From the NCBI RefSeq assembly GCF_013315695.1, contig NZ_CP054353.1: a stretch of 64,000 nucleotides of DNA; one strand, written 5' to 3'. This DNA is from Escherichia coli. Its GTDB lineage: Bacteria > Pseudomonadota > Gammaproteobacteria > Enterobacterales > Enterobacteriaceae. Within the stretch, counting starts at the first letter, position 1. Each line of letters opens with the position of its first letter. Made by a program: the position numbers and the translations under genes. Shown here one piece after another: positions 1 through 64,000 of the stretch. The notes under the pieces were generated by a model. That model made no database searches. It saw nothing but the letters and a program-made list of their open reading frames with translations, and was not told the DNA's origin.

Positions 1-79
1 CACCAGAAAGGCGCTTAAGAAACGGGTGATGCTGCCAACTTACTGATTTAGTGTATGATGGTGTTTTTGAGGTGCTCCA

Positions 80-355
80 GTGGCTTCTGTTTCTATCAGC
101 TGTCCCTCCTGTTCAGCTACTGACGGGGTGGTGCGTAACGGCAAAAGCACCGCCGGACATCAGCGCTATCTCTGCTCTCACTGCCGTAAAACATGGCAAC
201 TGCAGTTCACTTACACCGCTTCTCAACCCGGTACGCACCAGAAAATCATTGATATGGCCATGAATGGCGTTGGATGCCGGGCAACAGCCCGCATTATGGG
301 CGTTGGCCTCAACACGATTTTACGTCACTTAAAAAACTCAGGCCGCAGTCGGTAA
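80..355 (+). CDS. insA: IS1 protein InsA (91 aa)
   Basis: ORF track 91 aa [16 protein letters not shown]...; recognised InsA sequence. Confidence 0.9.
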
Positions 356-777
356 CCTCGCGCATACAGCCGGGCAGTGACGTCATCGTCTGCGCGGAAA
401 TGGACGAACAGTGGGGCTATGTCGGGGCTAAATCGCGCCAGCGCTGGCTGTTTTACGCGTATGACAGGCTCCGGAAGACGGTTGTTGCGCACGTATTCGG
501 TGAACGCACTATGGCGACGCTGGGGCGTCTTATGAGCCTGCTGTCACCCTTTGACGTGGTGATATGGATGACGGATGGCTGGCCGCTGTATGAATCCCGC
601 CTGAAGGGAAAGCTGCACGTAATCAGCAAGCGATATACGCAGCGAATTGAGCGGCATAACCTGAATCTGAGGCAGCACCTGGCACGGCTGGGACGGAAGT
701 CGCTGTCGTTCTCAAAATCGGTGGAGCTGCATGACAAAGTCATCGGGCATTATCTGAACATAAAACACTATCAATAA
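274..777 (+). CDS. insB: IS1 InsB reading frame (167 aa); transposase is made as InsAB by -1 frameshift
   Basis: ORF track 167 aa [16 protein letters not shown]...; overlaps insA 3' end as in IS1. Confidence 0.9.
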
Positions 778-846
778 GTTGGAGTCATTACCGGATTTTC
801 TTAACCCGTACTATACACATAGGGGCAATGATAAAAGGTGGCAAAA

Positions 847-942
847 ATGAATGTTTCCAGTAGAACTGTAGTACTGATAAATGTCTTTGCTGCTGTTGGT
901 TTGTTTACTCTTATCTCTATGAGATTTGGCTGGTTTATTTGA
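847..942 (+). CDS. yncL: Small membrane protein YncL (31 aa)
   Basis: Hand-translated ATG..TGA: MNVSSRTVVLINVFAAVGLFTLISMRFGWFI; position next to patD as in K-12. Confidence 0.6.
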   Translation: MNVSSRTVVLINVFAAVGLFTLISMRFGWFI

Positions 943-1038
943 TGTAGTGATTTTGCACGCAGCACGTACTGTCAGAGAAATCAGTGCTCTGACAGTACGC
1001 AAGATCATCTCATACTCTTACGATCTGCAATATTATCC

Positions 1039-2463
1039 TTAATGTTTAACCATGACGTGGCGGACGACGGTGTAATCCTCCAGCCCATAAAGTGACATAT
1101 CCTTGCCGTAACCAGAAAGTTTCTGCCCACCGTGCGGCATTTCACTTACCAGCATGAAATGGGTATTGACCCAGGTACAACCATATTGCAGCCGCGCGCT
1201 GACGCGATGCGCCCTGCCCACATCTTTCGTCCATACCGAGGATGCAAGTCCGTACTGACTGTCATTCGCCCAGTTCACCACCTGTTCTTCGTTGTCGAAG
1301 AGCGTAACACTCACTACCGGACCAAATACCTCTTTTTGCACGATGGCATCATCCTGTAATGCGCCAGCCAGTAGCGTCGGCGCATAGTAATAGCCATTAC
1401 CCTTGCGCTTTTCACCACCGGTGATCACTTTGATGTGCCCTGTCGCTTTCGCCTCTTCTACCGCCTTGCTGACGCGTTCGAGATGCGCCAGCGAGCTTAA
1501 AGGTCCAAGCTCCGTAGACTCGTCAGCCGGTGCACCCGATTTTAACGTTGCCACCGCAGCACCGAGTTTTTCCACCAGCGTATCGTAAATGCCTTTTTGC
1601 GCGTAGATCCGACAAGCCGCTGTACAATCCTGTCCGGCATTGTAATAGCCAAAAGTACGTACACCTTCGACCACTGCTTCAATATCCGCATCATCAAAAA
1701 CAATCACTGGCGCTTTGCCACCAAGTTCCATATGAGTACGCTTAATCGACGGCGCGGTATGGCTGATGATGTGCTCGCCGGTGGCGATAGAGCCCGTCAG
1801 CGACACCATCCGCACTTTAGGATGTCCGGTCAGCGGATCGCCCACCGTTTTGCCTCTGCCAAACAGTACGTTAATCACGCCTGCCGGGAAGATATCTTTC
1901 GCCAGCTCTGCCAACTTCAACGCGGTCAGCGGGGTAATTTCTGATGGTTTAAGCACTACGCAGTTCCCTGCCGCCAGCGCCGGAGCCAGTTTCCACGCGG
2001 CCATCATCAGCGGATAATTCCACGGTGCGATAGAAGCCACGACCCCCAACGGATCGCGACGGATCATCGAAGTATGACCTTCAAGATATTCACCTGCCGC
2101 CAGACCATTCAGACAGCGCGCCGCACCCGCGAAAAAGCGAAAGACATCGACAATCGCCGGGATTTCATCATTGAACGCACTATGCAGTGGTTTGCCACAA
2201 TTACGGGACTCCAGTTCGGCAAAAACCTGACCATTTTCTTCGATAACATCAGCCAGTTTCAGCAGACATTCCGCACGCACTTTCGGCGTGGTTTGCCCCC
2301 ATTCGGCAAATGCTGCATCTGCCGCGCGCACAGCAGCATCGACCTGCTCTGCGGATGCCTCGGCAATCTCCAGTAAAACGTCCCCCGTTGCCGGATTATA
2401 GACAGGCTGTTTTTCCCCTTCGCCGCTAACCAGTTCTCCGTTAATCAGTAACTTATGTTGCAT
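1039..2463 (-). CDS. patD: Gamma-aminobutyraldehyde dehydrogenase (474 aa)
   Basis: [30 protein letters not shown]...; aldehyde dehydrogenase family, recognised as PatD/YdcW. Confidence 0.9.
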
Positions 2464-2484
2464 AGCATATTCCTGTATCAGTGG

Positions 2485-3279
2485 TTATTGACCATTGTCG
2501 CCTTCGCGGGTTAGCCACCAGGCTCCCAGGATCGGCAAGGTTGTTACCAACATAACCAGCAGTGCCACGACGTTGGTTACCGGTACATCACGTGGTCGCC
2601 CAAGCTGATTGAGTAACCACAACGGTAACGTTCGTTCATGACCTGCCGTAAAAGTCGTAACGATGATTTCATCGAACGACAAAGCAAACGCCAGCATTCC
2701 TCCTGCCAGTAGCGCCGAACTGAGATTCGGCAACACTACGTAGCGGAAGGTTTGCCAGCCATTGGCCCCAAGATCCATTGACGCCTCAACCAGACTCCAC
2801 GAGGTGCGGCGAAAACGGGCGATGACATTGTTAAACACCACCACTACGCAAAAAGTCGCATGGCCGACCACGATGGTGAAAAATCCCGGCTCCAGATTGA
2901 TGGTTTTAAAGGCGGTTAATAGCGCCAGACCAGTGACAATGCCCGGCAGCGCAATGGGCAGCAGCAGTAACAGCGAAATGGCATTTTTGCCGAAAAAGTC
3001 TCGTCGCCACAGCGCAGCAGCTGCCAGCGTCCCTAACACCAGCGCGATTAATGTCGCCAGCGCTGCCACTTTAAGTGACAGTGTCACGGAATCAAGAATA
3101 TCACTACGCTGTGCTGCCACGCTAAACCAGCGCAGCGTCAGGCCTTGCGGTGGAAAACTAAACGCCGCATCTTCAGTGTTAAATGCATAGGCGGCGATAA
3201 TCAGGATAGGAAAATGTAGGAAAACTACGCCGCCCCAGGCCGCCAGTTTGAGGAAAAACGGTGCGCGTTCAGAGTGCAT
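2485..3279 (-). CDS. ydcV: ABC transporter permease (264 aa)
   Basis: Multi-pass membrane ORF in ydcSTUV operon order. Confidence 0.85.
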
Positions 3280-4210
3280 CGAACGCTCCCAGACGTTTCA
3301 CGAACGCCAGGTACAGTGCGATGAGAACAATCGGCACCAGGGTGAATGCCGCCGCCATCGGCATATTGCCAATCGCTCCCTGCTGGGAATAAACCATATT
3401 GCCGATAAAATATCCTGGCGGGCCAACCAGTTGCGGGACGATAAAATCACCCAGTGTGAGTGAGAAGGTAAAGATAGAGCCAGCGGCAATACCCGGGATC
3501 GCCAGCGGCAACACTACATAGCGGAAAGTTTGTCTAGGACGAGCGCCAAGATCAGCCGACGCCTGCAACAATGACGGCGGCAAACGCTCCAGCGCTGCCT
3601 GCACCGGCAGGATCATGAACGGCAGCCAGATATAAAGAAACACGAGAAAGCGTCCCAGTCCTGACGTTGACAGCGTATTGCCGCCCACCGCCGGTAGTGT
3701 GAGAAACGCCGTGAGTAGTGGCTCCAGCCCAAGATGCTGTAAAAACCACTGCGCTACACCGTCTTTAGCCAGCAATAATGTCCAGGCATAGGCTTTAACA
3801 ATGTAGCTTGCCCACATGGGTAACATTACCGCAATGTAGAAGAACGCTTTCATTTTTCCGCTGGTATAGCGCGCCATATACCACGCCATTGGAAAAGCCA
3901 GAATGGCGCTGGCGATAGTGACTGCCACAGCCATAATCAGCGTGCGGAGAATGATGTCGTAATTCGCCGGATTAAACAGCGCACGGATATTGGCCAGCGT
4001 CAGTTCCGGCGTTACCGACATGGTGAAATCGTCAAAGGTATAAAAGCCCTGCCATAACAGCGTTAGCAGCGAGCCAAAATAGACAATGCCAAACCACATT
4101 AGCGGGCCAAGCAGCAGTAAAAACAGCCCCAGCCCCGGATTACGCCAGAAGAAACCGGAAACCTTACCCAGACCTGGACGTGAAGGTGATTGCAATACAT
4201 TCATCGCCAT
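3269..4210 (-). CDS. ydcU: ABC transporter permease (313 aa)
   Basis: Multi-pass membrane ORF; overlaps ydcV start; operon synteny. Confidence 0.85.
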
Positions 4211-5224
4211 TCACCTCTCCTCAACCAGCGGCACCATCACATCACGCGACCAGGAAACCATCACCTGTTGACCGGGCGTGAGCGTATTGGGTAAGTCTTC
4301 GCCCGTTACATTTGCCTGGCTAACCAGCAGTTTTTCTCCACCGCTAAGTTTCAGTTCAAAACGTGTGGCTGCCCCCTGATATTGCACCGCCTGAATCGTG
4401 CCATTAGCCTGCACTTCGCCGGGGATGTTGAAGCGGATATGTTCCGGTCGCAGGGCGAAGCTTCCCGTCATGCCACAAAGTTTGTCTGCCATCAGTGCAT
4501 CAAAAACATTCGATGTCCCGACGAACCCGGCAACAAACGGCGTGCGCGGGCGCATATAGAGATCGCGCGGGGAATCGACCTGCTCAATGCGTCCATTATT
4601 GAAAACCGCCACACGATCGGACATCGATAACGCTTCGCCCTGATCGTGGGTAACGAAGATAAAAGTGATACCGAGAGACTGTTGCAGCTTTTTCAGTTCC
4701 AGTTGCATCTGCTCACGCAATTTGAGATCCAGTGCGCCGAGCGGTTCATCCAACAGCAATACGCGCGGTTCATTCACCAGTGCTCTGGCAATAGCAACCC
4801 GTTGGCGCTGACCACCAGAAAGTTGTGACGGTTTACGTTGCTGTACAAACCCCAACGCCACTTTCTCCAGCGCCTCCTGCGCCATCGCATGCCGCTGCTT
4901 TTTATTCACGCCTTTGACCATCAGCCCATAGGCGACATTGTCAAGAATCGACATATGCGGGAATAGCGCGTAGTCCTGAAAGACAGTATTCACGTCCCGC
5001 TCCCACGGTGGCAGATTGCTGGCGGGTTTACCAAAGATAGAGATAGCCCCGCCGGAAAGTTGTTCGAATCCAGCAATCAGGCGCAGGCAGGTGGTTTTGC
5101 CGGAACCGGACGGCCCCAGCATAGAGAAGAACTCACCATCTTTTATCGCAATACTGACGCCATCTACTGCGCGCACGTCACCGTACAACCGTGAGACGTT
5201 GTCAAACTCCACTGCGTACGTCAT
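4211..5224 (-). CDS. ydcT: ABC transporter ATP-binding protein (337 aa)
   Basis: Walker A GPSGSGKTT, signature LSGGQRQR, Walker B LLLDEP in translation. Confidence 0.9.
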   Translation of the reverse strand: MTYAVEFDNVSRLYGDVRAVDGVSIAIKDGEFFSMLGPSGSGKTTCLRLIAGFEQLSGGAISIFGKPASNLPPWERDVNTVFQDYALFPHMSILDNVAYGLMVKGVNKKQRHAMAQEALEKVALGFVQQRKPSQLSGGQRQRVAIARALVNEPRVLLLDEPLGALDLKLREQMQLELKKLQQSLGITFIFVTHDQGEALSMSDRVAVFNNGRIEQVDSPRDLYMRPRTPFVAGFVGTSNVFDALMADKLCGMTGSFALRPEHIRFNIPGEVQANGTIQAVQYQGAATRFELKLSGGEKLLVSQANVTGEDLPNTLTPGQQVMVSWSRDVMVPLVEER

Positions 5225-5241
5225 AAAACACCCCAGCGAAG

Positions 5242-6387
5242 TTAGCGACCACCCATAATGGCAATGTAATCCTGCGTCCAGCGACTGTAGGGAACAAACT
5301 TGCCCCCTTCTGCTATAGGCGTTTTCCAGAAGGCGATTTTATCGAAATAGTTAAAACCGTTTGTTTCACAACCTTTCTCGCCTAATAACGGACTGGCTTT
5401 ACACCCTTGCGGCACTACTGGTAGCGAGCCAAACCAGGCCGCCACATCGCCCTGCACTTTTGGGGTTAATGACCAGTTCATCCATTTGTAGGCGCAAACC
5501 GGATGTTTCGCTTCGCTATGTAGCATGGTGGTATCAGCCCAACCGGTAACGCCCTCCTTCGGGAAAACGGTAGCGACAGGCTGGCCTTCGGCTTTCAGGG
5601 CGTTGGCCTGATAGGGCCATGCACTGGAAGCAACCACACCCTCGTTTTTGAAATCGCTCATTTGCACGGTAGTGTCATGCCAGTAGCGATGGATCAAACT
5701 ATGTTGATCGCGCAGCACTTTCAGCACCGCCTGGTACTGTTCTTCGGTGAGTTGATACGGATCGCTGATGCCCAACTGTGGCTGAGTGGCTTTAACGAAC
5801 AACGCAGCGTCCGCAATGTAGATAGGGCCATCATAAGCCTGAACGCGGCCTTTATTGCTCTTGCCGTCCGGCAGATTCTGCTCAACAAAAACCACTTGCC
5901 AGCTATTCGGCGGCGTCGGGAAGGTTTTAGTGTTGTACATCAGCAGGTTCGGCCCCCATTGGTAAGGTGTGCCGTAAACTTTGCCGCCAACGTTAAACCA
6001 GTCGCCTTTAACCACGCGCGGATCGAGCGCTTTCCAGTTGGGAATCAATGCGGTATTAATCGGCTGCACGCGTTTGCCCATAATCAGGCGCAGCGAGGCA
6101 TCGCCGGATGCCGTAACCAGATCGTAACCCCCTTTGGTCATCAGACTGACCATTTCATCGGAAGTCGCGGCGGTTTTCACATTCACCGCGCAGCCTGTCT
6201 CTTTTTCGAATTGCGTTACCCAGTCGTATTGTTTATCAGTTTGTCCGCGTTCGATGTATCCCGGCCAGGCGATAATATCCAGTCGCCCTTCCGGTTTATC
6301 TAAATTGGTAGGCGGTTCGGCGGCGTGAGCGGTCATTATTGTCATGGTGAGCGCACACAGGCTGCTGCGGGCAAATATCTTGCTCAT
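5242..6387 (-). CDS. ydcS: Periplasmic substrate-binding protein of polyamine-type ABC transporter (381 aa)
   Basis: Signal-peptide-like N terminus; operon synteny with ydcTUV. Confidence 0.85.
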   Translation of the reverse strand: MSKIFARSSLCALTMTIMTAHAAEPPTNLDKPEGRLDIIAWPGYIERGQTDKQYDWVTQFEKETGCAVNVKTAATSDEMVSLMTKGGYDLVTASGDASLRLIMGKRVQPINTALIPNWKALDPRVVKGDWFNVGGKVYGTPYQWGPNLLMYNTKTFPTPPNSWQVVFVEQNLPDGKSNKGRVQAYDGPIYIADAALFVKATQPQLGISDPYQLTEEQYQAVLKVLRDQHSLIHRYWHDTTVQMSDFKNEGVVASSAWPYQANALKAEGQPVATVFPKEGVTGWADTTMLHSEAKHPVCAYKWMNWSLTPKVQGDVAAWFGSLPVVPQGCKASPLLGEKGCETNGFNYFDKIAFWKTPIAEGGKFVPYSRWTQDYIAIMGGR

Positions 6388-6631
6388 AAGGTCTTACTCC
6401 TGTCGTAATTAATTGTTCAGCCGCCGTGCCGTAAAAATATCTCCTTGTTTAACCATAGACGGCGGCTAGCAGGCACACCTTCGCCCCTGAGAAAATTTAA
6501 TCAGGTTGTGAGCTACCGCGCATTATGCCCTCTGTAAGGTTATCTTCTGGAGTATAGACAAGGAGTTAGGAAATATGACTGCTATTCGAAATTCATATTA
6601 CCCATCCTGAGAGGAATTAAATTAAACGCTA

Positions 6632-8038
6632 TTACAGCCGTTCTTGAATAAGTTTGCCTAATTGTTTTACCGCCTGTTCTTCACGTTCTCCCCACTGCCA
6701 CGCGGTATTAAAACGAAAAAAACGTGACCAGTTTTCACCGGTAGAAAACATTTTACCCGGCGCAATACTGATATGATGCGTCAGTGCCACCAGGCTTAAT
6801 TCTCCTGCATCTAACGGCTCGGGGAGCTCCAGCCAGAGAAAATAACCGCTGTCATTGTGATGAATTTTGACTTCCGCAGGCAGATAACGCAGCAAAGCCT
6901 GCCAGGCGCGTTGTTTACGTTCCGCAAGCTGGCGACGCAGACGACGAAGATGAGCATCGTATCGGCGAGTAGAAAGGTAATCCACCAGCGCAAGCTGCAT
7001 CGGTGAGCTGGTGGAAAGCGTACTCATCAACTGCAAGCGTTGAATTTTACGTGCATGTTTTCCGGCGGCGACCCAACCAATACGAAAACCAGGCACCAGA
7101 CATTTCGAAAACGAAGAGCAATGCAAAACACCATCGTGGTGATCCCACGCTTTCGCAGGCAGCGGTTTTTCCCGTCCAAAATAAAGTTCGCTGTAAACGT
7201 CATCTTCAATCAGCGTTACGTTGTACTGATTGAGCAACGCCACCAGTTGTGCTTTTTTTTGCGGTGTTAAGGTAAATCCGAGTGGATTCTGGCTATTAGT
7301 CATCAGCCAGCACGCTTTCACCGGATACTCCTGCAACGCCAGTTCCAACGCCTGAAGATCTATCCCTTCTTTAACATCCGTCGCCACTGATAACGCTTTC
7401 AGCCGTAGCCGTTCCAGCGCCTGCAACGCGCCATAGAAACAAGGATTCTCTACTATCACCCAATCGCCCGGTTCAGTGACCGCTTGTAAACTGAGGTTTA
7501 ATGCCTCTAACGCCCCGACGGTAATGACAATTTCATCAGGAGAAATAGTGATGCCCTGTAAGGCATAGCGACGAGCAATAGCCTGACGCAGTTCTGCGTT
7601 TCCTGGCGGTAAGTTTTCAATCACGCTCATCGCCGTGGCGGTTTTGCTTACCTGCGCCAGCGAGCGGTTTAGTTGTTGGAGGGGGAAAAGTCGCGGGTCG
7701 GGAAAGGCCGAGGCAAACGGAACGACCGACGGATCGCGACTGGCCTGCAACATATCAAAAATATAAGTGTTGATATCGACTGCTTCATCTCGAGTGACTG
7801 GAATGACTGGCGCTTTCGGCATTTTTATTGCCTGTGGCGCAACGTAATAACCCGACTGCGGTCGTGCGATAATATATCCCTGACTTTCGAGCAACTGATA
7901 GGCATGGCTCACGGTCATAAAGCTCATGCCAGAAAGTGCCACCTGGTCACGCAACGAAGGCAAACGATCTCCGGGTTGCCAGATACCCGACGCAATCTGC
8001 TCGCGTAATTGTTCTGCAAGCTGCTGGTATTTTTTCAT
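6632..8038 (-). CDS. ydcR: MocR/GntR-type regulator with aminotransferase-like domain (468 aa)
   Basis: N-terminal HTH region plus long PLP-fold-like domain; synteny. Confidence 0.85.
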   Translation of the reverse strand: MKKYQQLAEQLREQIASGIWQPGDRLPSLRDQVALSGMSFMTVSHAYQLLESQGYIIARPQSGYYVAPQAIKMPKAPVIPVTRDEAVDINTYIFDMLQASRDPSVVPFASAFPDPRLFPLQQLNRSLAQVSKTATAMSVIENLPPGNAELRQAIARRYALQGITISPDEIVITVGALEALNLSLQAVTEPGDWVIVENPCFYGALQALERLRLKALSVATDVKEGIDLQALELALQEYPVKACWLMTNSQNPLGFTLTPQKKAQLVALLNQYNVTLIEDDVYSELYFGREKPLPAKAWDHHDGVLHCSSFSKCLVPGFRIGWVAAGKHARKIQRLQLMSTLSTSSPMQLALVDYLSTRRYDAHLRRLRRQLAERKQRAWQALLRYLPAEVKIHHNDSGYFLWLELPEPLDAGELSLVALTHHISIAPGKMFSTGENWSRFFRFNTAWQWGEREEQAVKQLGKLIQERL

Positions 8039-8147
8039 TATCGAATCGTTATTATGTGCAGGTGATTCGGCAGTCTATATCAGTTGTTAAAAATGACAAC
8101 TTTTCATTAACTGTTATCAAACCATCACCAGCGATAACTCCTTGCCT

Positions 8148-8183
<36 letters not shown>

Positions 8184-8358
8184 TTACCTCCGTGTGTAAT
8201 GTGCTCGAAAATAGCACTAAATCGCCGCAACGGCAGAATGCTATGCAAAATCAGGAAGGAAGATTCCAGAATTTCTTTGCGCTAATTTGCAAAACTGAAT
8301 AATAACCTCAAGAAACGATCGGCATCATAGCGTCAAAAGGTTAGAAAAAGGTGGCGGG

Positions 8359-8589
8359 ATGTTTTCGAAGGCGTTATCGGTTGTCTTATTAACGTGTGCA
8401 CTGTTCTCAGGACAACTCATGGCAGGGCACAAAGGACATGAATTTATGTGGGTAAAGAATGTGGATCATCAGCTGCGTCATGAAGCGGACAGCGATGAAT
8501 TGCGTGCTGTGGCGGAAGAGTCGGCGGAAGGTTTGCGCGAGCATTTTTACTGGCAAAAATCGCGCAAACCAGAAGCGGGACAGCGTTGA
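8359..8589 (+). CDS. yncJ: Secreted small protein YncJ (76 aa)
   Basis: ORF MFSKALSVVLLTCALFSGQLMAGHKGHEF...; signal peptide; synteny. Confidence 0.7.
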   Translation: MFSKALSVVLLTCALFSGQLMAGHKGHEFMWVKNVDHQLRHEADSDELRAVAEESAEGLREHFYWQKSRKPEAGQR

Positions 8590-8600
8590 GTCATTTGTTG

Positions 8601-8632
8601 CCGGATACGGCGTAACGCCTTACCCGGCCGAC
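8601..8632. repeat. REP (repetitive extragenic palindromic) element
   Basis: GCCGGATACGGCGTAACGCCTTACCCGGCC resembles the REP consensus, just downstream of yncJ. Confidence 0.5.
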
Positions 8633-8680
8633 AATATCATGCAGATTTGATAAGTTGTGAGTAACCAGAAAACTGGCGTT

Positions 8681-10684
8681 TTACCCTTTTCGCTTCGGCA
8701 ATGTTTTCAGCAGATCATCCGGACTTACGGATGCCACTACGCTTCCCGGTAACGGCATTTTCAGTATGTGATTTTTGATTTTGCCAATGACGTGCATCTC
8801 GCATGGGCGGCAATCAAACTTTAGCGTTAATACTTCATCGCCGTTAACCAGTTGCATTGGCGTTGCCTTCCAGCTTTTGATATTGCCTTTCGCCTGTTTC
8901 GGGCACAGATTAAAGGCAAAGCGCAGACAATGCTTGGTGATCATCACCGGGACTTCGCCCTTCTCTTCATGTGCCTCATACGCCGCGTCAATCAGCTGCA
9001 CACCATAGCGATGATAAAATTCACGCGCTTTCTGGTTGTATACGTTCGCGAGGAAACTCAGATGCGTTTGCGGATAAACCGGCGCAGGATCAGCAACCGG
9101 TTTACGGCTGCCCCGCTGGTAACCGGCAAGACGTGCAGCATCCAGCATGTCGGCGGCTTCACGGCGGAACTGGTTTAACAGACTGTTTGGTACAAACAGC
9201 GCACCCGGCAAATTAATTTGCACATCGCGGGCGTAATAGATGGTTTGCCCCAGTTTTGCCAGACCATCCTTTAGATTGTTCATTGCTTTTTCGGCGTTAT
9301 TGGCTTCGTCGAACTGCCCGTCCAGCGTATGCGTGATGCTGACACCCTCTTCACTGGTGAGGGTCAGAATCAGTTGTTCCTGCCAGCCGCCCAGTTCAAT
9401 GTCTACCGCCACCCGACGTTCGCTGGAGGTTTTTGTCAGTGCCTGCTGCCAGTTATGATCAAGATTACGGTTTAGTGGGTGATGCGGGCGAATTTTGTGC
9501 AAATCTGCTGGCATTTCATTGGGCCAGACGCGGTACTGATTTTCTCCGGTTTTCTCGACCGTATTGGCACGAAAGCCGACGACTTCACGTTTAATCATCA
9601 CGTTCAGGCCATCGCCATTTGCCAGTGGTTCGGAAACGGCAACATCGAGATGATCTTTCGCCACTTTCAATACTTCACCCACCGGCAGGCCGATAAATTT
9701 CGGCGAATCGAACGCGCCAATATCGCCTTTACGGGCATTCACAAAATAATCTGTGCTACCACGGTGGAAAGTCTTTTCCGTCGATGGAACAAAGAAATGT
9801 TCAGTACGACCTGATGAAGCACGCGTCAGATCGCCACGTTCTTCAATAATGGCATCCAGCATCTGGCGATAATGGGCGGTGATATTCTTCACGTAGCTCA
9901 TATCTTTGTAACGCCCTTCAATCTTGAAGGAGCGTACGCCAGCATCAATCAGCGCGCCGAGGTTGGCAGTCTGATCGTTATCTTTCATCGACAGCAGATG
10001 TTTTTCATAGGAAACCACCCGCCCCTGATCGTCTTTCAATGTGTATGGCAAACGGCACGCCTGCGAGCAATCGCCACGGTTGGCGCTACGCCCTGTTTGC
10101 GCATGAGAAATGTAGCACTGACCCGAATAGGCCACGCACAGTGCGCCATGAATAAAGAATTCAATGGTCGCGTCCGTGGCCTGGTGAATCGCGCGGATCT
10201 GCTCAAGATTCAGCTCTCGCGCCAGCACAATCTGCGTAAAGCCAACATCAGAGAGGAACTTCGCTTTTTCTACTGTGCGAATATCGCACTGCGTACTGGC
10301 GTGCAGTTCAATCGGCGGAATATCAAGTTCCAGAATCCCCATATCCTGAACAATCAGCGCATCGACGCCGGTCTGGTAGAGGTCAGTAATCAGCCGTTGC
10401 GCGGGTTCCAGCTCATCATCATGCAAAATTGTGTTAAGCGTGACGAAAATTTTTGCACCATAACGATGGGCAAATGGCACCAGCTCGGCAATATCTTTCA
10501 GGCTATTACTGGCATTATGACGGGCACCAAAACCAGGGCCGCCGATATAAACAGCATCGGCACCGTGCAAAATAGCTTCGCGGGCAATGGCGGCATCGCG
10601 TGCCGGACTTAACAGTTCAAGACGATGAGAAGATACGGTCACTTTCTTATCCAGTAGCTGAAAAATGGCGGCTATTTTAGCCAC
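8681..10684 (-). CDS. ydcP: Peptidase U32-family protein YdcP/RlhA (ORF 667 aa; K-12-length start would be near 10642)
   Basis: Long ORF recognised as YdcP; start codon choice uncertain. Confidence 0.85.
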   Translation of the reverse strand: MAKIAAIFQLLDKKVTVSSHRLELLSPARDAAIAREAILHGADAVYIGGPGFGARHNASNSLKDIAELVPFAHRYGAKIFVTLNTILHDDELEPAQRLITDLYQTGVDALIVQDMGILELDIPPIELHASTQCDIRTVEKAKFLSDVGFTQIVLARELNLEQIRAIHQATDATIEFFIHGALCVAYSGQCYISHAQTGRSANRGDCSQACRLPYTLKDDQGRVVSYEKHLLSMKDNDQTANLGALIDAGVRSFKIEGRYKDMSYVKNITAHYRQMLDAIIEERGDLTRASSGRTEHFFVPSTEKTFHRGSTDYFVNARKGDIGAFDSPKFIGLPVGEVLKVAKDHLDVAVSEPLANGDGLNVMIKREVVGFRANTVEKTGENQYRVWPNEMPADLHKIRPHHPLNRNLDHNWQQALTKTSSERRVAVDIELGGWQEQLILTLTSEEGVSITHTLDGQFDEANNAEKAMNNLKDGLAKLGQTIYYARDVQINLPGALFVPNSLLNQFRREAADMLDAARLAGYQRGSRKPVADPAPVYPQTHLSFLANVYNQKAREFYHRYGVQLIDAAYEAHEEKGEVPVMITKHCLRFAFNLCPKQAKGNIKSWKATPMQLVNGDEVLTLKFDCRPCEMHVIGKIKNHILKMPLPGSVVASVSPDDLLKTLPKRKG

Positions 10685-10714
10685 AAGCGCGACGTTGCGA
10701 AATAGTTTTCCCGC

Positions 10715-11251
10715 TTAACTGCGCGGGTAATGGATGAGGGAATGAAAATGTACGGTTTGCTCCCCTCCATTACGATAGACATGCGTGACGTCTGCAGCAA
10801 ATCGAGCGCCTTCCCCACAATTAAGGCTCTGCCATTCACCATCAACGCACAGATCAAGTTGTCCATCAATGACGACAACATGTTCGATTACTCCCTTCTC
10901 ATGGGGCGTCGATTCACTTATTGCACCGGGTGCCATCTGAATCGAGAAGTGTTCAAAGCAGAGTTGTGGATCATAAGGAAACAGCGAAGTGATCACCATC
11001 GCCTGCTGTTGCGGATCATAAACTGAAGGCGTAGCGGACTGCGGCGGAGAAATAAATGTCGAAAATGGCACATTCAACCCGGTGGCAATTTTCCATAATG
11101 TCGCGACCGTCGGGCTGGACTCATTACGCTCAATCTGCCCTAACATCGCTTTAGAAACGCCTGTCGCTTCTGCCAGTCGCGAAAGACTCCAGCCGCGCTG
11201 CTGACGTAGTTGTTTAAGTGTGGTGGATAAAAAGCGAGTGAGATTTTCCAT
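10715..11251 (-). CDS. ydcN: XRE-family HTH regulator with C-terminal cupin domain (178 aa)
   Basis: N-terminal LKQLRQQRGWSLSRLAEATGVSKAMLGQIERNESSP HTH motif. Confidence 0.8.
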   Translation of the reverse strand: MENLTRFLSTTLKQLRQQRGWSLSRLAEATGVSKAMLGQIERNESSPTVATLWKIATGLNVPFSTFISPPQSATPSVYDPQQQAMVITSLFPYDPQLCFEHFSIQMAPGAISESTPHEKGVIEHVVVIDGQLDLCVDGEWQSLNCGEGARFAADVTHVYRNGGEQTVHFHSLIHYPRS

Positions 11252-11342
11252 GTGACTCCTCCGGCAAAGCGGAAGTTTATCACTTGTGCGTTATAACGGA
11301 CAAATGCTACGGTACCTGTACGCTATAACGCACGAGGTGACC

Positions 11343-12515
11343 ATGCGTCTGTTTTCTATTCCTCCACCCACGCTACTGGCGGGGTTTCTGGCGGTATTAA
11401 TTGGCTACGCCAGTTCAGCGGCAATAATCTGGCAAGCAGCGATTGTCGCCGGAGCCACCACTGCACAAATCTCTGGCTGGATGACGGCGCTGGGGCTGGC
11501 AATGGGCGTCAGTACGCTGACTCTGACATTATGGTATCGCGTACCTGTTCTCACTGCATGGTCAACGCCTGGCGCGGCTTTGTTGGTCACCGGATTGCAG
11601 GGACTAACACTTAACGAAGCCATCGGCGTTTTTATTGTCACCAACGCGTTAATAGTCCTCTGCGGCATAACGGGACTCTTTGCTCGTCTGATGCGCATTA
11701 TTCCGCACTCGCTTGCGGCGGCAATGCTTGCCGGGATTTTATTACGCTTTGGTTTACAGGCGTTTGCGAGCCTGGATGGTCAATTTACGTTGTGTGGCAG
11801 TATGTTGCTGGTATGGCTGGCAACCAGGGCCGTTGAGCCGCGCTATGCGGTAATTGCCGCGATGATTATTGGGGTCGTGATCGTTATCGCGCAAGGTGAC
11901 GTTGTCACAACTGATGTTGTCTTTAAACCCGTTCTCCCCACTTATATTAGCCCTGATTTTTCGTTTGCTCACAGCCTGAGCGTTGCACTCCCCCTTTTTC
12001 TGGTGACGATGTCATCGCAAAACGCACCGGGTATCGCAGCAATGAAAGCAGCCGGGTATTCGGCTCCTGTTTCGCCGTTGATTGTGTTTACTGGATTGCT
12101 GGCACTGGTTTTTTCCCCTTTCGGCGTTTATTCCGTCGGTATTGCGGCAATCACCGCGGCTATTTGCCAAAGCCCGGAAGCGCATCCGGATAAAGATCAA
12201 CGTTGGCTGGCCGCTGCCGTTGCAGGCATTTTCTATTTGCTCGCAGGTCTGTTTGGTAGTGCCATTACCGGGATGATGGCTGCCCTGCCCGTAAGTTGGA
12301 TCCAGATGCTGGCAGGTCTGGCGCTGTTGAGTACCATTGGCGGCAGTTTGTATCAGGCGCTGCATAATGAGCGTGAGCGCGACGCGGCGGTGGTGGCATT
12401 TCTGGTAACGGCAAGTGGATTGACGCTGGTCGGGATTGGTTCTGCGTTTTGGGGATTAATTGCCGGAGGCGTTTGTTACGTGGTGTTGAATTTAATCGCT
12501 GACAGAAACCGATAA
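11343..12515 (+). CDS. ydcO: BenE-family inner membrane transporter
   Basis: Multi-pass membrane ORF; start set at MRLFSIPPP inside the longer track ORF 11286..12515. Confidence 0.8.
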   Translation: MRLFSIPPPTLLAGFLAVLIGYASSAAIIWQAAIVAGATTAQISGWMTALGLAMGVSTLTLTLWYRVPVLTAWSTPGAALLVTGLQGLTLNEAIGVFIVTNALIVLCGITGLFARLMRIIPHSLAAAMLAGILLRFGLQAFASLDGQFTLCGSMLLVWLATRAVEPRYAVIAAMIIGVVIVIAQGDVVTTDVVFKPVLPTYISPDFSFAHSLSVALPLFLVTMSSQNAPGIAAMKAAGYSAPVSPLIVFTGLLALVFSPFGVYSVGIAAITAAICQSPEAHPDKDQRWLAAAVAGIFYLLAGLFGSAITGMMAALPVSWIQMLAGLALLSTIGGSLYQALHNERERDAAVVAFLVTASGLTLVGIGSAFWGLIAGGVCYVVLNLIADRNR

Positions 12516-12516
12516 T

Positions 12517-12541
12517 AAAAAGCGCCATCTAACGATGGCGC
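12517..12541. terminator. Bidirectional stem-loop between convergent ydcO and ydcL
   Basis: AAAAA GCGCCATC TAAC GATGGCGC; T-run on minus strand. Confidence 0.5.
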
Positions 12542-12549
12542 GGCTGGAA

Positions 12550-13218
12550 TTACTTTTTGTTAACGTCAAACATGGTGGCATCGGTCGCCATGTCATCAAT
12601 AACTTGTTTAATATTTTCGAAAGCCATTGGCGTACTTTCGTTATTCAGGTCTTTACCTTCGCCCTGACGAACGACTTTGATAACCGGTTTATTAGTCGCT
12701 GCATCAATCAGCTCACCTTCAAAATAGAGGCGAGTATCCATGGTACGGTGGCCTGTAGCCATTTGCGTCCCCGCAACCACTAATGCAACAGGAACCACTT
12801 CATAGAATTGCAGCCCTTCTTTGCTGGTATCTACACCGGTAATGGCCCCACGGAAAATCAGACTACGCGGCCCAGCGGTGGTAACCAGTGGTTTACGCTG
12901 CGCTATCGCTTCTTTCATTTCGGTGTTGGTATAGTTCAAAATTTTATCCAGAACTTTCTGCCCTACCTGGGTAGAAGGTTTTGGTACCGGATAATAAGTG
13001 ATTGGGTTCCAGACGATGCTGTCATATTTGCTTTGATCAAAACTCGGGTCTACCCAACGTAAAACAGGTTTACCTGTTGCTGAGGTTGTTTCTTTTAAAT
13101 CAGAGTAATTGTTTAAAAAACCAGAATATTTATCTGGCTGGGTGATTTTAGAGGCACAACCAGACAGAGCCAACAAGCCGCATAAAGCTGCAACTTTCGC
13201 AAATGATGTGGTACGCAT
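12550..13218 (-). CDS. ydcL: Lipoprotein YdcL (222 aa)
   Basis: Lipobox LALSGC near N terminus; synteny. Confidence 0.8.
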   Translation of the reverse strand: MRTTSFAKVAALCGLLALSGCASKITQPDKYSGFLNNYSDLKETTSATGKPVLRWVDPSFDQSKYDSIVWNPITYYPVPKPSTQVGQKVLDKILNYTNTEMKEAIAQRKPLVTTAGPRSLIFRGAITGVDTSKEGLQFYEVVPVALVVAGTQMATGHRTMDTRLYFEGELIDAATNKPVIKVVRQGEGKDLNNESTPMAFENIKQVIDDMATDATMFDVNKK

Positions 13219-13520
13219 GAATAGTTTCCTGAGATGATTATATTACTTTTTAAGTTATAGCAAAAAGCACCGCTTCGTGTTGTGGCAAAAAAAGTGTTGG
13301 TGAAAATAAATTTTTCAGCCCCTTTTCAGACGACATAGTCAATGCCGAAAAAGGGGCTAAGTCAATCATCAGTAGTTAAATATCAGTGCGTTAATCTGAT
13401 GAAAAACTTCGACTACCGTGATTAATTTCACATCCTTTTGATTAAAAATATGCTTACCGAAAAGAAGAACAGTAAACCATCTCAGCGTGGGGAATTTTCA
13501 CGCGCTTTGTTCTTACCGGA

Positions 13521-14114
13521 TCATTTTTTACGTGCCAGCATCGTGGCGAAACGCAGTTTAATACGATTACCGTTGGCGTCGGTGCGGTGCAGCTCGCCGA
13601 CGTCTTCATTGTATTTCACCCTCTCCCAGCCTTCGTAATATCGACGTAATTCTCCCTCTTTGAAGGCAAACGGGAAGCCGACGGTACATGGATAATCAGC
13701 GGTATCCATCGCCGCCACAATCAGGTTGTAACCACCAGGTTTAGTGCAACGTTGCATATTGGCAATCAGCCCTGGGATGGTTTTAGCCTCAAGGAACATC
13801 AGCACCACAGTCGAAAGAATAAAATCGTACTGTCCATCAAATGTGAGGTTATTCAGATCAACGACCCGAGTGTGTAAATTATCCAGATTTTCAATAGATT
13901 TAATGCGCTCAACGTTGGCGATACTCATGGCATTTTTATCCCATGCGTCAACATCATAACCATTGGCTGCCAGGTAAAGACTGTTACGACCATTGCCACA
14001 GCCCAGATCCAGCGTTTTACCCGGTTTAACCACTTTCACCGATTCCAGTACTTCAGAGTGTGTGCGGGTTAATTCATATTTATCAGTAAAATAGTTTTCG
14101 TCACGAATGATCAT
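13521..14114 (-). CDS. tehB: Tellurite resistance SAM-dependent methyltransferase (197 aa)
   Basis: SAM-binding motif [15 protein letters not shown]; recognised TehB. Confidence 0.9.
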
Positions 14115-15103
14115 TCTTTGTCCTCTGCTTTCATTAAAACGGCGCGCTCGGTTCTGACTAACAATTTTCCCTGCATCAGAAGCGCAAAAGTACGGATGAG
14201 CAGTATTGCAATAATAAAATTGGTAAAGATAAACAGCGGCACCGCCAGCGTATGGAAAAATCCATTATCGCTGCCACTCCCCAGATGCAAACCGGTGGTT
14301 GCCAGTGCAGATACGCCGAACGAGAAACTCCAGAATGAAGCATTAAATGGCTGGGAGAGATACCATGGCATCAGACGTAGCATAAACAGCAGTTGCAGCA
14401 GTCCATAACCGAAAAGCATTTTCGCCAGCGTGTCACCCTCGCCGCCGTTGACGCTCAGCCAGGCACTACAGGCCACCAGCGCAGGAGCGAGCTGAATGCC
14501 GAGTGATGTCCTCAGTGCCGTGGGTAATTCTCCCGAACTGCGCAGACGCTGCAAGATCACCGGTTCCAGGCTTAGCCATGAGAAAACGCCTGCGCCTAAA
14601 AACACCAGACCGGCGTCGGTGTAGCCCAACGCACCACAGGCCATTGCGCTGATAAAGTTGTTGGCAACTGTCGGCAGATACAGTCCAGGCGTGGTAGCTT
14701 CTTCAGGGTGAGATCCGCGCCATAATCCCGCAGTTTGCCAGGCGGCATAAGCCAACTGAACCACGACACCAAAACTGAACAGGCACACCGCCAGTGGGCG
14801 AAACCACGGAACAAAACCAATCGCCACCAGCATCGTCGTTGCCGGAAACAAACTCACAAAACTGCTCAGCACTGGATGGCGCACTTCTGCCAGCACGCTA
14901 TGCGGAAAGCGTATGAGTCGGGTAATAAATGCGCCAGTCAATAATCCCCAGATGATCATCGCCAGAATCACCAGCCCATCCCCCAACCAGTGGCTGACCT
15001 GCCAAACCTGGCTGGCATAGCGCCAGGCAAATCCCATCCCTATCGTCCCCAACACAATACCAAAGTAGCCTGCCGGCAAATTGAGCACTTTATCGCTCTG
15101 CAT
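14111..15103 (-). CDS. tehA: Tellurite resistance membrane protein TehA (330 aa)
   Basis: Start set at [15 protein letters not shown] within longer ORF 14111..15211; 4-bp overlap with tehB. Confidence 0.85.
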
Positions 15104-15226
15104 CTTCTTACTCATTTTGTTTAATTTATAAAGTATATTTGAAATGCATTTTATGGAATTTTCTCGAGCATAGCCAGAGCCGCAGAATTTGCTACGGTTA
15201 TAGTAAGTCACCTGTGGGAAAACGCT

Positions 15227-16207
15227 ATGCGCAAATATCGTCTAAGTGAAGAACAGCGAGCCTTTAGTTATCAGGAAGATGGCACTAAAAAAAATGTGTT
15301 ATTACGGCAGATTATCGCCATTAGCGATTTTAACGATGTGATAGCAGGAACCGCTGGCGGCTGGATCGATCGCGAAACGGTGTTAGCACAGGAAGGAAAT
15401 TGCTGGATTTACGACCAGAATGCTATTGCGTTCGGCGGAACGGTGATTTCCGGGAATACGCGTATCACCGGCACCAGCGTGCTGTGGGGAGAGGTTTACG
15501 CAACGGATAATGTCTGGATCGATAATAGTGAAATCAGCCAGGGTGCATATATAAGTGACAGTGTCACCATTAGTGACTCATTAGTTTGCGGTCAATGTAG
15601 AATATTTGGTCACGCCTTAATTGATCAACATTCTATGATCGTCGCCGCACAAGGCTTAACGCCCGACCATCAACTCCTGCTACAAATTTATGATCGCGCG
15701 AGGGTTAGCGCCTCGCGGATTGTCCACCAGGCACAAATTTATGGCGATGCCGTCGTCCGGTATGCTTTTATTGAACATCGCGCCGAAGTTTTTGATTTTG
15801 CCAGTATTGAGGGTAATGAAGAGAACAACGTCTGGCTATGCGATTGTGCTAAAGTCTACGGTCACGCGCAGGTGAAAGCTGGCATAGAAGAAGATGCCAT
15901 TCCGACGATTCATTACAGTTCGCAGGTGGCGGAATATGCCATTGTGGAAGGTAATTGTGTGTTAAAACATCATGTCTTGATTGGCGGAAATGCCGTGGTA
16001 CGTGGCGGACCGATTCTGCTCGACGAGCACGTTGTCATACAAGGTGAGAGCCGTATTACAGGTGCGGTGATAATTGAAAACCATGTGGAGTTAACCGACC
16101 ACGCCGTCGTTGAAGCCTTTGATGGCGACACGGTTCATGTCCGTGGTCCAAAAGTCATTAACGGCGAGGAGCGCATTACGCGAACGCCGCTGGCAGGGTT
16201 ATTGTGA
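15227..16207 (+). CDS. ydcK: Uncharacterised protein YdcK (326 aa)
   Basis: Repetitive beta-helix-like sequence; synteny. Confidence 0.8.
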
Positions 16208-16738
16208 ATCGATAATACGCGCGTATAAGTTCACATCATCATAGGCATCATTCAGAAACTCAGCCTGTTTCAGGCAACCTTCAAGGATAAAACCATTGCG
16301 CAAAGCGACCTGGTTGCTTTGCGGATTGTCCACCCGACATTTGATCACGAAGCGTCTAAGTTCACCAGACTGAGCGTAATGATGAATCAATGCCTGCAGC
16401 GCCTGAGAAATGATCCCCTGCCCCTGATGAGATTCGTCCAGCCAGTAGCCGATTTCAGCGGTTTTATTCAGTGGTTCAATACGATTAAACGAGATAACGC
16501 CGATAAGTTCATCTTCTTTGAAAATCATGAACATTTTGGCATATCCGCGTTGATGCAACATTACATTGCCCTGCACCGTTTTTCGCGTGTCCTCTTCACT
16601 TTGAACAAACTGCGGCCAGTTTAGCGACTGCTGTAGCCAGGTTCTATTTTTACAGATTAACTGATAAAGAGGTGTGACATGACTTTCTGCAACAGCATGT
16701 AATTCAAGTGATTCACTTACTTTTATCGTTTCGGTCAT
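16199..16738 (-). CDS. rimL: Ribosomal-protein-serine acetyltransferase RimL (179 aa)
   Basis: GNAT-fold sequence; start set at [14 protein letters not shown]. Confidence 0.85.
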
Positions 16739-16800
16739 CTTATCTCCAGTCACTCCATGCAGTTGTTAAAAAAGCCGCCTGGCTGGCGGCTTAGGAAAGT

Positions 16801-17025
16801 TTACACCTCTTTGACGCTCTCCTGCTGCAGGATTTTGAGCATCTCATCTTTTAACTGTAGCTTTTGTTTTTTCATGCGGACCACTTCCGCATTGTACCCT
16901 CGACCGTCGGAACCTTCCTTTCTGGCAATTTCATGATCAAGTTTATTGTGTTTATCGAACAAGGACATAAAGCGAGGATTTTCGTTTTTCAGACGGGATA
17001 TTAAATCTCGATATTCTGGAAACAT
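16801..17025 (-). CDS. ydcH: Small protein YdcH (74 aa)
   Basis: Start set at MFPEYRDLISRLKNENPRFM; stem-loop downstream. Confidence 0.75.
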   Translation of the reverse strand: MFPEYRDLISRLKNENPRFMSLFDKHNKLDHEIARKEGSDGRGYNAEVVRMKKQKLQLKDEMLKILQQESVKEV

Positions 17026-17164
17026 ACGCACTCCCTGTTAGTGGCTGACAAGGTGTATCTGAAATACACACCATCAGATTACTCATTTAACTTAGGGAAA
17101 AATGCGAGCGGGATCGTGTTTAACCAGACGGCACCTCCCGAAGAAGGTGCCGAAGAAAAAACGA

Positions 17165-18820
17165 TTAACTCATCACGCGGTCGTCAACATACTGACGTTT
17201 ATCGGGCGCTGGCGGGAAATACTGATACAGCCATGTTTCACTGATAGCGTCGCCCTGACAACGCAGATACATCCGCATATCGACCGGATCAGTGGAGTCC
17301 GAAGTCGGATACCAGTCAAACTGAATACGATAACCATCAATGGGTTCAATATAGAGAATTTCGATTTGCTTCGCTTCCCCACTGGAAAGCGTAATCACCG
17401 GCTCAATGCCTTTTGGCGCGGCAGCTTTCAGATCACCACCAACGAAATCGACGGCAAAACGACGCGCCCATTTTTCGGGATAGTGTTCACCTGGAGCCCA
17501 ACCTTCCGGGAAACCACCCATGCCGGTACGCGTCGCCATAACGCGCGCTAATGGGCAATGAACAGGCGGTTGCGCACTCCAGTACAGACGATACTGGAAT
17601 GCAAACTCATCACCCGCTTTTACAGCTTTTTCTGGCTGCCAGAAGCAGACAATGTTATCCAGCGTTTCGCCCGTTGTTGGGATTTCCATCAGGCCGATGG
17701 TGCCCTTACCCCACTTGTTACGCGGTTCCACCCACAGACTTGGGCGTTTGTTATACCAGCCCATAATGTCCTGATAATGGGAGAAATCACGATCCAGTTG
17801 CAATAAACCAAACCCTTTCGGGTTGTTGTCGGTGTAAGCATTGAACTGCAATTTTTGCGGATTGTTCAGCGGACGACAAATCCACTCGCCGTTGCCCCGC
17901 CACATGGACAAACGATCAGAGTCATGGATTTGCGGATGAATGGTGTCGCACATCCGACGTTCATTAGTACCGCAGCTGAACATACTGGTCATCGGCGCAA
18001 TGCCCAGCTGTTTAATGTCTTTGCGCGCATACAGGTGATTTTCCACATCCATAATCACCTGACTTTTCTCGCAATGGATAGTGAACTTATAGGCACCAGT
18101 AATGCTGGCGCTATCGAGCAACGCATAAACGGTAAAGGTGGTTGCCCCCGGTTTTACCGTATCAAACCAGAAGGCGGTAAAGTCGGGGAACTCTTCTTTA
18201 CTGTCGGTGTAAGTGTCGATCGCCAGGCCGCGAGCCGATAGACCGTATTGATATGTGTCGTCAACGGCGCGGAAATAACTCGCACCGAGGAATGATACGA
18301 CATCACGGCGCGCCAGTTCGGGGGCTTTAAACACGCGAAAACCGGCAAAACCGAGATCGCTTTGCCCTTCTAATTGTTTGGTATCAACACCCGCATCGTT
18401 GTATTTGAACAACTCCGGGCGAAAGTGAATTTCACGCGCCAGATGTGTTGCGGGATCTACAGAAAACATACGAACGCGGCGACGGAATCCCATTCCCATA
18501 TGGAAGAACTGAGCGTCCAGTTGACGGTTCTCAACGTTATGCCAGAGCGATTTTTCGGCGTCGTATTGAATACTGTTATAAGCCTGCGGCGTCATTGTCG
18601 CCAGAGTGTCAGGTAACGGACGCGGCGCACCACGCCACGCTGTTTGCGCTAAGTCGTGCGCCATTGACTGTAGAATGGAGAAGTCAAAACGCTGGGTTTG
18701 CCCGTCGGCAATATCAGAATCTGCCGCGAATGCCGCCTGAGAAAAAAGAGAAGCAATGCCGCTGGTACCGCACACGGCGGCCATAGCCATTGAACCTTTA
18801 ATAAATCGTCTACGATCCAT
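17165..18820 (-). CDS. opgD: Glucans biosynthesis protein D (551 aa), Tat-exported
   Basis: Twin-arginine motif [10 protein letters not shown]; recognised OpgD/MdoD. Confidence 0.9.
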
Positions 18821-19044
18821 ACCTGAAAGTGAGTCCTTCTGGTGTTGTGAATGGTCCCGCGCTGAACGTTTTCAGCGGCAAGAAAGTGCTTATTTATGAC
18901 CGCTCACTCTAGACAATATTTATTAATAATCCAATTGTTGAACTGAGAGAATATGCATAAATCGGCAATTTTTTTATGTCGATGGGATGAGCCTGATTCG
19001 TTTGTAAAATCAGGCAAATTTTTGCAAAGGCGGATGGTCAGAAT

Positions 19045-20388
19045 TTAAAGCAAACCACAGCGACGTTTACTGCGTTCTTCCGCTTCCTGATAAAGCTGGA
19101 ACTCATCCAAAACCGGGCAGCCCAACGCCTGCTCAAATGCTTCGCGACTGGCATTACCGTGACTGCGTGCCTGCGTTTCATTACCCAGATTTGACTGGAA
19201 GATCCCCGCCGCGCTAACAGGCAAGAAATCTTCATAGGTAATGGGTTGCGCCACTACCCAACCACGTTCAATTAAGGGCTGTGGATCGTCTCCGGGATGA
19301 ATCGCCTGACGATGCGCCTCACCTGAAGGCGTCAGACGGTACCGGAACCATGCCAACCCTTGCTGACGCATTAAAAACTCACTGTCAGGAAAAGTGCGGA
19401 AGGTTTCCTGTAAATGCATTTGGTGAGTGAGATTATCCTGCCCGGTTCCAGCGTTCCGCAGTAGATCATCATACAGTTGTCGTCCTTTCGGCGTTAATGC
19501 CACGCCACGCTGCTCTATTTCACCAAAGCGCGCGGTATGCGTGCCCTGTTTCTGCCCTGCAAACAACACCGTCTCTTCCAGTGCTTTAAAGCTGGTCTGG
19601 CGTAGTAAAATAGGTACCTCGCGGCGCGGCGGCCCTTCGATCAGAATTTTGGGTTCAATCCCGCATTCAGGCATCATCGACTGCACCCGGTCAATATCCA
19701 GCGTACGTGGCGTCAGGTGGTTGATATGGCATCCAGGAAAACAGACCACATCAGCAATCAACCGATGTTCGTTGTGCAAGGCGCGATAGGTTTCTTCATC
19801 TACCGTTGCTGACTGGTGCCAACGAAACGTTTCCAGGGCTTCCTGCACAAACTCCTGTGCCTGTGTTTCGTTAAAACCGCCCCGCTGCTCATACTCCTCT
19901 AACAGTTGTCGACAACGTGGGGTGAAGATATCGCGCTGACGCAGAATCTCCGCCGCTTTCTGGCGCAAAAATTCGTTCTCGATAAGCTCAAGGCGGAGTA
20001 ATGAGGTAAAAACGCGGAAGGGATTACGCGCCAGAGAAGCATCATCAATGGGCCGAAATGCTGTGGAATGTACCGGCACTCCCGCCTGCGAGAGATCGTA
20101 ATAGCTCACCGGGTACATCCCCATAATGGCAAACATCCGCCGAAGAGTAGCAAGCTCTTGTGCAGTCCCAACACGAATCGCCCCATGACGTTCAACATTC
20201 AGTCGCGCCAGCTCGTCTGCATTTACCATTTTTTCGTGCAGTTGAGGATTGTTTTCCAGCACAGCCAGATTCACATCAGCTACCAGTTCCAGCAGCGTGC
20301 CGTACTGCGGAACTTCTTGCTGGTACATGGCTGACATTGCCTGCGAAAACTGTTCCCGAATCTCATCCGCCGTGATGCTGTTCGCCAT
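19045..20388 (-). CDS. ydcJ: Uncharacterised protein YdcJ (447 aa)
   Basis: ORF and synteny. Confidence 0.8.
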   Translation of the reverse strand: MANSITADEIREQFSQAMSAMYQQEVPQYGTLLELVADVNLAVLENNPQLHEKMVNADELARLNVERHGAIRVGTAQELATLRRMFAIMGMYPVSYYDLSQAGVPVHSTAFRPIDDASLARNPFRVFTSLLRLELIENEFLRQKAAEILRQRDIFTPRCRQLLEEYEQRGGFNETQAQEFVQEALETFRWHQSATVDEETYRALHNEHRLIADVVCFPGCHINHLTPRTLDIDRVQSMMPECGIEPKILIEGPPRREVPILLRQTSFKALEETVLFAGQKQGTHTARFGEIEQRGVALTPKGRQLYDDLLRNAGTGQDNLTHQMHLQETFRTFPDSEFLMRQQGLAWFRYRLTPSGEAHRQAIHPGDDPQPLIERGWVVAQPITYEDFLPVSAAGIFQSNLGNETQARSHGNASREAFEQALGCPVLDEFQLYQEAEERSKRRCGLL

Positions 20389-20604
20389 AGTGTCTGCCTC
20401 CAGTGGTCAGTAATCTGGAGTGTAGGTAACCGCATTCACTCCGGCGGGAAGAATTTACAAACTGTGATCTCGCCGCGAAAACATCAATATTATCCATTTT
20501 GCTGTAACATAATTGCTTTAATTGTTAATAATATTTTGCAATCAAGTTATCATAATCAAACAACTTCACTTGTCAGCGACACCGCTTCGTTTTTAACATC
20601 GCTT

Positions 20605-21528
20605 ATGGAAAAAAATAGTCTGTTTAGTCAGCGCATCCGTTTGCGCCACCTTCATACATTCGTAGCTGTCGCACAACAAGGAACTTTGGGGCGCGCGGCT
20701 GAAACCCTTAATTTGAGTCAACCTGCGCTCTCTAAGACATTGAATGAACTGGAGCAGCTGACGGGCGCTCGCTTGTTTGAGCGTGGTCGTCAGGGGGCGC
20801 AACTTACCTTACCCGGCGAACAATTTTTAACGCATGCAGTCAGAGTTCTTGACGCCATCAACACTGCTGGACAGTCGCTTCATCGTAAAGAAGGTCTTAA
20901 TAATGATATCGTCAGGGTTGGTGCACTACCTACTGCGGCACTGGGGATATTACCTTCGGTTATAGGTCAGTTTCATCAGCAACAAAAAGAGACGACCTTG
21001 CAAGTTGCGACAATGAGTAACCCTATGATTCTGGCGGGTTTAAAAACCGGGGAAATCGATATCGGCATTGGTCGGATGTCAGATCCTGAACTGATGACCG
21101 GGCTTAATTACGAACTGCTGTTTCTTGAATCGCTGAAGCTGGTTGTCCGCCCCAATCATCCGCTACTTCAGGAGAACGTAACGCTAAGCCGGGTGCTGGA
21201 ATGGCCGGTCGTTGTATCACCAGAAGGCACTGCGCCACGCCAGCATTCAGATGCATTAGTGCAGAGCCAGGGATGTAAAATTCCTTCGGGTTGTATCGAA
21301 ACGCTGTCTGCTTCGCTATCTCGTCAACTTACGGTTGAATACGACTACGTGTGGTTTGTCCCTTCTGGCGCTGTAAAAGACGACCTGCGTCATGCCACGC
21401 TGGTGGCCCTGCCTGTTCCGGGACATGGTGCAGGCGAACCGATTGGAATACTGACCCGCGTAGATGCGACGTTCTCTTCTGGTTGCCAGTTGATGATTAA
21501 CGCTATTCGAAAATCAATGCCGTTCTGA
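20605..21528 (+). CDS. ydcI: LysR-family transcriptional regulator (307 aa)
   Basis: HTH LRHLHTFVAVAQQGTLGRAAETLNLSQPALSKTL; start set at MEKNSLF inside longer track ORF. Confidence 0.8.
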   Translation: MEKNSLFSQRIRLRHLHTFVAVAQQGTLGRAAETLNLSQPALSKTLNELEQLTGARLFERGRQGAQLTLPGEQFLTHAVRVLDAINTAGQSLHRKEGLNNDIVRVGALPTAALGILPSVIGQFHQQQKETTLQVATMSNPMILAGLKTGEIDIGIGRMSDPELMTGLNYELLFLESLKLVVRPNHPLLQENVTLSRVLEWPVVVSPEGTAPRQHSDALVQSQGCKIPSGCIETLSASLSRQLTVEYDYVWFVPSGAVKDDLRHATLVALPVPGHGAGEPIGILTRVDATFSSGCQLMINAIRKSMPF

Positions 21529-21566
21529 AAGGTGAAGGGATCTGTCGATCCCTTCCTTGAACATTT

Positions 21567-23207
21567 TCACACCGTAGCGAAACTAACTGGTTCACCCGCT
21601 CCGCGAGGTTCTGCCGACACAGTATGTTTGTTCAGACGGAATACGTCCACCGCCTCAGTTAATCGTGCCGCCTGTTCTTCAAGGGACACCGCCGCCGCTG
21701 AGGCCTCTTCTACCAGAGAAGCATTCTGTTGCGTCACCTTATCCATTTCAGAAATCGCCTGGCTAACCTGCGTTATGCCTCTACTTTGTTCATCCGAGGC
21801 GGCGGCGATTTCCTGCATGATATGTGTGACACTCGCGACGGCATCAACAATAGTGCTCATGGTTTTCCCTGCCGTTGCCACCTCATCCGACCCCAGGTCA
21901 ATTAACCTGACTGATTCACTGATCAAGCCTTCAATCTCTTTCGCCGCCTGAGCGCTGCGGCTTGCGAGTGTCCGTACTTCGCTGGCGACAACGGCAAATC
22001 CACGTCCTTGCTCACCCGCTCGCGCGGCTTCAACGGCAGCATTCAGTGCCAGAATATTCGTCTGGAAAGCAATACTGTTGATGACGGCGGTGATCTCGGA
22101 AATTTTCTTCGAACTCGTGGAGATAGCGCCCATCGTTTTTACTACACCGGAAACCGTCTGCCCGCCATCGCTGGCTTTAATAGAAGCCTCCTGCGCCAGT
22201 TTGCTGGCATGATGCGCGTTATCTGCATTCTGTTTCACCGTCGCAGTGAGTTGCTCCATGCTGGCGGCAGTTTGTTCAATTGCCGCCGCTTGTTCTTCGG
22301 TGCGAGATGAAAGGTCCGCATTGCCAGCGGAAATTTCGCTGGTGCCACGATAAATCTCTTCCGCGCCCTGTCGAACGGTCCCTACAGTCATCCCCAGTGA
22401 ATGCTGCATTTGCTGTAAATGACGACTTAAGCGACCGATTTCATTACGACCCGCCGGTTCATCATTCATCGTCAGATCGCCACTGGCGATTTTTTCAATC
22501 CGTTGTGCGGCATGTTGCAGTGGACGAATGACGATCCGACGTAGCACTATAAATGTTATCAGCGTCATGACCAGGGCAAGCACAAACGCGCCAATCATGA
22601 ACATCCCACCCAGGCGGGTGCGCTGATGGGCCAGTTCCGCCAGTTGGTTGGCTCTGGTGCTACGTATCTTAACGGCTTTGCTCAAAATATCGGTATAAGC
22701 ATTATCCAGCGGTCGGATCTGCTCACTTTCATGATTGATAATCGCTTCAAACATGCCATTTTTGGCATATTTCAACATCGGTTGCATACCCGTGATATAA
22801 GCCTGGAAGCGTTGATTTAATTCAGTGTCGAGGGCTTCATCAGCAGGTGTTTTCACCGACCGATTCTGATAAGCACGATAACCTTGCTGCGACTGTTTAA
22901 TCTCCGATTCGGCTTGCGCAATATTTCGCTTCATTGCTTCCATTTCCGCAATACGACTCGCTGCCCCGGCCTGAATCATATTGATCCGGGCTGAACGCAA
23001 AAAATCTGAACTGTTCGCTAACCCGGTCCGAATCTCAATCTCCGCAGTAACATCACGCTGATCGCGATCGGCCTGCCAGAGGAAATAGCCAGCCAGAGCA
23101 GAACTTAATGCGAATAGAACTAAGATACCGCCAAGAATGCAGGCAAATAACGGAACCAGCCTGATGTGATGCAAAAAACCTAATCGCTGTGAGGGAGTTG
23201 TATTCAT
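21567..23207 (-). CDS. trg: Methyl-accepting chemotaxis protein III (546 aa)
   Basis: MCP signalling domain with methylation-site sequence context; recognised Trg. Confidence 0.9.
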
Positions 23208-23479
23208 TACCGTTGTCTCTCGTCCAGGTTTACTCCTGATAGAAAGTCATCGGCACTTGACGGTAATTACTTATGACCAAAAACCTCTTTGCGTCACATT
23301 TTTACAACAATTATGGCAGAGAAGAATAATGCCATTGGAATGAAGAGAGTAACGAACGGCTAAACCGAATGACGAAAAATTCTGGAAAACAGCACGCAAT
23401 TTCGTCAAGTGATTATTTTCGTCCCTAAGGAAACCTCATAGGATGCCTGCGGGTGCCTGAGACTTTCTGTTTTCAGGCT

Positions 23480-23538
23480 AACCGGGAATCAGAAAGACGA
23501 AGGCCCCGACCGATATTTCTATCAACCGAGGCCAACGA

Positions 23539-23545
<7 letters not shown>
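23480..23545 (-). ncRNA. sokB: Putative SokB antisense RNA (position approximate)
   Basis: Inferred from hok/sok organisation: antisense to the mokB leader; not resolved directly in sequence. Confidence 0.3.
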
Positions 23546-23746
<201 letters not shown>

Positions 23747-23817
23747 GGGCAAGCGCGGGGATTTTCCCCGCGCATCTGACTAGCGGATTCATTTTCTCAT
23801 GGCACCCCTTTTACACT

Positions 23818-23991
23818 TCAGTTAGTACATGTTTTTTTCGATGCACTAATAGAACCATCATTACAGACAAATTTGCCGCCTGCCGTACAGTGTGAGATTC
23901 CCCCTTTCGAACCAGAACAGGGTTTGCGCCCGGCATCGGCATAAAAGGAAACAAGCGTTCCCATAACCAAGATAAGTGCCAGTTTTTTCAT
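23818..23991 (-). CDS. ydcA: Small secreted cysteine-rich protein YdcA (57 aa)
   Basis: Hand-translated MKKLALILVMGTLVSFYADAGRKPCSGSKGGISHCTAGGKFVCNDGSISASKKTCTN. Confidence 0.7.
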   Translation of the reverse strand: MKKLALILVMGTLVSFYADAGRKPCSGSKGGISHCTAGGKFVCNDGSISASKKTCTN

Positions 23992-24161
23992 ATAACCTCC
24001 ATGGTTTATCGAATCTTATGTTCGATTTGAACGTTATACGCTGGTTTATTTTGATACCGTTGATGAGATCAAAGATCGGGTGAATTGATTAAAGATAAGC
24101 CAGATGGACGTATAGACAAGGATTATGGTTTTATTTGTCATACAAATAAATATAATAGGCG

Positions 24162-24225
24162 CTTCCGATGTAGGCCCGTATTCTTCGCCTGTACCACGGG
24201 TCGGTTTTAGTACAGGCGTTTTCTT
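24162..24225 (+). ncRNA. rydC: RydC small RNA (pseudoknot sRNA)
   Basis: CTTCCGATGTAGGCCCGTATTCTTCGCCTGTACCACGGGTCGGTTTTAGTACAGGCGTTTTCTT between ydcA and cybB, matching my recollection of RydC. Confidence 0.6.
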
Positions 24226-24235
24226 TAAATATCCT

Positions 24236-24766
24236 TCAGGAACGTTTACGCGGCATCATGCGTAGAAGTGTGTTGTCCTTCCAGAAATAGTGGTGTGCCA
24301 GTGCAGCCGCAGCGTGCAACCCGATGACAAAATATCCCAGATTCGCCAGCGTTTCATGCCACGACTTTAAGCTATCAACCCGTTCGAAATTGGCCTCTGA
24401 AGCGTAAGGCATCGTCATACCAAACGCAAACCACGGGTTGCCCCGGTTATACATCATCACCAAACCAATCACCGGCAGCGCAATAAACAGGAGATAAATC
24501 ACCAAATGGCCCAAATGCGCCAGTCCCGTCATCATCGGTTTTGGCTTAGGTATAATCGGCGGGGTTGGGTATTTCAGCCTTAACAAAAGACGAACCACCA
24601 TCAGTACGAGAATTGAGATGCCACAGGAAACATGAATCATGTTGATGAGGGGCCGATCGCTACGTGGGAAGAAACCACGAAACTCCATTGCGCAATACGC
24701 TGCGATAACCAGCAAAAAGACCAGCCAGTGAATGCTGATTTGTAACCTTGAGTATTTATTTTCCAT
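24236..24766 (-). CDS. cybB: Cytochrome b561 (176 aa)
   Basis: Start set at MENKYSRLQISIHWLVF; membrane protein. Confidence 0.9.
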   Translation of the reverse strand: MENKYSRLQISIHWLVFLLVIAAYCAMEFRGFFPRSDRPLINMIHVSCGISILVLMVVRLLLRLKYPTPPIIPKPKPMMTGLAHLGHLVIYLLFIALPVIGLVMMYNRGNPWFAFGMTMPYASEANFERVDSLKSWHETLANLGYFVIGLHAAAALAHHYFWKDNTLLRMMPRKRS

Positions 24767-24954
24767 AACATTTCCTGCTTTAAAACAATTTGCCGTTAAC
24801 ATAACGGGCTTTTCTCAAAATTTCATTAAATATTGTTCACCCGTTTTCAGTACGTTACGTTTCACGGCAAGAATGTAGATTGCCCATCCCGCCATCCTGG
24901 TCTAAGCCTGGAAAGGATCCATTTTCATCCGAACGTTCCTGACAGGAGAAGACC

Positions 24955-25956
24955 ATGAGTAAAGTTGGTATTAACGGTTTTGGTCGTATCGGTCGACTGG
25001 TGTTGCGTCGATTACTTGAAGTCAAAAGCAACATAGACATTGTCGCTATTAATGATCTCACTTCCCCAAAAATTCTCGCCTACCTGCTGAAACATGATTC
25101 AAACTACGGACCGTTCCCCTGGAGCGTTGATTTTACGGAAGATTCACTTATCGTTGATGGGAAAAGTATCGCGGTTTACGCCGAAAAAGAGGCTAAAAAT
25201 ATTCCGTGGAAAGCGAAAGGCGCAGAAATCATTGTCGAATGTACTGGCTTTTATACCTCCGCCGAGAAATCGCAGGCGCATCTCGATGCTGGCGCGAAGA
25301 AGGTGTTGATTTCCGCCCCTGCCGGTGAAATGAAAACTATCGTTTATAACGTCAATGACGACACTCTGGATGGCAACGATACCATTGTTTCCGTGGCGTC
25401 ATGCACCACTAACTGTCTTGCACCGATGGCCAAAGCCTTGCACGACAGTTTCGGAATAGAAGTCGGCACGATGACGACCATTCATGCCTATACCGGCACT
25501 CAGTCACTGGTGGATGGTCCGCGAGGTAAAGATCTACGCGCTTCACGTGCAGCGGCAGAAAATATCATTCCCCACACTACAGGTGCGGCAAAAGCCATTG
25601 GTCTGGTGATCCCGGAACTGAGCGGCAAACTGAAAGGTCATGCGCAACGCGTGCCGGTGAAAACAGGTTCGGTCACTGAGCTGGTGTCCATTCTCGGAAA
25701 AAAAGTGACTGCCGAAGAGGTGAATAACGCACTTAAACAAGCAACCACCAATAACGAGTCATTTGGTTATACCGATGAAGAAATAGTCTCTTCCGATATC
25801 ATTGGCAGCCATTTCGGTTCGGTGTTTGATGCCACGCAAACGGAAATTACCGCCGTGGGCGATTTACAACTGGTGAAAACGGTCGCCTGGTACGATAACG
25901 AATATGGCTTCGTCACACAGCTCATTCGCACCCTCGAAAAATTCGCTAAACTCTGA
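24955..25956 (+). CDS. gapC: Glyceraldehyde-3-phosphate dehydrogenase C, intact 333-aa frame
   Basis: NAD-binding [10 protein letters not shown] at N terminus; full-length uninterrupted ORF. Confidence 0.9.
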
Positions 25957-25964
25957 CGCACACA

Positions 25965-25986
25965 GGCGGAGGAAAAAACCTCCGCC
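25965..25986. terminator. Bidirectional terminator between convergent gapC and aldA
   Basis: GGCGGAGG AAAAAA CCTCCGCC. Confidence 0.6.
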
Positions 25987-25997
25987 TCTTCCACTCA

Positions 25998-27437
25998 TTA
26001 AGACTGTAAATAAACCACCTGGGTCTGCAGATATTCATGCAGGCCATGTTTACCATCTGCGCCGCCAATACCGGATTTACGCCATCCGGCGTGGAAGCCT
26101 TGCATAGCTTCGAAGTTTTCACGGTTGATGTAAGTTTCACCAAACTTCAGCCCTTTAATGGCTTTCATCGCGACGTTCAGATTTTGGGTATAGATTGATG
26201 AGGTCAGGCCGTAATCACTATCATTCGCCATTGAGATAGCCTCTTCCAGCGTATCAAATGCGACCACCGGCAGAACCGGGCCAAAGGTTTCCTCATGCAT
26301 AATCGACATTTCCTGGCGAACATCCAGCAGCAATGTCGGCGGATAATAATATCCTTTCCCCTCTACCGCTTTGCCACCCAACGCCACTCTCGCCCCTTCT
26401 TCTACTGCGCGCGCCACTTTTTGCTCAACCCTTTCCAGCGCCGCGGCGTTAATCAACGGTCCCATCGCAATGTCGTTGCGTTCAGCGGGGTTACCAAATT
26501 GAACCGCTTGCATCGCTTCACCCAACCGATTGACAAACTGATCATAAATGCCTTTCTGTACATAAACACGTTCTGCACAGTTACACACTTGCCCACTATT
26601 AATGACGCGTGAATCAACGATGGCTTTGACTGCCAGTTCAAGATCGGCATCGTCCATTACGATAGCCGGTGCTTTACCCCCCAGTTCCAGGCACACTTTG
26701 GTGATGTTTTTCGCCGCAGTCGCCATAATCTTTTCACCTGCAGAGACGCTGCCTGTCATACTGACCATTGCGACCTTTGGGTTACCCGCCAGTTCTTGCC
26801 CAACGGTTTCACCACGCCCCAGAACAAGGTTAAACACGCCGCGCGGAAGGCCTATTTCATCGACGATTTTGGCGAATGCAATCGCATTGTTTGGCGTAAA
26901 TTCACTGGGTTTAATGACGATGGTATTACCGGTCAAAAGAGCGGGAGCCATTTTGCGGGCAATGAGGAAGAACGGGAAGTTCCACGGCAGAATGCCGGTA
27001 GTCACGCCAAGCGCACGTTTAAACAGAAGAATATTTTCTCCTGGACGATCGCTTTGAATAATCTCGCCTTCATAACGCCGTGCCCACTCCGACATGTAAT
27101 CGATATAGTCCGCAGTAAAAGCCACTTCGACTTCAGCCAGCTGCTGGATCTTACCCCCTTCTTCAACAATCAGCGCACTGATTTCACTGGCGCGTTCGCG
27201 GATCCCGGCGGAGATTTTGCGCAACCAACTGGCGCGTTCAATAGCAGGCAACGCTTCCCATTCTGGTTGTGCACGTTCTGCTGCATCGATTGCCTTACGG
27301 ACATCCTCGGCCTGACCATCGGGAATGCGGGAAATGACAGCCTCTGTTGCAGGGTTTACCACATCAATCCATGCGTCTCCACGCCAGGTAACAAACTGTC
27401 CATCAATATACATAGGATGTTGAACGGGTACTGACAT
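25998..27437 (-). CDS. aldA: Lactaldehyde dehydrogenase (479 aa)
   Basis: ORF MSVPVQHPMYIDGQFVTWRGDAWIDVVNPATE...; aldehyde dehydrogenase family. Confidence 0.9.
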   Translation of the reverse strand: MSVPVQHPMYIDGQFVTWRGDAWIDVVNPATEAVISRIPDGQAEDVRKAIDAAERAQPEWEALPAIERASWLRKISAGIRERASEISALIVEEGGKIQQLAEVEVAFTADYIDYMSEWARRYEGEIIQSDRPGENILLFKRALGVTTGILPWNFPFFLIARKMAPALLTGNTIVIKPSEFTPNNAIAFAKIVDEIGLPRGVFNLVLGRGETVGQELAGNPKVAMVSMTGSVSAGEKIMATAAKNITKVCLELGGKAPAIVMDDADLELAVKAIVDSRVINSGQVCNCAERVYVQKGIYDQFVNRLGEAMQAVQFGNPAERNDIAMGPLINAAALERVEQKVARAVEEGARVALGGKAVEGKGYYYPPTLLLDVRQEMSIMHEETFGPVLPVVAFDTLEEAISMANDSDYGLTSSIYTQNLNVAMKAIKGLKFGETYINRENFEAMQGFHAGWRKSGIGGADGKHGLHEYLQTQVVYLQS

Positions 27438-27633
27438 GAGCGACTCCTGTGATTTATATGTTTGTTTTTAGTAAATACATTGTTAATTAACATCAATCAT
27501 CAGAGAGACGGCATCATGAAAGGACAATTCTGTGAAGGGCTTCATAAAAACAAGTGTAAAAGGAATAAGAGGCAGAAATAAAAGGCAGGAGTTATGCCCG
27601 TTTGCAAACAAGTGGTTCACAAACGGGCAATTT

Positions 27634-28434
27634 TTAACGTAACGAGCGACTTTCCATCGCCTCGATGAGCACCGCATCGTGTTTCAGCGTTTGCCATGCC
27701 TGGATGACTTCTGCCGGAAAATCAACGTGAACGATAAAATCTCGCCCGCGGGGACCGTAGCCATCGCTATCATCGTGTAAACGCGGCAGCTCGCCAGTGA
27801 GTAGTGATAGATAACGCTCAACCGGCCATAATCCTTGTAACTGATTAATAAAGATTACACTGTCTGCGTTATTTCCTAACTGAGGAACGAATCCGGGATA
27901 ACTTAACCAGCGTGGTGCATCGGGATTGTCCCCGGTCATACGGCGGAACGTCGCCATCGTGCGCCGCTGCATGGTGGGGTCCTGAACAACGATAGCTGTG
28001 TGAACTCGTTCTACGGCCTGATTCAATAGCGCGATGCTAAAGCGTGCGTTTTCACCGCAGTTTGTTGACTGGTCTTCAATCCAGATTTTTTCATGCGGAA
28101 TGTGCCAGAACTGATGAGCGATATCCGCCAGGATGGTAGCTTCAGCTCTGCCAGTGGTGCGGATAGTGTTGTAGTGCGGATGCTGTGCGATGGCGCTATA
28201 CAAAAAAGTTGTCGAGTGACCGATACCACCACTAATCAGTAAAGGAATTTGCTGATCGCGGGCAATCTTACATGCCGCATCGATAGTCGGCATAACCGCA
28301 TTGCCTGCAAGGATCACGCAATCGGCCTGATACGGCACCTCACCGGAGAAATCATCCTGCGCCAGCCACTGACCGATAACATTTATGGCATCTATGGTTG
28401 CCGGCGAAAGCGTCGGAAACGGGGTAATGTTCAT
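27634..28434 (-). CDS. ydcF: DUF218-family protein YdcF (266 aa)
   Basis: ORF and synteny. Confidence 0.8.
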
Positions 28435-28706
28435 GGTTCCTCCTTATCGTTCCCTTAAGAATACTGCGTGAGATAATAGTGAGAAGCGGAGCACTCTGAA
28501 AGGAGGAAGTCGTATTTCCTTAACTACCACTCCGCAAGCCTGACATATCTTTTAAGGAAATGCTGTAGATAAACATTATTCATCTTGCAGCAGAGAATTG
28601 TATTTTTCTGAACTCCTGAATTTTTTCCCATACCGTTTTTAGAATTAATAAAAAACCCGGCGCTAAATGCTTACCGGGTTTTAGATTTATCAGGCAAATA
28701 GCAGTG

Positions 28707-31700
28707 TTAACCGCTAATCTGCTCCATCGCCTGCAAAATACGCTTATCTGAAATCGGATAAGGCGTACCAAGTTGTTGAGCGAAGTAACTAACGCGCAAC
28801 TCTTCTATCATCCAACGGATCTCTTTCACGTCTTCATCCTCACGACGTGCGGGCGGCAGTTTGTTGATCCATTGCTGCCACGCCTGCTGGACGTTTTCGA
28901 CTTTCAGCATCTGAGCACGGTCACGATGCGGATCAACCGCCAGTTTTTCCAGTCGTTTTTCAATCGCCTGCAAATAACGCAGCGTGTCGCCCAACCGTTT
29001 GAAGCCGTTACCAGTGACAAAACCGCGATATACCAACCCGCCCATCTGCGCTTTAATGTCAGAAAGCCCCAGCGCCATAGTCATATCCACCCGCCCTTTC
29101 AGACGTTTATTGATATTGAACACCGCAGTGAGGATTTGCTCGACCTGCTTCGCAATATCCACCACCGTGTCGTTCAGTTCAGCACGGACTTTTTCATGCA
29201 GCGCAGCAAAGCCTTCTTCCGTCCAGACCGGGCCACCATTGGCGTCGATCAGTTGATCCACCCCGCAGGAGATACAGTCGTCGATCAGCTCCAGCACTTT
29301 GCCATACGGGTTAAAGTACAGCCCCAGCTTGGCTTTGTTCGGTAACTTTTCATGCAAATATTTGATCGGCGATGGAATATTCAGCAGCAGTAGACGGCGA
29401 AGACCGTTCCACATTGCCTGCTTTTGTTCCAGCGGATTATCAAACAATTTGATTGCCACACTGTCGCGTTCATCCACCAGCGCTGGCCACGCCTTCACTT
29501 TATAGTTGCCACGCTTCTGTTCGTAGCTTTCCGGCAGCTGACCAAAACTCCAGATATGTAAGCCGCTCTGCTCGATACCGTCATCCGCCACCGCAGACAG
29601 CGTTTCCTGCACTTTGCCTTTCAGCGCATCTTTCAGATCTTGTAGAGAGCGCCCTTCTTTTAGCTTCTTGTTTTTGTCATCCACCACGCGGAAGGTGATT
29701 TTCAGGTGATCAGGCACCTGATCCCAGTGCCAGTCTTCGCGGTCAACGGTAACACCGGTCATCCGCCGTAACTCGCGCTCAAGACTGTCGAGCAACGGTA
29801 ACTCCAGCGGTTTGACGCGGCCTAAAAACGCTTCGGCATAGTTTGGCGCAGGTACAAAATTACGGCGTACCGGTTTCGGCAACGATTTAATCAGAGCAAT
29901 CACCAGTTCGCGGCGCAGGCCGGGGATTTGCCATTCAAACCCGCTCTCTTCTACCTGATTAAGCAGCGGCAGCGGGATATGCACAGTCACACCGTCAGCA
30001 TCCGCGCCGGGCTCAAACTGATAGCTCAAACGCAGCTTGAGATTGCCCTGATGCCAGAAGTTCGGATAATCCAGCTTGCTGATTTTTTCCGCCCCTTCTT
30101 TGATCAACATGCTCTTTTCAAAGTTGAGCAAATCAGGCGTTTCGCGGCTGACTTTTTTCCACCAGCTATCGAAGTGACGAGCGGAGATTACATCGTGGCG
30201 GATGCGCTGGTCGTAGAACTCAAACAACGTTTCGTCATCAACCAGAATATCGCGGCGACGTGATTTGTGTTCCAGCTCTTCCACTTCGGCCCGCAGTTTC
30301 AGGTTTTCACGGAAGAATGCGTGACGCGTCTGCCAGTCACCTTCCACCAGAGCGTGGCGAATAAAGAGTTCACGACATAACGCCGGATCGATCTGGCTGT
30401 AGTTGACCTTGCGCGCAGCAACAATCGGCAAACCATAAACAGTGACTTTTTCCGTTGCCATCACCGCGCCCTGCGCCCGTTCCCAGTGCGGTTCGCTGTA
30501 GGTGCGTTTAATCAAATGCTGAGCAACGGGTTCTACCCATTCCGGGTCGATACGCGCAGCAATGCGCCCCCACAGGCGGCTGGTTTCTACCAGTTCCGCC
30601 ACCATTACCCATTTCGGCGGCTTTTTAAATAAGCCGGAACCGGGGAAAATGGAGAAACGCGCGTTACGTGCGCCGGTATATTCTTGTTTATCGGCATCTT
30701 TCATGCCGATATGGGAAAGCAAACCGGTCAGTAAGGCGATGTGAATTTCGCGATACTCCGCCGGTTCGCTGTTAACCGGAATGCCAAGTTCTTTCACTAC
30801 CTGACGCAACTGGGTGTAGATATCCTGCCATTCGCGCACGCGCAGATAGTTGAGATAATCGGTACGACACAGGCGACGGAAGGCGTTGGAAGAAAGCGCC
30901 TTTTGCTGCTCGCCAAGATAATTCCACAGATTTACAAACGCGAGGAAGTCGGATTCTTTGTCGTGGAAGCGACGATGTTTTTCGTCCGATGCCTGCTGTT
31001 TATCCATCGGACGCTCGCGCGGATCCTGAATGGAGAGCGCGGACGTGATAATCATCGCCTCACGCACGCAGCCATGTTTCTGCGCTTCCAGCACCATACG
31101 CGCCAGACGAGGATCGACAGGCAATTGCGAAAGCTGGCGACCGAGCGGCGTCAGTTTATAGGCGCTGGCCTGTTCATCCGTGGTGATCGCGCCCAGTTCT
31201 TCGAGCAGACGCACGCCATCCTGGATATTGCGTTTATCCGGTGCTTCAACAAACGGGAACGCAGCGATATCGCCCAGCCCCAGCGCAGTCATCTGCAAAA
31301 TAACCGAGGCCAGGTTGGTACGCAGAATCTCCGGATCGGTAAATTCCGGGCGCGAAAGGAAATCGTCTTCGGAATAGAGACGAATACAGATCCCTTCGGA
31401 CACACGACCACAGCGGCCTTTACGCTGATTGGCAGACGCCTGCGAAATGGGTTCAATCGGCAAACGCTGCACTTTGGTGCGATAGCTGTAGCGGCTGATA
31501 CGCGCTGTACCGGGGTCGATAACGTATTTAATACCCGGTACGGTCAGCGAGGTTTCCGCGACGTTGGTCGCCAGCACAATGCGCCGTCCACTGTGCGACT
31601 GGAAGACGCGGTTCTGTTCGCTGTTCGAAAGCCGCGCATAAAGCGGCAAGATTTCCGTATGGCGTAAGTTCAGCTTGTTCAGCGCATCGGCGGTATCGCG

Positions 31701-32609
31701 AATTTCTCGCTCGCCGCTCATAAAAATCAGAATGTCGCCAGGGCTTTCCTGGCTCAGTTCGTCTACGGAATCAAAAATCGCCTGCAACTGGTCGCGCTCG
31801 GTGTCATCAGCTTCTTCAACAATCGGGCGATAACGCACCTCCACCGGATAGGTACGACCGGAGACTTCGATAATCGGCGCATTATTAAAGTGGCGCGAAA
31901 AGCGTTCCGGGTCGATAGTCGCGGAAGTAATAATGATTTTTAGGTCAGGACGCCGCGGCAGCAACTCTTTCAAATAGCCGAGCAGAAAATCGATATTCAG
32001 GCTGCGTTCGTGCGCTTCGTCAATAATGATGGTGTCGTACTGCATCAGCAGGCGGTCTTGCTGGATCTCTGCCAGCAGGATACCGTCGGTCATCAGCTTG
32101 ACCATCGTGTTATCACTTACGTGATCGCTGAAACGCACTTTGTAACCGATGCAACCGCCCGGCTCCGTTTTCAGCTCTTCCGCAATACGGTTAGCCACCG
32201 TTCGTGCCGCCAGGCGACGCGGTTGGGTATGACCGATCAGCCCTTTAATACCGCGCCCCAGCTCCATACAGATTTTCGGTAGCTGAGTCGTTTTACCGGA
32301 ACCGGTTTCCCCGGCGACGATCACCACCTGGTGATCACGAATCGCGTCGAGAATGTCCTGCTTTTTCTGACTAACCGGCAAATTGTCGGGATAAGTGATT
32401 TCCGGTCGTGCCGCTTCACGCAGCAGTACTTTCCCTGCCGCCTGGTCAATCTCTTTCGCCATCTCCTGGAAAATGGCCTGTTGTGCATCAGGATTTTTAA
32501 CCTTCTTAACACCGTGCAGACGGCAAGAAAAACGCTGTCTGTCGCGCAGCATCAGCGAATCCAGCCGCTGCTGCAAGGCCGTAAAGGTCAATTTTTGTTG
32601 TTCTGTCAT
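28707..32609 (-). CDS. hrpA: ATP-dependent RNA helicase HrpA (1300 aa)
   Basis: DEAH-box motifs GETGSGKTTQ, DEAHER, SAT in translation. Confidence 0.9.
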   Translation of the reverse strand: MTEQQKLTFTALQQRLDSLMLRDRQRFSCRLHGVKKVKNPDAQQAIFQEMAKEIDQAAGKVLLREAARPEITYPDNLPVSQKKQDILDAIRDHQVVIVAGETGSGKTTQLPKICMELGRGIKGLIGHTQPRRLAARTVANRIAEELKTEPGGCIGYKVRFSDHVSDNTMVKLMTDGILLAEIQQDRLLMQYDTIIIDEAHERSLNIDFLLGYLKELLPRRPDLKIIITSATIDPERFSRHFNNAPIIEVSGRTYPVEVRYRPIVEEADDTERDQLQAIFDSVDELSQESPGDILIFMSGEREIRDTADALNKLNLRHTEILPLYARLSNSEQNRVFQSHSGRRIVLATNVAETSLTVPGIKYVIDPGTARISRYSYRTKVQRLPIEPISQASANQRKGRCGRVSEGICIRLYSEDDFLSRPEFTDPEILRTNLASVILQMTALGLGDIAAFPFVEAPDKRNIQDGVRLLEELGAITTDEQASAYKLTPLGRQLSQLPVDPRLARMVLEAQKHGCVREAMIITSALSIQDPRERPMDKQQASDEKHRRFHDKESDFLAFVNLWNYLGEQQKALSSNAFRRLCRTDYLNYLRVREWQDIYTQLRQVVKELGIPVNSEPAEYREIHIALLTGLLSHIGMKDADKQEYTGARNARFSIFPGSGLFKKPPKWVMVAELVETSRLWGRIAARIDPEWVEPVAQHLIKRTYSEPHWERAQGAVMATEKVTVYGLPIVAARKVNYSQIDPALCRELFIRHALVEGDWQTRHAFFRENLKLRAEVEELEHKSRRRDILVDDETLFEFYDQRIRHDVISARHFDSWWKKVSRETPDLLNFEKSMLIKEGAEKISKLDYPNFWHQGNLKLRLSYQFEPGADADGVTVHIPLPLLNQVEESGFEWQIPGLRRELVIALIKSLPKPVRRNFVPAPNYAEAFLGRVKPLELPLLDSLERELRRMTGVTVDREDWHWDQVPDHLKITFRVVDDKNKKLKEGRSLQDLKDALKGKVQETLSAVADDGIEQSGLHIWSFGQLPESYEQKRGNYKVKAWPALVDERDSVAIKLFDNPLEQKQAMWNGLRRLLLLNIPSPIKYLHEKLPNKAKLGLYFNPYGKVLELIDDCISCGVDQLIDANGGPVWTEEGFAALHEKVRAELNDTVVDIAKQVEQILTAVFNINKRLKGRVDMTMALGLSDIKAQMGGLVYRGFVTGNGFKRLGDTLRYLQAIEKRLEKLAVDPHRDRAQMLKVENVQQAWQQWINKLPPARREDEDVKEIRWMIEELRVSYFAQQLGTPYPISDKRILQAMEQISG

Positions 32610-32800
32610 AACGTTAGTGGGCAGTAGGCTGCCTGATTAATTTTCTTTTAAATGATAGATATAGAGTACCACATCGCGGCTTTCTATGCGTTGTTCAATA
32701 AATTCGAACATAGGCTTCGATTTATTGCGCTATCTCTGTGGCAGGATTGTGAATAAAGTGTCAGCAAGCAACGGGGCATCGCCCATTCAAACATCTATAA

Positions 32801-33415
<615 letters not shown>

Positions 33416-33429
33416 CCGGACACGATCTT

Positions 33430-33459
33430 GATGTGGACTGTAGATATTCAGTCCACATC
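33430..33459. terminator. Stem-loop between convergent azoR and ynbD
   Basis: GATGTGGACT ... AGTCCACATC inverted repeat. Confidence 0.5.
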
Positions 33460-33468
33460 TCAATCCGC

Positions 33469-36532
<3,064 letters not shown>

Positions 36533-36547
36533 TTTCTCTATTTTCCT

Positions 36548-37444
36548 TCAGTAACAGCAGTAGCGAATAAAATAAAAAAATACCGGAGCGGTGAAAATTA
36601 ATGAGTCAATCCTGTCAAGGAGTCCGCCATGTCCTGGTAATAGTTTTCCACTATCTTTAACACCAATATCTCGTTTGATGGCTGACATCACTACATCGCC
36701 GCAAAAACCACTTACCCCAATCAGTAACCCCGCCAATAATGCCTGCCAGGCGTTTAAGGGTGTCAATAACGGTCCAATGATCATCGACGCTATCATGGTG
36801 GTGATTACGCCGCCCATCAGACCTTCCAGTGTTTTTCCCGGGCTGACTTTGGGGACCACTTTTCTTCTGCCGCAGGATTTTCCCCATAAATACTGTGCAA
36901 TATCGTTTGACTCGGTTAATGCCAAAAGAAATAACACCAGTAACGCCCCGCCCTGGATATTTGTGGTTGGCAACATTAATAACCAGGCGGCATGACTCAA
37001 GGCGAAAACGGTCATTATCCAGCCACAAAAAATGGCACTCACGGTATGCAGAAAACCAGAGGGGTCACCCACTAAAACTCGCCAGGTGGCTAATATCAGA
37101 AACCCAGCCAAAGGTATAAATAACAGAAACAGCTCAAAGCAATTAAAACCGATAAGCAAATAGTTAAGAGGAATACCCCAATATAACCAACGCGGAAAAT
37201 GTACGGATATAAGCGTACAATATTCTTTCAATGCCAGAAAACTTATCAGCGCAAAAAACGTCAACGTCATCCAGCGTGGACCTGAAATCACCATTGAAAA
37301 ACAAATGACGATGCCCCACCAGGTACGAATACGTAATGTAACCTCACCCCCTTTTCCCTCCGGTAACCGCCATATCAGAAAACGGTTTATCAGCGTTGCT
37401 AAAATTAACAACGCGAAAAGTGTTGCCAGAGATTTTTCCAGCAT
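36548..37444 (-). CDS. ynbB: CDP-diglyceride synthetase (CdsA)-family membrane protein (298 aa)
   Basis: Multi-pass membrane ORF; synteny. Confidence 0.8.
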   Translation of the reverse strand: MLEKSLATLFALLILATLINRFLIWRLPEGKGGEVTLRIRTWWGIVICFSMVISGPRWMTLTFFALISFLALKEYCTLISVHFPRWLYWGIPLNYLLIGFNCFELFLLFIPLAGFLILATWRVLVGDPSGFLHTVSAIFCGWIMTVFALSHAAWLLMLPTTNIQGGALLVLFLLALTESNDIAQYLWGKSCGRRKVVPKVSPGKTLEGLMGGVITTMIASMIIGPLLTPLNAWQALLAGLLIGVSGFCGDVVMSAIKRDIGVKDSGKLLPGHGGLLDRIDSLIFTAPVFFYFIRYCCY

Positions 37445-38049
37445 TATCTTTCAGCACTCATCAGGAGCACACTTCGACAACGATTAATCGCAGTCCAGAG
37501 AAGCAAAATTGAAGCAATGCTCCATAAAAGATTATTCCATTGCATCCACTGTGGATAAATGGCAACAGCCAGCCCCCACAACCCAAATATTAACGCACGA
37601 TCGCTTTTGCCGAATGGACCGGCATAACTGCGAATACCGTTAATCGTCTGCGCGAGTAAACCGCAAAACTCAGTTAATATGGTGCAAAATAACATGAGTA
37701 TTACGAGTGATGCGTTACTTTCCGGTAAAAATAAAAACGGTAAATAAAGCGCAATATCGGAAATAACATCGCCAGTTTCATTCAAAATCGCCCCAAGACG
37801 TGTTTGCTGATTGCACTCACGCGCCATCATGCCATCCAGCGCATTGAGCGCCATACGGATAAAAAGCACGATAGGCAATAGCAAAAAGAGGATGGGTTGT
37901 GCCACCAACATCAACAGCAATCCGGTAAGAAGAGAAAGCGCCAGTGCAGCAAGAGTGATGTGATTCGCTGTAACATGGTGCTTATTAAGCCAAAACATCG
38001 TCGGCCTTAACAGCGACTGAAAGAGCGGTTTTATCTGGTAGAGCGTCAT
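37444..38049 (-). CDS. ynbA: CDP-alcohol phosphatidyltransferase-family membrane protein (201 aa)
   Basis: Start set at MTLYQIKPLF; motif DGMMARE... consistent with CDP-alcohol phosphatidyltransferase. Confidence 0.8.
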   Translation of the reverse strand: MTLYQIKPLFQSLLRPTMFWLNKHHVTANHITLAALALSLLTGLLLMLVAQPILFLLLPIVLFIRMALNALDGMMARECNQQTRLGAILNETGDVISDIALYLPFLFLPESNASLVILMLFCTILTEFCGLLAQTINGIRSYAGPFGKSDRALIFGLWGLAVAIYPQWMQWNNLLWSIASILLLWTAINRCRSVLLMSAER

Positions 38050-38219
38050 TATCAATCCTTGATAATTCGGTTTGCGCTATGGTGCATCAATTCCCCTGAC
38101 GGAGATATCGCAACACGCCGCTTCATTAAAAATTCAGAATATATCAAGGTATTGGGGACTCACCGTCAGGAATGATTATCCCCAATAAATCAAGTGGTTA
38201 AAAATTATTACGCTGTTAT

Positions 38220-38597
38220 TCAATACAACTCATTAAGTTTTCTCATCGCTTGTTCCCGTATTGCGCGCGTCTTACCGTTAAGCGCCAGCTGGCGGACTAA
38301 ATCCAGTTCAGGGTTAACAAGCTCTAACGCCAGCAAAGGATCACGTTTCAGCCTCGCCTTCAATACATCAACTGGGAAACGGGGATCATTCATCGCCATA
38401 ATCCACCACTCGGGATCAATTTCTGCCGCTAGTGCCGCAGACGGTGTATGGCGATTGTTAAGTGCGCCGAACTTGAAAAATGTAAGATTGCTTTTCGCCA
38501 GCGTACTCCACCATATACGATCCGGTTGTTTTGCCAGTTTATCCAGTTGCGCTAATGCATCGGAGTCAAGTGCATAATAAACACGTAACGCTTCGTT
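38220..38597 (-). pseudogene. ydbD: 3' remnant (125 codons) of a gene truncated by IS1; ydbD by synteny
   Basis: Minus-strand frame open from the IS1 junction (38597) to stop at 38220, with no start codon. Confidence 0.5.
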
Positions 38598-38652
38598 GGT
38601 GATGCTGCCAACTTACTGATTTAGTGTATGATGGTGTTTTTGAGGTGCTCCA

Positions 38653-38928
38653 GTGGCTTCTGTTTCTATCAGCTGTCCCTCCTGTTCAGCTACTGACGGG
38701 GTGGTGCGTAACGGCAAAAGCACCGCCGGACATCAGCGCTATCTCTGCTCTCACTGCCGTAAAACATGGCAACTGCAGTTCACTTACACCGCTTCTCAAC
38801 CCGGTACGCACCAGAAAATCATTGATATGGCCATGAATGGCGTTGGATGCCGGGCAACAGCCCGCATTATGGGCGTTGGCCTCAACACGATTTTACGTCA
38901 CTTAAAAAACTCAGGCCGCAGTCGGTAA
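38653..38928 (+). CDS. insA: IS1 InsA
   Basis: Translation identical to copy 1 InsA. Confidence 0.9.
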
Positions 38929-39350
38929 CCTCGCGCATACAGCCGGGCAGTGACGTCATCGTCTGCGCGGAAATGGACGAACAGTGGGGCTATGTCGGGG
39001 CTAAATCGCGCCAGCGCTGGCTGTTTTACGCGTATGACAGGCTCCGGAAGACGGTTGTTGCGCACGTATTCGGTGAACGCACTATGGCGACGCTGGGGCG
39101 TCTTATGAGCCTGCTGTCACCCTTTGACGTGGTGATATGGATGACGGATGGCTGGCCGCTGTATGAATCCCGCCTGAAGGGAAAGCTGCACGTAATCAGC
39201 AAGCGATATACGCAGCGAATTGAGCGGCATAACCTGAATCTGAGGCAGCACCTGGCACGGCTGGGACGGAAGTCGCTGTCGTTCTCAAAATCGGTGGAGC
39301 TGCATGACAAAGTCATCGGGCATTATCTGAACATAAAACACTATCAATAA
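38847..39350 (+). CDS. insB: IS1 InsB reading frame
   Basis: Translation identical to copy 1 InsB. Confidence 0.9.
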
Positions 39351-39505
39351 GTTGGAGTCATTACCACTTGAACCGATAATAAACGCAGAAATTCTATTTT
39401 GTAGCTCATTGTTGCCTCCTGTGTGAATTGTTCGAATCTACCAGGCTGCGATGAAAGAAGTCGTGTAGTAGAGAGCTATACCCGCAACAAGCGGGGCAGA
39501 CGTTC

Positions 39506-39829
39506 TTATTTCTGTAACCATTTTCCGTTAATGCCCTGCACATATTCTCCTGATTTAGCGCGAGCTACGAGCTTTTGCCCGGCAAGTTTCGCGATATCAT
39601 CTACCGACACATTATTTTGCTTTGCCAGTTGTTGATAGCTCGCTTTACGTTCGGCATTAATGTCGGTTACTAATTTCTCTGTTTCAGCATCTGTTTTCAG
39701 CGCAACCAGATAACCATAAAATGTTTCCCCTACCCGCCCCTGAGTTCTGGCTTCATCCAGAGTCAATGCCATTACATTGCTGCTTACCAAGCCAACAAGA
39801 AATGCACAAAGAAGTAATGTTCTTTTCAT
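39506..39829 (-). CDS. ydbL: DUF1318-family periplasmic protein YdbL (108 aa)
   Basis: Start set at MKRTLLLCAFLVGL; signal peptide. Confidence 0.8.
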   Translation of the reverse strand: MKRTLLLCAFLVGLVSSNVMALTLDEARTQGRVGETFYGYLVALKTDAETEKLVTDINAERKASYQQLAKQNNVSVDDIAKLAGQKLVARAKSGEYVQGINGKWLQK

Positions 39830-39836
39830 CATCACC

Positions 39837-40022
39837 TCAAAAAAGATCGCTACGGGTCTCAAGCAGCTCTTCGACATCTTTGTCTGCCTTGATGATGATC
39901 TCATGCTCAATTTTAACGTTCATATTGATAGTGATCGGTTCCTTAGGTGCAGCGACTTCAATGCGAGGCGTACAGCCAACCAGCATAAAAGATGACGTCA
40001 ACGCAGCCAGTAAAATTTTCAT
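39837..40022 (-). CDS. ynbE: Lipoprotein YnbE (61 aa)
   Basis: MKILLAALTSSFMLVGC lipobox. Confidence 0.8.
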   Translation of the reverse strand: MKILLAALTSSFMLVGCTPRIEVAAPKEPITINMNVKIEHEIIIKADKDVEELLETRSDLF

Positions 40023-42658
40023 TGTTTTTCCTCACACTCTTTTCCTTGCGGACAGTCATTTCCCGGCAGACGCGCGTTCTGCTCCAGCCATGCCTGGAGA
40101 TTATCGCCAAAGCGTAAACTGCGCCACAGCGTAAAAATATTCTCTTCATGATGGTAATTAAGATTTACCGTACCGCTTTTACCATCAACGCGACTGGTAC
40201 CTGTAATGTTGGCCTGCATGGTTAATAAACCGAGATTATCTAAATTAATTTTTGTCGATGAACGGCTAATTTCCATATAGCGCAACCAGTTAATTGCTGA
40301 ACCCGCGGTCATATTGTCTTTCACCACCGCATCTGCGGTGTCTTTATCCAGCCGCAAGGTCATCGGCCCGCTATTTGCCAGCCAGCCGTCTTTCACTATC
40401 CATTTTTCGTTGTTTAGCCATAACGGCAATGCACCACTAAATGCCCCGGACATGGCGAATTGTTTCGGATTGACGGCGCTAACCAGTTCGCTGGAGGAAA
40501 GATTATTCAGCCGCAACAGCGCCGGGTCATGTTGCGGCATACGTAATTGTTTCATCAGCACGTTACCGCCTAACACATCAACGCTAACATCAGTCAACAG
40601 CAATGGTTCTTCTTCAGTCCACGGATAACGACCTTGCAAATCAGCCGTAATATTTTTCGCTGTCACCAGATTAATCACTTCGGCAATTCGCAACGTAACG
40701 GGGCCGCGAGTCCCCAGATGCCAGGCTCCATCGGCAAAACGGAAAGGCAGGACAAAATCGACACCGTTAACCTGATTATCTGGCATCCAGGCACTACCGC
40801 CTTTCAACACACCGTGCCCTCCCGCGCGGAATCCTTGTTCAGGCGCAGCAGAAAATGCGACCTGGGCATATAGTTCGCCATCGCGTAAGTTCATCTTCCA
40901 GTCGGGTGGCACCAGCGGCTGGAATACGGTCAGTGATTGTTTAGGCCACCAGGCGTTACCGCGCAGACGAATACCGTCCCAGCGACCATTTACCCGAACC
41001 GGGCCAATCTCACCAGCATGTAAATCGCCTTTAAAGAGGAAATACGTCGGATCGCGTCCATCGACGCTAAATTTTAAGGTTGATGGCGGTAACACACTGC
41101 CGCCAGTGAACAGCGTTTGCCCGGCGTCCAGTGACAGCGCGCCGCTAAAGGAGGGATGCTGTGCGTCACGTACCCAGACGACGGGCTTGTCGAGAATTAG
41201 TCGCGGCTTTTCAACCGTCATCGTACCGTATTGTAACTGGTCGAAACCGGTGGAGAGATCGGTCAGCGTAATCGTGCTGTCATGCCACTCACCCTTTCCT
41301 GCGACATCCCAGGTGGCATTCATCGGTGTAAAACTGCCTTTTCCCCAGTAGCGCCACTGCCAGCGGCCAGCGTCAGGGAGAAAATCATTCGCCAGTCCAT
41401 CCATATGCAGCACGAAATCGCCCAGTTCATTTTCATGCGCCTGCAAAATGGCCTGCAAACGTCCGTCAACACCACGTTGGGTGACTTTTACACCCGCTAA
41501 AGGCCAGCGGATTTCATCGATGTCCAGCGAATCAATGACTCTTCCCTTTGAACGAAGTAACGCGCCTGGCTCAAAGGTCAACGTTGGGTCAGACAGACTT
41601 CCACTTAGCTGCGCAGGTAAACGGGCATATAAAATGAGGTCCGCCTGTTTCGCTTCACCGGTCAGTTGCATAGGCAGCTGGCTGTTATCCATGCTTAATT
41701 TTCCTGGGCCAAAATTAAGCACCGCGTTGCCTTTACCCGCTTGCCCCTGGGTCAGCACACTCAGTCGTCCGCTGACCAGAGCGTTCTCGAGCCCTGCCTG
41801 CCAGTTGTCGACTTTGACACCCAGTCGGCCACTCAAAGGAAAACCTGCATACGGCCAGCTCCAGCGACCATCGCTTACGGTCAATTGTTGACGAGTAATT
41901 TGCCACGGCAAATCGAGCAACGGATCGCCGTTATCCCGTGCCAGCACGATCAATTGCCCGCTATTTTCCTGCCAGTCCAGCTCTGCATCCACCAGTGACG
42001 GTTCCTGCGGCAAGTTTAACGTCGCAGTAGCATGCCCACTTACCGGAAGTCCATCCGGCACGAGCGGCATAGTAAATTCCCCCTCCAGTTTAACCGGCGG
42101 CTGATTTTCAAACGCGACGACATCCAGTTCGCTGACTGTAAGTTGTTGCCCTTTCAGCTGGCCTTGAAATTTAACTTTTTCGCCCTGATAACGCAGTTGC
42201 TGGATATCGGAGGTTAATGCGAGAGAGAGTTTTCCCTGCCATTCCTGCCAGGGAGAAAAAATCAGTTTATCGATATTGATCCAAGTGTTAGGCAACATGG
42301 CCTGCCACTGCGCGAGGTTTTTTGGAGCGGCTGGCGATTGCTCCGTCTGCGGCAATTTCGCCAGACAAGTAGAATCAAGTTCTACCGTGCCGACGTTCAA
42401 TAACCAGCGGCTGGGATGTGAAAGGCTGGCGTTGGTGATATGCGCAAGCTGACAATCTCCCACCAGATAACGGAGATCGGGAATGATTAAACCTTTACGC
42501 GTAATGCGTGGGCTTTCATCTAATGCAATACGTGTCCCGAGCGGTAGCCAGATGCCCGCCAGCGTGGGAACCCACAGCCCGAGCGTCATCAGCAGCGTCA
42601 ACGGCACAAGAATAATCAGTAATAACAGCGCGAGAACGGCTTTATATTTACCCAGCAT
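40019..42658 (-). CDS. ydbH: AsmA-like large membrane-anchored protein YdbH (879 aa)
   Basis: N-terminal TM segment then long soluble region; ydbH-ynbE-ydbL cluster. Confidence 0.85.
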   Translation of the reverse strand: MLGKYKAVLALLLLIILVPLTLLMTLGLWVPTLAGIWLPLGTRIALDESPRITRKGLIIPDLRYLVGDCQLAHITNASLSHPSRWLLNVGTVELDSTCLAKLPQTEQSPAAPKNLAQWQAMLPNTWINIDKLIFSPWQEWQGKLSLALTSDIQQLRYQGEKVKFQGQLKGQQLTVSELDVVAFENQPPVKLEGEFTMPLVPDGLPVSGHATATLNLPQEPSLVDAELDWQENSGQLIVLARDNGDPLLDLPWQITRQQLTVSDGRWSWPYAGFPLSGRLGVKVDNWQAGLENALVSGRLSVLTQGQAGKGNAVLNFGPGKLSMDNSQLPMQLTGEAKQADLILYARLPAQLSGSLSDPTLTFEPGALLRSKGRVIDSLDIDEIRWPLAGVKVTQRGVDGRLQAILQAHENELGDFVLHMDGLANDFLPDAGRWQWRYWGKGSFTPMNATWDVAGKGEWHDSTITLTDLSTGFDQLQYGTMTVEKPRLILDKPVVWVRDAQHPSFSGALSLDAGQTLFTGGSVLPPSTLKFSVDGRDPTYFLFKGDLHAGEIGPVRVNGRWDGIRLRGNAWWPKQSLTVFQPLVPPDWKMNLRDGELYAQVAFSAAPEQGFRAGGHGVLKGGSAWMPDNQVNGVDFVLPFRFADGAWHLGTRGPVTLRIAEVINLVTAKNITADLQGRYPWTEEEPLLLTDVSVDVLGGNVLMKQLRMPQHDPALLRLNNLSSSELVSAVNPKQFAMSGAFSGALPLWLNNEKWIVKDGWLANSGPMTLRLDKDTADAVVKDNMTAGSAINWLRYMEISRSSTKINLDNLGLLTMQANITGTSRVDGKSGTVNLNYHHEENIFTLWRSLRFGDNLQAWLEQNARLPGNDCPQGKECEEKQ

Positions 42659-42865
42659 GGGTAGTTAATATCCTGATTTAGCGAAAAATTAAGCATTCAA
42701 TACGGGTATTGTGGCATGTTTAACCGTTCAGTTGAAGGTTGCGCCTACACTAAGCATAGTTGTTGATGAATTTTTCAATATCGCCATAGCTTTCAATTAT
42801 ATTTGAAATTTTGTAAGATATTTTTAGTAGCTTAAATGTGATTCAACATCACTGGAGAAAGTCTT

Positions 42866-43855
42866 ATGAAACTCGCCGTTTATAGCACAAAACAGTACGA
42901 CAAGAAGTACCTGCAACAGGTGAACGAGTCCTTTGGCTTTGAGCTGGAATTTTTTGACTTTCTGCTGACGGAAAAAACCGCTAAAACTGCCAATGGCTGC
43001 GAAGCGGTATGTATTTTCGTAAACGATGACGGCAGCCGCCCGGTGCTGGAAGAGCTGAAAAAGCACGGCGTTAAATATATCGCCCTGCGCTGTGCCGGTT
43101 TCAATAACGTCGACCTTGACGCGGCAAAAGAACTGGGGCTGAAAGTAGTCCGTGTTCCAGCCTATGATCCAGAAGCCGTTGCTGAACACGCCATCGGTAT
43201 GATGATGACGCTGAACCGCCGTATTCACCGCGCGTATCAGCGTACCCGTGACGCCAACTTCTCTCTGGAAGGTCTGACCGGCTTTACTATGTATGGCAAA
43301 ACGGCAGGCGTTATCGGTACCGGTAAAATCGGTGTGGCGATGCTGCGCATTCTGAAAGGTTTTGGTATGCGTCTGCTGGCGTTCGATCCGTATCCAAGTG
43401 CGGCGGCGCTGGAACTCGGTGTAGAGTATGTCGATCTGCCAACCCTGTTCTCTGAATCAGACGTTATCTCTCTGCACTGCCCGCTGACACCGGAAAACTA
43501 CCACCTGTTGAACGAAGCCGCCTTCGATCAGATGAAAAATGGCGTGATGATCGTCAATACCAGTCGCGGTGCATTGATTGATTCTCAGGCAGCAATTGAA
43601 GCGCTGAAAAATCAGAAAATTGGTTCGTTGGGTATGGACGTGTATGAAAACGAACGCGATCTGTTCTTTGAAGATAAATCCAACGACGTAATCCAGGATG
43701 ACGTATTCCGTCGTCTGTCTGCCTGCCACAACGTGCTGTTTACCGGGCACCAGGCATTCCTGACAGCAGAAGCTCTGACCAGTATTTCTCAGACTACGCT
43801 GCAAAACTTAAGCAATCTGGAAAAAGGCGAAACCTGCCCGAACGAACTGGTTTAA
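42866..43855 (+). CDS. ldhA: D-lactate dehydrogenase, fermentative (329 aa)
   Basis: NAD-binding GVIGTGKIG; recognised LdhA. Confidence 0.9.
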   Translation: MKLAVYSTKQYDKKYLQQVNESFGFELEFFDFLLTEKTAKTANGCEAVCIFVNDDGSRPVLEELKKHGVKYIALRCAGFNNVDLDAAKELGLKVVRVPAYDPEAVAEHAIGMMMTLNRRIHRAYQRTRDANFSLEGLTGFTMYGKTAGVIGTGKIGVAMLRILKGFGMRLLAFDPYPSAAALELGVEYVDLPTLFSESDVISLHCPLTPENYHLLNEAAFDQMKNGVMIVNTSRGALIDSQAAIEALKNQKIGSLGMDVYENERDLFFEDKSNDVIQDDVFRRLSACHNVLFTGHQAFLTAEALTSISQTTLQNLSNLEKGETCPNELV

Positions 43856-43862
43856 TCTTGCC

Positions 43863-43890
43863 GCTCCCCTGCATTCCAGGGGAGCTTATT
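43863..43890 (+). terminator. Rho-independent terminator after ldhA
   Basis: GCTCCCCTG CATTC CAGGGGAGC followed by T-rich tract. Confidence 0.6.
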
Positions 43891-43965
43891 CAGATAATCC
43901 CCAAAGACCTTTCATCCTCTATTCTTAAAATAGCCCTGAGTCAGAAACTGTAATTGAGAACCACA

Positions 43966-44388
43966 ATGAAGAAAGTAGCCGCGTTTGTTGCGCTAAGCCT
44001 GCTGATGGCGGGATGTGTAAGTAATGACAAAATTGCTGTAACCCCAGAACAGCTACAGCATCATCGCTTTGTGCTGGAAAGCGTAAACGGTAAGCCCGTG
44101 ACCAGCGATAAAAATCCGCCAGAAATCAGCTTTGGTGAAAAAATGATGATTTCCGGCAGCATGTGTAACCGCTTTAGCGGTGAAGGCAAACTGTCTAATG
44201 GTGAACTGACAGCCAAAGGACTGGCAATGACCCGTATGATGTGCGCCAACCCACAGCTTAATGAACTCGATAACACCATTAGCGAAATGCTGAAAGAAGG
44301 TGCACAAGTGGATCTGACCGCGAACCAGTTAACGCTGGCGACCGCGAAACAGACATTAACTTATAAGCTGGCGGATTTAATGAATTAA
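43966..44388 (+). CDS. hslJ: Heat-shock lipoprotein HslJ (140 aa)
   Basis: Start set at MKKVAAFVALSLLMAGC lipobox. Confidence 0.85.
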   Translation: MKKVAAFVALSLLMAGCVSNDKIAVTPEQLQHHRFVLESVNGKPVTSDKNPPEISFGEKMMISGSMCNRFSGEGKLSNGELTAKGLAMTRMMCANPQLNELDNTISEMLKEGAQVDLTANQLTLATAKQTLTYKLADLMN

Positions 44389-44651
44389 TAGCTGCCACAG
44401 CTCCCGGCGGCAAGTGACTGTTCGCTACAGCGTTTGCCGTTGGGTAATGCACACATCCCAATCGCCGTACCATCCAGTTGACGGGCAACAGAAAGCGAAC
44501 CGCCGATCATTGCACAATTTGCTTCTCCACTACTGGACATCGACGCTTTTAAACCTGGCGCTACGTGCGCCGCAGTCGCCTGCTGAACAGGTTCACTATT
44601 ACACGCCGACAATAATAAAGCGGCACACCCTACCCAAAACGCTGCTCGCAT
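44385..44651 (-). CDS. ydbJ: DUF333-family lipoprotein YdbJ (88 aa)
   Basis: LLLSACNS lipobox; synteny. Confidence 0.75.
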   Translation of the reverse strand: MRAAFWVGCAALLLSACNSEPVQQATAAHVAPGLKASMSSSGEANCAMIGGSLSVARQLDGTAIGMCALPNGKRCSEQSLAAGSCGSY

Positions 44652-44923
44652 CTTTTCTTCCTCTGATCTTCAAGCCAAACGACACCGCCATAAATAATAG
44701 GCAGCACAGAGGGCGACGTCGAGAGCTGTCCTGCGCGTTGCCCCGCATTTTTACTTTTTTATGGCTATTTTTTGCCCTCTGTTTGATCAAAACATTCATT
44801 ACGCTGATGTGGGGGACACAAAAGCGAAAATGCAGAAGAAAGCCATTTGCTAAAATTGAAGGATTACTACTGGGCGCGCAGCAATTTCGTGCGCCCCTCA
44901 TTTGCGCAATGTAAGGGTGTCAT

Positions 44924-47900
44924 ATGATTACTATTGACGGTAATGGCGCGGTTGCTTCGGTGGCGTTTCGCACCAGTGAAGTTATCGCCATCTACCCTAT
45001 TACCCCCAGTTCCACGATGGCAGAACAGGCTGATGCCTGGGCCGGAAACGGCTTGAAGAACGTTTGGGGAGACACACCACGCGTGGTTGAAATGCAGTCG
45101 GAAGCGGGTGCTATCGCTACCGTGCATGGCGCTTTGCAGACGGGTGCCCTTTCAACATCGTTTACGTCATCGCAGGGTTTGCTGCTGATGATCCCGACGC
45201 TGTACAAACTGGCAGGCGAACTGACGCCATTTGTCCTGCATGTAGCGGCACGTACCGTTGCCACACATGCACTCTCTATTTTTGGCGATCATTCCGACGT
45301 TATGGCGGTGCGCCAGACGGGTTGCGCGATGTTGTGTGCGGCTAACGTCCAGGAAGTGCAAGACTTTGCTCTCATTTCGCACATCGCAACGCTGAAGAGC
45401 CGCGTGCCATTTATTCATTTCTTTGATGGTTTCCGCACGTCCCACGAAATCAATAAAATTGTCCCGCTGGCCGATGACACTATTCTTGATCTCATGCCGC
45501 AGGCCGAAATTGATGCTCATCGCGCCCGGGCGCTCAACCCGGAACATCCGGTGATCCGCGGTACGTCCGCCAATCCTGACACTTATTTCCAGTCTCGCGA
45601 AGCCACCAACCCCTGGTACAACGCGGTCTATGACCATGTTGAACAGGCGATGAATGATTTCGCTGCCGCGACAGGTCGTCAGTATCAACCGTTTGAGTAT
45701 TATGGGCATCCGCAAGCGGAACGGGTGATTATCCTGATGGGCTCAGCCATTGGCACCTGTGAAGAAGTGGTTGATGAATTGCTAACCCGTGGCGAAAAAG
45801 TCGGCGTGCTGAAAGTTCGCCTGTACCGTCCCTTCTCCGCCAAACACTTGCTACAAGCTCTGCCGGGATCCGTACGCAGCGTGGCGGTACTGGACAGAAC
45901 CAAAGAACCCGGTGCCCAGGCAGAACCGCTCTATCTGGATGTGATGACCGCACTGGCAGAAGCCTTTAATAATGGCGAGCGCGAAACCCTGCCCCGTGTC
46001 ATTGGTGGGCGCTATGGTCTTTCATCCAAAGAATTTGGCCCGGACTGTGTACTGGCGGTATTTGCCGAGCTCAACGCGGCTAAACCGAAAGCGCGCTTTA
46101 CGGTTGGTATTTACGATGATGTGACCAATCTGTCACTGCCGTTGCCGGAAAACACCCTGCCAAACTCGGCGAAACTTGAAGCCTTGTTTTATGGCCTTGG
46201 TAGTGATGGCAGCGTTTCCGCGACCAAAAACAATATCAAGATTATCGGTAATTCCACGCCGTGGTACGCACAGGGCTATTTTGTTTACGACTCCAAAAAG
46301 GCGGGCGGCCTGACGGTTTCTCATCTTCGTGTGAGCGAACAGCCGATTCGTTCCGCTTATCTGATTTCCCAGGCTGATTTTGTTGGCTGCCACCAGTTGC
46401 AGTTTATCGATAAATATCAGATGGCTGAACGTTTAAAACCTGGCGGCATTTTCCTGCTCAACACGCCGTACAGCGCAGATGAAGTATGGTCGCGCTTGCC
46501 GCAGGAAGTTCAGGCCGTGTTAAACCAGAAAAAAGCGCGCTTCTATGTGATTAACGCGGCGAAAATCGCCCGCGAATGTGGCCTGGCGGCCCGTATTAAT
46601 ACCGTCATGCAGATGGCTTTTTTCCATCTTACGCAAATTCTGCCTGGCGATAGCGCCCTCGCAGAATTGCAGGGTGCGATTGCCAAAAGTTACAGTAGCA
46701 AAGGCCAGGATCTGGTGGAACGCAACTGGCAGGCTCTGGCGCTGGCACGTGAATCCGTAGAAGAAGTTCCGCTGCAACCAGTAAATCCGCACAGCGCCAA
46801 TCGACCGCCAGTGGTTTCCGATGCCGCCCCTGATTTCGTGAAAACCGTAACCGCGGCGATGCTCGCCGGGCTTGGTGATGCCCTCCCCGTTTCGGCGCTG
46901 CCGCCAGACGGCACCTGGCCGATGGGCACCACGCGCTGGGAAAAACGCAATATCGCCGAAGAGATCCCCATCTGGAAAGAGGAACTCTGCACCCAATGTA
47001 ACCACTGCGTCGCTGCTTGCCCACACTCAGCTATTCGCGCAAAAGTGGTACCGCCTGAAGCGATGGAAAACGCCCCTGCCAGCCTGCATTCGCTGGATGT
47101 GAAATCGCGTGATATGCGCGGGCAGAAATATGTCTTGCAGGTGGCTCCGGAAGATTGCACGGGTTGTAACCTGTGCGTCGAAGTTTGCCCGGCGAAAGAC
47201 CGTCAGGATCCAGAGATTAAAGCCATCAATATGATGTCGCGGCTGGAACATGTCGAGGAAGAGAAAATCAATTACGACTTCTTCCTGAATTTACCAGAAA
47301 TCGATCGCAGCAAACTGGAACGTATTGATATTCGTACATCGCAACTGATTACACCGCTGTTTGAATATTCAGGTGCTTGCTCTGGTTGTGGCGAGACGCC
47401 GTATATTAAATTGCTGACTCAGCTCTATGGCGATCGGATGTTGATCGCTAACGCTACGGGTTGTTCTTCAATTTATGGTGGTAACCTGCCCTCCACACCA
47501 TATACCACTGATGCCAACGGTCGTGGACCGGCATGGGCGAACTCGCTGTTTGAAGATAACGCCGAATTCGGCCTTGGTTTCCGCCTTACGGTCGATCAAC
47601 ACCGTGTCCGCGTGCTGCGTCTGCTGGATCAATTTGCCGATAAAATCCCGGCGGAATTACTGACTGCGTTGAAATCAGACGCTACGCCAGAGATTCGTCG
47701 TGAACAGGTTGCAGCTTTACGCCAGCAACTCAACGATGTTGCCGAAGCACATGAACTGCTACGTGACGCAGATGCTCTGGTGGAAAAATCAATCTGGCTG
47801 ATTGGTGGTGACGGCTGGGCTTACGATATCGGCTTTGGTGGTCTGGATCATGTATTGAGTTTGACGGAAAACGTCAACATTCTGGTGCTGGATACGCAAT

Positions 47901-48448
47901 GCTATTCCAACACCGGTGGTCAGGCGTCGAAAGCGACACCGCTGGGTGCAGTAACTAAGTTCGGCGAGCACGGCAAACGTAAAGCGCGTAAAGATCTTGG
48001 CGTCAGTATGATGATGTACGGTCATGTTTATGTGGCGCAGATTTCTCTCGGCGCGCAGCTGAACCAGACGGTGAAAGCGATTCAGGAAGCGGAAGCGTAT
48101 CCGGGACCATCGCTGATCATTGCTTATAGCCCGTGTGAAGAGCATGGTTACGATCTGGCTCTCAGCCACGACCAGATGCGCCAACTCACTGCTACCGGCT
48201 TCTGGCCGCTATATCGCTTCGATCCTCGTCGTGCCGATGAAGGCAAACTGCCGCTGGCGCTGGATTCACGCCCGCCGTCAGAAGCACTGGAAGAAACGTT
48301 ACTTCATGAGCAACGTTTCCGTCGTCTGAATTCGCAGCAGCCAGAAGTGGCAGAACAGTTATGGAAAGATGCTGCAGCTGATTTGCAAAAACGCTATGAC
48401 TTCCTGGCACAAATGGCCGGAAAAGCGGAAAAAAGCAACACCGATTAA
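44924..48448 (+). CDS. ydbK: Pyruvate:flavodoxin oxidoreductase (1174 aa)
   Basis: 4Fe-4S ferredoxin CxxCxxCxxxCP motifs and TPP-binding region in translation. Confidence 0.9.
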   Translation: MITIDGNGAVASVAFRTSEVIAIYPITPSSTMAEQADAWAGNGLKNVWGDTPRVVEMQSEAGAIATVHGALQTGALSTSFTSSQGLLLMIPTLYKLAGELTPFVLHVAARTVATHALSIFGDHSDVMAVRQTGCAMLCAANVQEVQDFALISHIATLKSRVPFIHFFDGFRTSHEINKIVPLADDTILDLMPQAEIDAHRARALNPEHPVIRGTSANPDTYFQSREATNPWYNAVYDHVEQAMNDFAAATGRQYQPFEYYGHPQAERVIILMGSAIGTCEEVVDELLTRGEKVGVLKVRLYRPFSAKHLLQALPGSVRSVAVLDRTKEPGAQAEPLYLDVMTALAEAFNNGERETLPRVIGGRYGLSSKEFGPDCVLAVFAELNAAKPKARFTVGIYDDVTNLSLPLPENTLPNSAKLEALFYGLGSDGSVSATKNNIKIIGNSTPWYAQGYFVYDSKKAGGLTVSHLRVSEQPIRSAYLISQADFVGCHQLQFIDKYQMAERLKPGGIFLLNTPYSADEVWSRLPQEVQAVLNQKKARFYVINAAKIARECGLAARINTVMQMAFFHLTQILPGDSALAELQGAIAKSYSSKGQDLVERNWQALALARESVEEVPLQPVNPHSANRPPVVSDAAPDFVKTVTAAMLAGLGDALPVSALPPDGTWPMGTTRWEKRNIAEEIPIWKEELCTQCNHCVAACPHSAIRAKVVPPEAMENAPASLHSLDVKSRDMRGQKYVLQVAPEDCTGCNLCVEVCPAKDRQDPEIKAINMMSRLEHVEEEKINYDFFLNLPEIDRSKLERIDIRTSQLITPLFEYSGACSGCGETPYIKLLTQLYGDRMLIANATGCSSIYGGNLPSTPYTTDANGRGPAWANSLFEDNAEFGLGFRLTVDQHRVRVLRLLDQFADKIPAELLTALKSDATPEIRREQVAALRQQLNDVAEAHELLRDADALVEKSIWLIGGDGWAYDIGFGGLDHVLSLTENVNILVLDTQCYSNTGGQASKATPLGAVTKFGEHGKRKARKDLGVSMMMYGHVYVAQISLGAQLNQTVKAIQEAEAYPGPSLIIAYSPCEEHGYDLALSHDQMRQLTATGFWPLYRFDPRRADEGKLPLALDSRPPSEALEETLLHEQRFRRLNSQQPEVAEQLWKDAAADLQKRYDFLAQMAGKAEKSNTD

Positions 48449-48476
48449 ATGCTCTGGATAAGGATCATCCAATTCT

Positions 48477-48571
48477 AAAAAAAAGCCCGGACGACGGTTC
48501 GGGCTTGTCTCATTATTTGTTGGATAAACAGTAACAAGGGTCCAACAGAAAATAATCTTTGTGACAATAAA
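48477..48571 (-). ncRNA. micC: MicC small RNA (OmpC-repressing), with its intrinsic terminator
   Basis: Minus-strand GTTATATGCCTTTATTGTCACA... 5' seed, ending in hairpin GCCCGAACCGTCGTCCGGGC plus T-run; between ydbK and ompN as in K-12. Confidence 0.6.
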
Positions 48572-48838
48572 GGCATATAACCCGCGAAGAATAACGCATC
48601 ACTATTTAAATGTATAATTTTTATTTTGTATATGTCGCCAACAATATATTCACCAGACTTATTATCATTTCAGAAGAATTATTTGATTAAGGTTTTACTT
48701 AAGGCGTAACAAATAATATTTATCGTCTAACTGAACTTCTCCTTTAGGATGCTTTCACTCCCCGAAATGGGGATAAAAGGCAAGGTGATGCTGCCAACTT
48801 ACTGATTTAGTGTATGATGGTGTTTTTGAGGTGCTCCA

Positions 48839-49114
48839 GTGGCTTCTGTTTCTATCAGCTGTCCCTCCTGTTCAGCTACTGACGGGGTGGTGCGTAACGG
48901 CAAAAGCACCGCCGGACATCAGCGCTATCTCTGCTCTCACTGCCGTAAAACATGGCAACTGCAGTTCACTTACACCGCTTCTCAACCCGGTACGCACCAG
49001 AAAATCATTGATATGGCCATGAATGGCGTTGGATGCCGGGCAACAGCCCGCATTATGGGCGTTGGCCTCAACACGATTTTACGTCACTTAAAAAACTCAG
49101 GCCGCAGTCGGTAA
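48839..49114 (+). CDS. insA: IS1 InsA
   Basis: Translation identical to copy 1 InsA. Confidence 0.9.
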
Positions 49115-49536
49115 CCTCGCGCATACAGCCGGGCAGTGACGTCATCGTCTGCGCGGAAATGGACGAACAGTGGGGCTATGTCGGGGCTAAATCGCGCCAG
49201 CGCTGGCTGTTTTACGCGTATGACAGGCTCCGGAAGACGGTTGTTGCGCACGTATTCGGTGAACGCACTATGGCGACGCTGGGGCGTCTTATGAGCCTGC
49301 TGTCACCCTTTGACGTGGTGATATGGATGACGGATGGCTGGCCGCTGTATGAATCCCGCCTGAAGGGAAAGCTGCACGTAATCAGCAAGCGATATACGCA
49401 GCGAATTGAGCGGCATAACCTGAATCTGAGGCAGCACCTGGCACGGCTGGGACGGAAGTCGCTGTCGTTCTCAAAATCGGTGGAGCTGCATGACAAAGTC
49501 ATCGGGCATTATCTGAACATAAAACACTATCAATAA
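49033..49536 (+). CDS. insB: IS1 InsB reading frame
   Basis: Translation identical to copy 1 InsB. Confidence 0.9.
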
Positions 49537-49551
49537 GTTGGAGTCATTACC

Positions 49552-50357
49552 TCGATTACGGACGTAATTATGGCGTAATGTACGACATCGAAGGCTGGAC
49601 CGATATGCTGCCTGAATTTGGCGGTGACTCTTATACCAATGCAGACAACTTTATGACTGGTCGTGCCAACGGCGTCGCGACTTATCGTAATACTGATTTC
49701 TTCGGTCTGGTAAATGGTCTGAACTTCGCAGTGCAGTATCAAGGTAACAACGAAGGTGCCAGTAATGGTCAGGAAGGCACCAACAACGGACGTGATGTTC
49801 GCCATGAAAACGGTGACGGCTGGGGTCTTTCCACAACATATGATTTAGGCATGGGCTTTAGCGCTGGTGCGGCATACACCTCATCTGACCGCACCAATGA
49901 CCAGGTTAACCATACTGCGGCAGGTGGTGATAAAGCAGACGCGTGGACTGCTGGGCTAAAATACGATGCTAACAATATTTACCTGGCAACCATGTATTCA
50001 GAAACACGTAACATGACCCCGTTTGGCGACAGCGATTATGCAGTTGCGAACAAAACCCAGAACTTTGAAGTTACTGCACAGTACCAGTTTGATTTTGGTC
50101 TGCGTCCGGCAGTCTCTTTCCTGATGTCTAAAGGCCGTGACCTTCACGCTGCCGGTGGTGCAGACAACCCGGCAGGTGTTGATGATAAAGATCTGGTTAA
50201 ATACGCCGATGTTGGCGCGACTTACTATTTCAACAAAAATATGTCCACCTACGTTGACTATAAAATCAACCTGTTGGATGAAGATGACAGCTTCTACGCT
50301 GCCAACGGCATCTCTACCGATGATATTGTCGCTTTAGGTCTGGTTTATCAGTTCTAA
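49552..50357 (+). pseudogene. ompN: 3' portion of outer membrane porin gene truncated by IS1; ompN by synteny
   Basis: Frame open from the IS1 junction (..[15 protein letters not shown]..) to a porin-type C terminus LGLVYQF; N-terminal ~110 codons and promoter missing. Confidence 0.75.
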
Positions 50358-50365
50358 ATCCTCCT

Positions 50366-50389
50366 GCCCGCTGTTATGGCGGGCTTTTT
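50366..50389 (+). terminator. Rho-independent terminator after ompN remnant
   Basis: GCCCGC TGTTATG GCGGGC TTTTT. Confidence 0.65.
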
Positions 50390-50416
50390 CTGCTTATTCT
50401 TCCTCCTTTGATCTAA

Positions 50417-50932
<516 letters not shown>

Positions 50933-50939
50933 CACTAAC

Positions 50940-50964
50940 GCCCGCACATTGCTGCGGGCTTTTT
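50940..50964 (+). terminator. Rho-independent terminator after uspF
   Basis: GCCCGCA CATTGC TGCGGGC TTTTT. Confidence 0.65.
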
Positions 50965-51421
50965 GATTCATTTCGCAAATGTGCTGACATTTTCCCCTCT
51001 AATCCGTACCATACACGCCACAGTTTTTATATCAGATTTCTTATGCTGGGCGTTCCGGCATGACGCATACTCTTCTGATGCCATATAACGAATTGAGTCG
51101 CTTTTAAATGTCGCAAAATCAAGAAATTAGTAAGAAAGAACAATACAACCTGAACAAGTAAGGGCAAAAATCACAACTCTCTGACTCATAAGTATTTTAC
51201 TTATTTTTCAATGTGTTAAATATCATCAGCGACAACAATAAGCTACGATAACCCACTCTTTTTTTGCCCCTTTTTTGCCCCTTTTGCAGCGCTTTGCCCC
51301 ATTTTTGCCATCAACAATTTTCCTCATCAAGTCATTTCAAAGCCTAATAGGTGCCCTACTTTTTTCCTCAGTACCACGTCGCCAGCAGGAAACAACCTAA
51401 TCCCGGTTCGGATCTAAAATT

Positions 51422-51440
51422 GCTAATGATAATCATTTTC
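51422..51440 (+). promoter_or_regulatory. Fur box upstream of sitA
   Basis: GCTAATGATAATCATTTTC versus consensus GATAATGATAATCATTATC. Confidence 0.75.
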
Positions 51441-51462
51441 ATTTTGTATTGCTTATGCTATA

Positions 51463-51484
51463 AAACATAGCCGTTGCTATGTTT
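51463..51484 (+). promoter_or_regulatory. MntR operator upstream of sitA
   Basis: Perfect palindrome AAACATAGC CGTT GCTATGTTT, matching the MntR box form. Confidence 0.7.
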
Positions 51485-51516
51485 GTTCTAATTTTGCTCA
51501 CTATAGGTACTAAATT

Positions 51517-52431
51517 ATGTACTCAATAAAAAAAGTAACCATGCTCTTGGGGTGCCTCGCCCTCACCTGCTCGATCGCATTTCAGGCGAGTGCAACTGAA
51601 AAATTCAAGGTCATTACAACATTTACCATCATCGCAGATATGGCCAAAAACGTGGCTGGAGATGCTGCAGAAGTCTCATCCATAACCAAGCCCGGTGCAG
51701 AAATTCATGAGTATCAGCCTACCCCTGGCGATATTAAACGTGCGCAGGAGGCACAACTGATTCTCGCCAATGGTATGAATCTGGAATTGTGGTTCCAACG
51801 CTTTTACCAGCATCTTAATGGGGTTCCAGAAGTAATTGTCTCTTCGGGTGTGACGCCAGTAGGGATCACTGAAGGCCCCTATGAGGGCAAACCTAACCCC
51901 CATGCCTGGATGTCGCCAGATAATGCTCTGATTTACGTCGATAATATTCGTGATGCGTTGATAAAATACGATCCGGCAAATGCACAAACCTACCAACGTA
52001 ATGCCGATACTTATAAAGCCAAGATTACCCAAACCCTTGCCCCCCTGCGTAAGCAGATTGCTGAACTCCCTGAGAATCAGCGATGGATGGTCACCAGTGA
52101 AGGGGCTTTTTCTTATCTCGCACGCGATTTGGGGCTAAAAGAGCTTTATCTGTGGCCGATTAATGCCGATCAACAAGGCACGCCGCAGCAGGTACGTAAG
52201 GTTGTTGATATGGTGAAGAAAAATCATATCCCGGCAGTCTTTAGCGAGAGTACGATTTCCGATAAACCAGCGCGTCAGGTTGCGCGTGAAACCGGCGCGC
52301 ACTACGGCGGTGTACTCTATGTCGATTCCCTGAGCACAGAAAACGGCCCGGTACCTACGTATATCGACCTTCTGAAGGTTACTACCAGTACGCTGGTACA
52401 GGGAATTAAAGCCGGGAAAAGGGAGAAATAA
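51517..52431 (+). CDS. sitA: Periplasmic Mn/Fe-binding protein of Sit ABC transporter (304 aa)
   Basis: Signal peptide plus metal-binding lipoprotein-9-like sequence; first gene of a four-gene transporter operon. Confidence 0.85.
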
Positions 52432-53258
52432 TGATGCAATCTGCGGGCATTGTCGTTAATGATGTTACTGTCACCTGGCGTAACGGGCACACAGCACTGC
52501 GCGATGCATCCTTCACAGTACCAAGTGGATCTATTGCCGCTCTGGTTGGGGTAAACGGTTCCGGAAAATCGACGTTGTTTAAAGCGATTATGGGATTTGT
52601 GCGTCTGACCAGCGGAAAGATATCTGTTCTGGGTATTCCCACGCGACAGGCGCTACAGAAAAACCTGGTTGCCTACGTCCCTCAGTCAGAAGAGGTTGAC
52701 TGGTCATTTCCTGTACTAGTGGAAGATGTGGTGATGATGGGCCGCTATGGGCACATGGGTATGTTGCGTATAGCCAAAAAGAGGGATCGTCAGATTGTCA
52801 CCGATGCGCTGGAACGTGTCGATATGGTGGATTTTCGCCATCGACAAATCGGCGAGCTTTCCGGTGGACAAAAGAAACGCGTCTTTCTGGCGAGAGCGAT
52901 TGCACAGCAGGGTGATGTGATCCTGCTGGATGAACCTTTTACCGGCGTTGATGTGAAAACCGAAGCGAAAATCATCAGCCTGTTGAGGGAGTTACGCGCG
53001 GAAGGCAAGACGATGCTTGTCTCAACGCACAATCTCGGCTCAGTCACGACATTTTGCGATTATACGGTCATGGTCAAAGGCACCGTCCTGGCAAGCGGGC
53101 CGACAGACACCACTTTTACAGCCGAGAACCTGGAGCTGGCTTTTAGCGGCGTACTGCGCCATGTCACACTTAACGCCTCGGAAGAAAGCATTATTACTGA
53201 CGATGAACACCCTTTTGTGGCACATCGACCGTCAGCGGTGCAGAGGGAAGCAAGATGA
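52431..53258 (+). CDS. sitB: Sit transporter ATP-binding protein (275 aa)
   Basis: Walker [10 protein letters not shown], signature LSGGQKKR, Walker B ILLDEP. Confidence 0.85.
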
Positions 53259-54112
53259 ACGTGCTACTGGAACCCTTCAGCTATGAATATATGCTCAATG
53301 CGATGTGGGTCTCGGCGATGGTCGGCGGTCTCTGCGCTTTCCTGTCATGCTATCTGATGCTAAAAGGCTGGTCGCTGATTGGCGATGCGCTGTCGCACTC
53401 TATTGTCCCGGGTGTTGCGGGGGCATATATGCTGGGGCTTCCGTTTTCTCTGGGAGCCTTCTTTTCCGGCGGACTGGCAGCGGGCAGCATGCTGTTTCTT
53501 AACCAACGCACTCGCTTAAAAGAAGATGCCATCATCGGCCTGATCTTCTCCTCCTTTTTTGGCCTGGGGCTGTTTATGGTGTCATTGAACCCGACATCCG
53601 TGAACATTCAGACCATCGTCCTAGGCAATATTCTGGCAATCGATCCGGCGGATATCCTGCAACTCACTATCATTGGCATTCTCTCGATCATCGTGCTTTT
53701 TTTCAAATGGAAAGATCTTATGGTGACCTTTTTCGACGAGAATCACGCCCGTGCTATTGGATTGCATCCGGGCAGATTAAAAATCCTCTTCTTCACCCTG
53801 CTGTCGGTTTCGACCGTTGCGGCGCTGCAAACGGTTGGTGCCTTTCTGGTGATCTGTCTGGTGGTGACTCCCGGTGCAACAGCATGGTTGTTAACCGATC
53901 GTTTTCCCCGCCTGCTCATAATTGCTGTAACTATTGGCAGTGTAACCAGTTTCCTCGGCGCGTGGGTCAGTTACTTTCTGGACGGCGCGACAGGTGGAAT
54001 CATCGTGGTGGCGCAGACACTGCTGTTTCTTTTAGCATTTGTATTTGCGCCCACCCATGGGCTTTTGGCAAATCGTCGGCGTGCGCATAAAGCGCTGGAG
54101 GATCGCTCATGA
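53255..54112 (+). CDS. sitC: Sit transporter permease (285 aa)
   Basis: Multi-pass membrane ORF overlapping sitB end. Confidence 0.85.
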
Positions 54113-54966
54113 TGGCATTATTACTGGAGCCACTGCAGTTCACCTTTATGAGTCACGCACTGCTGATTTCACTGGTAGTTTCCATACCCTGTGCGCTGCT
54201 GTCGGTCTTTCTGGTCCTGAAAGGTTGGGCACTGATGGGTGACGCGATGAGTCATGCGGTTTTTCCTGGCATCGTGCTTGCCTGGATTCTGGGGTTACCT
54301 CTGGCTACAGGGGCATTTATCGCCGGAGTATTCTGCGCGGTGGCGACGGGATACCTGAAAGACAACAGCCGAATCAAGCAAGATACAGTGATGGGGATTG
54401 TTTTTTCTGGCATGTTTGCCGCAGGTCTGATCTTGTATATTGCAGTCAAACCAGACATACATCTTGACCATATTCTTTTCGGCGACATGCTCGGGGTAAC
54501 CATCGGCGATATAATCCAGACGATGATTATTGCCGGGCTGGTTACACTTGTTATTAGCGTAAAATGGCGGGATTTTTTGCTGTTCAGCTTTGATTATCAA
54601 CAGGCGCAGGTAAGCGGTTTGCATACGCGATGGCTGCATTATGGGCTGCTGTGCATGGTTTCCCTGACCATTGTGGCGACGCTGAAAGCAGTAGGTATCA
54701 TTCTCTCCATTTCTCTGCTCATTGCGCCTGGCGCCATTGCGGTACTCCTGACACAACGCTTTCATATTGCACTCCTACTGGCGACTGGCATATCGGTAAT
54801 AGTCTCAATGACTGGTGTTTGGCTGTCCTTTTTTATCGACAGCGCACCCGCTCCGACGATTGTCGTCTTATTCGCGGTTGTGTTCATCATGACGTTTACC
54901 GTTATCAGTTTCAACGCACGCACAAAGGGAAACGCTCATAGACAGGATCTGTTATCCCCCAATTAG
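54109..54966 (+). CDS. sitD: Sit transporter permease (285 aa)
   Basis: Multi-pass membrane ORF overlapping sitC end. Confidence 0.85.
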   Translation: MMALLLEPLQFTFMSHALLISLVVSIPCALLSVFLVLKGWALMGDAMSHAVFPGIVLAWILGLPLATGAFIAGVFCAVATGYLKDNSRIKQDTVMGIVFSGMFAAGLILYIAVKPDIHLDHILFGDMLGVTIGDIIQTMIIAGLVTLVISVKWRDFLLFSFDYQQAQVSGLHTRWLHYGLLCMVSLTIVATLKAVGIILSISLLIAPGAIAVLLTQRFHIALLLATGISVIVSMTGVWLSFFIDSAPAPTIVVLFAVVFIMTFTVISFNARTKGNAHRQDLLSPN

Positions 54967-55417
54967 CACAACATCCGAGGGCAGCATTGTCCGCTAGTAC
55001 ACTGCAGTCCAGAAAGTCATGGGCGGACGTTGGGAGGAGGCGCTAATCCTTTCATACAAAAAATATGTAAAATCAATAACGGCTGTAAATCATTCAATAC
55101 TCGCACTATCGGAAGTTCACCAGCCAGCCGCAGCACGTTCTTGCATACGACGTGTCTGCGGTTTCAACTTCACCAGTCCACCAATCACGATGGACAGTGC
55201 CAAGACAGCACTAGCAAAAACAGGAAATTAGCAGTCTCAGCAGAACACCGACCAGACGGTGAAGAAACAAAAAAGGATACGCAAAGGGGCCGCAGTTCCC
55301 GATTGATAAAAAAGCCAGCTTATGCGCTTTTTTTTCATGTATTATTAAGTATTGGTTAGCGTCTTTTTAATCAGAACTTTAAAGACAAGCCATTTGTAAG
55401 AAAACCGACAGATTCGG

Positions 55418-56233
55418 TTGACAAGCAGGAGTAATACTTTGGACATAAGAAAAGATTTGGAATCAGTAGCCCAATATATAAGTAGACTGTTATCGATAGG
55501 GTACGAATTTAGCCGTTTTGATAAAGACTGGGTCCATTTAAAAAATGAAGAGGATTTTCGTTTTATTTCAAGAATACCATTTGCAACACGGAATAAAGTG
55601 GAAGCAGTATATGCGGAAGGCAGAGATATGGCACTTTATATGTCTGATGAGTTACTATCCATTAATAGTGATTTCAGTAAATTTCCAACGTTGACAGCTA
55701 TTATCGAAAGATTCAAGGACACTTGGGTTTATGGTAATTATGATTCGGAAGTGCCAAATATAGCTAAAAAAACATGCGAAGAAAATGCAGTTCAGCTTTG
55801 GTCTGTAGAACAGATGTGTTCCTTATTCAAAAAGCAAGAACAACTATTAGCAGCAGTACGTATCACATTGCAGATGCTACAAGATAGTGACCTATACAAG
55901 ATGGAGAATGGTTTACCTCTTATGAAACAAGAAGCTAATATTCATGTCAGTGGAATTTCCGGTTCTAGTATCAATATACATTCTTCAGGTGCTACGGCAA
56001 CTACTACGACAAATTATAATGAGCCCACAATATTTAATGAAATGATTGAGGCAATAAAATCGAAAAACTTTGATGGCGCGACAGAATCACACCTTATAGA
56101 TAATGTACAGGCACTGGCAGCCAGTCACCAAAGCGGCTGTTTTAAAGAAGCATATAAGGACTTTATTAATAATGTATCTGCACACATTACAGTATTTACT
56201 CCATTTCTTGCTGGCATATCATCTTTACTATAA
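55418..56233 (+). CDS. Hypothetical protein, AT-rich orphan ORF (271 codons from TTG; a TTG at 55439 has better Shine-Dalgarno spacing)
   Basis: Long open frame in a visibly low-GC segment; AGGAG at 55427..55431; no family recognised; Ser/Thr-rich linker SGISGSSINIHSSGATATTTTN. Confidence 0.55.
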   Translation: MTSRSNTLDIRKDLESVAQYISRLLSIGYEFSRFDKDWVHLKNEEDFRFISRIPFATRNKVEAVYAEGRDMALYMSDELLSINSDFSKFPTLTAIIERFKDTWVYGNYDSEVPNIAKKTCEENAVQLWSVEQMCSLFKKQEQLLAAVRITLQMLQDSDLYKMENGLPLMKQEANIHVSGISGSSINIHSSGATATTTTNYNEPTIFNEMIEAIKSKNFDGATESHLIDNVQALAASHQSGCFKEAYKDFINNVSAHITVFTPFLAGISSLL

Positions 56234-56778
56234 AATAAGTGACAGATACATTAATACATAACGAAAAATCTTTTTAGCTACTCATTCATATCAATAGTGC
56301 CCTACCATAGGGCACATTATTCGTGGAACTCGTTTATGACAAAAGAATTTTGATGGTCTGCCTGATGCAACAGATATAATTCTGGGAGTGTTGAGTAAGA
56401 GTATTCACCGGCGCTCAACACAAATGCCAGCAAGCACGAGAAAGAGCAGGTAAGCCTGAGTGTTCAGGAAATGTTTGAAAAGGCTAATATGTGGCTGGTT
56501 TCAGATTAAACGCCTTGAACCGTCATATTACTTAAGTACAATCCGCCTAGACTAGCAATCATTCAATAGTAGCACTATCGAGCGCTCGCCAGTCGAGCGC
56601 AATCATGCTCCTTGCATACGGCGTGCAGCATATCACAAAACGATTACGCCATGACGGACTGCAGGCTACTCAATATCTGGCTCGATTAGCGTATTGGCAT
56701 GATTTAACAGACCCCGGCGCTTATTCCCAGCAACCTGAAGCGGCACCTCTTCCTGTGTTGCGTTTACAACTCCCTTTT

Positions 56779-57087
56779 TCACCCACGATTAACCAACAGC
56801 CAGACCAGCAGACAAGCCACCACCGGCACAGAAAAATCCATCAGGCTTGCCACATCCCACACGCGCGGATCAAAACCACCCCACCACGGCATATTCATAC
56901 GCTTGCCATGCCCGAACATTTCAATCCAGCGATATTCTGCCTGGGTATGTTCACGAGCAATGAAGAACGTACAACCGGCTATCGCCCCGTAAGCCCAGTT
57001 TCCGGTAAAAAGACCAACCAGTACCTGCGCAGCCACAGCACAAAGTGCATGAAGGAAAGGTGTTATATCCATTTTCATCCTACCCAA
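56779..57087 (-). CDS. Hypothetical small membrane protein (102 aa; may start at MKMDITPF, 57075)
   Basis: Two hydrophobic segments (AVAAQVLVGLF..., VPVVACLLVWLLV); overlapping plus-strand 161-aa ORF is low-complexity. Confidence 0.5.
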   Translation of the reverse strand: MGRMKMDITPFLHALCAVAAQVLVGLFTGNWAYGAIAGCTFFIAREHTQAEYRWIEMFGHGKRMNMPWWGGFDPRVWDVASLMDFSVPVVACLLVWLLVNRG

Positions 57088-57148
57088 TAAAACGAGGCGC
57101 TCGGCCCCTTAATATTATTTAGACGCAAGCGTCGGTAATGACTCCAAC

Positions 57149-57652
57149 TTATTGATAGTGTTTTATGTTCAGATAATGCCCGATGACTTTGTCATGCAGC
57201 TCCACCGATTTTGAGAACGACAGCGACTTCCGTCCCAGCCGTGCCAGGTGCTGCCTCAGATTCAGGTTATGCCGCTCAATTCGCTGCGTATATCGCTTGC
57301 TGATTACGTGCAGCTTTCCCTTCAGGCGGGATTCATACAGCGGCCAGCCATCCGTCATCCATATCACCACGTCAAAGGGTGACAGCAGGCTCATAAGACG
57401 CCCCAGCGTCGCCATAGTGCGTTCACCGAATACGTGCGCAACAACCGTCTTCCGGAGCCTGTCATACGCGTAAAACAGCCAGCGCTGGCGCGATTTAGCC
57501 CCGACATAGCCCCACTGTTCGTCCATTTCCGCGCAGACGATGACGTCACTGCCCGGCTGTATGCGCGAGGTTACCGACTGCGGCCTGAGTTTTTTAAGTG
57601 ACGTAAAATCGTGTTGAGGCCAACGCCCATAATGCGGGCTGTTGCCCGGCAT
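57149..57652 (-). CDS. insB: IS1 InsB reading frame
   Basis: Translation identical to copy 1 InsB. Confidence 0.9.
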
Positions 57653-57846
57653 CCAACGCCATTCATGGCCATATCAATGATTTTCTGGTGCGTACCGGGT
57701 TGAGAAGCGGTGTAAGTGAACTGCAGTTGCCATGTTTTACGGCAGTGAGAGCAGAGATAGCGCTGATGTCCGGCGGTGCTTTTGCCGTTACGCACCACCC
57801 CGTCAGTAGCTGAACAGGAGGGACAGCTGATAGAAACAGAAGCCAC
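57571..57846 (-). CDS. insA: IS1 InsA
   Basis: Translation identical to copy 1 InsA. Confidence 0.9.
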
Positions 57847-57925
57847 TGGAGCACCTCAAAAACACCATCATACACTAAATCAGTAAGTTGGCAGCATCAC
57901 CCCCGGCGTTAAGGGGAGAGATAAG

Positions 57926-58060
57926 ATGGTGCATTACGAAGTAGTTCAGTATTTGATGGATTGTTGCGGTATCACTTACAACCAGGCTGTGCAGGCTTTA
58001 CGCAGCAACGCCTGGGATCTCTGGCAGGCAGAAGTCGCTATACGTAGCAACAAGATGTGA
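57926..58060 (+). CDS. ydaG: Rac prophage small protein, YdaG-like (44 aa)
   Basis: Hand-translated MVHYEVVQYLMDCCGITYNQAVQALRSNAWDLWQAEVAIRSNKM; name assigned from length and position. Confidence 0.5.
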   Translation: MVHYEVVQYLMDCCGITYNQAVQALRSNAWDLWQAEVAIRSNKM

Positions 58061-58070
58061 GATTCGCAAA

Positions 58071-58226
58071 ATGCAAAAAATCGACCTCGGCAACAACGAA
58101 TCCCTGGTGTGCGGCGTGTTCCCCAACCAGGATGGAACGTTCACTGCCATGACGTATACCAAAAGCAAAACATTTAAAACCGAAACTGGTGCGCGCCGAT
58201 GGTTGGAGAAGCACACAGTAAGCTAA
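58071..58226 (+). CDS. ydaF: Rac prophage small protein, YdaF-like (51 aa)
   Basis: Hand-translated MQKIDLGNNESLVCGVFPNQDGTFTAMTYTKSKTFKTETGARRWLEKHTVS. Confidence 0.5.
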   Translation: MQKIDLGNNESLVCGVFPNQDGTFTAMTYTKSKTFKTETGARRWLEKHTVS

Positions 58227-58711
58227 CGATTAAAACGTCTACTCCTGCTGTTCCAGAATAACTTCATAAAATGGGAGTATTTTTCGGTGACGAGATAATA
58301 AGAACAGTTTGCGCTATCACTCTGATGTTGAATGATGCCCTTCCGTTCTAATTTTTTCATAACCGGGTTACGGCAAGGAGAAGTGATAATAAGATTTCCT
58401 GTTTTAAGGAAATCTTTAAATACAGCGATTTCTTTCTCAGATAAACGAAGCAATACTCGTTGCTCTGGTAGTAATGAATAATGCTTTTGAATATGTGCTC
58501 GCAATCTTGAGAAGGAAATGGCGACCACGAAAGAAAAGGCAAAAACGATAATCTGAAAGAGCCAAGGTATTTCAGTATAAGCATTGAATGCGACAGTAAA
58601 CTCTTTCGGTATCAGCCAGAGAGTGAGACCAAAAATGATAATCGTATACATAAGTCTTTCGAGTGGCTCGTTAGCAAAAAGTTTCAATAATGGAGTAGAT
58701 ACATCCAACAT
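58223..58711 (-). CDS. sieB: Superinfection exclusion protein B, Rac prophage (162 aa)
   Basis: Start set at MLDVSTPLLKLFANEPLERLMYTIIIFGL within longer track ORF. Confidence 0.8.
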   Translation of the reverse strand: MLDVSTPLLKLFANEPLERLMYTIIIFGLTLWLIPKEFTVAFNAYTEIPWLFQIIVFAFSFVVAISFSRLRAHIQKHYSLLPEQRVLLRLSEKEIAVFKDFLKTGNLIITSPCRNPVMKKLERKGIIQHQSDSANCSYYLVTEKYSHFMKLFWNSRSRRFNR

Positions 58712-59151
58712 ATCAATAACTCTCAACTGTAAGGGTATTGAAATGTTAACACAAGCTCTCGCTGTAGGGGTATAGCCGAGACCACCGAAGCCCGGAGGTG
58801 GTGAAATAAAACCGGGCACAACACGAAGGCGCATTTCCGATATCCATAAAGAGTCGGTCTTGTCTGTTAAATTTAAATGGTGGGAGTGCGCCTCCGGTTG
58901 TAAATAACGACATTGCTGTGTGTAGTCCTGGCGGCATCAGTTTTTTCTTGAAGTTCGGCTGATGTCCGCCCTTTTTTAAGTGAATTTTGTGATGCGGTGA
59001 ATGCGGCTAAGCGCACGTGGCACAGTTAAAAGTCATGTTAGTCCTTATTGGTTTGGGTGGGAAAGCCGACTGTAATTGTTAACTGGTTGCAGTCACCTGG
59101 AGGCACCAGGCACCGCATCAACAAAGTTCATTTGTAAAAATGGAGATAATT

Positions 59152-59373
59152 ATGATTGCACATCACTTCGGAACTGATGAAATACCACGTCAGTGTGTGA
59201 CTCCTGGCGATTATGTTCTTCATGAAGGCCGGACATATATTGCCTCGGCAAACAATATTAAAAAGCGAAAACTATATATTCGTAACCTGACCACAAAAAC
59301 ATGCATTACTGACCGCATGATTAAAGTCTTCCTCGGTCGTGATGGTTTACCTGTAAAGGCGGAGTCATGGTGA
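59152..59373 (+). CDS. kilR: Cell-division inhibitor KilR, Rac prophage (73 aa)
   Basis: [38 protein letters not shown]... Confidence 0.8.
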
Positions 59374-59543
59374 TGACTAAGAAAATAAAATGTGCTTACC
59401 ACCTTTGCAAAAAAGACGTTGAAGAAAGCAAAGCTATTGAAAGAATGCTTCACTTCATGCACGGGATTTTATCAAAAGACGAACCGAGAAAATATTGCAG
59501 TGAATCTTGTGCCGAAAAAGACCAGATGGCACATGAACTTTAA
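59373..59543 (+). CDS. ydaE: Rac prophage small zinc-finger-like protein YdaE (56 aa)
   Basis: Hand-translated [56 protein letters not shown]; start overlaps kilR stop. Confidence 0.6.
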   Translation: MTKKIKCAYHLCKKDVEESKAIERMLHFMHGILSKDEPRKYCSESCAEKDQMAHEL

Positions 59544-59617
59544 TTAATTGACTATTCGAAACTGAATTTATGCCAGAAATGGCAGGTATTCGCTCAACCT
59601 TAATTAAGGAGAAAAAC

Positions 59618-59893
59618 ATGATTACCAATTATGAAGCCACTGTTGTAACTACCGATGACATTGTTCACGAGGTGAATCTGGAAGGAAAGCGCATTGGCTA
59701 CGTAATTAAAACAGAAAATAAAGAAACCCCATTCACTGTGGTTGATATCGATGGTCCATCAGGCAACGTAAAAACACTTGATGAAGGTGTCAAAAAAATG
59801 TGCCTGGTGCATATCGGAAAGAATCTGCCCGCAGAAAAAAAAGCCGAATTTCTGGCAACTCTAATTGCAATGAAATTAAAAGGTGAAATCTGA
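59618..59893 (+). CDS. racC: Rac prophage protein RacC (91 aa)
   Basis: Start set at MITNYEATVVTTDDIVHEVNLEGKRIGYVIK. Confidence 0.75.
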   Translation: MITNYEATVVTTDDIVHEVNLEGKRIGYVIKTENKETPFTVVDIDGPSGNVKTLDEGVKKMCLVHIGKNLPAEKKAEFLATLIAMKLKGEI

Positions 59894-59994
59894 AAGAAAT
59901 AGCCTGCGTATGGCGCAGGCTATGAACAGTGTGTATCCGGCAAGATCATTCACTGAACAAAACGAATTTTAATCTGAGTTGAGGTTAAAAAACA

Positions 59995-62595
59995 ATGAGC
60001 ACAAAACCACTCTTCCTGTTACGGAAAGCGAAAAAATCATCCGGTGAACCTGACGTCGTCCTGTGGGCAAGCAACGATTTTGAATCGACCTGTGCCACTC
60101 TGGACTACCTGATCGTTAAGTCAGGTAAAAAACTGAGCAGCTATTTTAAAGCTGTTGCCACGAATTTTCCTGTCGTTAATGACCTGCCCGCTGAAGGTGA
60201 GATCGATTTTACCTGGAGTGAACGCTATCAACTCAGCAAAGACTCCATGACATGGGAACTAAAACCGGGAGCAGCACCAGACAACGCTCACTATCAAGGC
60301 AATACCAACGTCAACGGCGAAGACATGACTGAGATTGAGGAGAATATGCTACTCCCAATTTCTGGCCAGGAACTGCCCATTCGTTGGCTTGCTCAACACG
60401 GCAGCGAAAAACCGGTAACGCACGTTTCACGCGACGGACTCCAGGCATTACACATTGCTCGGGCTGAAGAACTACCGGCTGTTACTGCCCTGGCTGTTTC
60501 CCACAAAACCAGCCTGCTCGACCCGCTGGAAATTCGCGAACTCCACAAACTGGTTCGTGACACTGACAAAGTTTTCCCTAATCCTGGTAATTCAAACCTG
60601 GGACTGATAACTGCTTTTTTCGAAGCATACCTGAACGCTGACTACACCGATCGAGGACTGCTGACAAAAGAGTGGATGAAGGGTAATCGTGTTTCACACA
60701 TCACTCGCACGGCTTCCGGTGCTAATGCTGGCGGCGGAAACCTCACCGATCGCGGCGAAGGTTTCGTACACGATCTGACGTCACTGGCGCGCGACGTAGC
60801 CACTGGCGTACTGGCCCGTTCAATGGATCTGGACATCTATAACCTTCATCCGGCACACGCTAAACGCATTGAGGAAATTATCGCTGAAAATAAACCGCCC
60901 TTTTCTGTTTTCCGCGACAAATTCATCACCATGCCTGGCGGGCTGGATTATTCCCGCGCCATCGTGGTTGCGTCCGTAAAAGAAGCACCAATTGGGATCG
61001 AGGTCATCCCCGCGCACGTCACTGAATATCTGAACAAAGTACTGACTGAAACCGATCATGCCAACCCTGATCCGGAAATCGTGGATATTGCCTGCGGTCG
61101 CTCCTCTGCCCCGATGCCGCAGCGAGTAACAGAAGAAGGAAAACAGGATGATGAAGAAAAACCGCAACCATCTGGAACAACGGCAGTTGAACAGGGAGAG
61201 GCTGAAACAATGGAACCGGACGCAACTGAACATCATCAGGACACGCAGCCGCTGGATGCTCAGTCACAGGTAAATTCTATTGATGCGAAATATCAGGAAC
61301 TGCGGGCAGAACTCCATGAAGCCCGGAAAAACATTCCATCAAAAGATCCTGTCGATGCCGATAAATTGCTTGCTGCATCACGTGGTGAATTTGTTGACGG
61401 AATTAGCGACCCGAACGATCCGAAATGGGTAAAGGGGATCCAGACTCGCGATTGTGTGTACCAGAACCAGCCAGAAACGGAAAAAACCAGCCCGGATATG
61501 AATCAACCTGAGCCAGTAGTGCAACAGGAACCGGAAATAGCCTGCAATGCCTGCGGCCAGACTGGCGGGGATAACTGCCCTGACTGTGGTGCGGTGATGG
61601 GCGACGCAACATACCAGGAAACATTCGATGAAGAGAGTCAGGTTGAAGCTAAGGAAAATGATCCGGAGGAAATGGAAGGCGCTGAACATCCGCACAATGA
61701 GAATGCTGGCAGCGATCCGCATCGCGATTGCAGTGATGAAACTGGCGAAGTCGCAGATCCCGTAATCGTAGAAGACATAGAGCCAGGTATTTATTACGGA
61801 ATTTCGAATGAGAATTACCACGCGGGTCCCGGTGTCAGTAAGTCTCAGCTCGATGACATTGCTGATACTCCGGCACTATATTTGTGGCGTAAAAATGCCC
61901 CCGTTGACACCACAAAGACAAAAACGCTCGATTTAGGAACCGCTTTCCACTGCCGGGTACTTGAACCGGAAGAATTCAGTAACCGCTTTATCGTAGCACC
62001 TGAATTTAACCGCCGTACAAACGCCGGAAAAGAAGAAGAGAAAGCGTTTCTGATGGAATGCGCAAGCACAGGAAAAACAGTTATCACTGCGGAAGAAGGC
62101 CGGAAAATTGAACTCATGTATCAAAGCGTTATGGCTTTGCCGCTGGGGCAATGGCTTGTTGAAAGCGCCGGACACGCTGAATCATCAATTTACTGGGAAG
62201 ATCCTGAAACAGGAATTTTGTGTCGGTGCCGTCCGGACAAAATTATCCCTGAATTTCACTGGATCATGGACGTGAAAACTACGGCGGATATTCAACGATT
62301 CAAAACCGCTTATTACGACTACCGCTATCACGTTCAGGATGCATTCTACAGTGACGGTTATGAAGCACAGTTTGGAGTGCAGCCAACTTTCGTTTTTCTG
62401 GTTGCCAGCACAACTATTGAATGCGGACGTTATCCGGTTGAAATTTTCATGATGGGCGAAGAAGCAAAACTGGCAGGTCAACAGGAATATCACCGCAATC
62501 TGCGAACCCTGTCTGACTGCCTGAATACCGATGAATGGCCAGCTATTAAGACATTATCACTGCCCCGCTGGGCTAAGGAATATGCAAATGACTAA
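59995..62595 (+). CDS. recE: Exodeoxyribonuclease VIII (RecE), full-length 866 aa
   Basis: 866-aa ORF with acidic central region and C-terminal nuclease domain; directly followed by overlapping recT. Confidence 0.9.
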
Positions 62596-63397
62596 GCAAC
62601 CACCAATCGCAAAAGCCGATCTGCAAAAAACTCAGGGAAACCGTGCACCAGCAGCAGTTAAAAATAGCGACGTGATTAGTTTTATTAACCAGCCATCAAT
62701 GAAAGAGCAACTGGCAGCAGCTCTTCCACGCCATATGACGGCTGAACGTATGATCCGTATCGCCACCACAGAAATTCGTAAAGTTCCGGCGTTAGGAAAC
62801 TGTGACACTATGAGTTTTGTCAGTGCGATCGTACAGTGTTCACAGCTCGGACTTGAGCCAGGTAGCGCCCTCGGTCATGCATATTTACTGCCTTTTGGTA
62901 ATAAAAACGAAAAGAGCGGTAAAAAGAACGTTCAGCTAATCATTGGCTATCGCGGCATGATTGATCTGGCTCGCCGTTCTGGTCAAATCGCCAGCCTGTC
63001 AGCCCGTGTTGTCCGTGAAGGTGACGAGTTTAGCTTCGAATTTGGCCTTGATGAAAAGTTAATACACCGCCCGGGAGAAAACGAAGATGCCCCGGTTACC
63101 CACGTCTATGCTGTCGCAAGACTGAAAGACGGAGGTACTCAGTTTGAAGTTATGACGCGCAAACAGATTGAGCTGGTGCGCAGCCTGAGTAAAGCTGGTA
63201 ATAACGGGCCGTGGGTAACTCACTGGGAAGAAATGGCAAAGAAAACGGCTATTCGTCGCCTGTTCAAATATCTGCCCGTATCAATTGAGATCCAGCGTGC
63301 AGTATCAATGGATGAAAAGGAACCACTGACAATCGATCCTGCAGATTCCTCTGTATTAACCGGGGAATACAGTGTAATCGATAATTCAGAGGAATAA
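62588..63397 (+). CDS. recT: Single-strand annealing protein RecT (269 aa)
   Basis: Start set at [28 protein letters not shown]; overlaps recE stop (ATGACTAA). Confidence 0.9.
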
Positions 63398-63453
63398 TTC
63401 AGCCTGGCGGTGTAATGCACCGCCAACTTGAAATATTTTTTATGAGAAAAATT

Positions 63454-63648
63454 ATGAGATATGACAATGTTAAACCATGTCCATTTTGTGGTTGTCCATC
63501 AGTAACGGTGAAAGTCATTTCAGGATATTACCGAGCGAAGTGTAACGGATGCGAATCCCGAACCGGTTATGGTGGAAGTGAAAAAGAAGCACTCGAAAGA
63601 TGGAATAAACGAACCACTGGAAATAATAACGGAGGTGTTCATGTATAA
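63454..63648 (+). CDS. ralR: Restriction alleviation protein RalR/Lar (64 aa)
   Basis: Start set at MRYDNVKPCPFCGCPSVTVKV; Cys-rich motif. Confidence 0.7.
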   Translation: MRYDNVKPCPFCGCPSVTVKVISGYYRAKCNGCESRTGYGGSEKEALERWNKRTTGNNNGGVHV

Positions 63649-63829
63649 AATTACCGCCACTATTGAAAAGGAAGGTGGCACTCCTACTAACTGGACAAGA
63701 TATTCAAAATCTAAACTAACGAAATCAGAATGCGAAAAAATGCTCTCAGGTAAAAAAGAAGCAGGCGTTTCCAGAGAGCAGAAAGTAAAACTGATAAATT
63801 TTAATTGCGAGAAACTTCAGTCCTCGTGA
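63641..63829 (+). CDS. ydaC: Rac prophage protein YdaC (62 aa)
   Basis: Start set at MYKITATIEKEGGTPTNW, overlapping ralR stop. Confidence 0.6.
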   Translation: MYKITATIEKEGGTPTNWTRYSKSKLTKSECEKMLSGKKEAGVSREQKVKLINFNCEKLQSS

Positions 63830-63928
63830 ATTGCATTGTATTCAAATTAAAACTTCATAGCTGATTATTAATAATCAACATCGGGCGTCAATTTCAGTCT
63901 AACATTGGCGCCTGCCAGAGGTGATGCG

Positions 63929-64000
63929 ATGGCACAAGTAATCTTTAATGAAGAGTGGATGGTTGAATACGGCCTGATGCTTCGCACTGGTCTGGGGGCC
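63929..64000 (+). CDS. xisR: Rac prophage excisionase-like protein, 5' partial (runs off window end)
   Basis: ATG at 63929: MAQVIFNEEWMVEYGLMLRTGLGA... Confidence 0.5.
   Translation, partial: MAQVIFNEEWMVEYGLMLRTGLGA

Follow-up and report, generated by a model that had tools for sequence, protein, structure and literature searches.

The window, a stretch of 64 kb of Escherichia coli chromosome analysed over its whole length, holds four copies of IS1, none of them flanked by the short direct repeat that an IS1 insertion normally makes. We asked how these copies came to lie between their present flanks. A preliminary description had read them as junctions of deletion or recombination rather than as simple insertions, and had taken four such junctions in 64 kb as a sign of Shigella-like genome reduction. 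In the reading that we favour, the four IS1 copies are of the active type and stem from a recent burst within a single E. coli lineage, and each is a deletion scar; we give this joint reading a probability of roughly 0.85. The mechanism and its outcome, IS1-associated deletion, are already well established and are known biology.

The window extends from patD to a Rac-like prophage, at about 32 min of the chromosome, and is collinear with near-identical genomes, being 99.99% identical to that of MSB1_4I. Losses were measured against MS 21-1 (5.30 Mb), which is 99.95% identical to the window in the same order and orientation and has no IS1 in this region. MSB1_4I and AF3 served as sister genomes.

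IS1 copies and their flanks

The four elements are as follows:

25..792, plus strand: IS1 copy 1, full 768-bp element; replaces 236 bp of MS 21-1
38598..39365, plus strand: IS1 copy 2, full 768-bp element; replaces 9,236 bp of MS 21-1
48784..49551, plus strand: IS1 copy 3, full 768-bp element; its right end (IRR) is the exact starting point of a deletion
57134..57901, minus strand (inverted): IS1 copy 4, full 768-bp element; bridges two prophage segments

The preliminary description had placed four copies with identical ORF translations at these positions; each is 768 bp long, and every base is identical among them (100% nucleotide identity). Because all copies are identical, IS1 activity appears to have been recent. 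The 23-nt left terminal repeat (IRL) occurred exactly four times in the window versus 0 expected from shuffles, and the two terminal repeats are imperfect (GGTGATGCTGCCAACTTACTGAT versus GGTAATGACTCCAACTTATTGAT, 18 of 23 positions matching). The insA gene starts at nt 56 of the element and specifies 91 aa, while an A6C frameshift motif (AAAAAAC) at nt 307 leads, by −1 fusion, to InsAB' of 232 aa. The transposase matched NCBIfam NF033558, 'IS1 family transposase': the InsB part scored 145.8 bits (cutoff 100) and the InsA part 91.3 bits, the latter also matching the IS1/IS1595 zinc domain. RefSeq labels the identical sequence 'IS1A family transposase, programmed frameshift'. The elements belong to the IS1 family, as size, terminal repeats, insA/insB' frameshift and profile match all fit.

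Exact re-inspection upheld the earlier statement that no copy carries a target duplication. No duplication of 8-9 bp was found at any of the four window copies, at any offset, and among pairs of 9-mers located up to 15 nt from the IS1 ends the best match at any copy was 5/9. The 9-mers that abut the element on the left and right differed in each case: TAAGAAACG and GGATTTTCT at copy 1, CGCTTCGTT and ACTTGAACC at copy 2, AAAAGGCAA and TCGATTACG at copy 3, and GCAAGCGTC and CCCGGCGTT at copy 4. The window includes just 24 nt to the left of copy 1; the remainder of that flank was taken from the near-identical MSB1_4I. When both orientations were searched, no window copy had a flank that paired with one of a different copy. 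We rejected inversion and an exchange of flanks, as the missing duplication halves were not present at the other copies and the window is collinear with MS 21-1.

Simple IS1 insertions in the clade do carry 9-bp duplications. These were found at the copy 3 site in the sister genomes and at five other sites; examples in the clade include GGCATTTAC (mcbR/pqqU), CGGCGTATT (ompN in AF14 and AF10), AAAAAACAA and CGCTTTGTG. The usual causes of missing duplications are adjacent deletion and recombination between IS copies (PMC11708052).

DNA missing at each copy

As judged by alignment with IS1-free MS 21-1 and the sister genomes, the gaps at copies 1-3 begin and end exactly at the element, and copy 4 joins non-adjacent prophage DNA. 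The earlier reading of duplication-less copies as deletion or recombination junctions was thereby supported for all four, the flanking DNA having been lost rather than simply interrupted. The genes lost or truncated are ortT, ydbD, bigA, pdxI and ompN. We searched 5,426 genomes with junction-specific sequences of copies 1, 2 and 4, each made up of 300 nt of flank and 150 nt of IS1, and found both junctions of each copy only in MSB1_4I and AF3. These two are complete assemblies that were produced independently (Australia and UK), and the three copies' junctions are identical in both.

Copy 3 is represented in both a before and an after state. The features at this site are:

48469..48584, minus strand: MicC sRNA gene, intact (Rfam RF00121, 104 bits), 199 nt left of IS1 copy 3
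48775..48783, plus strand: AAAAGGCAA, the surviving left half of the original 9-bp duplication, which flanks both ends of copy 3 in MSB1_4I and AF3
49552..50357, plus strand: ompN remnant without promoter, start codon and first 328 nt

In MSB1_4I and AF3, copy 3 has a perfect 9-bp duplication and ompN is intact, the original insertion point lying 34 nt upstream of the ompN start codon. Relative to these genomes, the window lacks 362 bp, starting exactly at the right IS1 end; relative to MS 21-1, it lacks 353 bp (5' ompN), bounded exactly by the IS1 ends. The extent of the ompN truncation follows from coordinates, position 49552 corresponding to position 23076 of MSB1_4I piece L002, in which ompN occupies 22271-23404. 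Since the sister genomes keep both the duplication and an intact ompN, the insertion came first and the 362-bp deletion from the right end came later. On this comparison of genomes, copy 3 passed through a duplication-bearing state before the deletion. The deletion junction was absent from all complete RefSeq E. coli genomes, such that the window alone has it and no independent assembly does.

Two further ideas about ompN were discarded. The 259-aa ORF at this junction was uninformative as a test of it, as the product occurs in thousands of assemblies in which ompN is split for other reasons. IS1 was present in the pfo-ompN-uspF interval of 18 unrelated genomes, at differing positions in the four inspected; about 19 would be expected by chance, given about 12 chromosomal IS1 per genome, and a site-specific IS1 hotspot at ompN was rejected.

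The loss at copy 1 affects a single annotated gene:

1..24, minus strand: what is left of the 3' end of ortT, an orphan toxin gene; directly borders IS1 copy 1 on the left

The missing 236 bp correspond to MS 21-1 2614168-2614403 (5' ortT and the ortT-yncL spacer) and are bounded exactly by the IS1 ends. The first ~92 nt of ortT are gone together with the upstream region, and in MSB1_4I and AF3 a 78-nt ortT fragment at this copy is annotated 'missing N-terminus'. The gene is intact in MS 21-1, AF14 and K-12.

Copy 2 marks the largest loss of backbone DNA:

38220..38597, minus strand: the 3' 378 nt of ydbD (DUF2773), directly left of IS1 copy 2; annotated 'missing N-terminus' in MSB1_4I and AF3
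39366..39829, minus strand: right flank of copy 2, comprising 140 nt of the ydbL-bigA spacer and then ydbL (39506-39829)

Here, 9,236 bp are missing (MS 21-1 2567124-2576359), again bounded exactly by the IS1 ends. They held the bigA/ydbA autotransporter gene, pdxI and the 5' 1.9 kb of ydbD, which is full length (2.3 kb) in MS 21-1. The spacer to the right of copy 2 is identical in MS 21-1 and has no match in K-12. Alignment of the flanks to K-12, as had been proposed, also revealed a loss at this junction, but of 30.9 kb. The feaR-feaB-tynA-paaZ..paaY block is already absent from IS1-free MS 21-1, AF14, AF10 and strain 7/2, so just 9.2 kb is attributable to the copy 2 junction. K-12 was dropped as the reference for copy 2 because all IS1-free close relatives lack this block; such a distant reference inflates the apparent IS-mediated loss about threefold.

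Copy 4 lies within a prophage:

51158..64000, no strand assigned: decayed prophage at ttcA, continuing about 1.4 kb beyond the window end; absent from MS 21-1

The element joins the right-end cargo of the prophage (sitABCD at 51517-54966, a hypothetical gene, a dinI-like gene and a second hypothetical gene) to a Rac-like left arm (ydaG, ydaF, sieB, kilR, racC, recE, recT and others), and these segments are non-adjacent in every IS1-free relative. The left flank of copy 4 runs on into tail-fibre genes in AF14, AF10 and strain 7/2, and the right flank runs on into racR in K-12 Rac. A loss of at least 1.2 kb is proven from AF14, and K-12 Rac and strain 7/2, used as references, put the full loss at an estimated 13-45 kb. 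The prophage has lost its lytic and structural core and kept the sitABCD cargo and recET arm. Strain 7/2 has a full lambdoid prophage whose right end corresponds to the sit side; the opposite end, at rspB, is a Qin-like and not a Rac-like arm, and strain 7/2 was rejected as the direct ancestor of the window's sit prophage. The AF14/AF10 sub-lineage carries a second, independent IS1-bounded prophage deletion with other end points and the opposite IS orientation.

Origin of the deletions

In the mechanism that we propose, IS1 would first insert normally, making a 9-bp duplication. One end of the resident element would later attack a nearby site on the same chromosome by intramolecular replicative transposition ('IS1 adjacent deletion'). 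Everything from the IS end to the attacked site would be lost together with one half of the duplication, and IS1 would stay in place. We infer that the transposase, rather than homologous recombination, made the deletions. Copies 1, 2 and 4 probably took the same two-step path as copy 3. No duplication-bearing intermediate for these three was found among the 5,426 genomes, so this history is drawn by analogy. Of four IS1 copies sampled at random elsewhere in MSB1_4I, two likewise had no duplications and abutted truncated bcsE/bcsR and papF.

The rival that survives best is RecA recombination between two IS1 in direct repeat, one at each breakpoint, leaving one hybrid IS1 with mixed flanks. This would yield exactly the same final sequence and, because all copies are identical, no hybrid signature separates it from adjacent deletion. 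Identical IS1 copies are many and locally dense (four in 64 kb here; five in 84 kb of MSB1_4I), and recombination has been named as a frequent cause of missing duplications (PMC11708052). Copy 1 of the sister genomes carries two variant bases that copy 1 of the window does not, and their homogenisation in the window hints at exchange between IS1 copies. Against this, copy 3 would need an extra, unobserved IS1 in the same orientation 353 bp away, followed by its loss, and a second IS1 at the far breakpoints was found in no genome of the collection searched. Very short deletions (236 and 353 bp) are also more economically explained as single intramolecular events. We therefore consider RecA recombination possible but rather unlikely.

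A one-step origin, in which a new IS1 arrives together with the deletion and never has a duplication (the 'IS-del' type discussed for IS150 and IS5), appears improbable. It would agree with the failure to find intermediates for copies 1, 2 and 4, and IS movements tied to duplication-less deletions have been reported (PMC11708052). However, it is directly excluded for copy 3, for which a duplication-bearing precursor exists, and the cases from the long-term evolution experiment (LTEE) are themselves classed as adjacent deletions (PMC11708052). Moreover, with only five complete genomes from the clade, missing intermediates are to be expected.

Assembly artefact, in which a repeated 768-bp element caused contigs to be joined wrongly or to collapse, is very improbable. 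IS copies are classic points of mis-assembly, the copy 3 junction is unique to the window, and the absence of the sisters' two variants from copy 1 could reflect polishing with reads from other copies. Nevertheless, the junctions of copies 1, 2 and 4 recur in two independent complete genomes, the window is otherwise collinear at 99.99% identity, and a mis-join would not cleanly remove 362 bp of unique sequence from an IS end. Finally, simple insertions with duplications that point mutation has since erased, or that had an unusual length, are scarcely credible: nothing beyond the bare absence of repeats favours them, every site physically lacks DNA that near-identical genomes have, no partial repeat exceeded 5/9 at any offset, and flanks otherwise 99.95-100% identical to those of relatives leave no time for decay.

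IS1 load and comparison with known systems

Among complete genomes, the nearest are from E. coli and measure 5.27-5.48 Mb, with about 5,300-5,500 annotated features. The relatives came from a rectal swab, colon and blood cultures and carry pap/iha; on these grounds they are ExPEC-like (extraintestinal pathogenic). A search of the literature on the strain names found nothing relevant.

MSB1_4I and AF3 each contain at least 39 IS1 copies, and at least 40 IS1 pieces are listed in each of MSB1_4I, AF3, AF14 and AF10; MS 21-1 has 18 copies, and the median across genomes is about 10. In MSB1_4I, six 50-kb stretches drawn at random (300 kb) contained four copies, corresponding to about 13 per Mb and about 70 in total; resting on four events, this estimate spans roughly 20-180 copies, with a floor of 39. 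The genome-wide count that had been suggested, estimated here for this sister genome, is thus raised and still well below that of Shigella, whose chromosomes have 229-348 IS insertions (PMC7373316), the counts here being of IS1 alone.

The inference of Shigella-like reduction from four junctions in 64 kb proved overstated, the relatives having genomes of the size given above and a modest IS1 load. According to that inference, the cluster reflects IS-driven shrinkage of the whole genome in a host-restricted lineage. The expansion of IS1 in the four relatives speaks for it, as do the deletion scars at about half of the inspected IS1 copies, the inclusion of bcs, pap, eut and ompN among the IS1-affected genes of the clade, and the finding that IS1 expansion is otherwise known only from EIEC (enteroinvasive E. 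coli) and Shigella (PMC7373316). However, the genomes are no smaller than that of IS1-poorer MS 21-1, the sampled IS1 number is far below the Shigella range, backbone loss in the window is only 9.8 kb, and ent/fep, cit, deo and a prophage are intact in the sampled MSB1_4I regions. Shigella-type reduction is accordingly a doubtful reading to which we give little weight, and four scars in 64 kb do not alone indicate it.

A further reading, which we offer tentatively, is that the window strain, MSB1_4I, AF3, AF14 and AF10 may form an ExPEC-like or commensal clade early in an ongoing IS1 burst, on a degradative trajectory like that of Shigella and EIEC that is starting outside the invasive pathotype. 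Its basis is the dozens of identical IS1 copies, about half of which have already become deletion scars, the insertions and deletions that differ between isolates 99.99% identical, and the IS1-affected genes for cellulose (bcs), P fimbriae (pap), eut functions and a porin (ompN). The sister genomes preserve step-by-step intermediates. The window provides a worked example in which a missing target duplication marked an IS-associated deletion in four of four cases. The raised IS1 activity of the lineage could interest those who track IS bursts in clinical E. coli.

Reif and Saedler (1975) reportedly described adjacent or replicative deletions promoted by IS1 in the gal region, and Turlan and Chandler (1995) are said to have described such deletions among the intramolecular rearrangements of IS1. 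As in these classical cases, the window retains IS1 with both ends, a deletion runs from one IS end to a nearby site, one half of the 9-bp duplication is lost, and the deletions measure from hundreds of bp up to several kb; here, the events are deduced from natural isolates' sequences, not laboratory selection. The E. coli B LTEE similarly yielded simple insertions with duplications and deletion-associated copies without them, although there the element is IS150, as against IS1 in the present clinical or commensal lineage (PMC11708052). The lineage shares with Shigella and EIEC (PMC7373316) the multiplication of an IS1 variant already resident in the chromosome, and the inactivation of genes for surface and metabolic functions by insertions and by IS-bounded deletions; unlike there, copy number is several-fold lower, the genome has not shrunk and, within the regions examined, there is no sign of pINV-type invasive biology. 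Lastly, the ttcA prophage resembles decayed cryptic prophages (K-12 Rac and sitABCD lambdoid prophages) in being cut to an int-xis-recET-kilR-sieB arm plus right-end cargo, and differs from them in that its internal deletion is bounded by IS1.

IS1 copies and reference genomes

The IS1 copies examined here are deletion scars, and the E. coli lineage carrying them has undergone a recent burst of IS1. The window belongs to the 32-min region of the E. coli chromosome, in the orientation opposite to K-12 (gene order patD-ydcSTUV-ydcR ... trg ... hrpA-azoR-ynbDCBA, ydbL-ydbH-ldhA-pfo, ompN-uspF, prophage at ttcA), and contains four IS1 copies:

25-792, + strand, IS1 copy 1, 768 bp
38598-39365, + strand, IS1 copy 2, 768 bp
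48784-49551, + strand, IS1 copy 3, 768 bp
57134-57901, - strand, IS1 copy 4, 768 bp

The copies are 100% identical, base by base; as the preliminary description held, none has a target duplication. Within the window there are four occurrences of the 23-nt left terminal repeat, compared with none in shuffled sequence, and the terminal repeats match at 18 of 23 positions. The element, which matches NCBIfam NF033558, has an insA of 91 aa and an A6C slippery motif at nt 307, with a -1 shift giving the 232-aa InsAB' product; it is a canonical IS1. The 9-mers abutting each copy differ, and no direct repeat matching at more than 5 of 9 positions was found within 15 nt of the ends of any of the four copies. 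Flank pairing between different copies of the window was also looked for, and none was found.

Few complete RefSeq genomes reach 99% or higher identity to the window: MSB1_4I (rectal swab, Australia), AF3, AF14 and AF10 (blood cultures, UK), and MS 21-1 (colon, USA), all of 5.27-5.48 Mb. MSB1_4I and AF3, the sister genomes, are 99.99% identical to the window, and copies 1, 2 and 4 are common to all three, base for base. MS 21-1 (99.95% identity) has zero IS1 across the region and was thus used as the empty-site reference. The window is collinear with it apart from the IS1 gaps, which rules out inversion or transposition of the flanks.

Three further differences from K-12 were observed. At window ~8117-8194, in the yncJ-ydcR interval, hicB is reduced to a 78-nt fragment and ~617 bp of K-12 (hicA and most of hicB) are gone at a junction without an IS. 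This state also occurs in the IS1-free MS 21-1, and the hicA/hicB toxin-antitoxin loss is IS-independent. The gapC ORF ('gap', 333 aa; window 24955-25956), a pseudogene in K-12, is intact, and the IS609 found in K-12 between ydcL and ydcO is absent (~12514/12515).

DNA lost at each copy

Losses at copies 1-3 were sized by alignment to MS 21-1, using its annotation. Copy 1 stands in place of 236 bp, comprising the first ~92 nt of ortT (orphan toxin) and the spacer that leads to yncL. At copy 2, 9,236 bp are gone: the bigA/ydbA autotransporter gene (which already has a frameshift in MS 21-1), pdxI and the 5' 1.9 kb of ydbD, of which a 378-nt stub is left. With K-12, the reference first suggested, the apparent gap at copy 2 was 30.9 kb. 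The feaR, feaB, tynA and paa genes are not between ydbL and bigA in MS 21-1, AF14, AF10 or strain 7/2. Because none of these relatives has an IS1 at the copy 2 site, the absence of these genes is an older polymorphism, not made by copy 2.

Copy 3 stands in place of 353 bp of MS 21-1: the ompN promoter region and ompN nt 1-328. In MSB1_4I and AF3, it occurs at the same position, 34 nt 5' of an intact ompN, with a perfect 9-bp duplication, AAAAGGCAA, on both sides. The window keeps the left 9-mer (48775-48783) and lacks the 362 bp found 3' of the right IS end in the sisters, namely the second 9-mer, 25 nt of the leader and 328 nt of ompN. This difference sets the order: a normal insertion came first, and the deletion, which begins precisely where the right end of the IS1 lies, came second. 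MicC, directly left of copy 3, is intact. The window's copy 3 junction was not found in any complete RefSeq genome, which argues that the deletion step is strain-specific and recent.

In the pfo-ompN-uspF interval (window 48449-50932), IS1 occurs at differing positions in 18 unrelated E. coli genomes, approximately the number expected by chance. Thousands of assemblies have a called 259-aa C-terminal OmpN ORF, with ompN split there without any IS; the gene seems to be often inactivated in E. coli.

With no prophage at ttcA in MS 21-1, copy 4 had to be compared with other genomes. Its right flank (ydaG, ydaF, sieB, kilR, racC, recE, recT) shares 99.7% identity with K-12 Rac and there runs on into racR. 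In AF14 and AF10, its left flank (sitABCD, hypothetical, dinI-like, hypothetical) runs into a tail-fibre gene with no IS between, and in strain 7/2 into a complete lambdoid tail, head and lysis gene set. Because both flanks continue elsewhere in these genomes, copy 4 joins two prophage segments that are non-adjacent in every IS1-free relative. At least 1.2 kb is proven to have been lost in the window's lineage; judged against Rac and strain 7/2, the loss was probably 13-45 kb.

In the AF14/AF10 prophage, truncated recE is joined to the tail-fibre side by another IS1, which is oppositely oriented and has no duplication (the AF14/AF10 IS1 copies of this region are at L010 17606-18373 and 8665-9432, with L011 equivalents). 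Compared with the window, these two genomes retain an extra 1.2 kb at one side of the IS1 and are 3.1 kb shorter at the other. The sit prophage has thus been trimmed on two independent occasions by IS1-bounded deletions.

The prophage remnant (window 51158-64000 and beyond) still has sitABCD, for iron/manganese uptake, and its recET/kilR/sieB arm, with no immunity, replication, lysis or structural gene left. The integrase carries a frameshift in MSB1_4I and AF3, whereas AF14 and AF10 have an intact one. In strain 7/2 (NZ_CP023820.1; L012/L013), the sit prophage spans uspF to rspB. Its far end is therefore on the Qin-prophage side of the terminus region, implying that two lambdoid prophages have undergone a large rearrangement with each other in this strain.

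Origin of the deletions

Classical IS1 adjacent deletion would best explain the window's scars. One end of a resident IS1 would attack a target a short way along the same chromosome, and the DNA between that end and the target would be lost, along with one copy of the duplication. This mechanism was reportedly described by Reif and Saedler in 1975 and by Turlan and Chandler in 1995. Missing duplications are frequently due to adjacent deletions and to recombination between identical ISs (PMC11708052). The main rival is RecA recombination between two IS1 copies in the same orientation, which has the same end product and is possible for copies 1, 2 and 4. At copy 3 it is less economical than adjacent deletion, as a further insertion, not observed, would be required 353 bp away. 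A search of 5,426 genomes for the junctions of copies 1, 2 and 4 returned only MSB1_4I and AF3, with no intermediate. Assembly error at these three copies is unlikely, as they are present in two independent complete assemblies.

In this clade, duplications of 9 bp flank simple IS1 insertions at mcbR/pqqU, upstream of ompN, inside ompN (AF14, AF10), at rcdB/yhjB and at eutS/eutP, and every IS1 without one adjoins truncated genes (ortT', ydbD', ompN', recE', bcsE'/bcsR', papF'). The proposal that IS1 copies without duplications mark deletion junctions, not simple insertions, is borne out by the DNA gone at copies 1-3 and the join at copy 4. Three IS1 copies of MSB1_4I outside the window lie at notable loci:

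L019 19491-20258, deletion scar between truncated bcsE and bcsR (cellulose)
L020 17821-18588, deletion scar 3' of truncated papF (P fimbriae)
L021 10655-11422, simple insertion between eutS and eutP

Only MSB1_4I has a fifth IS1, lying between mcbR and pqqU (L001 7011-7778, beginning and ending ~3.4-4.2 kb before the window) and flanked by a perfect 9-bp duplication, GGCATTTAC; AF3, AF14 and MS 21-1 lack it. IS1 is therefore still mobile among isolates 99.99% identical. AF14 and AF10 have their own IS1 inside ompN (duplication CGGCGTATT), and their ynbA is split by an IS3-family element.

Copy 1 has C100T and A262T in both sisters (MSB1_4I L001 11233-12000; AF3 L008 10273-11040) and neither in the window, where it is the same as the other three copies. 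The AF14/AF10 copies share A262T and add G444T. The window's copy 1 sequence suggests gene conversion between IS1 copies in its strain, or polishing with reads from other copies.

IS1 load and comparison with Shigella

IS1 has clearly expanded in this lineage: MSB1_4I, AF3, AF14 and AF10 have at least 40 IS1 pieces each, versus a median of ~10 places per genome; the chromosome of MS 21-1 has 18 copies. In six 50-kb samples drawn at random from MSB1_4I there were four IS1 copies, all identical to the window's, or ~13 per Mb, which extrapolates to ~70 copies with a wide error. The window's density (4 per 64 kb) is several-fold above this rate; given ~80 windows of this size in each genome, it makes no compelling case for a cluster.

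The scars are real and ordinary, and their biology is already known. Their value is modest, as a clean natural before/after example of IS1 insertion followed by deletion, and as a pointer to a clade in which IS1 activity is ongoing.

The preliminary description had likened the window to the IS-driven genome reduction of Shigella. Its mechanistic inference, IS1-linked deletion, was right, but its evolutionary framing was overstated. The window lost 9.8 kb of backbone and gained 3.1 kb of IS1, and the lineage's genomes (5.27-5.28 Mb versus 5.30 Mb for MS 21-1) are not reduced. Shigella chromosomes contain 229-348 IS insertions, the E. coli median is 32 total IS, and IS1 expansion is otherwise found in EIEC only (PMC7373316). 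The lineage is thus at the high end for E. coli and far below Shigella.

Follow-up and report, generated by a model that had tools for sequence, protein, structure and literature searches.

The IS1 element that abuts yncL at the start of the window (the whole stretch of Escherichia coli DNA that was analysed, 64,000 nucleotides) marks the site of a small IS1-associated deletion. Compared with K-12, 236 bp of contiguous DNA are missing exactly from the IS end, and it is because of this deletion that the element has no target-site duplication (TSD). The history that we favour, with a probability of roughly 0.7, is an insertion of IS1 in the ortT-yncL region, followed by an adjacent deletion that took away the 236 bp and, with them, one of the two 9-bp repeats. 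As a kind of event, this is a known, standard IS1-associated deletion, and the locus is already annotated accordingly by PGAP in two public genomes. The locus has been neither swapped nor rearranged, and the K-12 neighbours except ortT are intact. The features discussed below are collected in Table 1.

Table 1. Position of the features in the window, with strand and remarks
Feature	Position	Strand	Remarks
ortT remnant, part	1..24	-	24 nt encoding OrtT R33-V40; exact match to K-12 ortT nt 97-120
IS1 copy 1	25-792	+	Complete, 768 bp, IS1A type
IS1 left inverted repeat	25-47		GGTGATGCTGCCAACTTACTGAT
insA	80-355		IS1 copy 1
insB' frame	274-777		IS1 copy 1
A6C frameshift motif	329-337		TTAAAAAAC; IS1 copy 1
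IS1 right inverted repeat	770-792		GGTAATGACTCCAACTTATTGAT; terminal repeat is the reverse complement of ATCAATAAGTTGGAGTCATTACC
Retained yncL upstream sequence	793..846	+	54 bp, identical to K-12 and MS 21-1
Candidate sigmaS-type -10	811-817	+	C-TATACA; conserved across Escherichia and Citrobacter
yncL ribosome-binding site	835-841	+	AAGGTGG
yncL	847-942	+	Intact; 31-aa stress-response membrane protein
Inverted repeat, perfect 13 bp	965..999	.	CGTACTGTCAGAG / CTCTGACAGTACG, 9-nt loop; between convergent yncL and patD
patD	1039..2463	-	Gamma-aminobutyraldehyde dehydrogenase; convergent with yncL; right-side K-12 synteny anchor
IS1 copy 2	38598-39365		No TSD; common to AF3 and MSB1_4I
MicC	48469-48584	-	Intact
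IS1 copy 3	48784-49551		
ompN	49552-50357		Without its 5' end; a 259-aa ORF remains
sitABCD	~51800-55400		Iron/manganese transporter genes beside uspF; AF3 locus 21128-24577
IS1 copy 4	57134-57901	-	Inside the Rac-like prophage region, adjoining ydaF and sieB
RalA sRNA	63647-63825		Rac-like prophage

The element itself has the length and terminal repeats of the IS1 family, the two inverted repeats matching at 18 of 23 positions (read and counted from the sequence), and its InsA and InsB' frames are joined by a -1 frameshift at the A6C motif. Three Pfam domains were recovered: Zn_ribbon_InsA (PF03811, 1.3e-21) and HTH_Tnp_IS1 (PF12759, 4.7e-31), which are the zinc ribbon and helix-turn-helix of InsA, and DDE_Tnp_IS1 (PF03400, 2.3e-78) in InsB'. 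The window holds three other IS1 copies, to each of which this first copy is identical at 768 of 768 positions, and the terminal 23-mer accordingly occurs four times, compared with 0.00 expected by chance.

The copy is bordered by ...GCTTAAGAAACG on the left and by GGATTTTCTTAACC... on the right. No direct repeat of 8 to 14 bp abuts its ends (...TAAGAAACG / ...TTAAGAAACG versus GGATTTTCT...), and the 8-9 bp TSD that belongs to the IS1 family is absent. The initial annotation had reported the missing duplication correctly, and the right end of IS1 at 792 and the yncL start codon at 847 were also as it gave them; the gap between the two, put at about 55 bp, is indeed short and measures exactly 54 bp (793-846).

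We then located the missing DNA by alignment to the K-12 reference locus (NC_000913.3:1514500-1521500). In the coordinates of that locus, the left flank stops at 2986 and the right flank resumes at 2749, so that positions 2750-2985 are absent (236 bp, genome 1517249-1517484). They comprise 140 bp of the 194-bp yncL-ortT spacer and nucleotides 1-96 of ortT (codons 1-32). The nearest relative without this IS1 is MS 21-1, in which 3 kb of flanking sequence is 100% identical; it holds exactly those 236 bp, with 3 SNPs relative to K-12, and an intact 57-aa OrtT. In the alignments to both K-12 and MS 21-1 the deletion junctions are sharp at the two IS1 termini. An Rfam scan of the K-12 yncL-ortT region (E<=1) detected no known sRNA within the deleted DNA.

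It had been proposed that IS1 adjoins yncL on the side where K-12 has ortT (ydcX) and that something was lost there, and both points are borne out. The sequence upstream of IS1 had been described as lying out of view. This is partly true, yet the first 24 nucleotides of the window already belong to ortT, whose 3' remnant amounts to 78 nt in all and extends upstream beyond the window start. In the genomes AF3 and MSB1_4I, the remnant beyond IS1 is followed by intact ydcY, ydcZ, mnaT, curA and mcbR in the K-12 order, and a longer AF3 stretch keeps this order through pqqU and yncE. The possibility of a replacement or rearrangement of the ydcX-ydcZ-mnaT side, implied by the initial annotation, is therefore not borne out: every gene except the truncated ortT is intact, and only 236 bp are gone. 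An inversion or translocation through recombination with some distant IS1 was rejected on two grounds: the two flanks of copy 1 lie 236 bp from each other and in line with the K-12 sequence, and neither of them matches any flank of copies 2 to 4. On the other side of yncL, the hairpin region at 965..999 is unaffected by the IS1 event and is conserved across other Escherichia species.

A set of 5426 complete E. coli genomes was searched for the same arrangement. Window positions 1-2500 were covered end to end, at 99.9% identity, in AF3 (a UK blood culture, NZ_OZ547117.1) and MSB1_4I (an Australian rectal swab, NZ_LR898874.1). When each IS1 junction was queried separately, the same 2 of the 5426 genomes were found, always with the two junctions together; none of the 5426 had one junction without the other. 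The strain from which the window comes (the window strain) is a third member of this lineage: it differs from AF3 by 3 substitutions across window positions 1-8500, and it has a 362-bp deletion at ompN that is absent from AF3 and MSB1_4I. IS1 matches are numerous in the lineage, at least 39-40 per genome. Thirty-five other genomes, retrieved with a query coverage of at least 80%, were rejected as instances of the same event, as the junctions are not shared. In SLK172, the one inspected among them, a CatB-like acetyltransferase gene located between yncL and patD contains an IS1 that is unrelated; most of the other rows among the matches listed carry the same CatB-like annotation, and cM2a shows none.

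In AF3 and MSB1_4I, PGAP annotates copy 1 as an IS1A family transposase with programmed frameshift. At window positions 124 and 286, both of these genomes have T, while the window strain has C and A respectively, which makes its copy 1 identical to copies 2 to 4. Copy 1 of AF3 and MSB1_4I is thus 2 nt off the other copies of that lineage. This suggests either IS1 gene conversion in the window strain, or a copy 1 that was originally a slightly different variant.

IS copies are a common source of misassembly, and one could suppose that the IS1 was misplaced, or that a TSD once present had decayed through point mutation. We regard such an artefact as practically negligible: three independent sequences (the window, AF3 and MSB1_4I) share both junctions base for base, and 236 bp are gone, not merely a few mutated bases.

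IS1-mediated adjacent deletions were reportedly described by Reif and Saedler in 1975. Section 5.2.1 of the review PMC9330008, citing Turlan & Chandler 1995, states that IS1 makes intramolecular replicative deletions, and that the remaining element is without direct repeats because one repeat goes with the deleted DNA. Each of the 14 TSD-less IS-associated deletions from the E. coli long-term evolution experiment consisted of an insertion and then an adjacent deletion (PMC11708052). For copy 1, the first step would be a transposition of IS1 into the ortT-yncL region, in the ancestor of a narrow lineage to which AF3, MSB1_4I and the window strain belong. In the second step, an adjacent deletion mediated by IS1 (an intramolecular transposition from one IS end into nearby DNA) would have taken out the 236 bp along with one of the two 9-bp target repeats, and the end state would be a single intact IS1 with unrelated flanks. 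The expected hallmark, an intact IS with contiguous ancestral DNA missing exactly from its end, is what is found at copy 1. Only at copy 3 is there a documented precursor that has kept both its TSD and the DNA.

Copy 3 constitutes a clean natural before-and-after pair for an IS1 adjacent deletion. In AF3 and MSB1_4I, it lies 26 bp upstream of the ompN ATG and is flanked by a perfect 9-bp TSD, AAAAGGCAA, with ompN intact; 9-bp duplications are therefore indeed made by IS1 in this lineage. The window strain has the same left junction, but the right TSD and 353 bp of ancestral DNA are gone, so that the ompN promoter-proximal DNA and about 118 codons are lost. The copy 3-ompN junction of the window strain was found in one piece in 0 of the 5426 genomes. 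For copy 1, an intermediate (IS1 with a TSD at either junction and the 236 bp present) was seen in none of the 5426 complete genomes, and it is hence by analogy with copy 3 that we infer the order of events, insertion first and deletion second. [quoted passage not shown]

Two other routes to the same structure were considered. IS1 might have inserted twice, independently and in the same orientation, once within ortT and once 54 bp upstream of yncL, after which homologous recombination between the two copies would have removed the 236 bp and one IS1. The product, with its left flank from one site and its right flank from the other, would be indistinguishable from that of an adjacent deletion; the lineage is rich in IS1, and IS-IS recombination is a recognised cause of missing TSDs (PMC11708052). 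We nevertheless consider this route unlikely, since it needs two same-orientation hits within 236 bp, none of the 5426 genomes shows either junction alone, and in copy 3, the only resolved case of the lineage, a single IS1 with its TSD went on to an adjacent deletion without a second copy. Alternatively, IS1 might have entered a DNA break or deletion intermediate, the insertion and the 236-bp loss being simultaneous and the TSD never made. Such a one-step course has been proposed for TSD-less IS5 and IS481 events (PMC11708052), and it would agree with the lack of an intermediate for copy 1 among the 5426 genomes. It is very improbable here, as it has not been demonstrated for IS1, every case of the long-term evolution experiment was resolved into two steps (PMC11708052), and copy 3 in the same lineage is demonstrably two-step.

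Insertion followed by adjacent deletion thus being the preferred history of copy 1, the remaining copies can be placed beside it. Copy 2 replaces 9,236 bp relative to MS 21-1, namely the bigA/ydbA pseudogene, pdxI and the ~1.9 kb 5' part of ydbD. Taken together, copies 1 to 3 document an ongoing, IS1-driven gene erosion (ortT, ompN, bigA-pdxI-ydbD) in a rare IS1-rich lineage. These three copies are in direct orientation and 100% identical, and they bracket segments of ~37.8 kb and ~9.4 kb that homologous recombination might delete or duplicate. Copy 4 has no TSD, and its flanks match those of no other copy.

A few observations concern the surroundings of copies 3 and 4. In several unrelated E. 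coli strains, IS1 is also found beside ompN, as two-piece matches with differing gaps (for example NZ_CM184335.1 2556222-2556959). This suggests that IS1 inserts repeatedly in the nifJ-ompN spacer or in the 5' region of ompN. The Rac-like prophage (kilR, recET, ralR) lies, like the sitABCD genes, beside uspF; in MS 21-1, ttcA directly adjoins uspF, and neither sit genes nor a Rac-like prophage intervene.

The consequences differ for the two genes at the copy 1 junction. Lost from ortT are its start codon, residues 1-32 and the whole upstream spacer and promoter region. The remnant follows a stop codon located in the IS1 terminus and has no start codon of its own, and AF3 and MSB1_4I carry the annotation 'incomplete, missing N-terminus'. 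The 25 residues left (33-57) cover positions 31-55 of the 55 positions of the Pfam profile Toxin_GhoT_OrtT (PF10753), to which the full-length OrtT of MS 21-1 scores 96.9 bits; the remnant does not have the features of an OrtT/GhoT toxin (about 57 aa, a start codon and both hydrophobic segments). OrtT, a toxin that damages the membrane, is induced under stringent and heat stress, and its predicted promoters (sigmaE, sigmaD, sigmaH) are all situated in the yncL-ortT spacer; it lowers growth in the presence of serine hydroxamate, trimethoprim or sulfamethoxazole (PMC4344625). We can safely predict that OrtT is non-functional in the IS1 allele. The neighbouring ydcY retains a sigma70-like promoter of its own, TTGACG-16-TATCAT, which a consensus scan placed beyond the deleted stretch.

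The yncL product, in contrast to OrtT, is retained in full. It scores 72.5 bits against the NCBIfam equivalog NF000537 (cut-off 35), and its gene is convergent to patD, as expected of yncL. The allele, INVFAAV, corresponds to F13V relative to K-12, and the protein (WP_001303494.1) is annotated in AF3, MS 21-1 and SLK172. A degenerate pattern of the yncL C-terminus, searched in 100,044 species genomes, was found in Escherichia species only, the other hits falling in unrelated non-enterobacterial taxa and being taken as chance matches.

To delimit the yncL promoter, upstream regions were aligned from E. albertii, E. whittamii, two further Escherichia species, divergent E. coli and one Citrobacter locus, the last of these reached via PatD as an anchor. 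A footprint emerged that is nearly invariant from Citrobacter to Escherichia: TTGCGGAT, 13-14 variable nucleotides, and ACTATACACA(A/T)AGGGGCA. Its -35 and -10 boxes are conserved, the spacer between them differs in sequence and not in length, and the far spacer is poorly conserved. The footprint fits a candidate promoter in which 17 bp separate the -35, TTGCGG, from a -10 of the sigmaS style (TATACA, preceded by C at -13). A scan for consensus sigma70 promoters found none for yncL or ortT in K-12. Independent published data agree with the sigmaS-style candidate: the Salmonella yncL (STnc1110) is strongly sigmaS-dependent (PMC5437024), SELEX with the RpoS holoenzyme gave a peak within the yncL/ydcX spacer of E. 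coli (PMC5493296), and YncL is induced in minimal medium, heat shock and stationary phase (PMC12542507).

In the Citrobacter locus, yncL and ortT are divergent as in E. coli, and 193 bp lie between them. No yncL was detectable near patD in the Salmonella and Enterobacter loci. The Salmonella enterica patD locus (5758-6206) and a second one (5116-6234, where PatD is identical to an Enterobacter kobei protein) each have two tandem or nearby ortT paralogues (PF10753).

The IS1 junction falls inside the conserved -35, between TTGC and GG. Only GG is retained, and the sequence becomes TTACCGG; all DNA upstream of the junction is lost, including a second conserved element, TAnnAT. The conserved initiation region CATAGGGGCA lies within the retained 793..846. 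Since the -10, the start region, the ribosome-binding site and the ORF are kept, and the -35 and the DNA upstream of it are lost, yncL transcription in the IS1 allele is probably weakened or deregulated, and not abolished. It may nonetheless be that yncL relies chiefly on the deleted TAnnAT as its -10, in which case its transcription would be silenced completely.

Could IS1 itself act as a mobile promoter, an adaptive insertion whose outward or hybrid promoter now drives yncL? IS1 has an outward -35 in its inverted repeat and forms hybrid promoters (PMC9330008 Table 1), one of which was described at afaA in ST131 (PMC8764528). Here, IS1 and yncL are co-oriented and 54 bp apart, and the IS1 terminus offers TTACCG, which stands at a distance of 18 bp from the yncL -10 and matches at 3 of 6 positions, as many as the native TTGCGG. 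This substitute hexamer, however, is without the G of TTG and has an 18-bp spacing. The hexamer TTGGAG of the right inverted repeat ends 8 bp from the IS end, and is 24-27 bp from the -10, so that no canonical IS1 hybrid promoter is formed: the flank hexamers at 16-18 bp (TTAACC, TAACCC, AACCCG) are not -10-like, and the outward -35 is therefore not 16-18 bp from a -10 in the flank. A consensus sigma70 scan across the IS1 junction yielded no promoter-like site. In ST131, moreover, an IS1 upstream of osmB lowered transcription and one upstream of ugd left it unchanged, because only well-spaced IS1 insertions activate (PMC8764528). The idea of an outward promoter serving yncL is thus weak, and an adaptive promoter insertion appears improbable; with the outward -35 out of register, a reduced or altered yncL expression would be expected.

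We conclude that a small IS1-associated deletion accounts for the missing TSD, and that the ydcX-mnaT side has undergone no large rearrangement or foreign replacement. The significance of this is small beyond annotation. The locus does provide two naturally occurring variants, an ortT null allele and an altered yncL promoter, which may be compared with the isogenic-like MS 21-1. A more ambitious reading would be that the junction rewires two stress-induced membrane-depolarising peptides, OrtT being deleted and YncL being silenced or uncoupled from sigmaS/heat-shock control, and that the allele became fixed in a human-associated lineage (blood and rectal isolates) through changed stress tolerance or persistence; we consider this distinctly doubtful.

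Several known systems can be compared with this locus. In structure, copy 1 is no different from the known IS1 (IS1A) of Escherichia coli and Shigella: it has the same length, repeats, insA and insB' with the A6C -1 frameshift, and Pfam domains, but is without the usual 9-bp target duplication. As in the IS1 hybrid promoters (Prentki et al. 1986, as cited in PMC9330008; afaA, PMC8764528), the IS1 end lies immediately upstream of a -10 and is co-oriented with the gene. Unlike in those cases, the outward -35 is out of register, and the junction destroys the conserved, putative native -35 of yncL instead of offering a better one. The IS150 'IS-del' events (PMC11708052) are also TSD-less IS elements beside a deletion, explained as an insertion and then an adjacent deletion, which was sometimes extended later. 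They concern the IS3/IS150 family, and a laboratory time series proves their order, whereas at copy 1 the order is inferred. A further counterpart is formed by the IS1 adjacent deletions. The copy 1 event differs from these precedents in being small (236 bp), in occurring in natural clinical isolates, and in having its pre-deletion intermediate seen only for copy 3. It resembles them in the following features: the intact IS is kept, the deletion starts exactly at its terminus, one repeat is lost, and the flanks are collinear.

Follow-up and report, generated by a model that had tools for sequence, protein, structure and literature searches.

What happens in the spacer between tehB, the last gene of the tellurite resistance operon tehAB, and the following gene ydcL of Escherichia coli? 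A perfect 10-bp inverted repeat lies within it, and a preliminary description of this DNA proposed either an atypical terminator for tehAB or a palindrome bound by a protein. The best explanation overall is that the repeat encodes a 3'-end-forming (terminator) hairpin of tehAB, a reading that we consider probable. In its broad form, that the hairpin lies at the end of tehAB-sense transcripts, the claim can be made with good confidence; in its narrower form, that termination at the hairpin is factor-independent, it is an even call. The window analysed here is a 64,000-nucleotide stretch of E. coli DNA in which the 451 bases around the repeat are 100% identical to strain MS 21-1; among complete E. 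coli genomes, 5,412 of 5,426 match these bases. K-12 MG1655 has the same hairpin and tail, letter for letter; its hairpin occupies 1502317-1502358, and its tehB-ydcL spacer is without any annotated feature. On the other side of ydcL, IS609 directly follows the gene in K-12 (locus L001, 4662-5001); the window (12515-12550) carries no insertion, and ydcO and ydcL are convergent there with stop codons separated by 34 bp.

The two arms of the repeat, AGCCCCTTTT (13317-13326) and AAAAGGGGCT (13349-13358), are complementary at every position and separated by 22 nt, exactly as previously described. Chance occurrence was estimated with first-order Markov simulations of the window, in which perfect 10-mer inverted repeats with a loop of 3-30 nt were counted. 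Observed were 16 positions at 10 loci per 64 kb versus 2.0 +/- 1.8 in the simulations, and for one such repeat within the 302-bp spacer our own scaling of the simulation gives an expectation of about 0.01. Since perfect 10-mer repeats exceed the simulated expectation, they are enriched in the genome, and the one between tehB and ydcL is no random event.

Folding of the RNA, which had been suggested as a check, yields a stable hairpin on the tehB strand (Table 1). The 42-nt minus-strand RNA reaches -22.1 kcal/mol (z -5.3, with 0 of 200 shuffles equally stable), and a 66-nt RNA including the flanks reaches -25.4 kcal/mol (z -5.9). Four C-G pairs follow each other in the lower stem, and the sense RNA thereby offers the stable GC-rich stem-loop by which terminators are recognised. 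The plus-strand fold is weaker (-15.9 kcal/mol), leaving the tehB strand ahead by 6-7 kcal/mol, because G.U pairs turn into C.A mismatches. The 22-nt loop, which had been thought too large for a typical intrinsic terminator, does not hold as such: in tehB-sense RNA it folds further through a U.G pair and a 6-bp helix, and only a 5-nt loop is left. The hairpin does lie downstream of tehB, as stated before, but not immediately, as it begins 162 nt past the stop codon. The spacer as a whole is also strongly structured as RNA (z -3.9). A direct repeat, ATTGACT, occurs at 13360-13366 and 13337-13343 on the minus strand, 23 nt apart. Its second copy, which forms the hairpin's apical loop, is unchanged in all Escherichia while adjacent stem bases vary; this invariant apical CAUUGACUAU is not accounted for by a pure terminator role.

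Table 1. Coordinates of genes, hairpin elements and transcript ends at the tehB-ydcL locus (window positions unless K-12 is indicated).
Feature	Position	Strand	Size or remark
tehA	14111-15211	-	
tehB, last gene of tehAB	13521-14114	-	stop codon 162 nt upstream of hairpin
tehB-ydcL spacer	13219-13520		302 bp; contains hairpin
Hairpin	13317..13358	-	RNA read 13358->13317; 17-19 bp stem overall
Outer helix	13358-13348 with 13327-13317	-	11 bp, one being U.G
Inner helix CGGCAU/AUGUCG	13347-13342 with 13336-13331	-	6 bp
Apical loop UGACU	13341-13337	-	5 nt
Bulge UCU	13330-13328	-	3 nt
Optional flanking pairs	13360/13315, 13359/13316	-	
A/U-rich tail GAAAAAUUUAUUUUC	13302..13316	-	U-rich portion from 7 nt past stem
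Mapped RNA 3' ends	13307..13316 (K-12 1502359-1502368)	- (K-12 +)	1-10 nt past stem
TGCTATAAC, putative extended -10 (sigma-S-like) of ydcL promoter	13254..13262	-	downstream of hairpin
ydcL (DUF3313 lipoprotein), next gene	12550-13218	-	ATG 98 nt past hairpin end

Published maps of RNA 3' ends in K-12 bear directly on the question. In the TRS study of Bar et al. 2023 (PMC10687069), a 3' terminus is found on the K-12 plus strand, which is the tehB strand. Its row in the 'LB RNAtag-seq' sheet of Supplementary Data 3 gives a peak at 1502359-1502368 with a dominant position at 1502361 and adjusted p values of 1.5e-14, 1e-18 and 4.5e-28 in three libraries, and it prints the tehB-ydcL hairpin as the upstream fold at -25.4 kcal/mol. 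Two more rows, from other datasets, appear in Supplementary Data 2 of the same study with dominant positions 1502363 and 1502365; the order of the sheets identifies the unannotated row as the Barsheshet MG1655 RNAtag-seq set, and the annotated one comes from the Term-seq sheet of Dar and Sorek or the RNAtag-seq sheet of Melamed. With the coordinate offset convention of the table checked on the thrL attenuator row, the three dominant ends correspond to window positions 13314, 13312 and 13310, which are +3, +5 and +7 past the stem. In vivo 3' ends within about 10 nt past the stem, as looked for at a terminator, are thus seen reproducibly in K-12 data, in three analyses covering at least three datasets, and the 3'-end mapping that had been proposed for this locus was in effect available already as RNAtag-seq ends 1-10 nt past the stem on the tehB strand.

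In the same study the terminus is labelled as premature and assigned to the 5' UTR of ydcL. Its rules give the '5' UTR' label to a 3' end at most 100 nt upstream of a start codon when the 5' UTR is not known, and define a 'primary' 3' end as one within 100 nt of a stop codon (PMC10687069). As the ydcL label is set by a distance rule, it is positional and provides no evidence for a ydcL leader; probably, it represents a misassigned tehAB transcript end. In the consulted parts of these tables no 3' end is assigned to tehB, meaning that none is listed there at most 100 nt from the tehB stop codon, and the consulted parts of the supplementary text of Adams et al. 2021, TERMITe and SMRT-Cappable-seq contain no tehB or ydcL rows.

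The tail behind the stem departs from a canonical terminator. The nine bases past the stem, GAAAAAUUU, are all A/U but one G and are followed by AUUUU, with GAAAAA standing between the stem and UUUAUUUU, and the tail GAAAAAUUUAUUUUC is itself a small palindrome, GAAAA-N5-UUUUC. No U-tract begins 0-2 nt past the stem, where just 2 U are found among the first 8 nt, so the U-tract on the tehB strand is indeed imperfect, as had been remarked. A simple terminator scan (at least 5 T in 8, loop of 3-8) did not call the hairpin because the U-run starts 7 nt past the stem and the stem has a bulge. Hairpin ends with poor U-tracts are, however, common among 'primary' termini such as those of talB, mog and folA in PMC10687069, which makes the hairpin architecture ordinary. 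The word atypical is therefore apt for the tail, with its GAAAAA before the U-run, but not for the loop, which is ordinary and closes into a second helix.

The position of the hairpin relative to the next promoter was assessed in a sample of 80 tehB loci from other species, 32 of which have ydcL next on the same strand; with the window added, this gave 33 spacers. The motif TGCTAT(A/T)A(C/T) is found in 32 of the 33 and ends 33-38 nt ahead of the ydcL ATG. In the window, this element, TGCTATAAC, has a C just ahead of the hexamer and TTAA behind it, and we read it as probably sigma-S-like on the basis of its sequence. Genomic SELEX has placed an RpoS-holoenzyme peak within the tehB-ydcL spacer (PMC5493296). 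The -10 element lies about 55 nt downstream of the hairpin, and a scan for promoter-like sites on the minus strand between tehB and the hairpin found none. The hairpin thus follows the final gene of a transcription unit, on the same strand and ahead of the next promoter, as a terminator would. Given the conserved ydcL promoter downstream and the absence of one between tehB and the hairpin, RNA that ends at the hairpin would most simply come from tehAB, by read-through via a long 3' UTR.

Several other elements were noted in the spacer. The ydcL promoter region is nearly invariant throughout Escherichia, and a conserved TTTTTGCCA (13283-13288, minus strand) stands 23 nt upstream of the -10 hexamer, which is too distant for a sigma-70 -35. 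A sigma-70 promoter using either TTGACT as -35 was rejected, as neither is followed at 16-19 nt by an acceptable -10. Between tehB and the hairpin, a CRP-type palindrome, CGTGATTAATTTCACA (13417-13432), reads TGTGA-N6-TCACg on the minus strand and is a perfect TGTGA-N6-TCACA in K-12 and five other Escherichia lineages; its half-sites are invariant and its 6-nt spacer varies (AATTAA, AATAAA, AATGAA, AATAAG). The count of such sites in the window is not significant (3 matches at no more than 1 mismatch versus 2.2 expected), and inspection by eye revealed no partner promoter or convincing -10 at class I or II spacing on either strand. A promoter-like TTCACA-16-TATGCT on the plus strand (13427-13454) is aimed into the tehB 3' end, that is, antisense; it was discarded as a CRP partner, since its -35 falls within the CRP half-site at the wrong distance. 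The CRP-like site is held by a segment of about 127 bp (window about 13375-13515) that is present in most Escherichia and varies more than any other part of the spacer. This segment is absent in Escherichia sp. MOD1-EC7003 (L002, 3595-3630; spacer 174 bp) as well as in Citrobacter, Salmonella, Kluyvera and others (spacers 125-170 bp). A second hairpin directly past the tehB stop codon (13465-13514, minus strand), AAGAACA...UGUUCUU, folds at -10.9 kcal/mol and is followed by CUUUUCGG. With its CUUUUC it resembles a terminator, but in K-12 it reaches just -3.6 kcal/mol. It was rejected as the real tehAB terminator, being degraded in K-12, absent in MOD1-EC7003 and without a reported 3' end.

Conservation of the inverted repeat was the other check that had been suggested, and the hairpin proved near-invariant in E. 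coli and present in all sampled Escherichia. Of the 5,406 E. coli genomes with a match, 2,980 carry the 77-nt hairpin segment unchanged and nearly all others carry it with at least 95% identity; the whole spacer is more variable than this segment, with 1,842 E. coli genomes at 90-95% identity. Both hairpin and spacer are single-copy, with a median of 1 place per genome (blastn word 11; 5,406-5,412 E. coli genomes), which rules out a dispersed repeat of the REP/BIME, ERIC or MITE type. The variants among the sampled E. coli are two G->A changes, one just past the stem and one in the inner helix, and, in O157, a U->G change together with an additional A; all keep or strengthen the fold, at -25.3 to -26.0 kcal/mol. 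Seven further Escherichia lineages were sampled, among them E. albertii and E. whittamii, and every one keeps the hairpin, at -18.6 to -26.0 kcal/mol and usually with the stronger fold on the tehB strand. In MOD1-EC7003, the 127 bp between tehB and the hairpin are gone and the hairpin is kept about 35 nt past the stop codon. Covariation was not detected among these lineages: 222 of 500 shuffles equalled the 1 double change in 17 pairs, and RNAalifold gave a covariation term of about zero (0.05). Apparent compensatory changes in MOD1-EC7003 and in L003 were dismissed as register shifts or single-side changes. With no covariation beyond controls, the structure within Escherichia is conserved mainly via its sequence.

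Outside Escherichia the sequence is unrelated, yet a hairpin occupies the same slot in most short-spacer genera. Such unrelated hairpins stand between tehB and the ydcL promoter in Citrobacter, Salmonella, Kluyvera, Yokenella, Trabulsiella, Pseudocitrobacter and Atlantibacter. Several of them carry canonical U-tracts, as in Yokenella (GUGCCGCUCUGCCAGAGCGGCAC-UUAUUUUU); the Pseudocitrobacter hairpin reads AAUUACCGGC...GCCGGUAAUU-UUUUUU, and that of Citrobacter has a 14-bp stem followed by GAUCAAAUUUGUG. A position that is retained while the sequence turns over is the usual pattern for terminators. A search of Rfam 15 at a permissive threshold returned only chance sub-threshold matches, the best at 17.9 bits versus a gathering threshold of 85.6. 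The atypical tehAB terminator proposed in the preliminary description is supported by the 3' ends, by the ydcL promoter downstream and by hairpins at the equivalent place elsewhere. The combination that was said to speak against it, no 3' end and no conservation, is contradicted on both counts.

Other explanations for the 3' ends differ in where polymerase would stop and in which transcript would end. It is possible, if doubtful, that the hairpin does mark the end of tehAB but that polymerase stops further downstream, in a Rho-dependent or diffuse manner, and that exonucleases trim the RNA back to a stabilising hairpin. Rho-dependent transcripts, from the work of Dar and Sorek, are said to end at trimmed stem-loops without a U-tract, and here too the U-tract is not adjacent to the stem, the dominant 3' ends are very near to it at +3, +5 and +7, and the 162 nt of untranslated 3' UTR would permit Rho loading. 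Just downstream, the sense RNA from 13250 to 13309 is C-rich and G-poor, with C:G of about 2:1 (GC skew of +0.33 on the plus strand), although this stretch is short. On the other hand, a weak hybrid suited to intrinsic release does exist (A/U but one base, then UUUAUUUU), and termination further downstream would fall inside the ydcL promoter and 5' region. The mapping of 3' ends of Rho-dependent transcripts is treated by Dar and Sorek 2018 (PMC6061677). A premature-termination (attenuator) element within a long 5' leader of ydcL is very unlikely. The '5' UTR ydcL' label in PMC10687069 would fit it, as would an alternative pairing of UUUUUCGGC with GCUGAAAAA that forms a weak stem directly ahead of UUUAUUUU; the main hairpin is, however, much more stable than this stem, the deeply conserved ydcL -10 sits 55 nt downstream of the hairpin, and no promoter-like site lies upstream on the minus strand.

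Alternatively, the hairpin could terminate a separate small RNA, derived from the 3' UTR or born in the spacer, with the invariant AUUGACU loop as a functional motif. This is improbable, and the more specific version of a stable small RNA whose AUUGACU loop, repeated 23 nt upstream, binds protein or RNA and is perhaps tied to the conserved CRP-type site in the Escherichia-specific 127-bp insert is quite improbable. In favour of a small RNA, exponential-phase cells in LB show a robust 3' end, the loop at the apex stays constant where stem bases vary, the spacer is strongly structured, and the conserved CRP-type palindrome lies 60-115 nt upstream. Against this stand the lack of a minus-strand promoter-like site in the spacer upstream of the hairpin, the lack of an Rfam match and the lack of any report of a small RNA at this locus in the literature searched. 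Binding of Hfq requires a U-tail, which is poor at the tehAB hairpin. The sole prediction, 'Ssr15' of Shigella flexneri (PMC4782007), is a purely computational and unvalidated candidate in the same spacer on the opposite, plus strand. A small protein was rejected as well: the start of a 39-aa ATG ORF at 13250-13369 on the minus strand is lost in three Escherichia lineages (ACG in L003, AAG in L004, ATA in L006). Although E. coli has it intact, this ORF, which crosses the hairpin and stops in the ydcL -10 region, is probably no gene. The protein-binding palindrome of the preliminary description, a DNA site for a dimeric or tetrameric regulator of ydcL or tehAB with an only incidental RNA hairpin, finds no support and is scarcely credible. 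Its arms are perfect, it lies about 65-110 bp upstream of the presumed ydcL start (an estimate from the -10 position), and adjacent repeats (ATTGACT twice; GAAAA-N5-TTTTC) could be protein sites. The arm centres are, however, 32 bp apart, G.U pairs make folding strand-asymmetric, changes found in nature keep the pairing or make it stronger and do not hold to a fixed half-site sequence, other genera carry unrelated hairpins with no conserved motif, and 3' ends at the stem base are accounted for by RNA structure.

For the tehAB terminator hairpin, a plausible course of events would be that RNA polymerase coming from tehAB transcribes the 162-nt 3' UTR, that the hairpin then forms, and that the transcript is released in the weak, nearly all-A/U hybrid GAAAAAUUUAUUUU past the stem. 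The hairpin may in this way act as a non-canonical, probably leaky intrinsic terminator. A proximal hybrid rich in rA:dT should terminate poorly, which counts against intrinsic termination. Subsequently, 3'->5' exonucleases would trim the ends to the stem base (+3 to +7) and the stem would protect the mRNA. Just downstream, the sigma-S-type ydcL promoter might be shielded by the hairpin from read-through.

The 3' boundary of the tehAB unit would then be K-12 1502359-1502368, with a 3' UTR of about 205-210 nt, and the published 'premature, ydcL 5' UTR' 3' end is more probably a tehAB end. The hairpin is real, conserved and functional-looking, and it is of a thoroughly known kind that was already visible in published 3'-end maps; it does not imply new biology. 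It adds another E. coli transcript-end hairpin in which the U-tract is displaced from the stem, and it can serve as a test case for terminator predictors.

Comparison with known systems places the hairpin among transcript-end structures. With REP/BIME and ERIC elements that stabilise mRNA 3' ends it shares an intergenic palindromic hairpin able to block exonucleases, but it is single-copy and outside any dispersed family. With small RNAs derived from 3' UTRs that use the mRNA terminator it shares a long structured 3' UTR, a strong hairpin and a reproducible 3' end, but it lacks an internal 5' end, an Hfq-type U-tail and a published RNA at the locus. Trimmed Rho-dependent ends likewise combine a stable hairpin that has no U-tract next to it with 3' ends at the stem base; the tehAB hairpin differs from them by the U-rich run at +7. 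From intrinsic E. coli terminators such as the thrL attenuator and the ydcL terminator in the TRS table, it differs in the five A's (GAAAAA) before the U-rich run, in its long stem of 17-19 bp with a bulge, and in its distance of 162 nt from the stop codon, which is a few tens of nt in the others. Like these terminators, it closes an operon with a GC-rich stem-loop in sense orientation, has RNA 3' ends a few nt past the stem and an A/U-rich tract behind it, and shows a rapid turnover of sequence between genera while its position is retained.

Follow-up and report, generated by a model that had tools for sequence, protein, structure and literature searches.

A common natural allele of the small RNA gene rydC at its canonical locus between ydcA and cybB in an Escherichia coli chromosome

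Background

The short spacer between ydcA and cybB in an Escherichia coli chromosome raises the question of whether it carries a gene at all and, if it does, which one. The spacer lies within a stretch of 64,000 nucleotides (64 kb) that was analysed as a whole and is called the window here. In the initial annotation, positions 24162-24225 of the window had been proposed to be the gene of RydC, a pseudoknotted small RNA (sRNA), and it had been expected that annotation based on open reading frames (ORFs) would miss it. Knowledge of RydC goes back about twenty years and comprises an Rfam family, a crystal structure with Hfq, a defined target in cfa and a repressor, YieP.

Identification and annotation of the locus

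The identity of the stretch was analysed by searching all 4227 Rfam families against the whole 64-kb window on both strands, which gave four matches above the gathering thresholds. The RydC family (RF00505) matched positions 24162-24225 of the plus strand over model positions 1-64 of 64, with a score of 90.5 bits and an E-value of 1.6e-16, against a curated gathering score of 48 bits for this family. An Rfam search of this interval was the check that had been named beforehand, and its result was strongly positive. The matched bases, CTTCCGATGTAGGCCCGTATTCTTCGCCTGTACCACGGGTCGGTTTTAGTACAGGCGTTTTCTT, are identical to those of K-12 RydC at 63 of 64 positions, the sole difference being A13G. The match, which falls on exactly the interval that had been proposed, together with this identity bears out the assignment of the stretch to RydC. 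Positions 24162-24226 of the plus strand are thus, with near certainty, the chromosomal rydC gene of E. coli, which encodes a trans-acting sRNA of 64-65 nt whose dependence on Hfq is taken from the literature. Nothing was found that speaks against the identification. The transcript and its two neighbours are placed as follows:

23818-23991, minus strand: ydcA, an ORF of 57 aa, identified from the annotations of K-12 and strain MS 21-1
24162-24226, plus strand: rydC transcript, 64 nt according to the Rfam match and, with one extra 3' U, 65 nt in the annotation of K-12
24236-24766, minus strand: cybB, an ORF given with its stop codon included, identified from the same two annotations

In the annotation of K-12 MG1655 the ncRNA gene rydC (b4597, 65 nt) stands in the order cybB–rydC–ydcA, convergent with cybB and divergent from ydcA. 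The arrangement in the window is identical, which confirms the proposed position of the sRNA between these two genes. The RNA ends in TTTTCTT(T), and its 3' end is separated from the stop codon of cybB by 9-10 bases, in accordance with the distance of about 10 bp that had been given for the T-run. Over a 24-kb piece round rydC, strains MSB1_4I and MS 21-1 show 100% identity to the window, and identity falls to about 99% in the next group of strains, to which SMS-3-5 belongs.

The annotation of this locus in public records was also inspected. The RefSeq/PGAP annotation of MS 21-1 contains trg, hokB, two hypothetical proteins, cybB, gap and aldA and has no feature at rydC. The record NZ_CP146670.1, from a strain that is 100% identical here, carries a RefSeq/PGAP annotation without sokB and without rydC, the absence of the latter being as anticipated for an annotation based on ORFs. 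In two species-wide E. coli searches (5410 genomes with a match), no annotated feature lay under the 64-nt match among the records listed. To a scan that relies on ORFs or on these annotations, the cybB-ydcA spacer would therefore look empty. The practical value of the present result lies in this annotation gap of the RefSeq/PGAP E. coli records.

Several other features of the window were recorded. The Rfam family sok (RF01794) matched positions 23451-23602 of the plus strand with 109.4 bits, on the strand of the hokB/mokB mRNA (hokB ORF at 23597-23746, plus strand). The annotated antisense RNA sokB, when its coordinates are transferred from K-12, would lie at about 23493-23549 on the minus strand, so that the model apparently represents the leader region of hok and not the strand of the Sok RNA. 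The ORF of gapC at 24955-25956 (plus strand) encodes an intact glyceraldehyde-3-phosphate dehydrogenase of 333 aa; the gene is named gap in MS 21-1 and is a pseudogene in K-12 MG1655. The sRNA MicC was matched at 48469-48584 (minus strand, 104.1 bits), and RalA, the antitoxin RNA of the RalR/RalA system, at 63647-63825 (minus strand, 225.1 bits).

Promoter and putative YieP operator

Two elements were located directly upstream of the transcript:

24130-24150, unstranded: perfect palindrome of 21 bp (9+3+9), TTTATTTGT-CAT-ACAAATAAA, a candidate YieP operator, which abuts the -10 box and overlaps the promoter spacer and the -35 region
24151-24156, plus strand: perfect sigma-70 -10 box TATAAT, separated from the start by 5 bases and kept out to S. 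arizonae

No recognisable -35 box was found upstream of rydC, and the consensus scan returned no promoter because the -35 box is absent. The published description of the rydC promoter, a -10 box without a -35 box, matches this arrangement (PMC11340327).

The palindrome, like the -10 box, is conserved out to Salmonella arizonae. Its core at 24133-24147 reads ATTTGTCATACAAAT, and the reverse complement of the core, ATTTGTATGACAAAT, is an exact match to atTTGTaTGAcaAAT, the motif obtained for YieP by ChIP-exo, with rydC/ydcA among the targets bound by YieP (PMC7642389). The 12-base pattern ATTTGTNNNACAAAT occurred once in the 64-kb window and gave 0 matches in 100 shuffles. A repression of rydC by YieP of about 20-fold has been reported for E. 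coli; Northern blots showed RydC only when yieP was deleted, and under standard conditions the RNA was undetectable in wild-type K-12 (PMC11340327). A RegulonDB search described in the same work yielded no site for a transcription factor in the rydC promoter, and a search of the text of this 2024 paper by terms gave no mapped YieP operator at rydC (PMC11340327). The match to the motif and the position over the promoter suggest that the palindrome at 24130-24150 is probably the YieP operator, an operator of the GntR/FadR type. It offers a concrete candidate for a repressor whose site at rydC is not mapped in that paper. YieP, a repressor of the GntR family, would normally keep rydC off, probably by way of this 21-bp palindrome.

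The palindrome was compared between the window and related genomes. Position 24137 is G in the window, E. albertii, E. whittamii and S. arizonae, and A in K-12 and one other E. coli lineage. The A breaks the left half-site of the palindrome in K-12, and the G looks ancestral since it is present in E. albertii, E. whittamii and S. arizonae. Beyond what is already known of rydC, the analysis adds only minor points, namely the gap in RefSeq annotation and this exact YieP-motif palindrome, which is perfect here and degenerate in K-12.

Pseudoknot structure and conservation

The elements of the RNA are listed below in the order of their coordinates:

24162-24171, plus strand: single-stranded 5' seed CUUCCGAUGU, nt 1-10, unpaired and invariant in 9 of 9 aligned Escherichia/Salmonella sequences
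24173-24179, plus strand: 5' arm of stem S1, nt 12-18 (GGCCCGU), forming seven standard pairs with nt 35-41
24186-24194, plus strand: 5' arm of stem S2, nt 25-33 (CGCCUGUAC), within the S1 loop and forming nine Watson-Crick pairs with nt 49-57
24196-24202, plus strand: 3' arm of S1, nt 35-41 (ACGGGUC), pairing with nt 12-18 and carrying G37 and G39
24210-24218, plus strand: 3' arm of S2, nt 49-57 (GUACAGGCG), which doubles as the terminator stem
24219-24226, plus strand: U-rich 3' tail UUUUCUUU, the tail of the intrinsic terminator and the site for the proximal face of Hfq (function from PMC4337610)

The RNA is predicted to fold as an H-type pseudoknot formed by S1 (nt 12-18/35-41) and S2 (nt 25-33/49-57), with about the first 10 nt left free. 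The outer S1 position 11A/42G is a non-standard pair both here and in K-12, and UU steps are present in both loops (L1, AUUCUU; L2, GUUUUA). S2 and the U-tail together form the intrinsic terminator. The proximal face of Hfq would bind the U-tail, and its rim would contact the UU steps in L1 and L2. The structural claim is carried by the Hfq-RydC crystal structure and the accompanying mutational work, and mutation of G37 or G39 destabilises RydC in vivo (PMC4337610). Nucleotides 7-12 (24168-24173, plus strand) read AUG-UAG, 6 nt from the 5' end; as this leaves no space for a ribosome-binding site, the occurrence is most likely coincidental to the seed sequence.

Related copies were collected by a pattern scan (CTTCCGATGT…TTCGCCTG…CAGGCG) over one genome per species, which returned only 8 loci, comprising 7 true copies and 1 chance match. 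Besides E. albertii, E. whittamii and Salmonella arizonae, the true copies belong to three other Escherichia lineages and to a second lineage named E. coli. The chance match, in Stappia sp. BW2 (L005 1363-1423), was the sole non-enterobacterial locus and is without the S1 helix, the U-tail and the promoter. No locus from Klebsiella, Citrobacter or Enterobacter was among those returned, and the main representatives of E. coli and S. enterica were also absent. As many expected species were missed in this way, the covariation sample is small and no double-sided change in S1 was observable.

In the sample of 7 distinct, closely related Escherichia/Salmonella sequences, standard pairs were present in 98.3% of cells (S1 96.4%, S2 100%), compared with 24-43% in a control in which the 3' partners were slid by 1-3 columns. 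Three compensatory pairs were found in S2 (U-A to C-G, A-U to G-C and C-G to U-A), all of them from the single lineage of S. arizonae. The S1 pair 13/40 was A-U in 4 and G-U in 3 of the 7 sequences, the G-U form being the allele of the window. Both helices are present and kept in related species, and the earlier description of the sRNA as a pseudoknot is upheld.

The stability of the fold was evaluated by single-sequence folding, in which the nested minimum free energy was -16.1 kcal/mol with a z-score of -0.98; these values are uninformative because pseudoknots lie outside what the folding algorithm can model. Interleaved helices of at least 7 and 9 bp occurred in 0.5% of 64-mer shuffles and in 0.7% of genomic 64-nt windows. 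The fold is only modestly unusual by this measure and was therefore not used as primary evidence. It is consistent with RydC, and the identification does not rest on it. The generic terminator scan reported a short hairpin at 24187-24201 in place of the S2 terminator, which it missed because the loop of the latter exceeds the 8-nt limit of the scan; the hairpin was rejected as spurious.

The pattern of conservation also bears on the possibility that the locus encodes a small protein and not a non-coding RNA. Two mechanical ORFs, and only these, overlap the stretch, one of 41 aa at 24085-24210 (plus strand, TTG start) and one of 46 aa at 24125-24265 (plus strand, ATG start). The starts of both, however, lie upstream of the transcription start, in the promoter/operator, and the 46-aa ORF continues into the antisense of cybB. 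The sole start codon within the transcript itself is an AUG followed at once by UAG, and the conservation tracks base pairing, with compensatory and G-U changes, and not codons. The likelihood that a protein is the product of this stretch is negligible, and the non-coding RNA RydC is retained.

The position of the stretch allows one more explanation to be considered. It lies 9-10 bases past the stop codon of cybB on the opposite strand and has a strong hairpin inside, as would be seen if there were no independent RNA gene and the stretch were just the 3' end of the convergent gene cybB, its terminator or an intergenic remnant with structure. On the strand of cybB, however, the hairpins are followed by AAGAAUAC or ACAUCGGAAG and by no U-run, and the terminator scan gave no minus-strand site at 24150-24235. 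The perfect -10 box and the repressor motif stand at the right distance for a plus-strand start at 24162, and the 5' ten bases are invariant across genera, though no terminator would need them. Neither the -10 box nor the operator nor the invariance of the seed would be explained by a cybB terminator. A plus-strand 5' triphosphate end at the equivalent of 24162 has already been reported for K-12. There are, moreover, published Northern blots that show RydC and a crystal structure of its complex with Hfq (PMC11340327, PMC4337610). That the stretch belongs to cybB or is a remnant is hardly conceivable, and an independent rydC gene is the preferred reading.

Pairing with the cfa leader

The complementarity between the seed and the leader of cfa was analysed. 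Nucleotides 3-12 of RydC pair with CUACGUCGGA at positions -108 to -99 of cfa (K-12), and the duplex of 10-11 bp with cfa -109 to -99, in which G13 can pair with U-109, has an energy of -16.8 kcal/mol. When the 20-nt seed was compared with shuffles, 13 of 500 paired as well. The cfa site is intact in MS 21-1; the leader of that strain has only three differences from K-12, and none of them falls in the site. A 65-mer spanning the site was found in 5424 of 5426 E. coli genomes. The observed complementarity is in accordance with the published role of the seed in cfa pairing (PMC6755755, PMC4337610).

The stability of RydC needs Hfq, and the pseudoknot exposes its 5' end (PMC6755755, PMC11340327). 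The sigma-70 transcript of cfa has a leader of 212 nt, and pairing of RydC with this leader masks an RNase E site and counteracts Rho-dependent termination; the outcome is more cyclopropane fatty acid synthase and better acid survival (PMC6755755, PMC11340327). For csgD, Hfq helps to open S1 and RydC then pairs at the start of translation, which represses the gene (PMC3985669), and the weaker repressive targets given in the literature are csgD, yejABEF, pheA and trpE. The transcript and the activation of cfa are known for K-12 and Salmonella (PMC4337610, PMC6755755, PMC11340327), and it is by analogy with these that Hfq dependence, cfa regulation and repression by YieP are ascribed to the gene of the window. 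Pairing of its seed with the cfa leader would mask the RNase E site and counter Rho termination, so that cyclopropane fatty acid synthase and acid resistance would increase.

Distribution and the A13G allele

The distribution of the gene was examined in complete E. coli genomes. The RydC 64-mer is single-copy in 5410 of the 5426 genomes; an allele at least 99% identical to that of the window is present in 1241 of the 5410, and the remainder show 95-99% identity. The substitution A13G changes a pair of stem S1, in which the partner is U40, from A-U in K-12 to G-U in the window. The energy of S1 is -9.9 kcal/mol in the window and -10.5 kcal/mol in K-12. G13 is also found in E. albertii and E. 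whittamii. In the upstream 100 bases, four positions differ from K-12.

A substitution relative to K-12 inside S1, with the slightly weaker stem that goes with it, could mean that rydC has decayed in this lineage or has changed in function. G13 nevertheless still pairs with U40, and its pairing with U-109 of cfa is still possible. The occurrence of an allele at least 99% identical to it in 1241 complete genomes and of G13 in two further species also argues against decay, as do an Rfam score far above the threshold and the intact seed, loops, tail, promoter and operator. A decayed or altered copy is therefore very improbable, and we infer that the RydC allele of the window behaves like that of K-12. 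The gene is an already known one at its canonical locus, carrying a common natural allele.

The perfect palindrome of the putative YieP operator and G13 together could give tighter repression of rydC and a pseudoknot that opens slightly more easily than that of K-12, a suggestion that we regard as rather doubtful. If it were true, the K-12 picture of RydC regulation and of its activity on csgD and cfa would not be fully representative of the species.

Comparison with known systems

The gene of the window was compared with RydC of K-12 (b4597, RF00505), with which it shares the locus, length, seed, pseudoknot helices, loops, terminator and -10 box. The differences are A13 in K-12 against G13 in the window, A against G at 24137 and three further substitutions in the ydcA-rydC intergenic region. 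RydC of Salmonella, which was crystallised with E. coli Hfq, agrees with that of the window in the topology of the pseudoknot, in the UU steps of each loop and in the U-rich tail (PMC4337610). The 5' neighbour of rydC in Salmonella, however, is a methyltransferase gene and not ydcA (PMC11340327). In S. arizonae the 5' 17 nt of RydC are identical to those of the window, whereas the RNA is 2 nt longer and has the three compensatory changes of S2 pairs and other loop sequences.

Other Hfq-dependent sRNAs, namely ArrS, CpxQ and the sponge OmrB, act on the leader of the long cfa isoform or on RydC (PMC6755755, PMC11340327). Among these, ArrS has a cfa site that overlaps that of RydC and follows the same logic of RNase E masking (PMC6755755, PMC11340327). 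ArrS, CpxQ and OmrB are nevertheless unrelated to RydC in sequence, fold and locus, and RydC is the sole pseudoknotted member of this set.

Follow-up and report, generated by a model that had tools for sequence, protein, structure and literature searches.

We conclude with high confidence that the 64,000-nucleotide stretch of Escherichia coli DNA analysed here (the window) carries an intact allele of the chromosomal gene gapC, which encodes a type I NAD-dependent phosphorylating glyceraldehyde-3-phosphate dehydrogenase (GAPDH), the second isoenzyme beside GapA. This is a known gene in a known intact form, and the finding is correct but already known: that gapC is intact in natural isolates and broken in K-12 had been reported by Espinosa-Urgel and Kolter in 1998, as cited in later work, which describes the gene as intact in environmental isolates (PMC2949598).

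The first-pass annotation, which was made from the letters of the window, had proposed an uninterrupted 333-codon gapC frame. The list of open reading frames places the frame at exactly the same coordinates (Table 1), with no frameshift or stop. The frame begins with ATG, ends with TGA, has zero internal stop codons, and encodes a protein of 333 amino acids whose C-terminal end is TLEKFAKL. In its chromosomal position the gene corresponds to E. coli gapC, with cybB divergent on one side and aldA convergent on the other, and the order trg-hokB-cybB-gapC-aldA-ydcF is that of K-12. Over its full length it is nearly identical to the K-12 pseudogene and to gapC of other strains. E. coli MS 21-1 has an intact “gap” gene whose nucleotide sequence matches that of the window gene at 100%; it encodes WP_000048646.1, a protein that is annotated as intact by RefSeq in two genomes nearly identical to the window (MS 21-1 and MSB1_4I). 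The identical protein was found on at least 1,000 contigs in a public protein collection, under the name of an E. coli type I GAPDH.

Table 1. Positions of gapC, its neighbors and associated sequence elements in the window.
Feature	Position	Strand	Description and source
cybB (cytochrome b561)	24236-24766	-	Divergent upstream neighbor defining the gapC locus; open reading frame list and RefSeq annotation of near-identical genomes
cybB-gapC divergent intergenic region	24767-24954		188 nt; presumed gapC promoter region; RefSeq boundaries of near-identical genomes
Shine-Dalgarno AGGAG	24944-24948	+	6 nt 5′ of the gapC ATG; from sequence
gapC coding sequence	24955-25956	+	333 codons and TGA; type I NAD-dependent GAPDH; open reading frame list
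Codon 39	25069-25071	+	AAA (Lys) in the window; TAA in K-12 (nt 115, A>T)
Catalytic Cys150 codon (TGC)	25402-25404	+	Present, in the S-C-T-T-N motif
Catalytic His177 codon (CAT)	25483-25485	+	Present, in TTIHAYT, ~27 residues after the Cys
A7 run, codons 248-250 (G-K-K)	25698-25704	+	A6 in K-12 (1-bp deletion, frame shifted)
G+C-rich hairpin GGCGGAGG-AAAAAA-CCTCCGCC	25964-25987		Between convergent gapC and aldA; identical in K-12
aldA (aldehyde dehydrogenase A)	25998-27437	-	Convergent downstream neighbor; open reading frame list and RefSeq annotation

The GapC protein was compared with profile models of the GAPDH family. The type I GAPDH model TIGR01534 (EC 1.2.1.12) matched with 446.7 bits, against a curated cut-off of 367.2, and residues 3-325 of the protein covered positions 1-330 of the 330 positions of the profile. 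The N-terminal NAD-binding Rossmann domain (PF00044, Gp_dh_N, residues 3-102, 122.7 bits) and the C-terminal catalytic domain (PF02800, Gp_dh_C, residues 155-313, 195.2 bits) were both detected. Since the match to TIGR01534 runs from end to end and both Pfam GAPDH domains are present, the open reading frame is not due to chance.

Alignment of the window GapC with K-12 GapA, a functional enzyme to which it is 47% identical, revealed conservation of the active-site motif and of the WYDNE motif. Cys150 and His177 are both kept, so there is no loss of the catalytic cysteine, and the anion-site residues Thr180/Thr182, Arg195/Arg198 of the S-loop, Thr209-Gly210 and Arg232 each match the GapA residue with which they align. 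The dinucleotide-binding glycine motif (residues 5-14) and Asp34 in VAINDL are present as well and align with their GapA equivalents; an aspartate following the first β strand, as Asp34 does, occupies the position that favors NAD over NADP in GAPDHs. GapC and GapA, the housekeeping GAPDH (b1779), share the same fold and chemistry. The window GapC should follow the standard GAPDH mechanism, in which Cys150 would attack glyceraldehyde-3-phosphate (G3P) to form a thiohemiacetal, and His177 would assist hydride transfer to NAD+, yielding the thioacyl enzyme. Phosphate, held in place by the Thr and Arg residues of the anion site, would then lead to the release of 1,3-bisphosphoglycerate. GapC would act as a second, less efficient isoenzyme, whose expression is probably conditional.

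A nearly identical enzyme has been characterized. The window GapC is identical at 332 of 333 positions to the E. coli enzyme of PDB entry 7C5F, the sole difference being I29V; the primary characterization paper of the E. coli enzyme is reportedly that of Zhang et al. 2020. GAPDH activity of the 7C5F-series enzyme has been measured, with a Km for G3P of 0.73 mM, in an assay performed at the non-physiological pH 10 and 50 °C (PMC8615399). The enzyme oxidizes G3P with NAD+, structures named as having NAD and G3P bound are available, substitution C150A abolishes activity, and the H177A mutant is ~8,000 times less active than the wild-type enzyme (PMC8615399). The V29 form, WP_000048667.1, has the 7C5F sequence and is found in many strains, among them BL21(DE3), HUSEC2011, A31 and PEC122. 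In BL21(DE3), whose protein corresponds in sequence to “EcGAPDH1” (PDB 7C5F, 7C5G, 7C5H and related entries), the gene occupies the same cybB-gapC-aldA locus, and its product likewise has 333 amino acids, Cys150 and His177. It carries Val29 where the window GapC has Ile29, a conservative difference within the first β-α-β unit of the NAD domain. K-12 GapA has Ile at the aligned position, and therefore the difference should be harmless; we infer that the I29 variant of the window is active.

According to reviews, the BL21 gapC gene replaced gapA in the methylotrophic E. coli engineered by Chen et al. (2020), a strain that grows (PMC9214030, PMC11611044). If so, GapC is able to carry glycolytic flux in vivo, though as a less efficient enzyme than GapA, as one of these reviews has it (PMC9214030). 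Taken together, the retained catalytic residues, the alignment with GapA and the 332/333 identity to an assayed enzyme support the first-pass suggestion that this genome may keep a functional second GAPDH: the window GapC is a real and very probably functional second GAPDH, whose expression would be conditional.

One can imagine that a protein with the GAPDH fold has some other primary activity, such as that of an erythrose-4-phosphate dehydrogenase (Epd/GapB-like), ArsJ-coupled arsenate detoxification, or an NADP-dependent reaction. Such a change of substrate has a precedent in E. coli itself: Epd (GapB), the gamma-proteobacterial erythrose-4-phosphate dehydrogenase, is a GAPDH paralogue of the same fold encoded in the same genome as GapC, and GapC does give sub-threshold matches to the erythrose-4-phosphate dehydrogenase and ArsJ-associated models. 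These scores are, however, far below the cut-offs, both for erythrose-4-phosphate dehydrogenase (276.5 vs. 530.55 for TIGR01532; 279.8 vs. 539 for NF010058) and for the ArsJ-associated GAPDH (307.3 vs. 450 for NF033735). Epd differs from GapC in both locus and substrate, arsJ is not among the annotated neighbors of gapC (the gene is flanked by cybB and aldA), Asp34 favors NAD, and the nearly identical enzyme described above uses G3P and NAD+. We consider a different primary activity to be extremely improbable. The GapA-type model NF011954/PRK15425 also scored below its cut-off (301.9 bits vs. 662).

RefSeq labels the orthologue in a K-12 genome, which likewise has cybB and aldA on its two sides, a pseudogene with the remark “frameshifted; internal stop”. 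Alignment of the window gene with this pseudogene (gapC_1/gapC_2, b1417/b1416), which occupies the orthologous locus and has the same neighbors, revealed 25 differences over 1,002 nt (97.5% nucleotide identity). As can be seen from Table 1, two of these are the disabling changes of K-12 (the codon-39 stop and the loss of one A from the A7 run), and neither is found in the window copy. The RefSeq flag and the two located lesions agree with the first-pass statement that gapC of K-12 is an interrupted pseudogene. The remaining differences consist of two missense changes in K-12 relative to the window gene, R18G and I29V, and 21 synonymous ones. That K-12 gapC has hardly any further replacement changes suggests that it was inactivated fairly recently.

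We determined how intact and broken gapC are distributed in the species. gapC was detected in 5,417 of the 5,426 complete RefSeq genomes of E. coli, with coverage of at least 80% and 95-100% identity in 5,409 of them. The K-12 stop haplotype (TAA at codon 39) was found in 1,152 genomes and the intact AAA haplotype in 3,221, each by an exact 60-mer; the K-12 A6 frameshift haplotype was found in 1,041 genomes by an exact 65-mer and the A7-run haplotype in 2,682 by an exact 60-mer. These counts come from exact short probes, and other genomes carry additional SNPs within the probe region. K-12 lesions are thus present in ~1,040-1,150 of the 5,426 complete genomes (~20%). The wording of the first-pass annotation could be taken to imply that intact gapC is something peculiar to this genome, and this framing did not hold: an intact gene is the majority state of E. 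coli, and K-12 is the exception, belonging to a broken minority.

Among the matches listed, the K-12 lesions were carried not only by laboratory derivatives of K-12 but also by human, cattle, swine, chicken, turkey and duck isolates. Since natural isolates carry the lesions, the K-12-type pseudogene appears to be a trait of a natural lineage and not something that arose through domestication in the laboratory. Independent losses were also observed. A CFT073-like allele (ESBLEC_HM50) has a 1-bp deletion at codon 90, and in SCPM-O-B-7615 an IS1-associated deletion has taken away the 3′ portions of both gapC and aldA. Given the ~20% of genomes with K-12 lesions and these two further losses, gapC is dispensable in some lineages.

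The frameshift of K-12 is located in a homopolymer, an error-prone site, and the intactness of the window gene might accordingly be ascribed to an error of assembly such as a miscalled length of the A7 run. Against this, the A7 run is found by exact 60-mer in thousands of independent complete genomes, and the codon-39 stop, which is a substitution, is also absent from the window; on these two grounds, a homopolymer error is excluded. In addition, two genomes that were assembled independently have the same gapC sequence (100% identity). The chance that any artefact of assembly accounts for the intact frame is negligible.

To describe the diversity of the gene, eight further full-length gapC alleles were sampled across the identity range (from HUSEC2011, A31 (rat), PEC122, SI-NP020, an O157:H7 strain, CFT073, a soil isolate and a dairy isolate). 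All eight are annotated as intact and all have Cys150 and His177. Pairwise comparison of the nine intact alleles by the Nei-Gojobori method yielded dN/dS ratios of 0.00-0.07, with dS up to 0.2 and dN no higher than 0.007; the exception, 0.31, came from a single near-identical pair of alleles that differ at two sites only. This pattern of substitutions indicates that GapC is under purifying selection and is not the product of a decaying gene, and since dN/dS is 0.01-0.07 across deeply diverged alleles, GapC would still be selected in most lineages.

The nucleotide allele of the window is itself rare. Only 83 of the 5,417 genomes have gapC at least 99% identical to it, and its dS relative to the other alleles is 0.09-0.14. 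With gapA found in 5,425 of the 5,426 complete genomes, GapC is indeed a second GAPDH; in 5,424 genomes gapA is at least 99% identical. Thus, gapA is nearly invariant in the species, whereas gapC alleles differ by 2-3.7%, a contrast that would fit high expression and codon constraint for gapA and weak expression for gapC.

Signals for gapC expression were searched for around the gene. No consensus σ70 promoter was found upstream of gapC in a scan of positions 24700-26100 at the thresholds of the scan. Compared with K-12, the upstream region has 10 differences in 188 positions, a higher density than in the coding region, and the C located at position “−35” relative to the gapC ATG is absent from the five other alleles compared. 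In the published literature, a peak of σS RNA polymerase was detected by ChIP-seq at the gapC_1/cybB interval of K-12 (PMC4447067), gapC transcripts of EPEC were measured and are CsrA-dependent (PMC6333774), and gapC expression was reported in fresh water (PMC2949598). It is probable that gapC is expressed under particular conditions only. A further paper does no more than list a Keio mutant (PMC3080795).

Downstream of the gene, the hairpin between gapC and aldA has a predicted folding energy of −18.5 kcal/mol (z = −4.7), and none of 200 shuffled sequences was as stable. The terminator scan did not report this hairpin after the gapC stop codon, probably because its T tail is weak. The structure is probably a terminator common to both convergent genes.

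Could the enzyme be active and gapC nevertheless effectively cryptic in this strain, too weakly transcribed and heading for decay of the K-12 type? This is the only rival to an expressed second isoenzyme that carries any weight. It is in line with the failure of the scan to find a consensus promoter within the 188 nt upstream of gapC and with the repeated inactivations of the gene described above (the K-12 lesions, the codon-90 deletion and the IS1-associated deletion). It also agrees with the situation in BL21(DE3), where an IS1 is located in the gapC-cybB intergenic region, upstream of an intact gapC, and with a gapC dS of ~0.1 next to an almost invariant gapA, which fits weak expression. 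Low dN/dS ratios maintained across deeply diverged alleles are not what is expected of a cryptic gene, and neither are the reports of gapC expression in fresh water and in transcriptomes of EPEC. On balance, we regard a cryptic gapC as improbable and retain the conclusion that the window encodes a very probably functional and probably conditionally expressed isoenzyme.

Several other features of the window were recorded. Apart from one 362-nt deletion, the window is 99.998% identical to the genome of E. coli MSB1_4I, which was isolated from a human rectal swab in Australia. Although its gapC is the same, MS 21-1 differs from the window in structure and was set aside as the strain of origin. 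A Shigella origin, considered in view of the four IS1 copies in 64 kb, was likewise dropped given the match to this E. coli swab isolate. IS1 elements are unusually dense in the window: four copies of 768 bp are located at 25-792 (+), 38598-39365 (+), 48784-49551 (+) and 57134-57901 (−). All of them align with each other at 100%, and the copies starting at 38598 and 48784 are identical base by base. A query holding one IS1 copy had 38 matching places in MSB1_4I. The copy at 38598-39365 replaces ~9.2 kb that in MS 21-1 contain bigA (ydbA), pdxI and most of ydbD; bigA, an autotransporter adhesin gene, is already frameshifted in MS 21-1, and just the 3′ remnant of ydbD is annotated at this site in MSB1_4I. 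The porin gene ompN (49552-50357, +) is without its first 328 nt, with the IS1 at 48784-49551 abutting ompN nucleotide 329. In MSB1_4I, the same IS1 is located upstream of an intact ompN, and it follows that the window strain has undergone a further, IS1-adjacent deletion of 362 nt.

A remnant of a Rac-like prophage with recE (59995-62595), recT, ralR, kilR and sieB occupies positions ~51158-64000 and adjoins uspF. The sitABCD genes of an iron/manganese transporter (51517-54966) are located within the region of this remnant. The syntenic stretch of MS 21-1, in which ttcA is followed by uspF, has none of these Rac-like or sitABCD genes. Of the hicAB toxin-antitoxin genes that would lie between yncJ and ydcR, only a 78-nt fragment of hicB is left (~8117-8194, −), while both hicA and hicB are intact at this position in BL21(DE3).

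As to why gapC is kept, one may speculate that it serves a niche outside the host (fresh water, low temperature, stationary phase), and that the double lesion of K-12 marks a natural sublineage that lost this niche; we put this forward tentatively and think it rather unlikely. Older literature implied that the lesions in K-12 gapC were a laboratory artefact, and the small addition made here is a count showing that these lesions are widespread in natural isolates. For most E. coli, the window strain included, two GAPDH isoenzymes should be modelled, which is of relevance for metabolic models and for annotation transferred from K-12.

Follow-up and report, generated by a model that had tools for sequence, protein, structure and literature searches.

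Deletions promoted by IS1 in the DNA that adjoins it are classical events, known from the gal region of Escherichia coli K-12 since the 1970s, and in Shigella the loss of genes has been driven by the expansion of insertion sequences. The locus examined here resembles the classical adjacent deletions in that the insertion sequence is kept, no target duplication is seen, one contiguous adjoining block is lost and the flanks remain colinear. It differs from them in that the event is reconstructed from comparative genomics and was not observed as it happened.

Copies of insertion sequences that lack target duplications have been attributed either to adjacent deletions or to recombination between copies of the element (PMC11708052). 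The part of the chromosome concerned is itself variable: the paa locus has been described as a 'region of genomic heterogeneity' in phylogroup A E. coli, situated between ydbH-ynbE-ydbL and ynbC-ynbD-azoR (Goldstone et al. 2016, PMC4951805), and in a panel of bovine strains the one genome of phylogroup B2 and the one of phylogroup E lacked paa (PMC5422975). The former study is a survey of gene presence and absence, in which neither the IS1 junction nor the lineage considered here is described.

We report the analysis of a 64,000-nucleotide stretch of an E. coli chromosome (the window), in which an IS1 lies between a fragment of ydbD and the ydbL side of the locus. We interpret this arrangement as what remains after IS1 mediated a deletion of 9,236 bp and, with some reserve, favour an adjacent deletion promoted by a single IS1 after its insertion. 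Both junctions of the IS1 occur base for base in two independently completed sister genomes, MSB1_4I (rectal swab, Australia) and AF3 (blood culture, UK), and junction-specific queries of 400 nt, run against 5,426 complete E. coli genomes, recovered either junction in one piece only from these two. The window is the third member of the lineage and is set apart from both sisters by a further deletion, of 362 bp, at another place within it.

The IS1 (38598..39365, plus strand) is complete, at exactly 768 bp. Its left (38598..38620) and right (39343..39365) terminal repeats are imperfect over 23 bp, matching at 18 of the 23 positions (GGTGATGCTGCCAACTTACTGAT / GGTAATGACTCCAACTTATTGAT). Between them, the list of open reading frames gives insA (38653..38928) and the overlapping insB' frame (38847..39350), which together form insAB' via a programmed frameshift, and a TTAAAAAAC motif for a -1 frameshift on a run of A residues is found at about 38902. 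Length, terminal repeats and insA with an overlapping insB' in the -1 frame all place the element in the IS1 family as an IS1A-like copy, and RefSeq labels the identical sister sequence as an IS1A family transposase with programmed frameshift. The nine nucleotides that flank the element, CGCTTCGTT on the left and ACTTGAACC on the right, are unlike each other, and therefore the 8-9 bp target-site duplication of a simple insertion is not present at this copy. Such a duplication is expected to be missing after a deletion, so that its absence argues against a simple insertion and not against the identity of the element as IS1. The window holds four copies of IS1 in all, which are 100% identical, and a comparison of flanks revealed a target duplication at none of them. 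A scan for promoters and terminators over 37900..39700 gave a sole site, inside the left end of IS1, which is no more than shuffled sequence gives, and an Rfam search found no RNA family within 38220..39505. Elsewhere in the window, matches at the Rfam gathering threshold were obtained for the sok antitoxin RNA (23451..23602, beside hokB), the RydC sRNA (24162..24225) and the RalA antitoxin sRNA (63647..63825, in a Rac-like prophage).

To the left of the IS1, a minus-strand frame (38220..38597) runs uninterrupted from the edge of the element to a stop codon, with no start codon at that edge; an ATG at 38399 within the frame yields an ORF of only 59 amino acids. The 125 codons of the frame are identical to residues 642-766 of the 766-residue YdbD of E. 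coli MS 21-1 and the DNA is 94.3% identical to ydbD of K-12, which bears out the proposal of the first-pass annotation, made from the letters of the window alone, that this is the start-less 3' end of ydbD. Identity to the 3' end of the gene together with loss of the start codon mark the fragment as a pseudogene, of which the last 125 codons and the stop remain. Apart from the start codon, the region for the signal peptide has gone, and with 1,923 coding nucleotides missing in all the loss amounts to about five-sixths of the gene; the Pfam domain DUF2773 is complete in the remnant (E = 6e-44), and no NCBIfam model matches YdbD or YdbL. RefSeq describes the remnant in both sister genomes as a DUF2773 pseudogene 'missing N-terminus' beside an IS1A-family transposase. 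The pseudogene and its IS1 are thus already known, being annotated in two public genomes.

The genes around the deletion, ydbH-ynbE-ydbL on one side and ynbABCD on the other, are structurally intact. The first gene downstream of the remnant is ynbA (37444..38049, minus strand), which is intact both as an ORF and in the RefSeq annotation of the identical sister sequence (L003 20445..21050). On the right, the IS1 is followed by a residual, non-coding part of the ydbL-bigA spacer, 140 nt in length (39366..39505), which is identical to positions 4985..5124 of the MS 21-1 record (L001). Beyond it lie three intact minus-strand genes, ydbL (39506..39829), ynbE (39837..40022) and ydbH (40019..42658). 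The first of these, the last gene of the ydbH-ynbE-ydbL cluster, is 100% identical to its MS 21-1 counterpart and is, as had been read from the letters of the window, the next gene beyond the IS1. Folding of the 150 nt between IS1 and ydbL disclosed no notable structure (z = 0.04). The spacer also carries a minus-strand mini-ORF with a consensus AGGAGG ribosome-binding site (39366..39409; L001 5081..5131), which in MS 21-1 has 16 codons (MSYKIEFLRLLSVQVK). In the window the 15th codon of this putative gene is the one cut by the edge of the IS1; the 16th residue is changed, and the frame, reading on into IS1, would reach a total of 21 codons. The apparent gene start at 39409 (minus strand) was considered as that of a truncated gene and rejected, since in the uninterrupted spacer of MS 21-1 it opens nothing more than these 16 codons.

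The extent of the deletion is given by comparison with MS 21-1, which differs from the window by 15 mismatches and one gap over 48.8 kb aligned and has no IS1 in 105 kb around the locus. Positions 32957..38597 of the window correspond to L001 20001..14361 with a single mismatch (99.98%), and positions 39366..44489 to L001 5124..1 with 100% identity. MS 21-1 has both flanks in unchanged order and orientation, with L001 5125..14360, exactly 9,236 bp, between them. The arrangement is that of an IS-mediated deletion, with colinear flanks of the same orientation around one contiguous segment in a relative that is IS-free at the locus. The missing segment holds 312 nt of spacer, bigA, pdxI and the first 1,923 nt of ydbD. 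Its largest gene, bigA, encodes an autotransporter; it is 5.9 kb long and is frameshifted in MS 21-1 and intact in IAI39. MS 21-1 is a close relative and not the actual ancestor, and its frameshift in bigA may or may not predate the deletion.

The same layout of ydbL, a 452-bp spacer, the autotransporter gene, pdxI and ydbD is found in MS 21-1 and in IAI39, and in MS 21-1 fea, tynA and paa are not at the locus; CE10 and other relatives likewise have the arrangement without paa. The spacer and the 5' end of bigA occur also in IAI39, CE10 and nine other genomes, and most of bigA is common to SMS-3-5 and many further genomes; the stretch of spacer next to the IS1 is covered by only 46 of the 5,426. 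The nearest reference strains, SMS-3-5 and IAI39, are ones that we take to belong to phylogroup F. A copy of the deleted stretch was not found in the rest of the 64-kb window, and the sister genomes are not among the best 40 matches listed for either the pdxI-ydbD 5' segment or the bigA 5' segment, where a full-length, near-identical copy would have put them immediately behind MS 21-1; as judged in the sister genomes and the window, the missing segment is absent elsewhere. Irrespective of the mechanism, we are highly confident of the extent and the content of the deletion.

Another of the IS1 copies bears on how such a deletion may arise. The copy at 48784..49551 lies upstream of ompN, and in MSB1_4I and AF3 it is a simple insertion, flanked by a perfect duplication of 9 bp (AAAAGGCAA), and ompN is intact. 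From the exact right end of this IS1 (49552 onward), 362 bp are missing in the window, comprising the second copy of the duplication, the leader and about 328 nt of ompN. For this element, then, the intermediate with a single IS1 and its target duplication has been found, and the ompN deletion is polymorphic within the lineage; the ydbD deletion is common to all three members. The two elements have the same sequence and share a genome, and the loss beside them is 362 bp at ompN and 9,236 bp at ydbD. The sRNA gene micC (48469..48584, minus strand) is about 200 bp from the ompN IS1.

The remaining two copies also adjoin altered DNA. At the IS1 at 25..792, 236 bp are missing with respect to MS 21-1 (2614168..2614403 of its record), a loss that takes ~96 nt from the start of ortT, an orphan toxin gene, along with the region upstream of it. 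At the IS1 at 57134..57901 (minus strand), homology to the Rac prophage of K-12 (from the intR side through ydaG) ends exactly at the right flank, 57902, and the left flank leads into non-K-12 DNA in which sitABCD and a DinI-like pseudogene lie. A further rearrangement associated with IS1 is probable here; an IS1-free reference for the site was not found.

For the ydbD deletion we propose the following course. The ancestor, of a lineage in which paa, fea and tynA never stood at this locus, would have had the layout of the MS 21-1/IAI39 type, with ydbH-ynbE-ydbL, the 452-bp spacer, bigA (the homologue of ydbA), pdxI (ydbC), ydbD and ynbABCD. An IS1 would first have inserted either at codon 641/642 of ydbD or, 140 nt beyond ydbL, in the AT-rich spacer. 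The transposase would then have joined one end of this IS1 to a second site on the same chromosome, an intramolecular transposition or 'adjacent deletion', in which the IS1 would stay in place and the DNA between the two sites would go, and with it one of the two 9-bp target repeats. A 3' fragment of ydbD with neither promoter nor start codon would be left, and pdxI and bigA would be gone. This order of events, and an adjacent deletion from one IS1 rather than recombination between two, seem to us the most likely, because at ompN this lineage displays both steps, first the insertion of an IS1 and then the loss of the DNA adjoining it.

A less probable course, and still a live alternative, is that the 9.2 kb were lost by homologous recombination between two directly oriented copies of IS1, one in ydbD and the other in the ydbL-bigA spacer. 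This would leave a single hybrid IS1 between the non-matching halves of two target duplications, an end product the same as that of the adjacent deletion. Recombination is listed among the common reasons why copies of an IS lack target duplications (PMC11708052), the four copies in the window are 100% identical to one another, and with at least 40 matches to IS1 in the sister genomes the substrates are plentiful. The route nevertheless needs two independent insertions in the same orientation, 9 kb apart, before the deletion, and neither single insertion was found in any genome; since not one of the 5,426 has an IS1 at just one of the two ydbD/ydbL junctions, recombination keeps an appreciable probability. 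The 362-bp ompN deletion starts at a pre-existing single IS1 and is itself more readily put down to an adjacent deletion, the route that we retain for ydbD.

Measured against K-12 the same junction looks very different. The order of genes in K-12 is ydbL, feaR, feaB, tynA, paaZ, paaA-K, paaX, paaY, ynbG, ydbA (interrupted by IS2 and IS30), pdxI/ydbC, ydbD and ynbA, in agreement with the list of genes for this interval given in the first-pass annotation. Homology to K-12 stops at position 38596 of the window and restarts at 39518, and 30,882 bp of K-12 sequence (feaR, feaB, tynA, paaZ-paaY, ydbA, pdxI and the 5' part of ydbD) are without a counterpart in the window. A large deletion relative to K-12, as had been claimed, is thus correct as a description of that comparison, and the deletion itself, defined by the MS 21-1 flanks, is the 9,236 bp given above.

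The further claim, that the junction corresponds to the loss of tens of kilobases of catabolic genes, is contradicted by the spacer beside the IS1 and by the paa-less relatives. The 152 nt at 39366..39517, made up of the 140 nt of spacer and the last 12 nt of ydbL, have no homologue in K-12 even by sensitive blastn. As the final 12 nt of ydbL already fall outside the homology to K-12, the variable region has its edge in the closing codons of that gene and not in intergenic DNA. The same 152 nt are 100% identical to the ydbL-bigA spacer of MS 21-1, from which it follows that the ancestor of the junction had bigA, and not feaR, beside ydbL. With a word size of 9, the spacer and the 5' part of bigA in MS 21-1 showed no homology to K-12 beyond the 3' end of bigA and a 98-nt match. 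The autotransporter genes of the locus, bigA (L001 5437..11306 in MS 21-1) and ydbA of K-12 (L004 25393..34014), can be compared over their length: bigA of MS 21-1 and IAI39 shares with ydbA only the last ~1.1 kb, at about 93% identity, and there is one weak internal match (the 98 nt, 75.5%), the rest of the passenger-domain region having no detectable nucleotide homology. Being for the most part without nucleotide homology, the two are very different alleles.

The catabolic cluster was sought in the relatives by means of a chimeric query, in which a 3.3-kb ynbCBA anchor was combined with K-12 probes of 700-1,000 nt for paaA, tynA, feaB and paaK. The anchor lifts close relatives to the top of the ranking, and the median genome, with matches at 4 places, serves as a positive control. 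On the chromosomes of MSB1_4I, AF3, MS 21-1, SMS-3-5, IAI39 and CE10 the anchor alone was matched, and none of the paaA, tynA, feaB and paaK probes. Given these unmatched probes and the paa-less layout of the relatives, the paa, fea and tynA genes are absent from the whole clade, and were neither lost at the IS1 at 38598..39365 nor moved by an inversion. Presence of the paa and fea genes elsewhere, which had been put forward as a sign of inversion, finds no support on the chromosomes of these six relatives, both sisters included. The catabolic genes being already absent from the clade, the event at ydbD is an ordinary IS-mediated deletion.

It is accordingly very unlikely that the ancestor was K-12-like and lost about 31 kb in the IS1 event, with feaR, feaB, tynA and the entire paa operon among the genes removed. 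The 30,882 bp of K-12 between the points where homology stops would suit such a loss, as would the IS1-bounded deletions seen here in other E. coli, EM20-18-50 (ynbA-IS1B-feaB') and MLI023K1 (ydbD'-IS1-ydbL). The 152 nt that adjoin the IS1 are nonetheless clade-specific ydbL-bigA spacer and not K-12 sequence, neither the closest IS1-free relative nor any reference strain of the clade has paa, fea or tynA, be it there or elsewhere on the chromosome, and paaABC, present in 3,147 of the 5,426 complete genomes, is missing from 42% of them in any case. In E. coli 042 (L002 18025..18384) and LR-28 (L009 4859..5218), abutting remnants of the 3' end of paaX and of feaR, the latter a partial helix-turn-helix gene, were observed beside an intact paaY. 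This IS-free deletion from feaR to paaX in another lineage shows that more than one route has led to loss of the catabolic cluster from the interval.

Finally, an error of assembly, or an inversion or translocation mediated by IS1 with this junction as one of its breakpoints, has in its favour that IS1 is present in many copies and exceeds short reads in length and that all four copies lack a target duplication. Either can be dismissed as extremely improbable, the junctions being identical in two independent complete assemblies from different continents, the order and orientation of the flanks being the same in MS 21-1, IAI39 and K-12, and the missing segment being undetected elsewhere in the sister genomes among the best 40 matches listed. 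With both junctions shared by two independently completed genomes, the structure is real and not a product of the assembly. E. coli 042 and many other genomes that seemed to share the ydbD-IS1 junction were rejected as products of the search tool, which had joined nearby pieces: in E. coli 042, for which positions 1..2366 of the query were covered, the IS1 sits in ynbB and ydbD is intact.

Other E. coli provide independent cases in which a truncated ydbD (or ynbA) and the ydbL/fea side meet at an IS1 and the genes between them are lost. In LR-28 the order is ydbD' (693 nt), IS1, paaY; in MLI023K1 it is ydbD' (1,674 nt), IS1 in the opposite orientation, ydbL; and in EM20-18-50 it is ynbA, IS1B, feaB', with feaR kept and feaB truncated. 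These strains differ from the window in their breakpoints, in the orientation or subtype of the IS1 and in genetic background. In EM20-18-50, then, the paa operon was indeed removed at the IS1. Independent IS1-bounded deletions in unrelated strains mean that the scenario first proposed for the window occurs in E. coli, just not here.

Taken alone, the junction is a textbook IS1 deletion scar and matters little. It illustrates that the choice of K-12 as comparator inflates the deletion more than three-fold (30.9 kb as against 9.2 kb) and attributes to it a catabolic pathway loss that belongs elsewhere; the comparison should be made with the nearest relative that is free of the IS. What has really been lost is pdxI, a gene of pyridoxal salvage, together with the uncharacterised ydbD and an autotransporter gene, which in the closest relative is a pseudogene already. 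The clean series of insertion followed by deletion at ompN could serve for the study of the dynamics of IS1 adjacent deletion in natural isolates.

As in Shigella, there are many identical copies of IS1, and at least three of the four in the window are tied to a truncation or a deletion. Unlike Shigella, these are E. coli from human carriage and bloodstream with a genome of 5.3 Mb. The presence of four identical copies of IS1 in 64 kb, against none in the 105 kb of MS 21-1, with at least three of them deletion-associated and the ompN deletion still polymorphic, leads us to suggest, tentatively, that a human-associated E. coli lineage may be in a recent burst of IS1 with serial adjacent deletions, and that the interval from ydbL to ynbA may, in unrelated E. 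coli too, be a recurrent hot spot for IS1 deletion. If this were so, the lineage would be a natural, time-resolved example of Shigella-like gene loss driven by insertion sequences.

Follow-up and report, generated by a model that had tools for sequence, protein, structure and literature searches.

What becomes of a small RNA gene when the porin gene with which it shares its upstream region loses its start to an insertion sequence? This question is raised by the micC-ompN locus in the window, by which we mean the whole stretch of 64,000 nt under analysis (E. coli, assembly GCF_013315695.1, contig NZ_CP054353.1; all coordinates are relative to the window). A sequence-only reading of this DNA had proposed that micC is retained, that an IS1 copy cuts off ompN, and that the regulation of micC may be altered in consequence. 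The locus is the standard E. coli nifJ-micC-ompN-uspF arrangement, here in a strain of an IS1-rich lineage. On its left side lies nifJ (ydbK; 44924-48448, plus strand), which was assigned from the ORF list, from the RefSeq annotation in relatives and from the exact protein on record. It is convergent with micC and, as the conserved left neighbour, fixes the synteny: micC sits between nifJ and ompN and is divergent from the latter. That micC and ompN are divergent neighbours with one common intergenic region, as had been stated for K-12, is borne out by the alignment and by the literature (PMC5745476). Downstream of what is left of ompN follow uspF and then sitA. Between these two genes, the stretch 51255-51320 holds about four copies of a TTTTGCCCC-like motif (ctttttttgccccttttttgccccttttgcagcgctttgccccatttttgcc), and K-12 carries Rac prophage genes where the window has sitABCD.

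A 351-bp query comprising micC and the intergenic region was compared with 5,426 complete E. coli genomes and found matches in 5,404 of them. Identity was at least 99% in 5 genomes, 95-99% in 496 and 80-90% in 4,794, the last class including K-12, CFT073 and O157:H7. The top match is E. coli MSB1_4I (NZ_LR898874.1; L001 in our set of contigs). When a longer query of 24,001 bp (36000-60000) was used, MSB1_4I and NZ_OZ547117.1 matched it at 100.0% identity, the match being split into two pieces with a total span of 24,363 bp. A four-way alignment took in the window, MSB1_4I, K-12 and MLI108K3, and further relatives were assemblies with the exact same NifJ protein (including L004-L008). The density of IS1 had raised the suspicion of a Shigella origin; we rejected it, since the 24 kb are 100% identical to two genomes filed as E. 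coli.

The small RNA gene is micC. Rfam cmscan, run at gathering thresholds, places a full-length match to MicC (RF00121, model positions 1-123) at 48469-48584 on the minus strand, with 104.1 bits and an E-value of 3.4e-15, the gathering score of this family being 90 bits. The MicC identity might have failed in this search, and it passed. In the Rfam alignment of the window sequence no non-canonical pairs are flagged, i.e. all pairs are standard. The gene itself spans ~105 nt (48477-48581, minus strand), as delimited by Rfam, the alignments and the centroid fold. It starts with +1 at 48581 (GUUAUAUGCC...) and the seed of nt 1-22 (GTTATATGCCTTTATTGTCACA, the reverse complement of 48560-48581), continues with stem-loop 1 (UGUUGGA...UCCAACA) and closes with a Rho-independent terminator, in which a GC-rich hairpin is followed by a tail of eight U that ends at about 48477. 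Both elements on which the original assignment had been built, the seed and the terminator hairpin, are thus present. K-12 micC (MicC/IS063), which is reportedly the subject of Chen et al. 2004, served as a control and scored 125 bits, window-type alleles score 104-106 bits, and all of them lie above 90. The remark that the middle of the RNA differs from the K-12 version proved correct as well: 92 of 110 aligned columns (84%) are identical and 18 differ, including a 5-nt gap. All of these differences lie in stem-loop 1 or next to it, in the stretch that separates the seed from the terminator, and the loop of stem-loop 1 is 5 nt shorter than in K-12.

A seed-based scan of genome contigs yielded nine loci, which is enough for a small structural alignment and too few for a broad phylogeny. 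Ten MicC sequences were aligned, namely those of the window, MLI108K3, K-12, three other Escherichia lineages, E. whittamii, two Salmonella subspecies and a Citrobacter MAG. All ten agree at every position of nt 1-22, and it is the middle that varies throughout. When the alignment is read with the Rfam-type structure, 95% of the cells of both helices are in standard pairs, compared with 32-48% if the partners are slid by 1-3 columns. Moreover, three pairs of stem-loop 1 have changed on both sides, i.e. in a compensatory manner, and in the window the UGUUGGA/UCCAACA stem has one A-U pair where K-12 has G-U. Folding the window sequence on its own gave a centroid with stem-loop 1 and the terminator with its U8 tail (z = -2.1); the MFE fold departs from the Rfam architecture, and stem-loop 1 appears in the centroid only. 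A further change, A>C, is located in the tetraloop of the terminator (AGUC to CGUC; 48494, minus strand), at a position that is unpaired in the fold. Among the 17 loci examined, it is common only to the window and MSB1_4I, and of the two sister genomes it is MSB1_4I for which this likeness is established. On the side of the target, 5,289 of 5,426 E. coli genomes have the ompC leader with the MicC-complementary AATAAAGGCATATAAC conserved to 99% or more, which is a species-wide figure, the ompC of the window's own genome being located outside the window. We infer that micC is untouched and functional: the RNA should still be made and, with Hfq, should repress ompC by pairing with its leader.

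The unusual middle of the RNA does not go back to the insertion sequence. The window-type allele is present in roughly 9% of complete E. coli genomes (about 500 of 5,404), and it occurs without IS1 in MLI108K3, L006, L008 and L009; the differences from K-12 are therefore not a consequence of IS1. Judged by this distribution, the different middle is a natural minority allele that is older than, and independent of, the insertion. The window diverges from K-12 chiefly in two 50-bp blocks of 72% identity each, one of them corresponding to stem-loop 1 of MicC (48499-48543) and the other to the micC promoter spacer and the sequence just upstream (48594-48643), and the flanks of the two blocks are 92-100% identical to K-12. 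At least four distinct alleles of the middle region exist in Escherichia, and the MicC papers on clinical E. coli do not describe allelic variation. That the several natural alleles of MicC in Escherichia diverge solely in stem-loop 1 and in the promoter spacer matters for the design of probes and primers, and it is also relevant when micC expression is compared between clinical lineages.

Since the sequence-only reading suspected a change in regulation, the fate of the upstream region is of special concern. A core promoter can be placed at 48588-48616 on the minus strand by aligning the upstream regions of 12 micC loci: a putative -10 hexamer (TATTCT, 48588-48593) and a putative -35 hexamer (TATACA, 48611-48616) are separated by a 17-bp spacer. 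K-12 has the same two hexamers and a different spacer sequence. This promoter is assigned by position and conservation; a generic sigma-70 scan called neither the micC promoter nor any convincing ompN promoter. In the upstream 60 nt of the same 12 loci, a block AAAATAAAAATTATAC (48612-48627, minus strand) is nearly invariant, with at most one substitution, in Escherichia, Salmonella, Citrobacter and Pseudocitrobacter. The block and the micC -35 element overlap, and a perfect TATAAT on the plus strand (48613-48618) faces ompN. The block may be a shared divergent-promoter or regulator site.

A functional yardstick for this region is available from K-12, where a 184-nt fragment amplified with primers SD1 and SD2 drove a micC-lacZ reporter and responded to beta-lactams, sigma-E depletion and deletion of hns (Dam et al. 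2017, PMC5745476). The two primers map to 48582-48765 of the window, with 1 and 2 mismatches, so the complete 184-nt fragment is retained and its equivalent stops 18 bp short of IS1. Altogether, primer mapping, alignment and GC content delimit a retained intergenic region of 202 bp (48582-48783) with 31.7% GC, the right edge of which is formed by the left copy of a target duplication, AAAAGGCAA, at 48775-48783. Deletion of the micC promoter elements, which had been named as an outcome that would count against the reading, is ruled out by the alignment with K-12: the elements are there, with the -10 and -35 hexamers and the 184-nt fragment intact. Compared with MSB1_4I, the losses from the intergenic region amount to no more than the terminal 25 bp of the leader and a single copy of the 9-bp duplication. 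The statement that IS1 replaces the ompN promoter therefore has to be corrected, for just these two short pieces are gone and 203 bp beside micC are kept. Any ompN promoter with a leader of more than 25 nt is still on the micC side and now faces IS1; the start site of ompN itself is only a predicted one (PMC5745476). At the very border, a weak terminator-like hairpin (GGCAGCATCACCTTGCC followed by TTTTAT; 48779-48795, minus strand) spans the junction between the flank and the left inverted repeat of IS1. It is probably due to chance, as shuffled sequences averaged 1.2 terminator-like sites and 2 were found in the region.

The hallmarks of IS1 are a length of about 768 bp, imperfect terminal inverted repeats of 23 bp, the genes insA and insB' with an A6C frameshift site, and a 9-bp target duplication. 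The element at 48784-49551 (plus strand) is an intact IS1 of 768 bp, as is evident from its sequence identity to other copies, its inverted repeats and its ORFs. From the micC +1 (48581) to the first base of the element the distance is 203 bp, close to the ~210 bp given in the sequence-only reading. IRL (GGTGATGCTGCCAACTTACTGAT) is directed toward micC and IRR is GGTAATGACTCCAACTTATTGAT; insA (91 aa) and insB' are read in the direction of what is left of ompN, and their A6C frameshift site is found at 49090. The copy is 100% identical to three others in the window (25-792 and 38598-39365 on the plus strand, 57134-57901 on the minus strand), and the identical copy in MSB1_4I is annotated in RefSeq as an IS1A family transposase with programmed frameshift. 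The 9-bp target duplication is absent at this element, which has AAAAGGCAA on the left and TCGATTACG on the right. Around the same copy in MSB1_4I, the duplication AAAAGGCAA is present. Its absence in the window is due to a secondary deletion and is no argument against the identity of the element. We have looked for the duplication at all four IS1 copies of the window, and none of them is flanked by it. This suggests that each copy has passed through IS1-IS1 recombination or an adjacent deletion. Therefore, IS1-IS1 recombination is clearly active, and evidently common, in the lineage of the window. Copies 2 and 4 (38598-39365 and 57134-57901) have the same flanks in MSB1_4I, and in the sister genome IS1 occupies at least 33-40 places.

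Immediately behind IS1, the ompN remnant extends from 49552 to 50357 (plus strand) and corresponds to nt 329-1134 of the gene, i.e. from a partial codon 110 to codon 377 and the stop, according to the alignment and the Pfam Porin_1 match. Roughly the first 110 codons had been said to be missing; the exact number is 109 1/3, the start and the signal peptide included, before the sequence resumes at nt 329. Start codon context, ribosome-binding site and signal peptide are all missing from the remnant, and an in-frame stop lies upstream at 49491, within IS1. An internal ORF of 259 aa (49578-50357) still matches Pfam Porin_1. With the complete ORF of 377 codons gone, the remnant is a non-functional pseudogene.

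By comparison with MSB1_4I, exactly 362 bp are missing from the window: the 9 bp of the right duplicate, the 25-bp leader, which holds the ribosome-binding site, and 328 nt of ompN. This deletion begins at the base right after IRR, its junction is without microhomology, and its flanks are identical to MSB1_4I over 3,344 and 1,877 bp. As the difference between 24,363 and 24,001 is precisely 362 bp, the deletion is the sole length difference across this stretch, and the IS1 copies in the neighbourhood are shared as well. In the 5,426 complete E. coli genomes, the left junction occurs as one piece in just two; the right junction of the window was not found as a single piece among the matches listed, where the 100% matches to the right-junction query were IS1 and intact ompN, in two pieces. 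A look-up of the exact NifJ protein retrieved relatives with and without IS1 and none with the 362-bp deletion.

A junction that is absent from the other complete genomes among the matches listed, and which moreover lies at a 768-bp repeat with at least four copies in the window, could in principle result from the assembly, the real genome having an intact ompN or two IS1 elements that were mis-joined or collapsed at the repeat. However, a collapse cannot yield a precise join of an IS1 end to nt 329 of ompN unless a real IS1 end exists at that place, in which case ompN would be disrupted anyway. Furthermore, two independent sister genomes agree base for base with the remainder of the 24 kb, and we regard an artefact as highly improbable.

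The relatives allow the states of the locus to be put in order. In K-12 and MLI108K3, AAAAGGCAA occurs once and IS1 is absent. The relatives L006 and L008 have the window-type micC allele, also without IS1 and with ompN intact. L004, L005 and L007 carry IS1 at the same site, again with ompN intact, and in MSB1_4I IS1 has the identical left junction and site, with AAAAGGCAA on both sides and an ompN that is annotated as full length. According to the MSB1_4I alignment, the insertion point is 25 bp upstream of the ompN ATG. MSB1_4I and NZ_OZ547117.1 thus resemble the window in the IS1 element, its orientation, the left junction and the MicC allele, with 100.0% identity over 24 kb, but in them the right AAAAGGCAA duplicate, the leader and an ompN of all 377 codons are still in place; from this part the window lacks 362 bp. 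From a comparative perspective, the sequence of states is no IS1, then IS1 with its duplication, then the tetraloop SNP, and finally the 362-bp deletion. In a first step, which the comparison shows, IS1 entered the ompN leader at a point 25 bp before the ATG and, on the other side, 203 bp from the micC start, thereby duplicating AAAAGGCAA. In a second step, also shown by comparison, 362 bp were lost from the right end of IS1, for which an adjacent deletion mediated by IS1 through intramolecular transposition is the likeliest cause. Lying between the ribosome-binding site and any promoter, the earlier IS1 had probably blocked ompN already, by polarity, so that the deletion was probably neutral. 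In K-12 the gene is quiescent.

Adjacent deletions are a classical property of IS1, and those of the gal region are the classical case, reportedly from the work of Reif and Saedler in 1975. The locus shares with them an IS1 that stays intact in place, a deletion that starts from an IS1 terminus, the loss of one duplicate and the lack of microhomology. These features would equally fit IS1-IS1 recombination, whereby a second IS1 in direct orientation would have inserted at nt 328-337 of ompN and homologous recombination would then have removed one copy together with the 362 bp. The genome offers the means for such an exchange, being rich in IS1, with at least 33-40 places in the sister genome and four identical copies within 64 kb; the lack of a duplication at all four copies fits frequent IS1-IS1 exchange, and ompN of other strains has been hit by IS1 independently. 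Against it stands the lack of a double-IS1 intermediate among the matches listed for the 5,426 complete genomes or among the assemblies retrieved. It would also need two events where an adjacent deletion, the classic property of IS1, needs one. Because both routes give the same product, they are inseparable from sequence alone; we consider recombination between two IS1 copies a possible, though rather unlikely, route. The account as a whole, i.e. a standard locus into which IS1 inserted at the ompN leader, followed by an adjacent deletion that left micC intact and a dead ompN remnant, is very probably correct.

Relative to K-12, then, the window has the same nifJ, opposite-strand micC, ompN and uspF, and the 22-nt seed, the -10 and -35 elements and the terminator stem are the same. 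It differs from K-12 in MicC (84% identity, shorter loop of stem-loop 1, 104 vs 125 bits in Rfam), in the promoter spacer, in the presence of IS1 and in an ompN that is devoid of its leader and 109 codons.

The remaining part of the question is whether IS1 affects the expression of micC. IS1 and IS5 are known to activate the bgl operon by relieving H-NS silencing, and hybrid IS promoters are known as well. At the micC locus, IS1 might act by interrupting an H-NS-silenced AT-rich region, by forming a hybrid outward promoter, or through IHF bound to its ends, so that MicC would be constitutive and OmpC lowered. It is in keeping with this idea that the intergenic DNA with 31.7% GC now abuts an IS1 of 53.4% GC, a mere 203 bp upstream of the micC +1, and that an hns mutant raises micC-lacZ about 11-fold and ompN-lacZ about 6-fold (PMC5745476). 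However, the 184-nt fragment that was regulated on a plasmid, including the response to the hns mutation, is fully retained. A scan of the minus strand at the IRL junction found no outward promoter-like site, and the insertion is common to relatives and not specific to the strain of the window. An effect of IS1 on micC, though a legitimate hypothesis in view of the bgl precedent, is doubtful. The likeness to the bgl operon is that in both an AT-rich region, reported to be H-NS-repressed, has received an IS element some 100-200 bp upstream of a promoter; for micC, in contrast to bgl with its activation by IS1 or IS5, the analogy serves only as a lead. More specifically, IS1 might split the H-NS-repressed region and relieve the silencing of micC as in bgl, the later deletion in ompN being the decay of a gene that had been uncoupled, a scenario that we hold to be slightly more doubtful still. 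If it were true, an IS1-rich, human-associated lineage would make MicC constitutively, with less OmpC and an altered permeability to beta-lactams. Strains of the lineage with and without IS1 form a natural pair for asking whether the shared micC/ompN control region must be contiguous with ompN.

The loss of ompN as such is commonplace, and in other E. coli strains the gene is often a pseudogene. OmpN is quiescent in E. coli (PMC5745476). In the assembly collection, 2,422 blocks have the 259-aa C-terminal ORF. The carriers examined (L009-L016) have a frameshift or nonsense ompN without IS1 and are therefore uninformative about the 362-bp deletion: 1-bp frameshifts account for the ORF in L009, L010, L012, L013 and L015, and a nonsense mutation accounts for it in L016. 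The genome GN03590 (L026, 1540-3449) has an independent IS1 inside ompN at about nt 312, and among the matches listed 14 complete genomes have IS1 close to the same part of the gene. These pseudogenes resemble that of the window in that a quiescent porin is lost while micC stays, but they arose by 1-bp indels, a stop codon or simple IS1 insertion, as opposed to the IS1-anchored 5' deletion seen here.

Every component of the locus, i.e. MicC, IS1 and ompN, is a known entity, and there is no chance match among these observations. What has happened is an ordinary strain-specific gene loss, and the rearrangement is a textbook IS1 event that is already known in kind. The locus records, step by step, how a clone rich in IS1 recently lost a quiescent porin gene through the action of this element, which is of little importance in itself; micC next door and the promoter fragment tested in K-12 outlast the loss of ompN. 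A literature search on IS1 and ompN pseudogenes returned one Shigella dysenteriae genome paper, in which no IS at ompN is reported, and neither the junction of the window nor the micC alleles are mentioned in the literature searched. This silence reflects triviality and not novelty. Elsewhere in the window, three other RNAs have Rfam matches above their gathering scores: a sok-like antitoxin RNA at 23451-23602 (plus strand, 109 bits), RydC at 24162-24225 (plus strand, 90.5 bits) and the RalA antitoxin RNA at 63647-63825 (minus strand, 225 bits).
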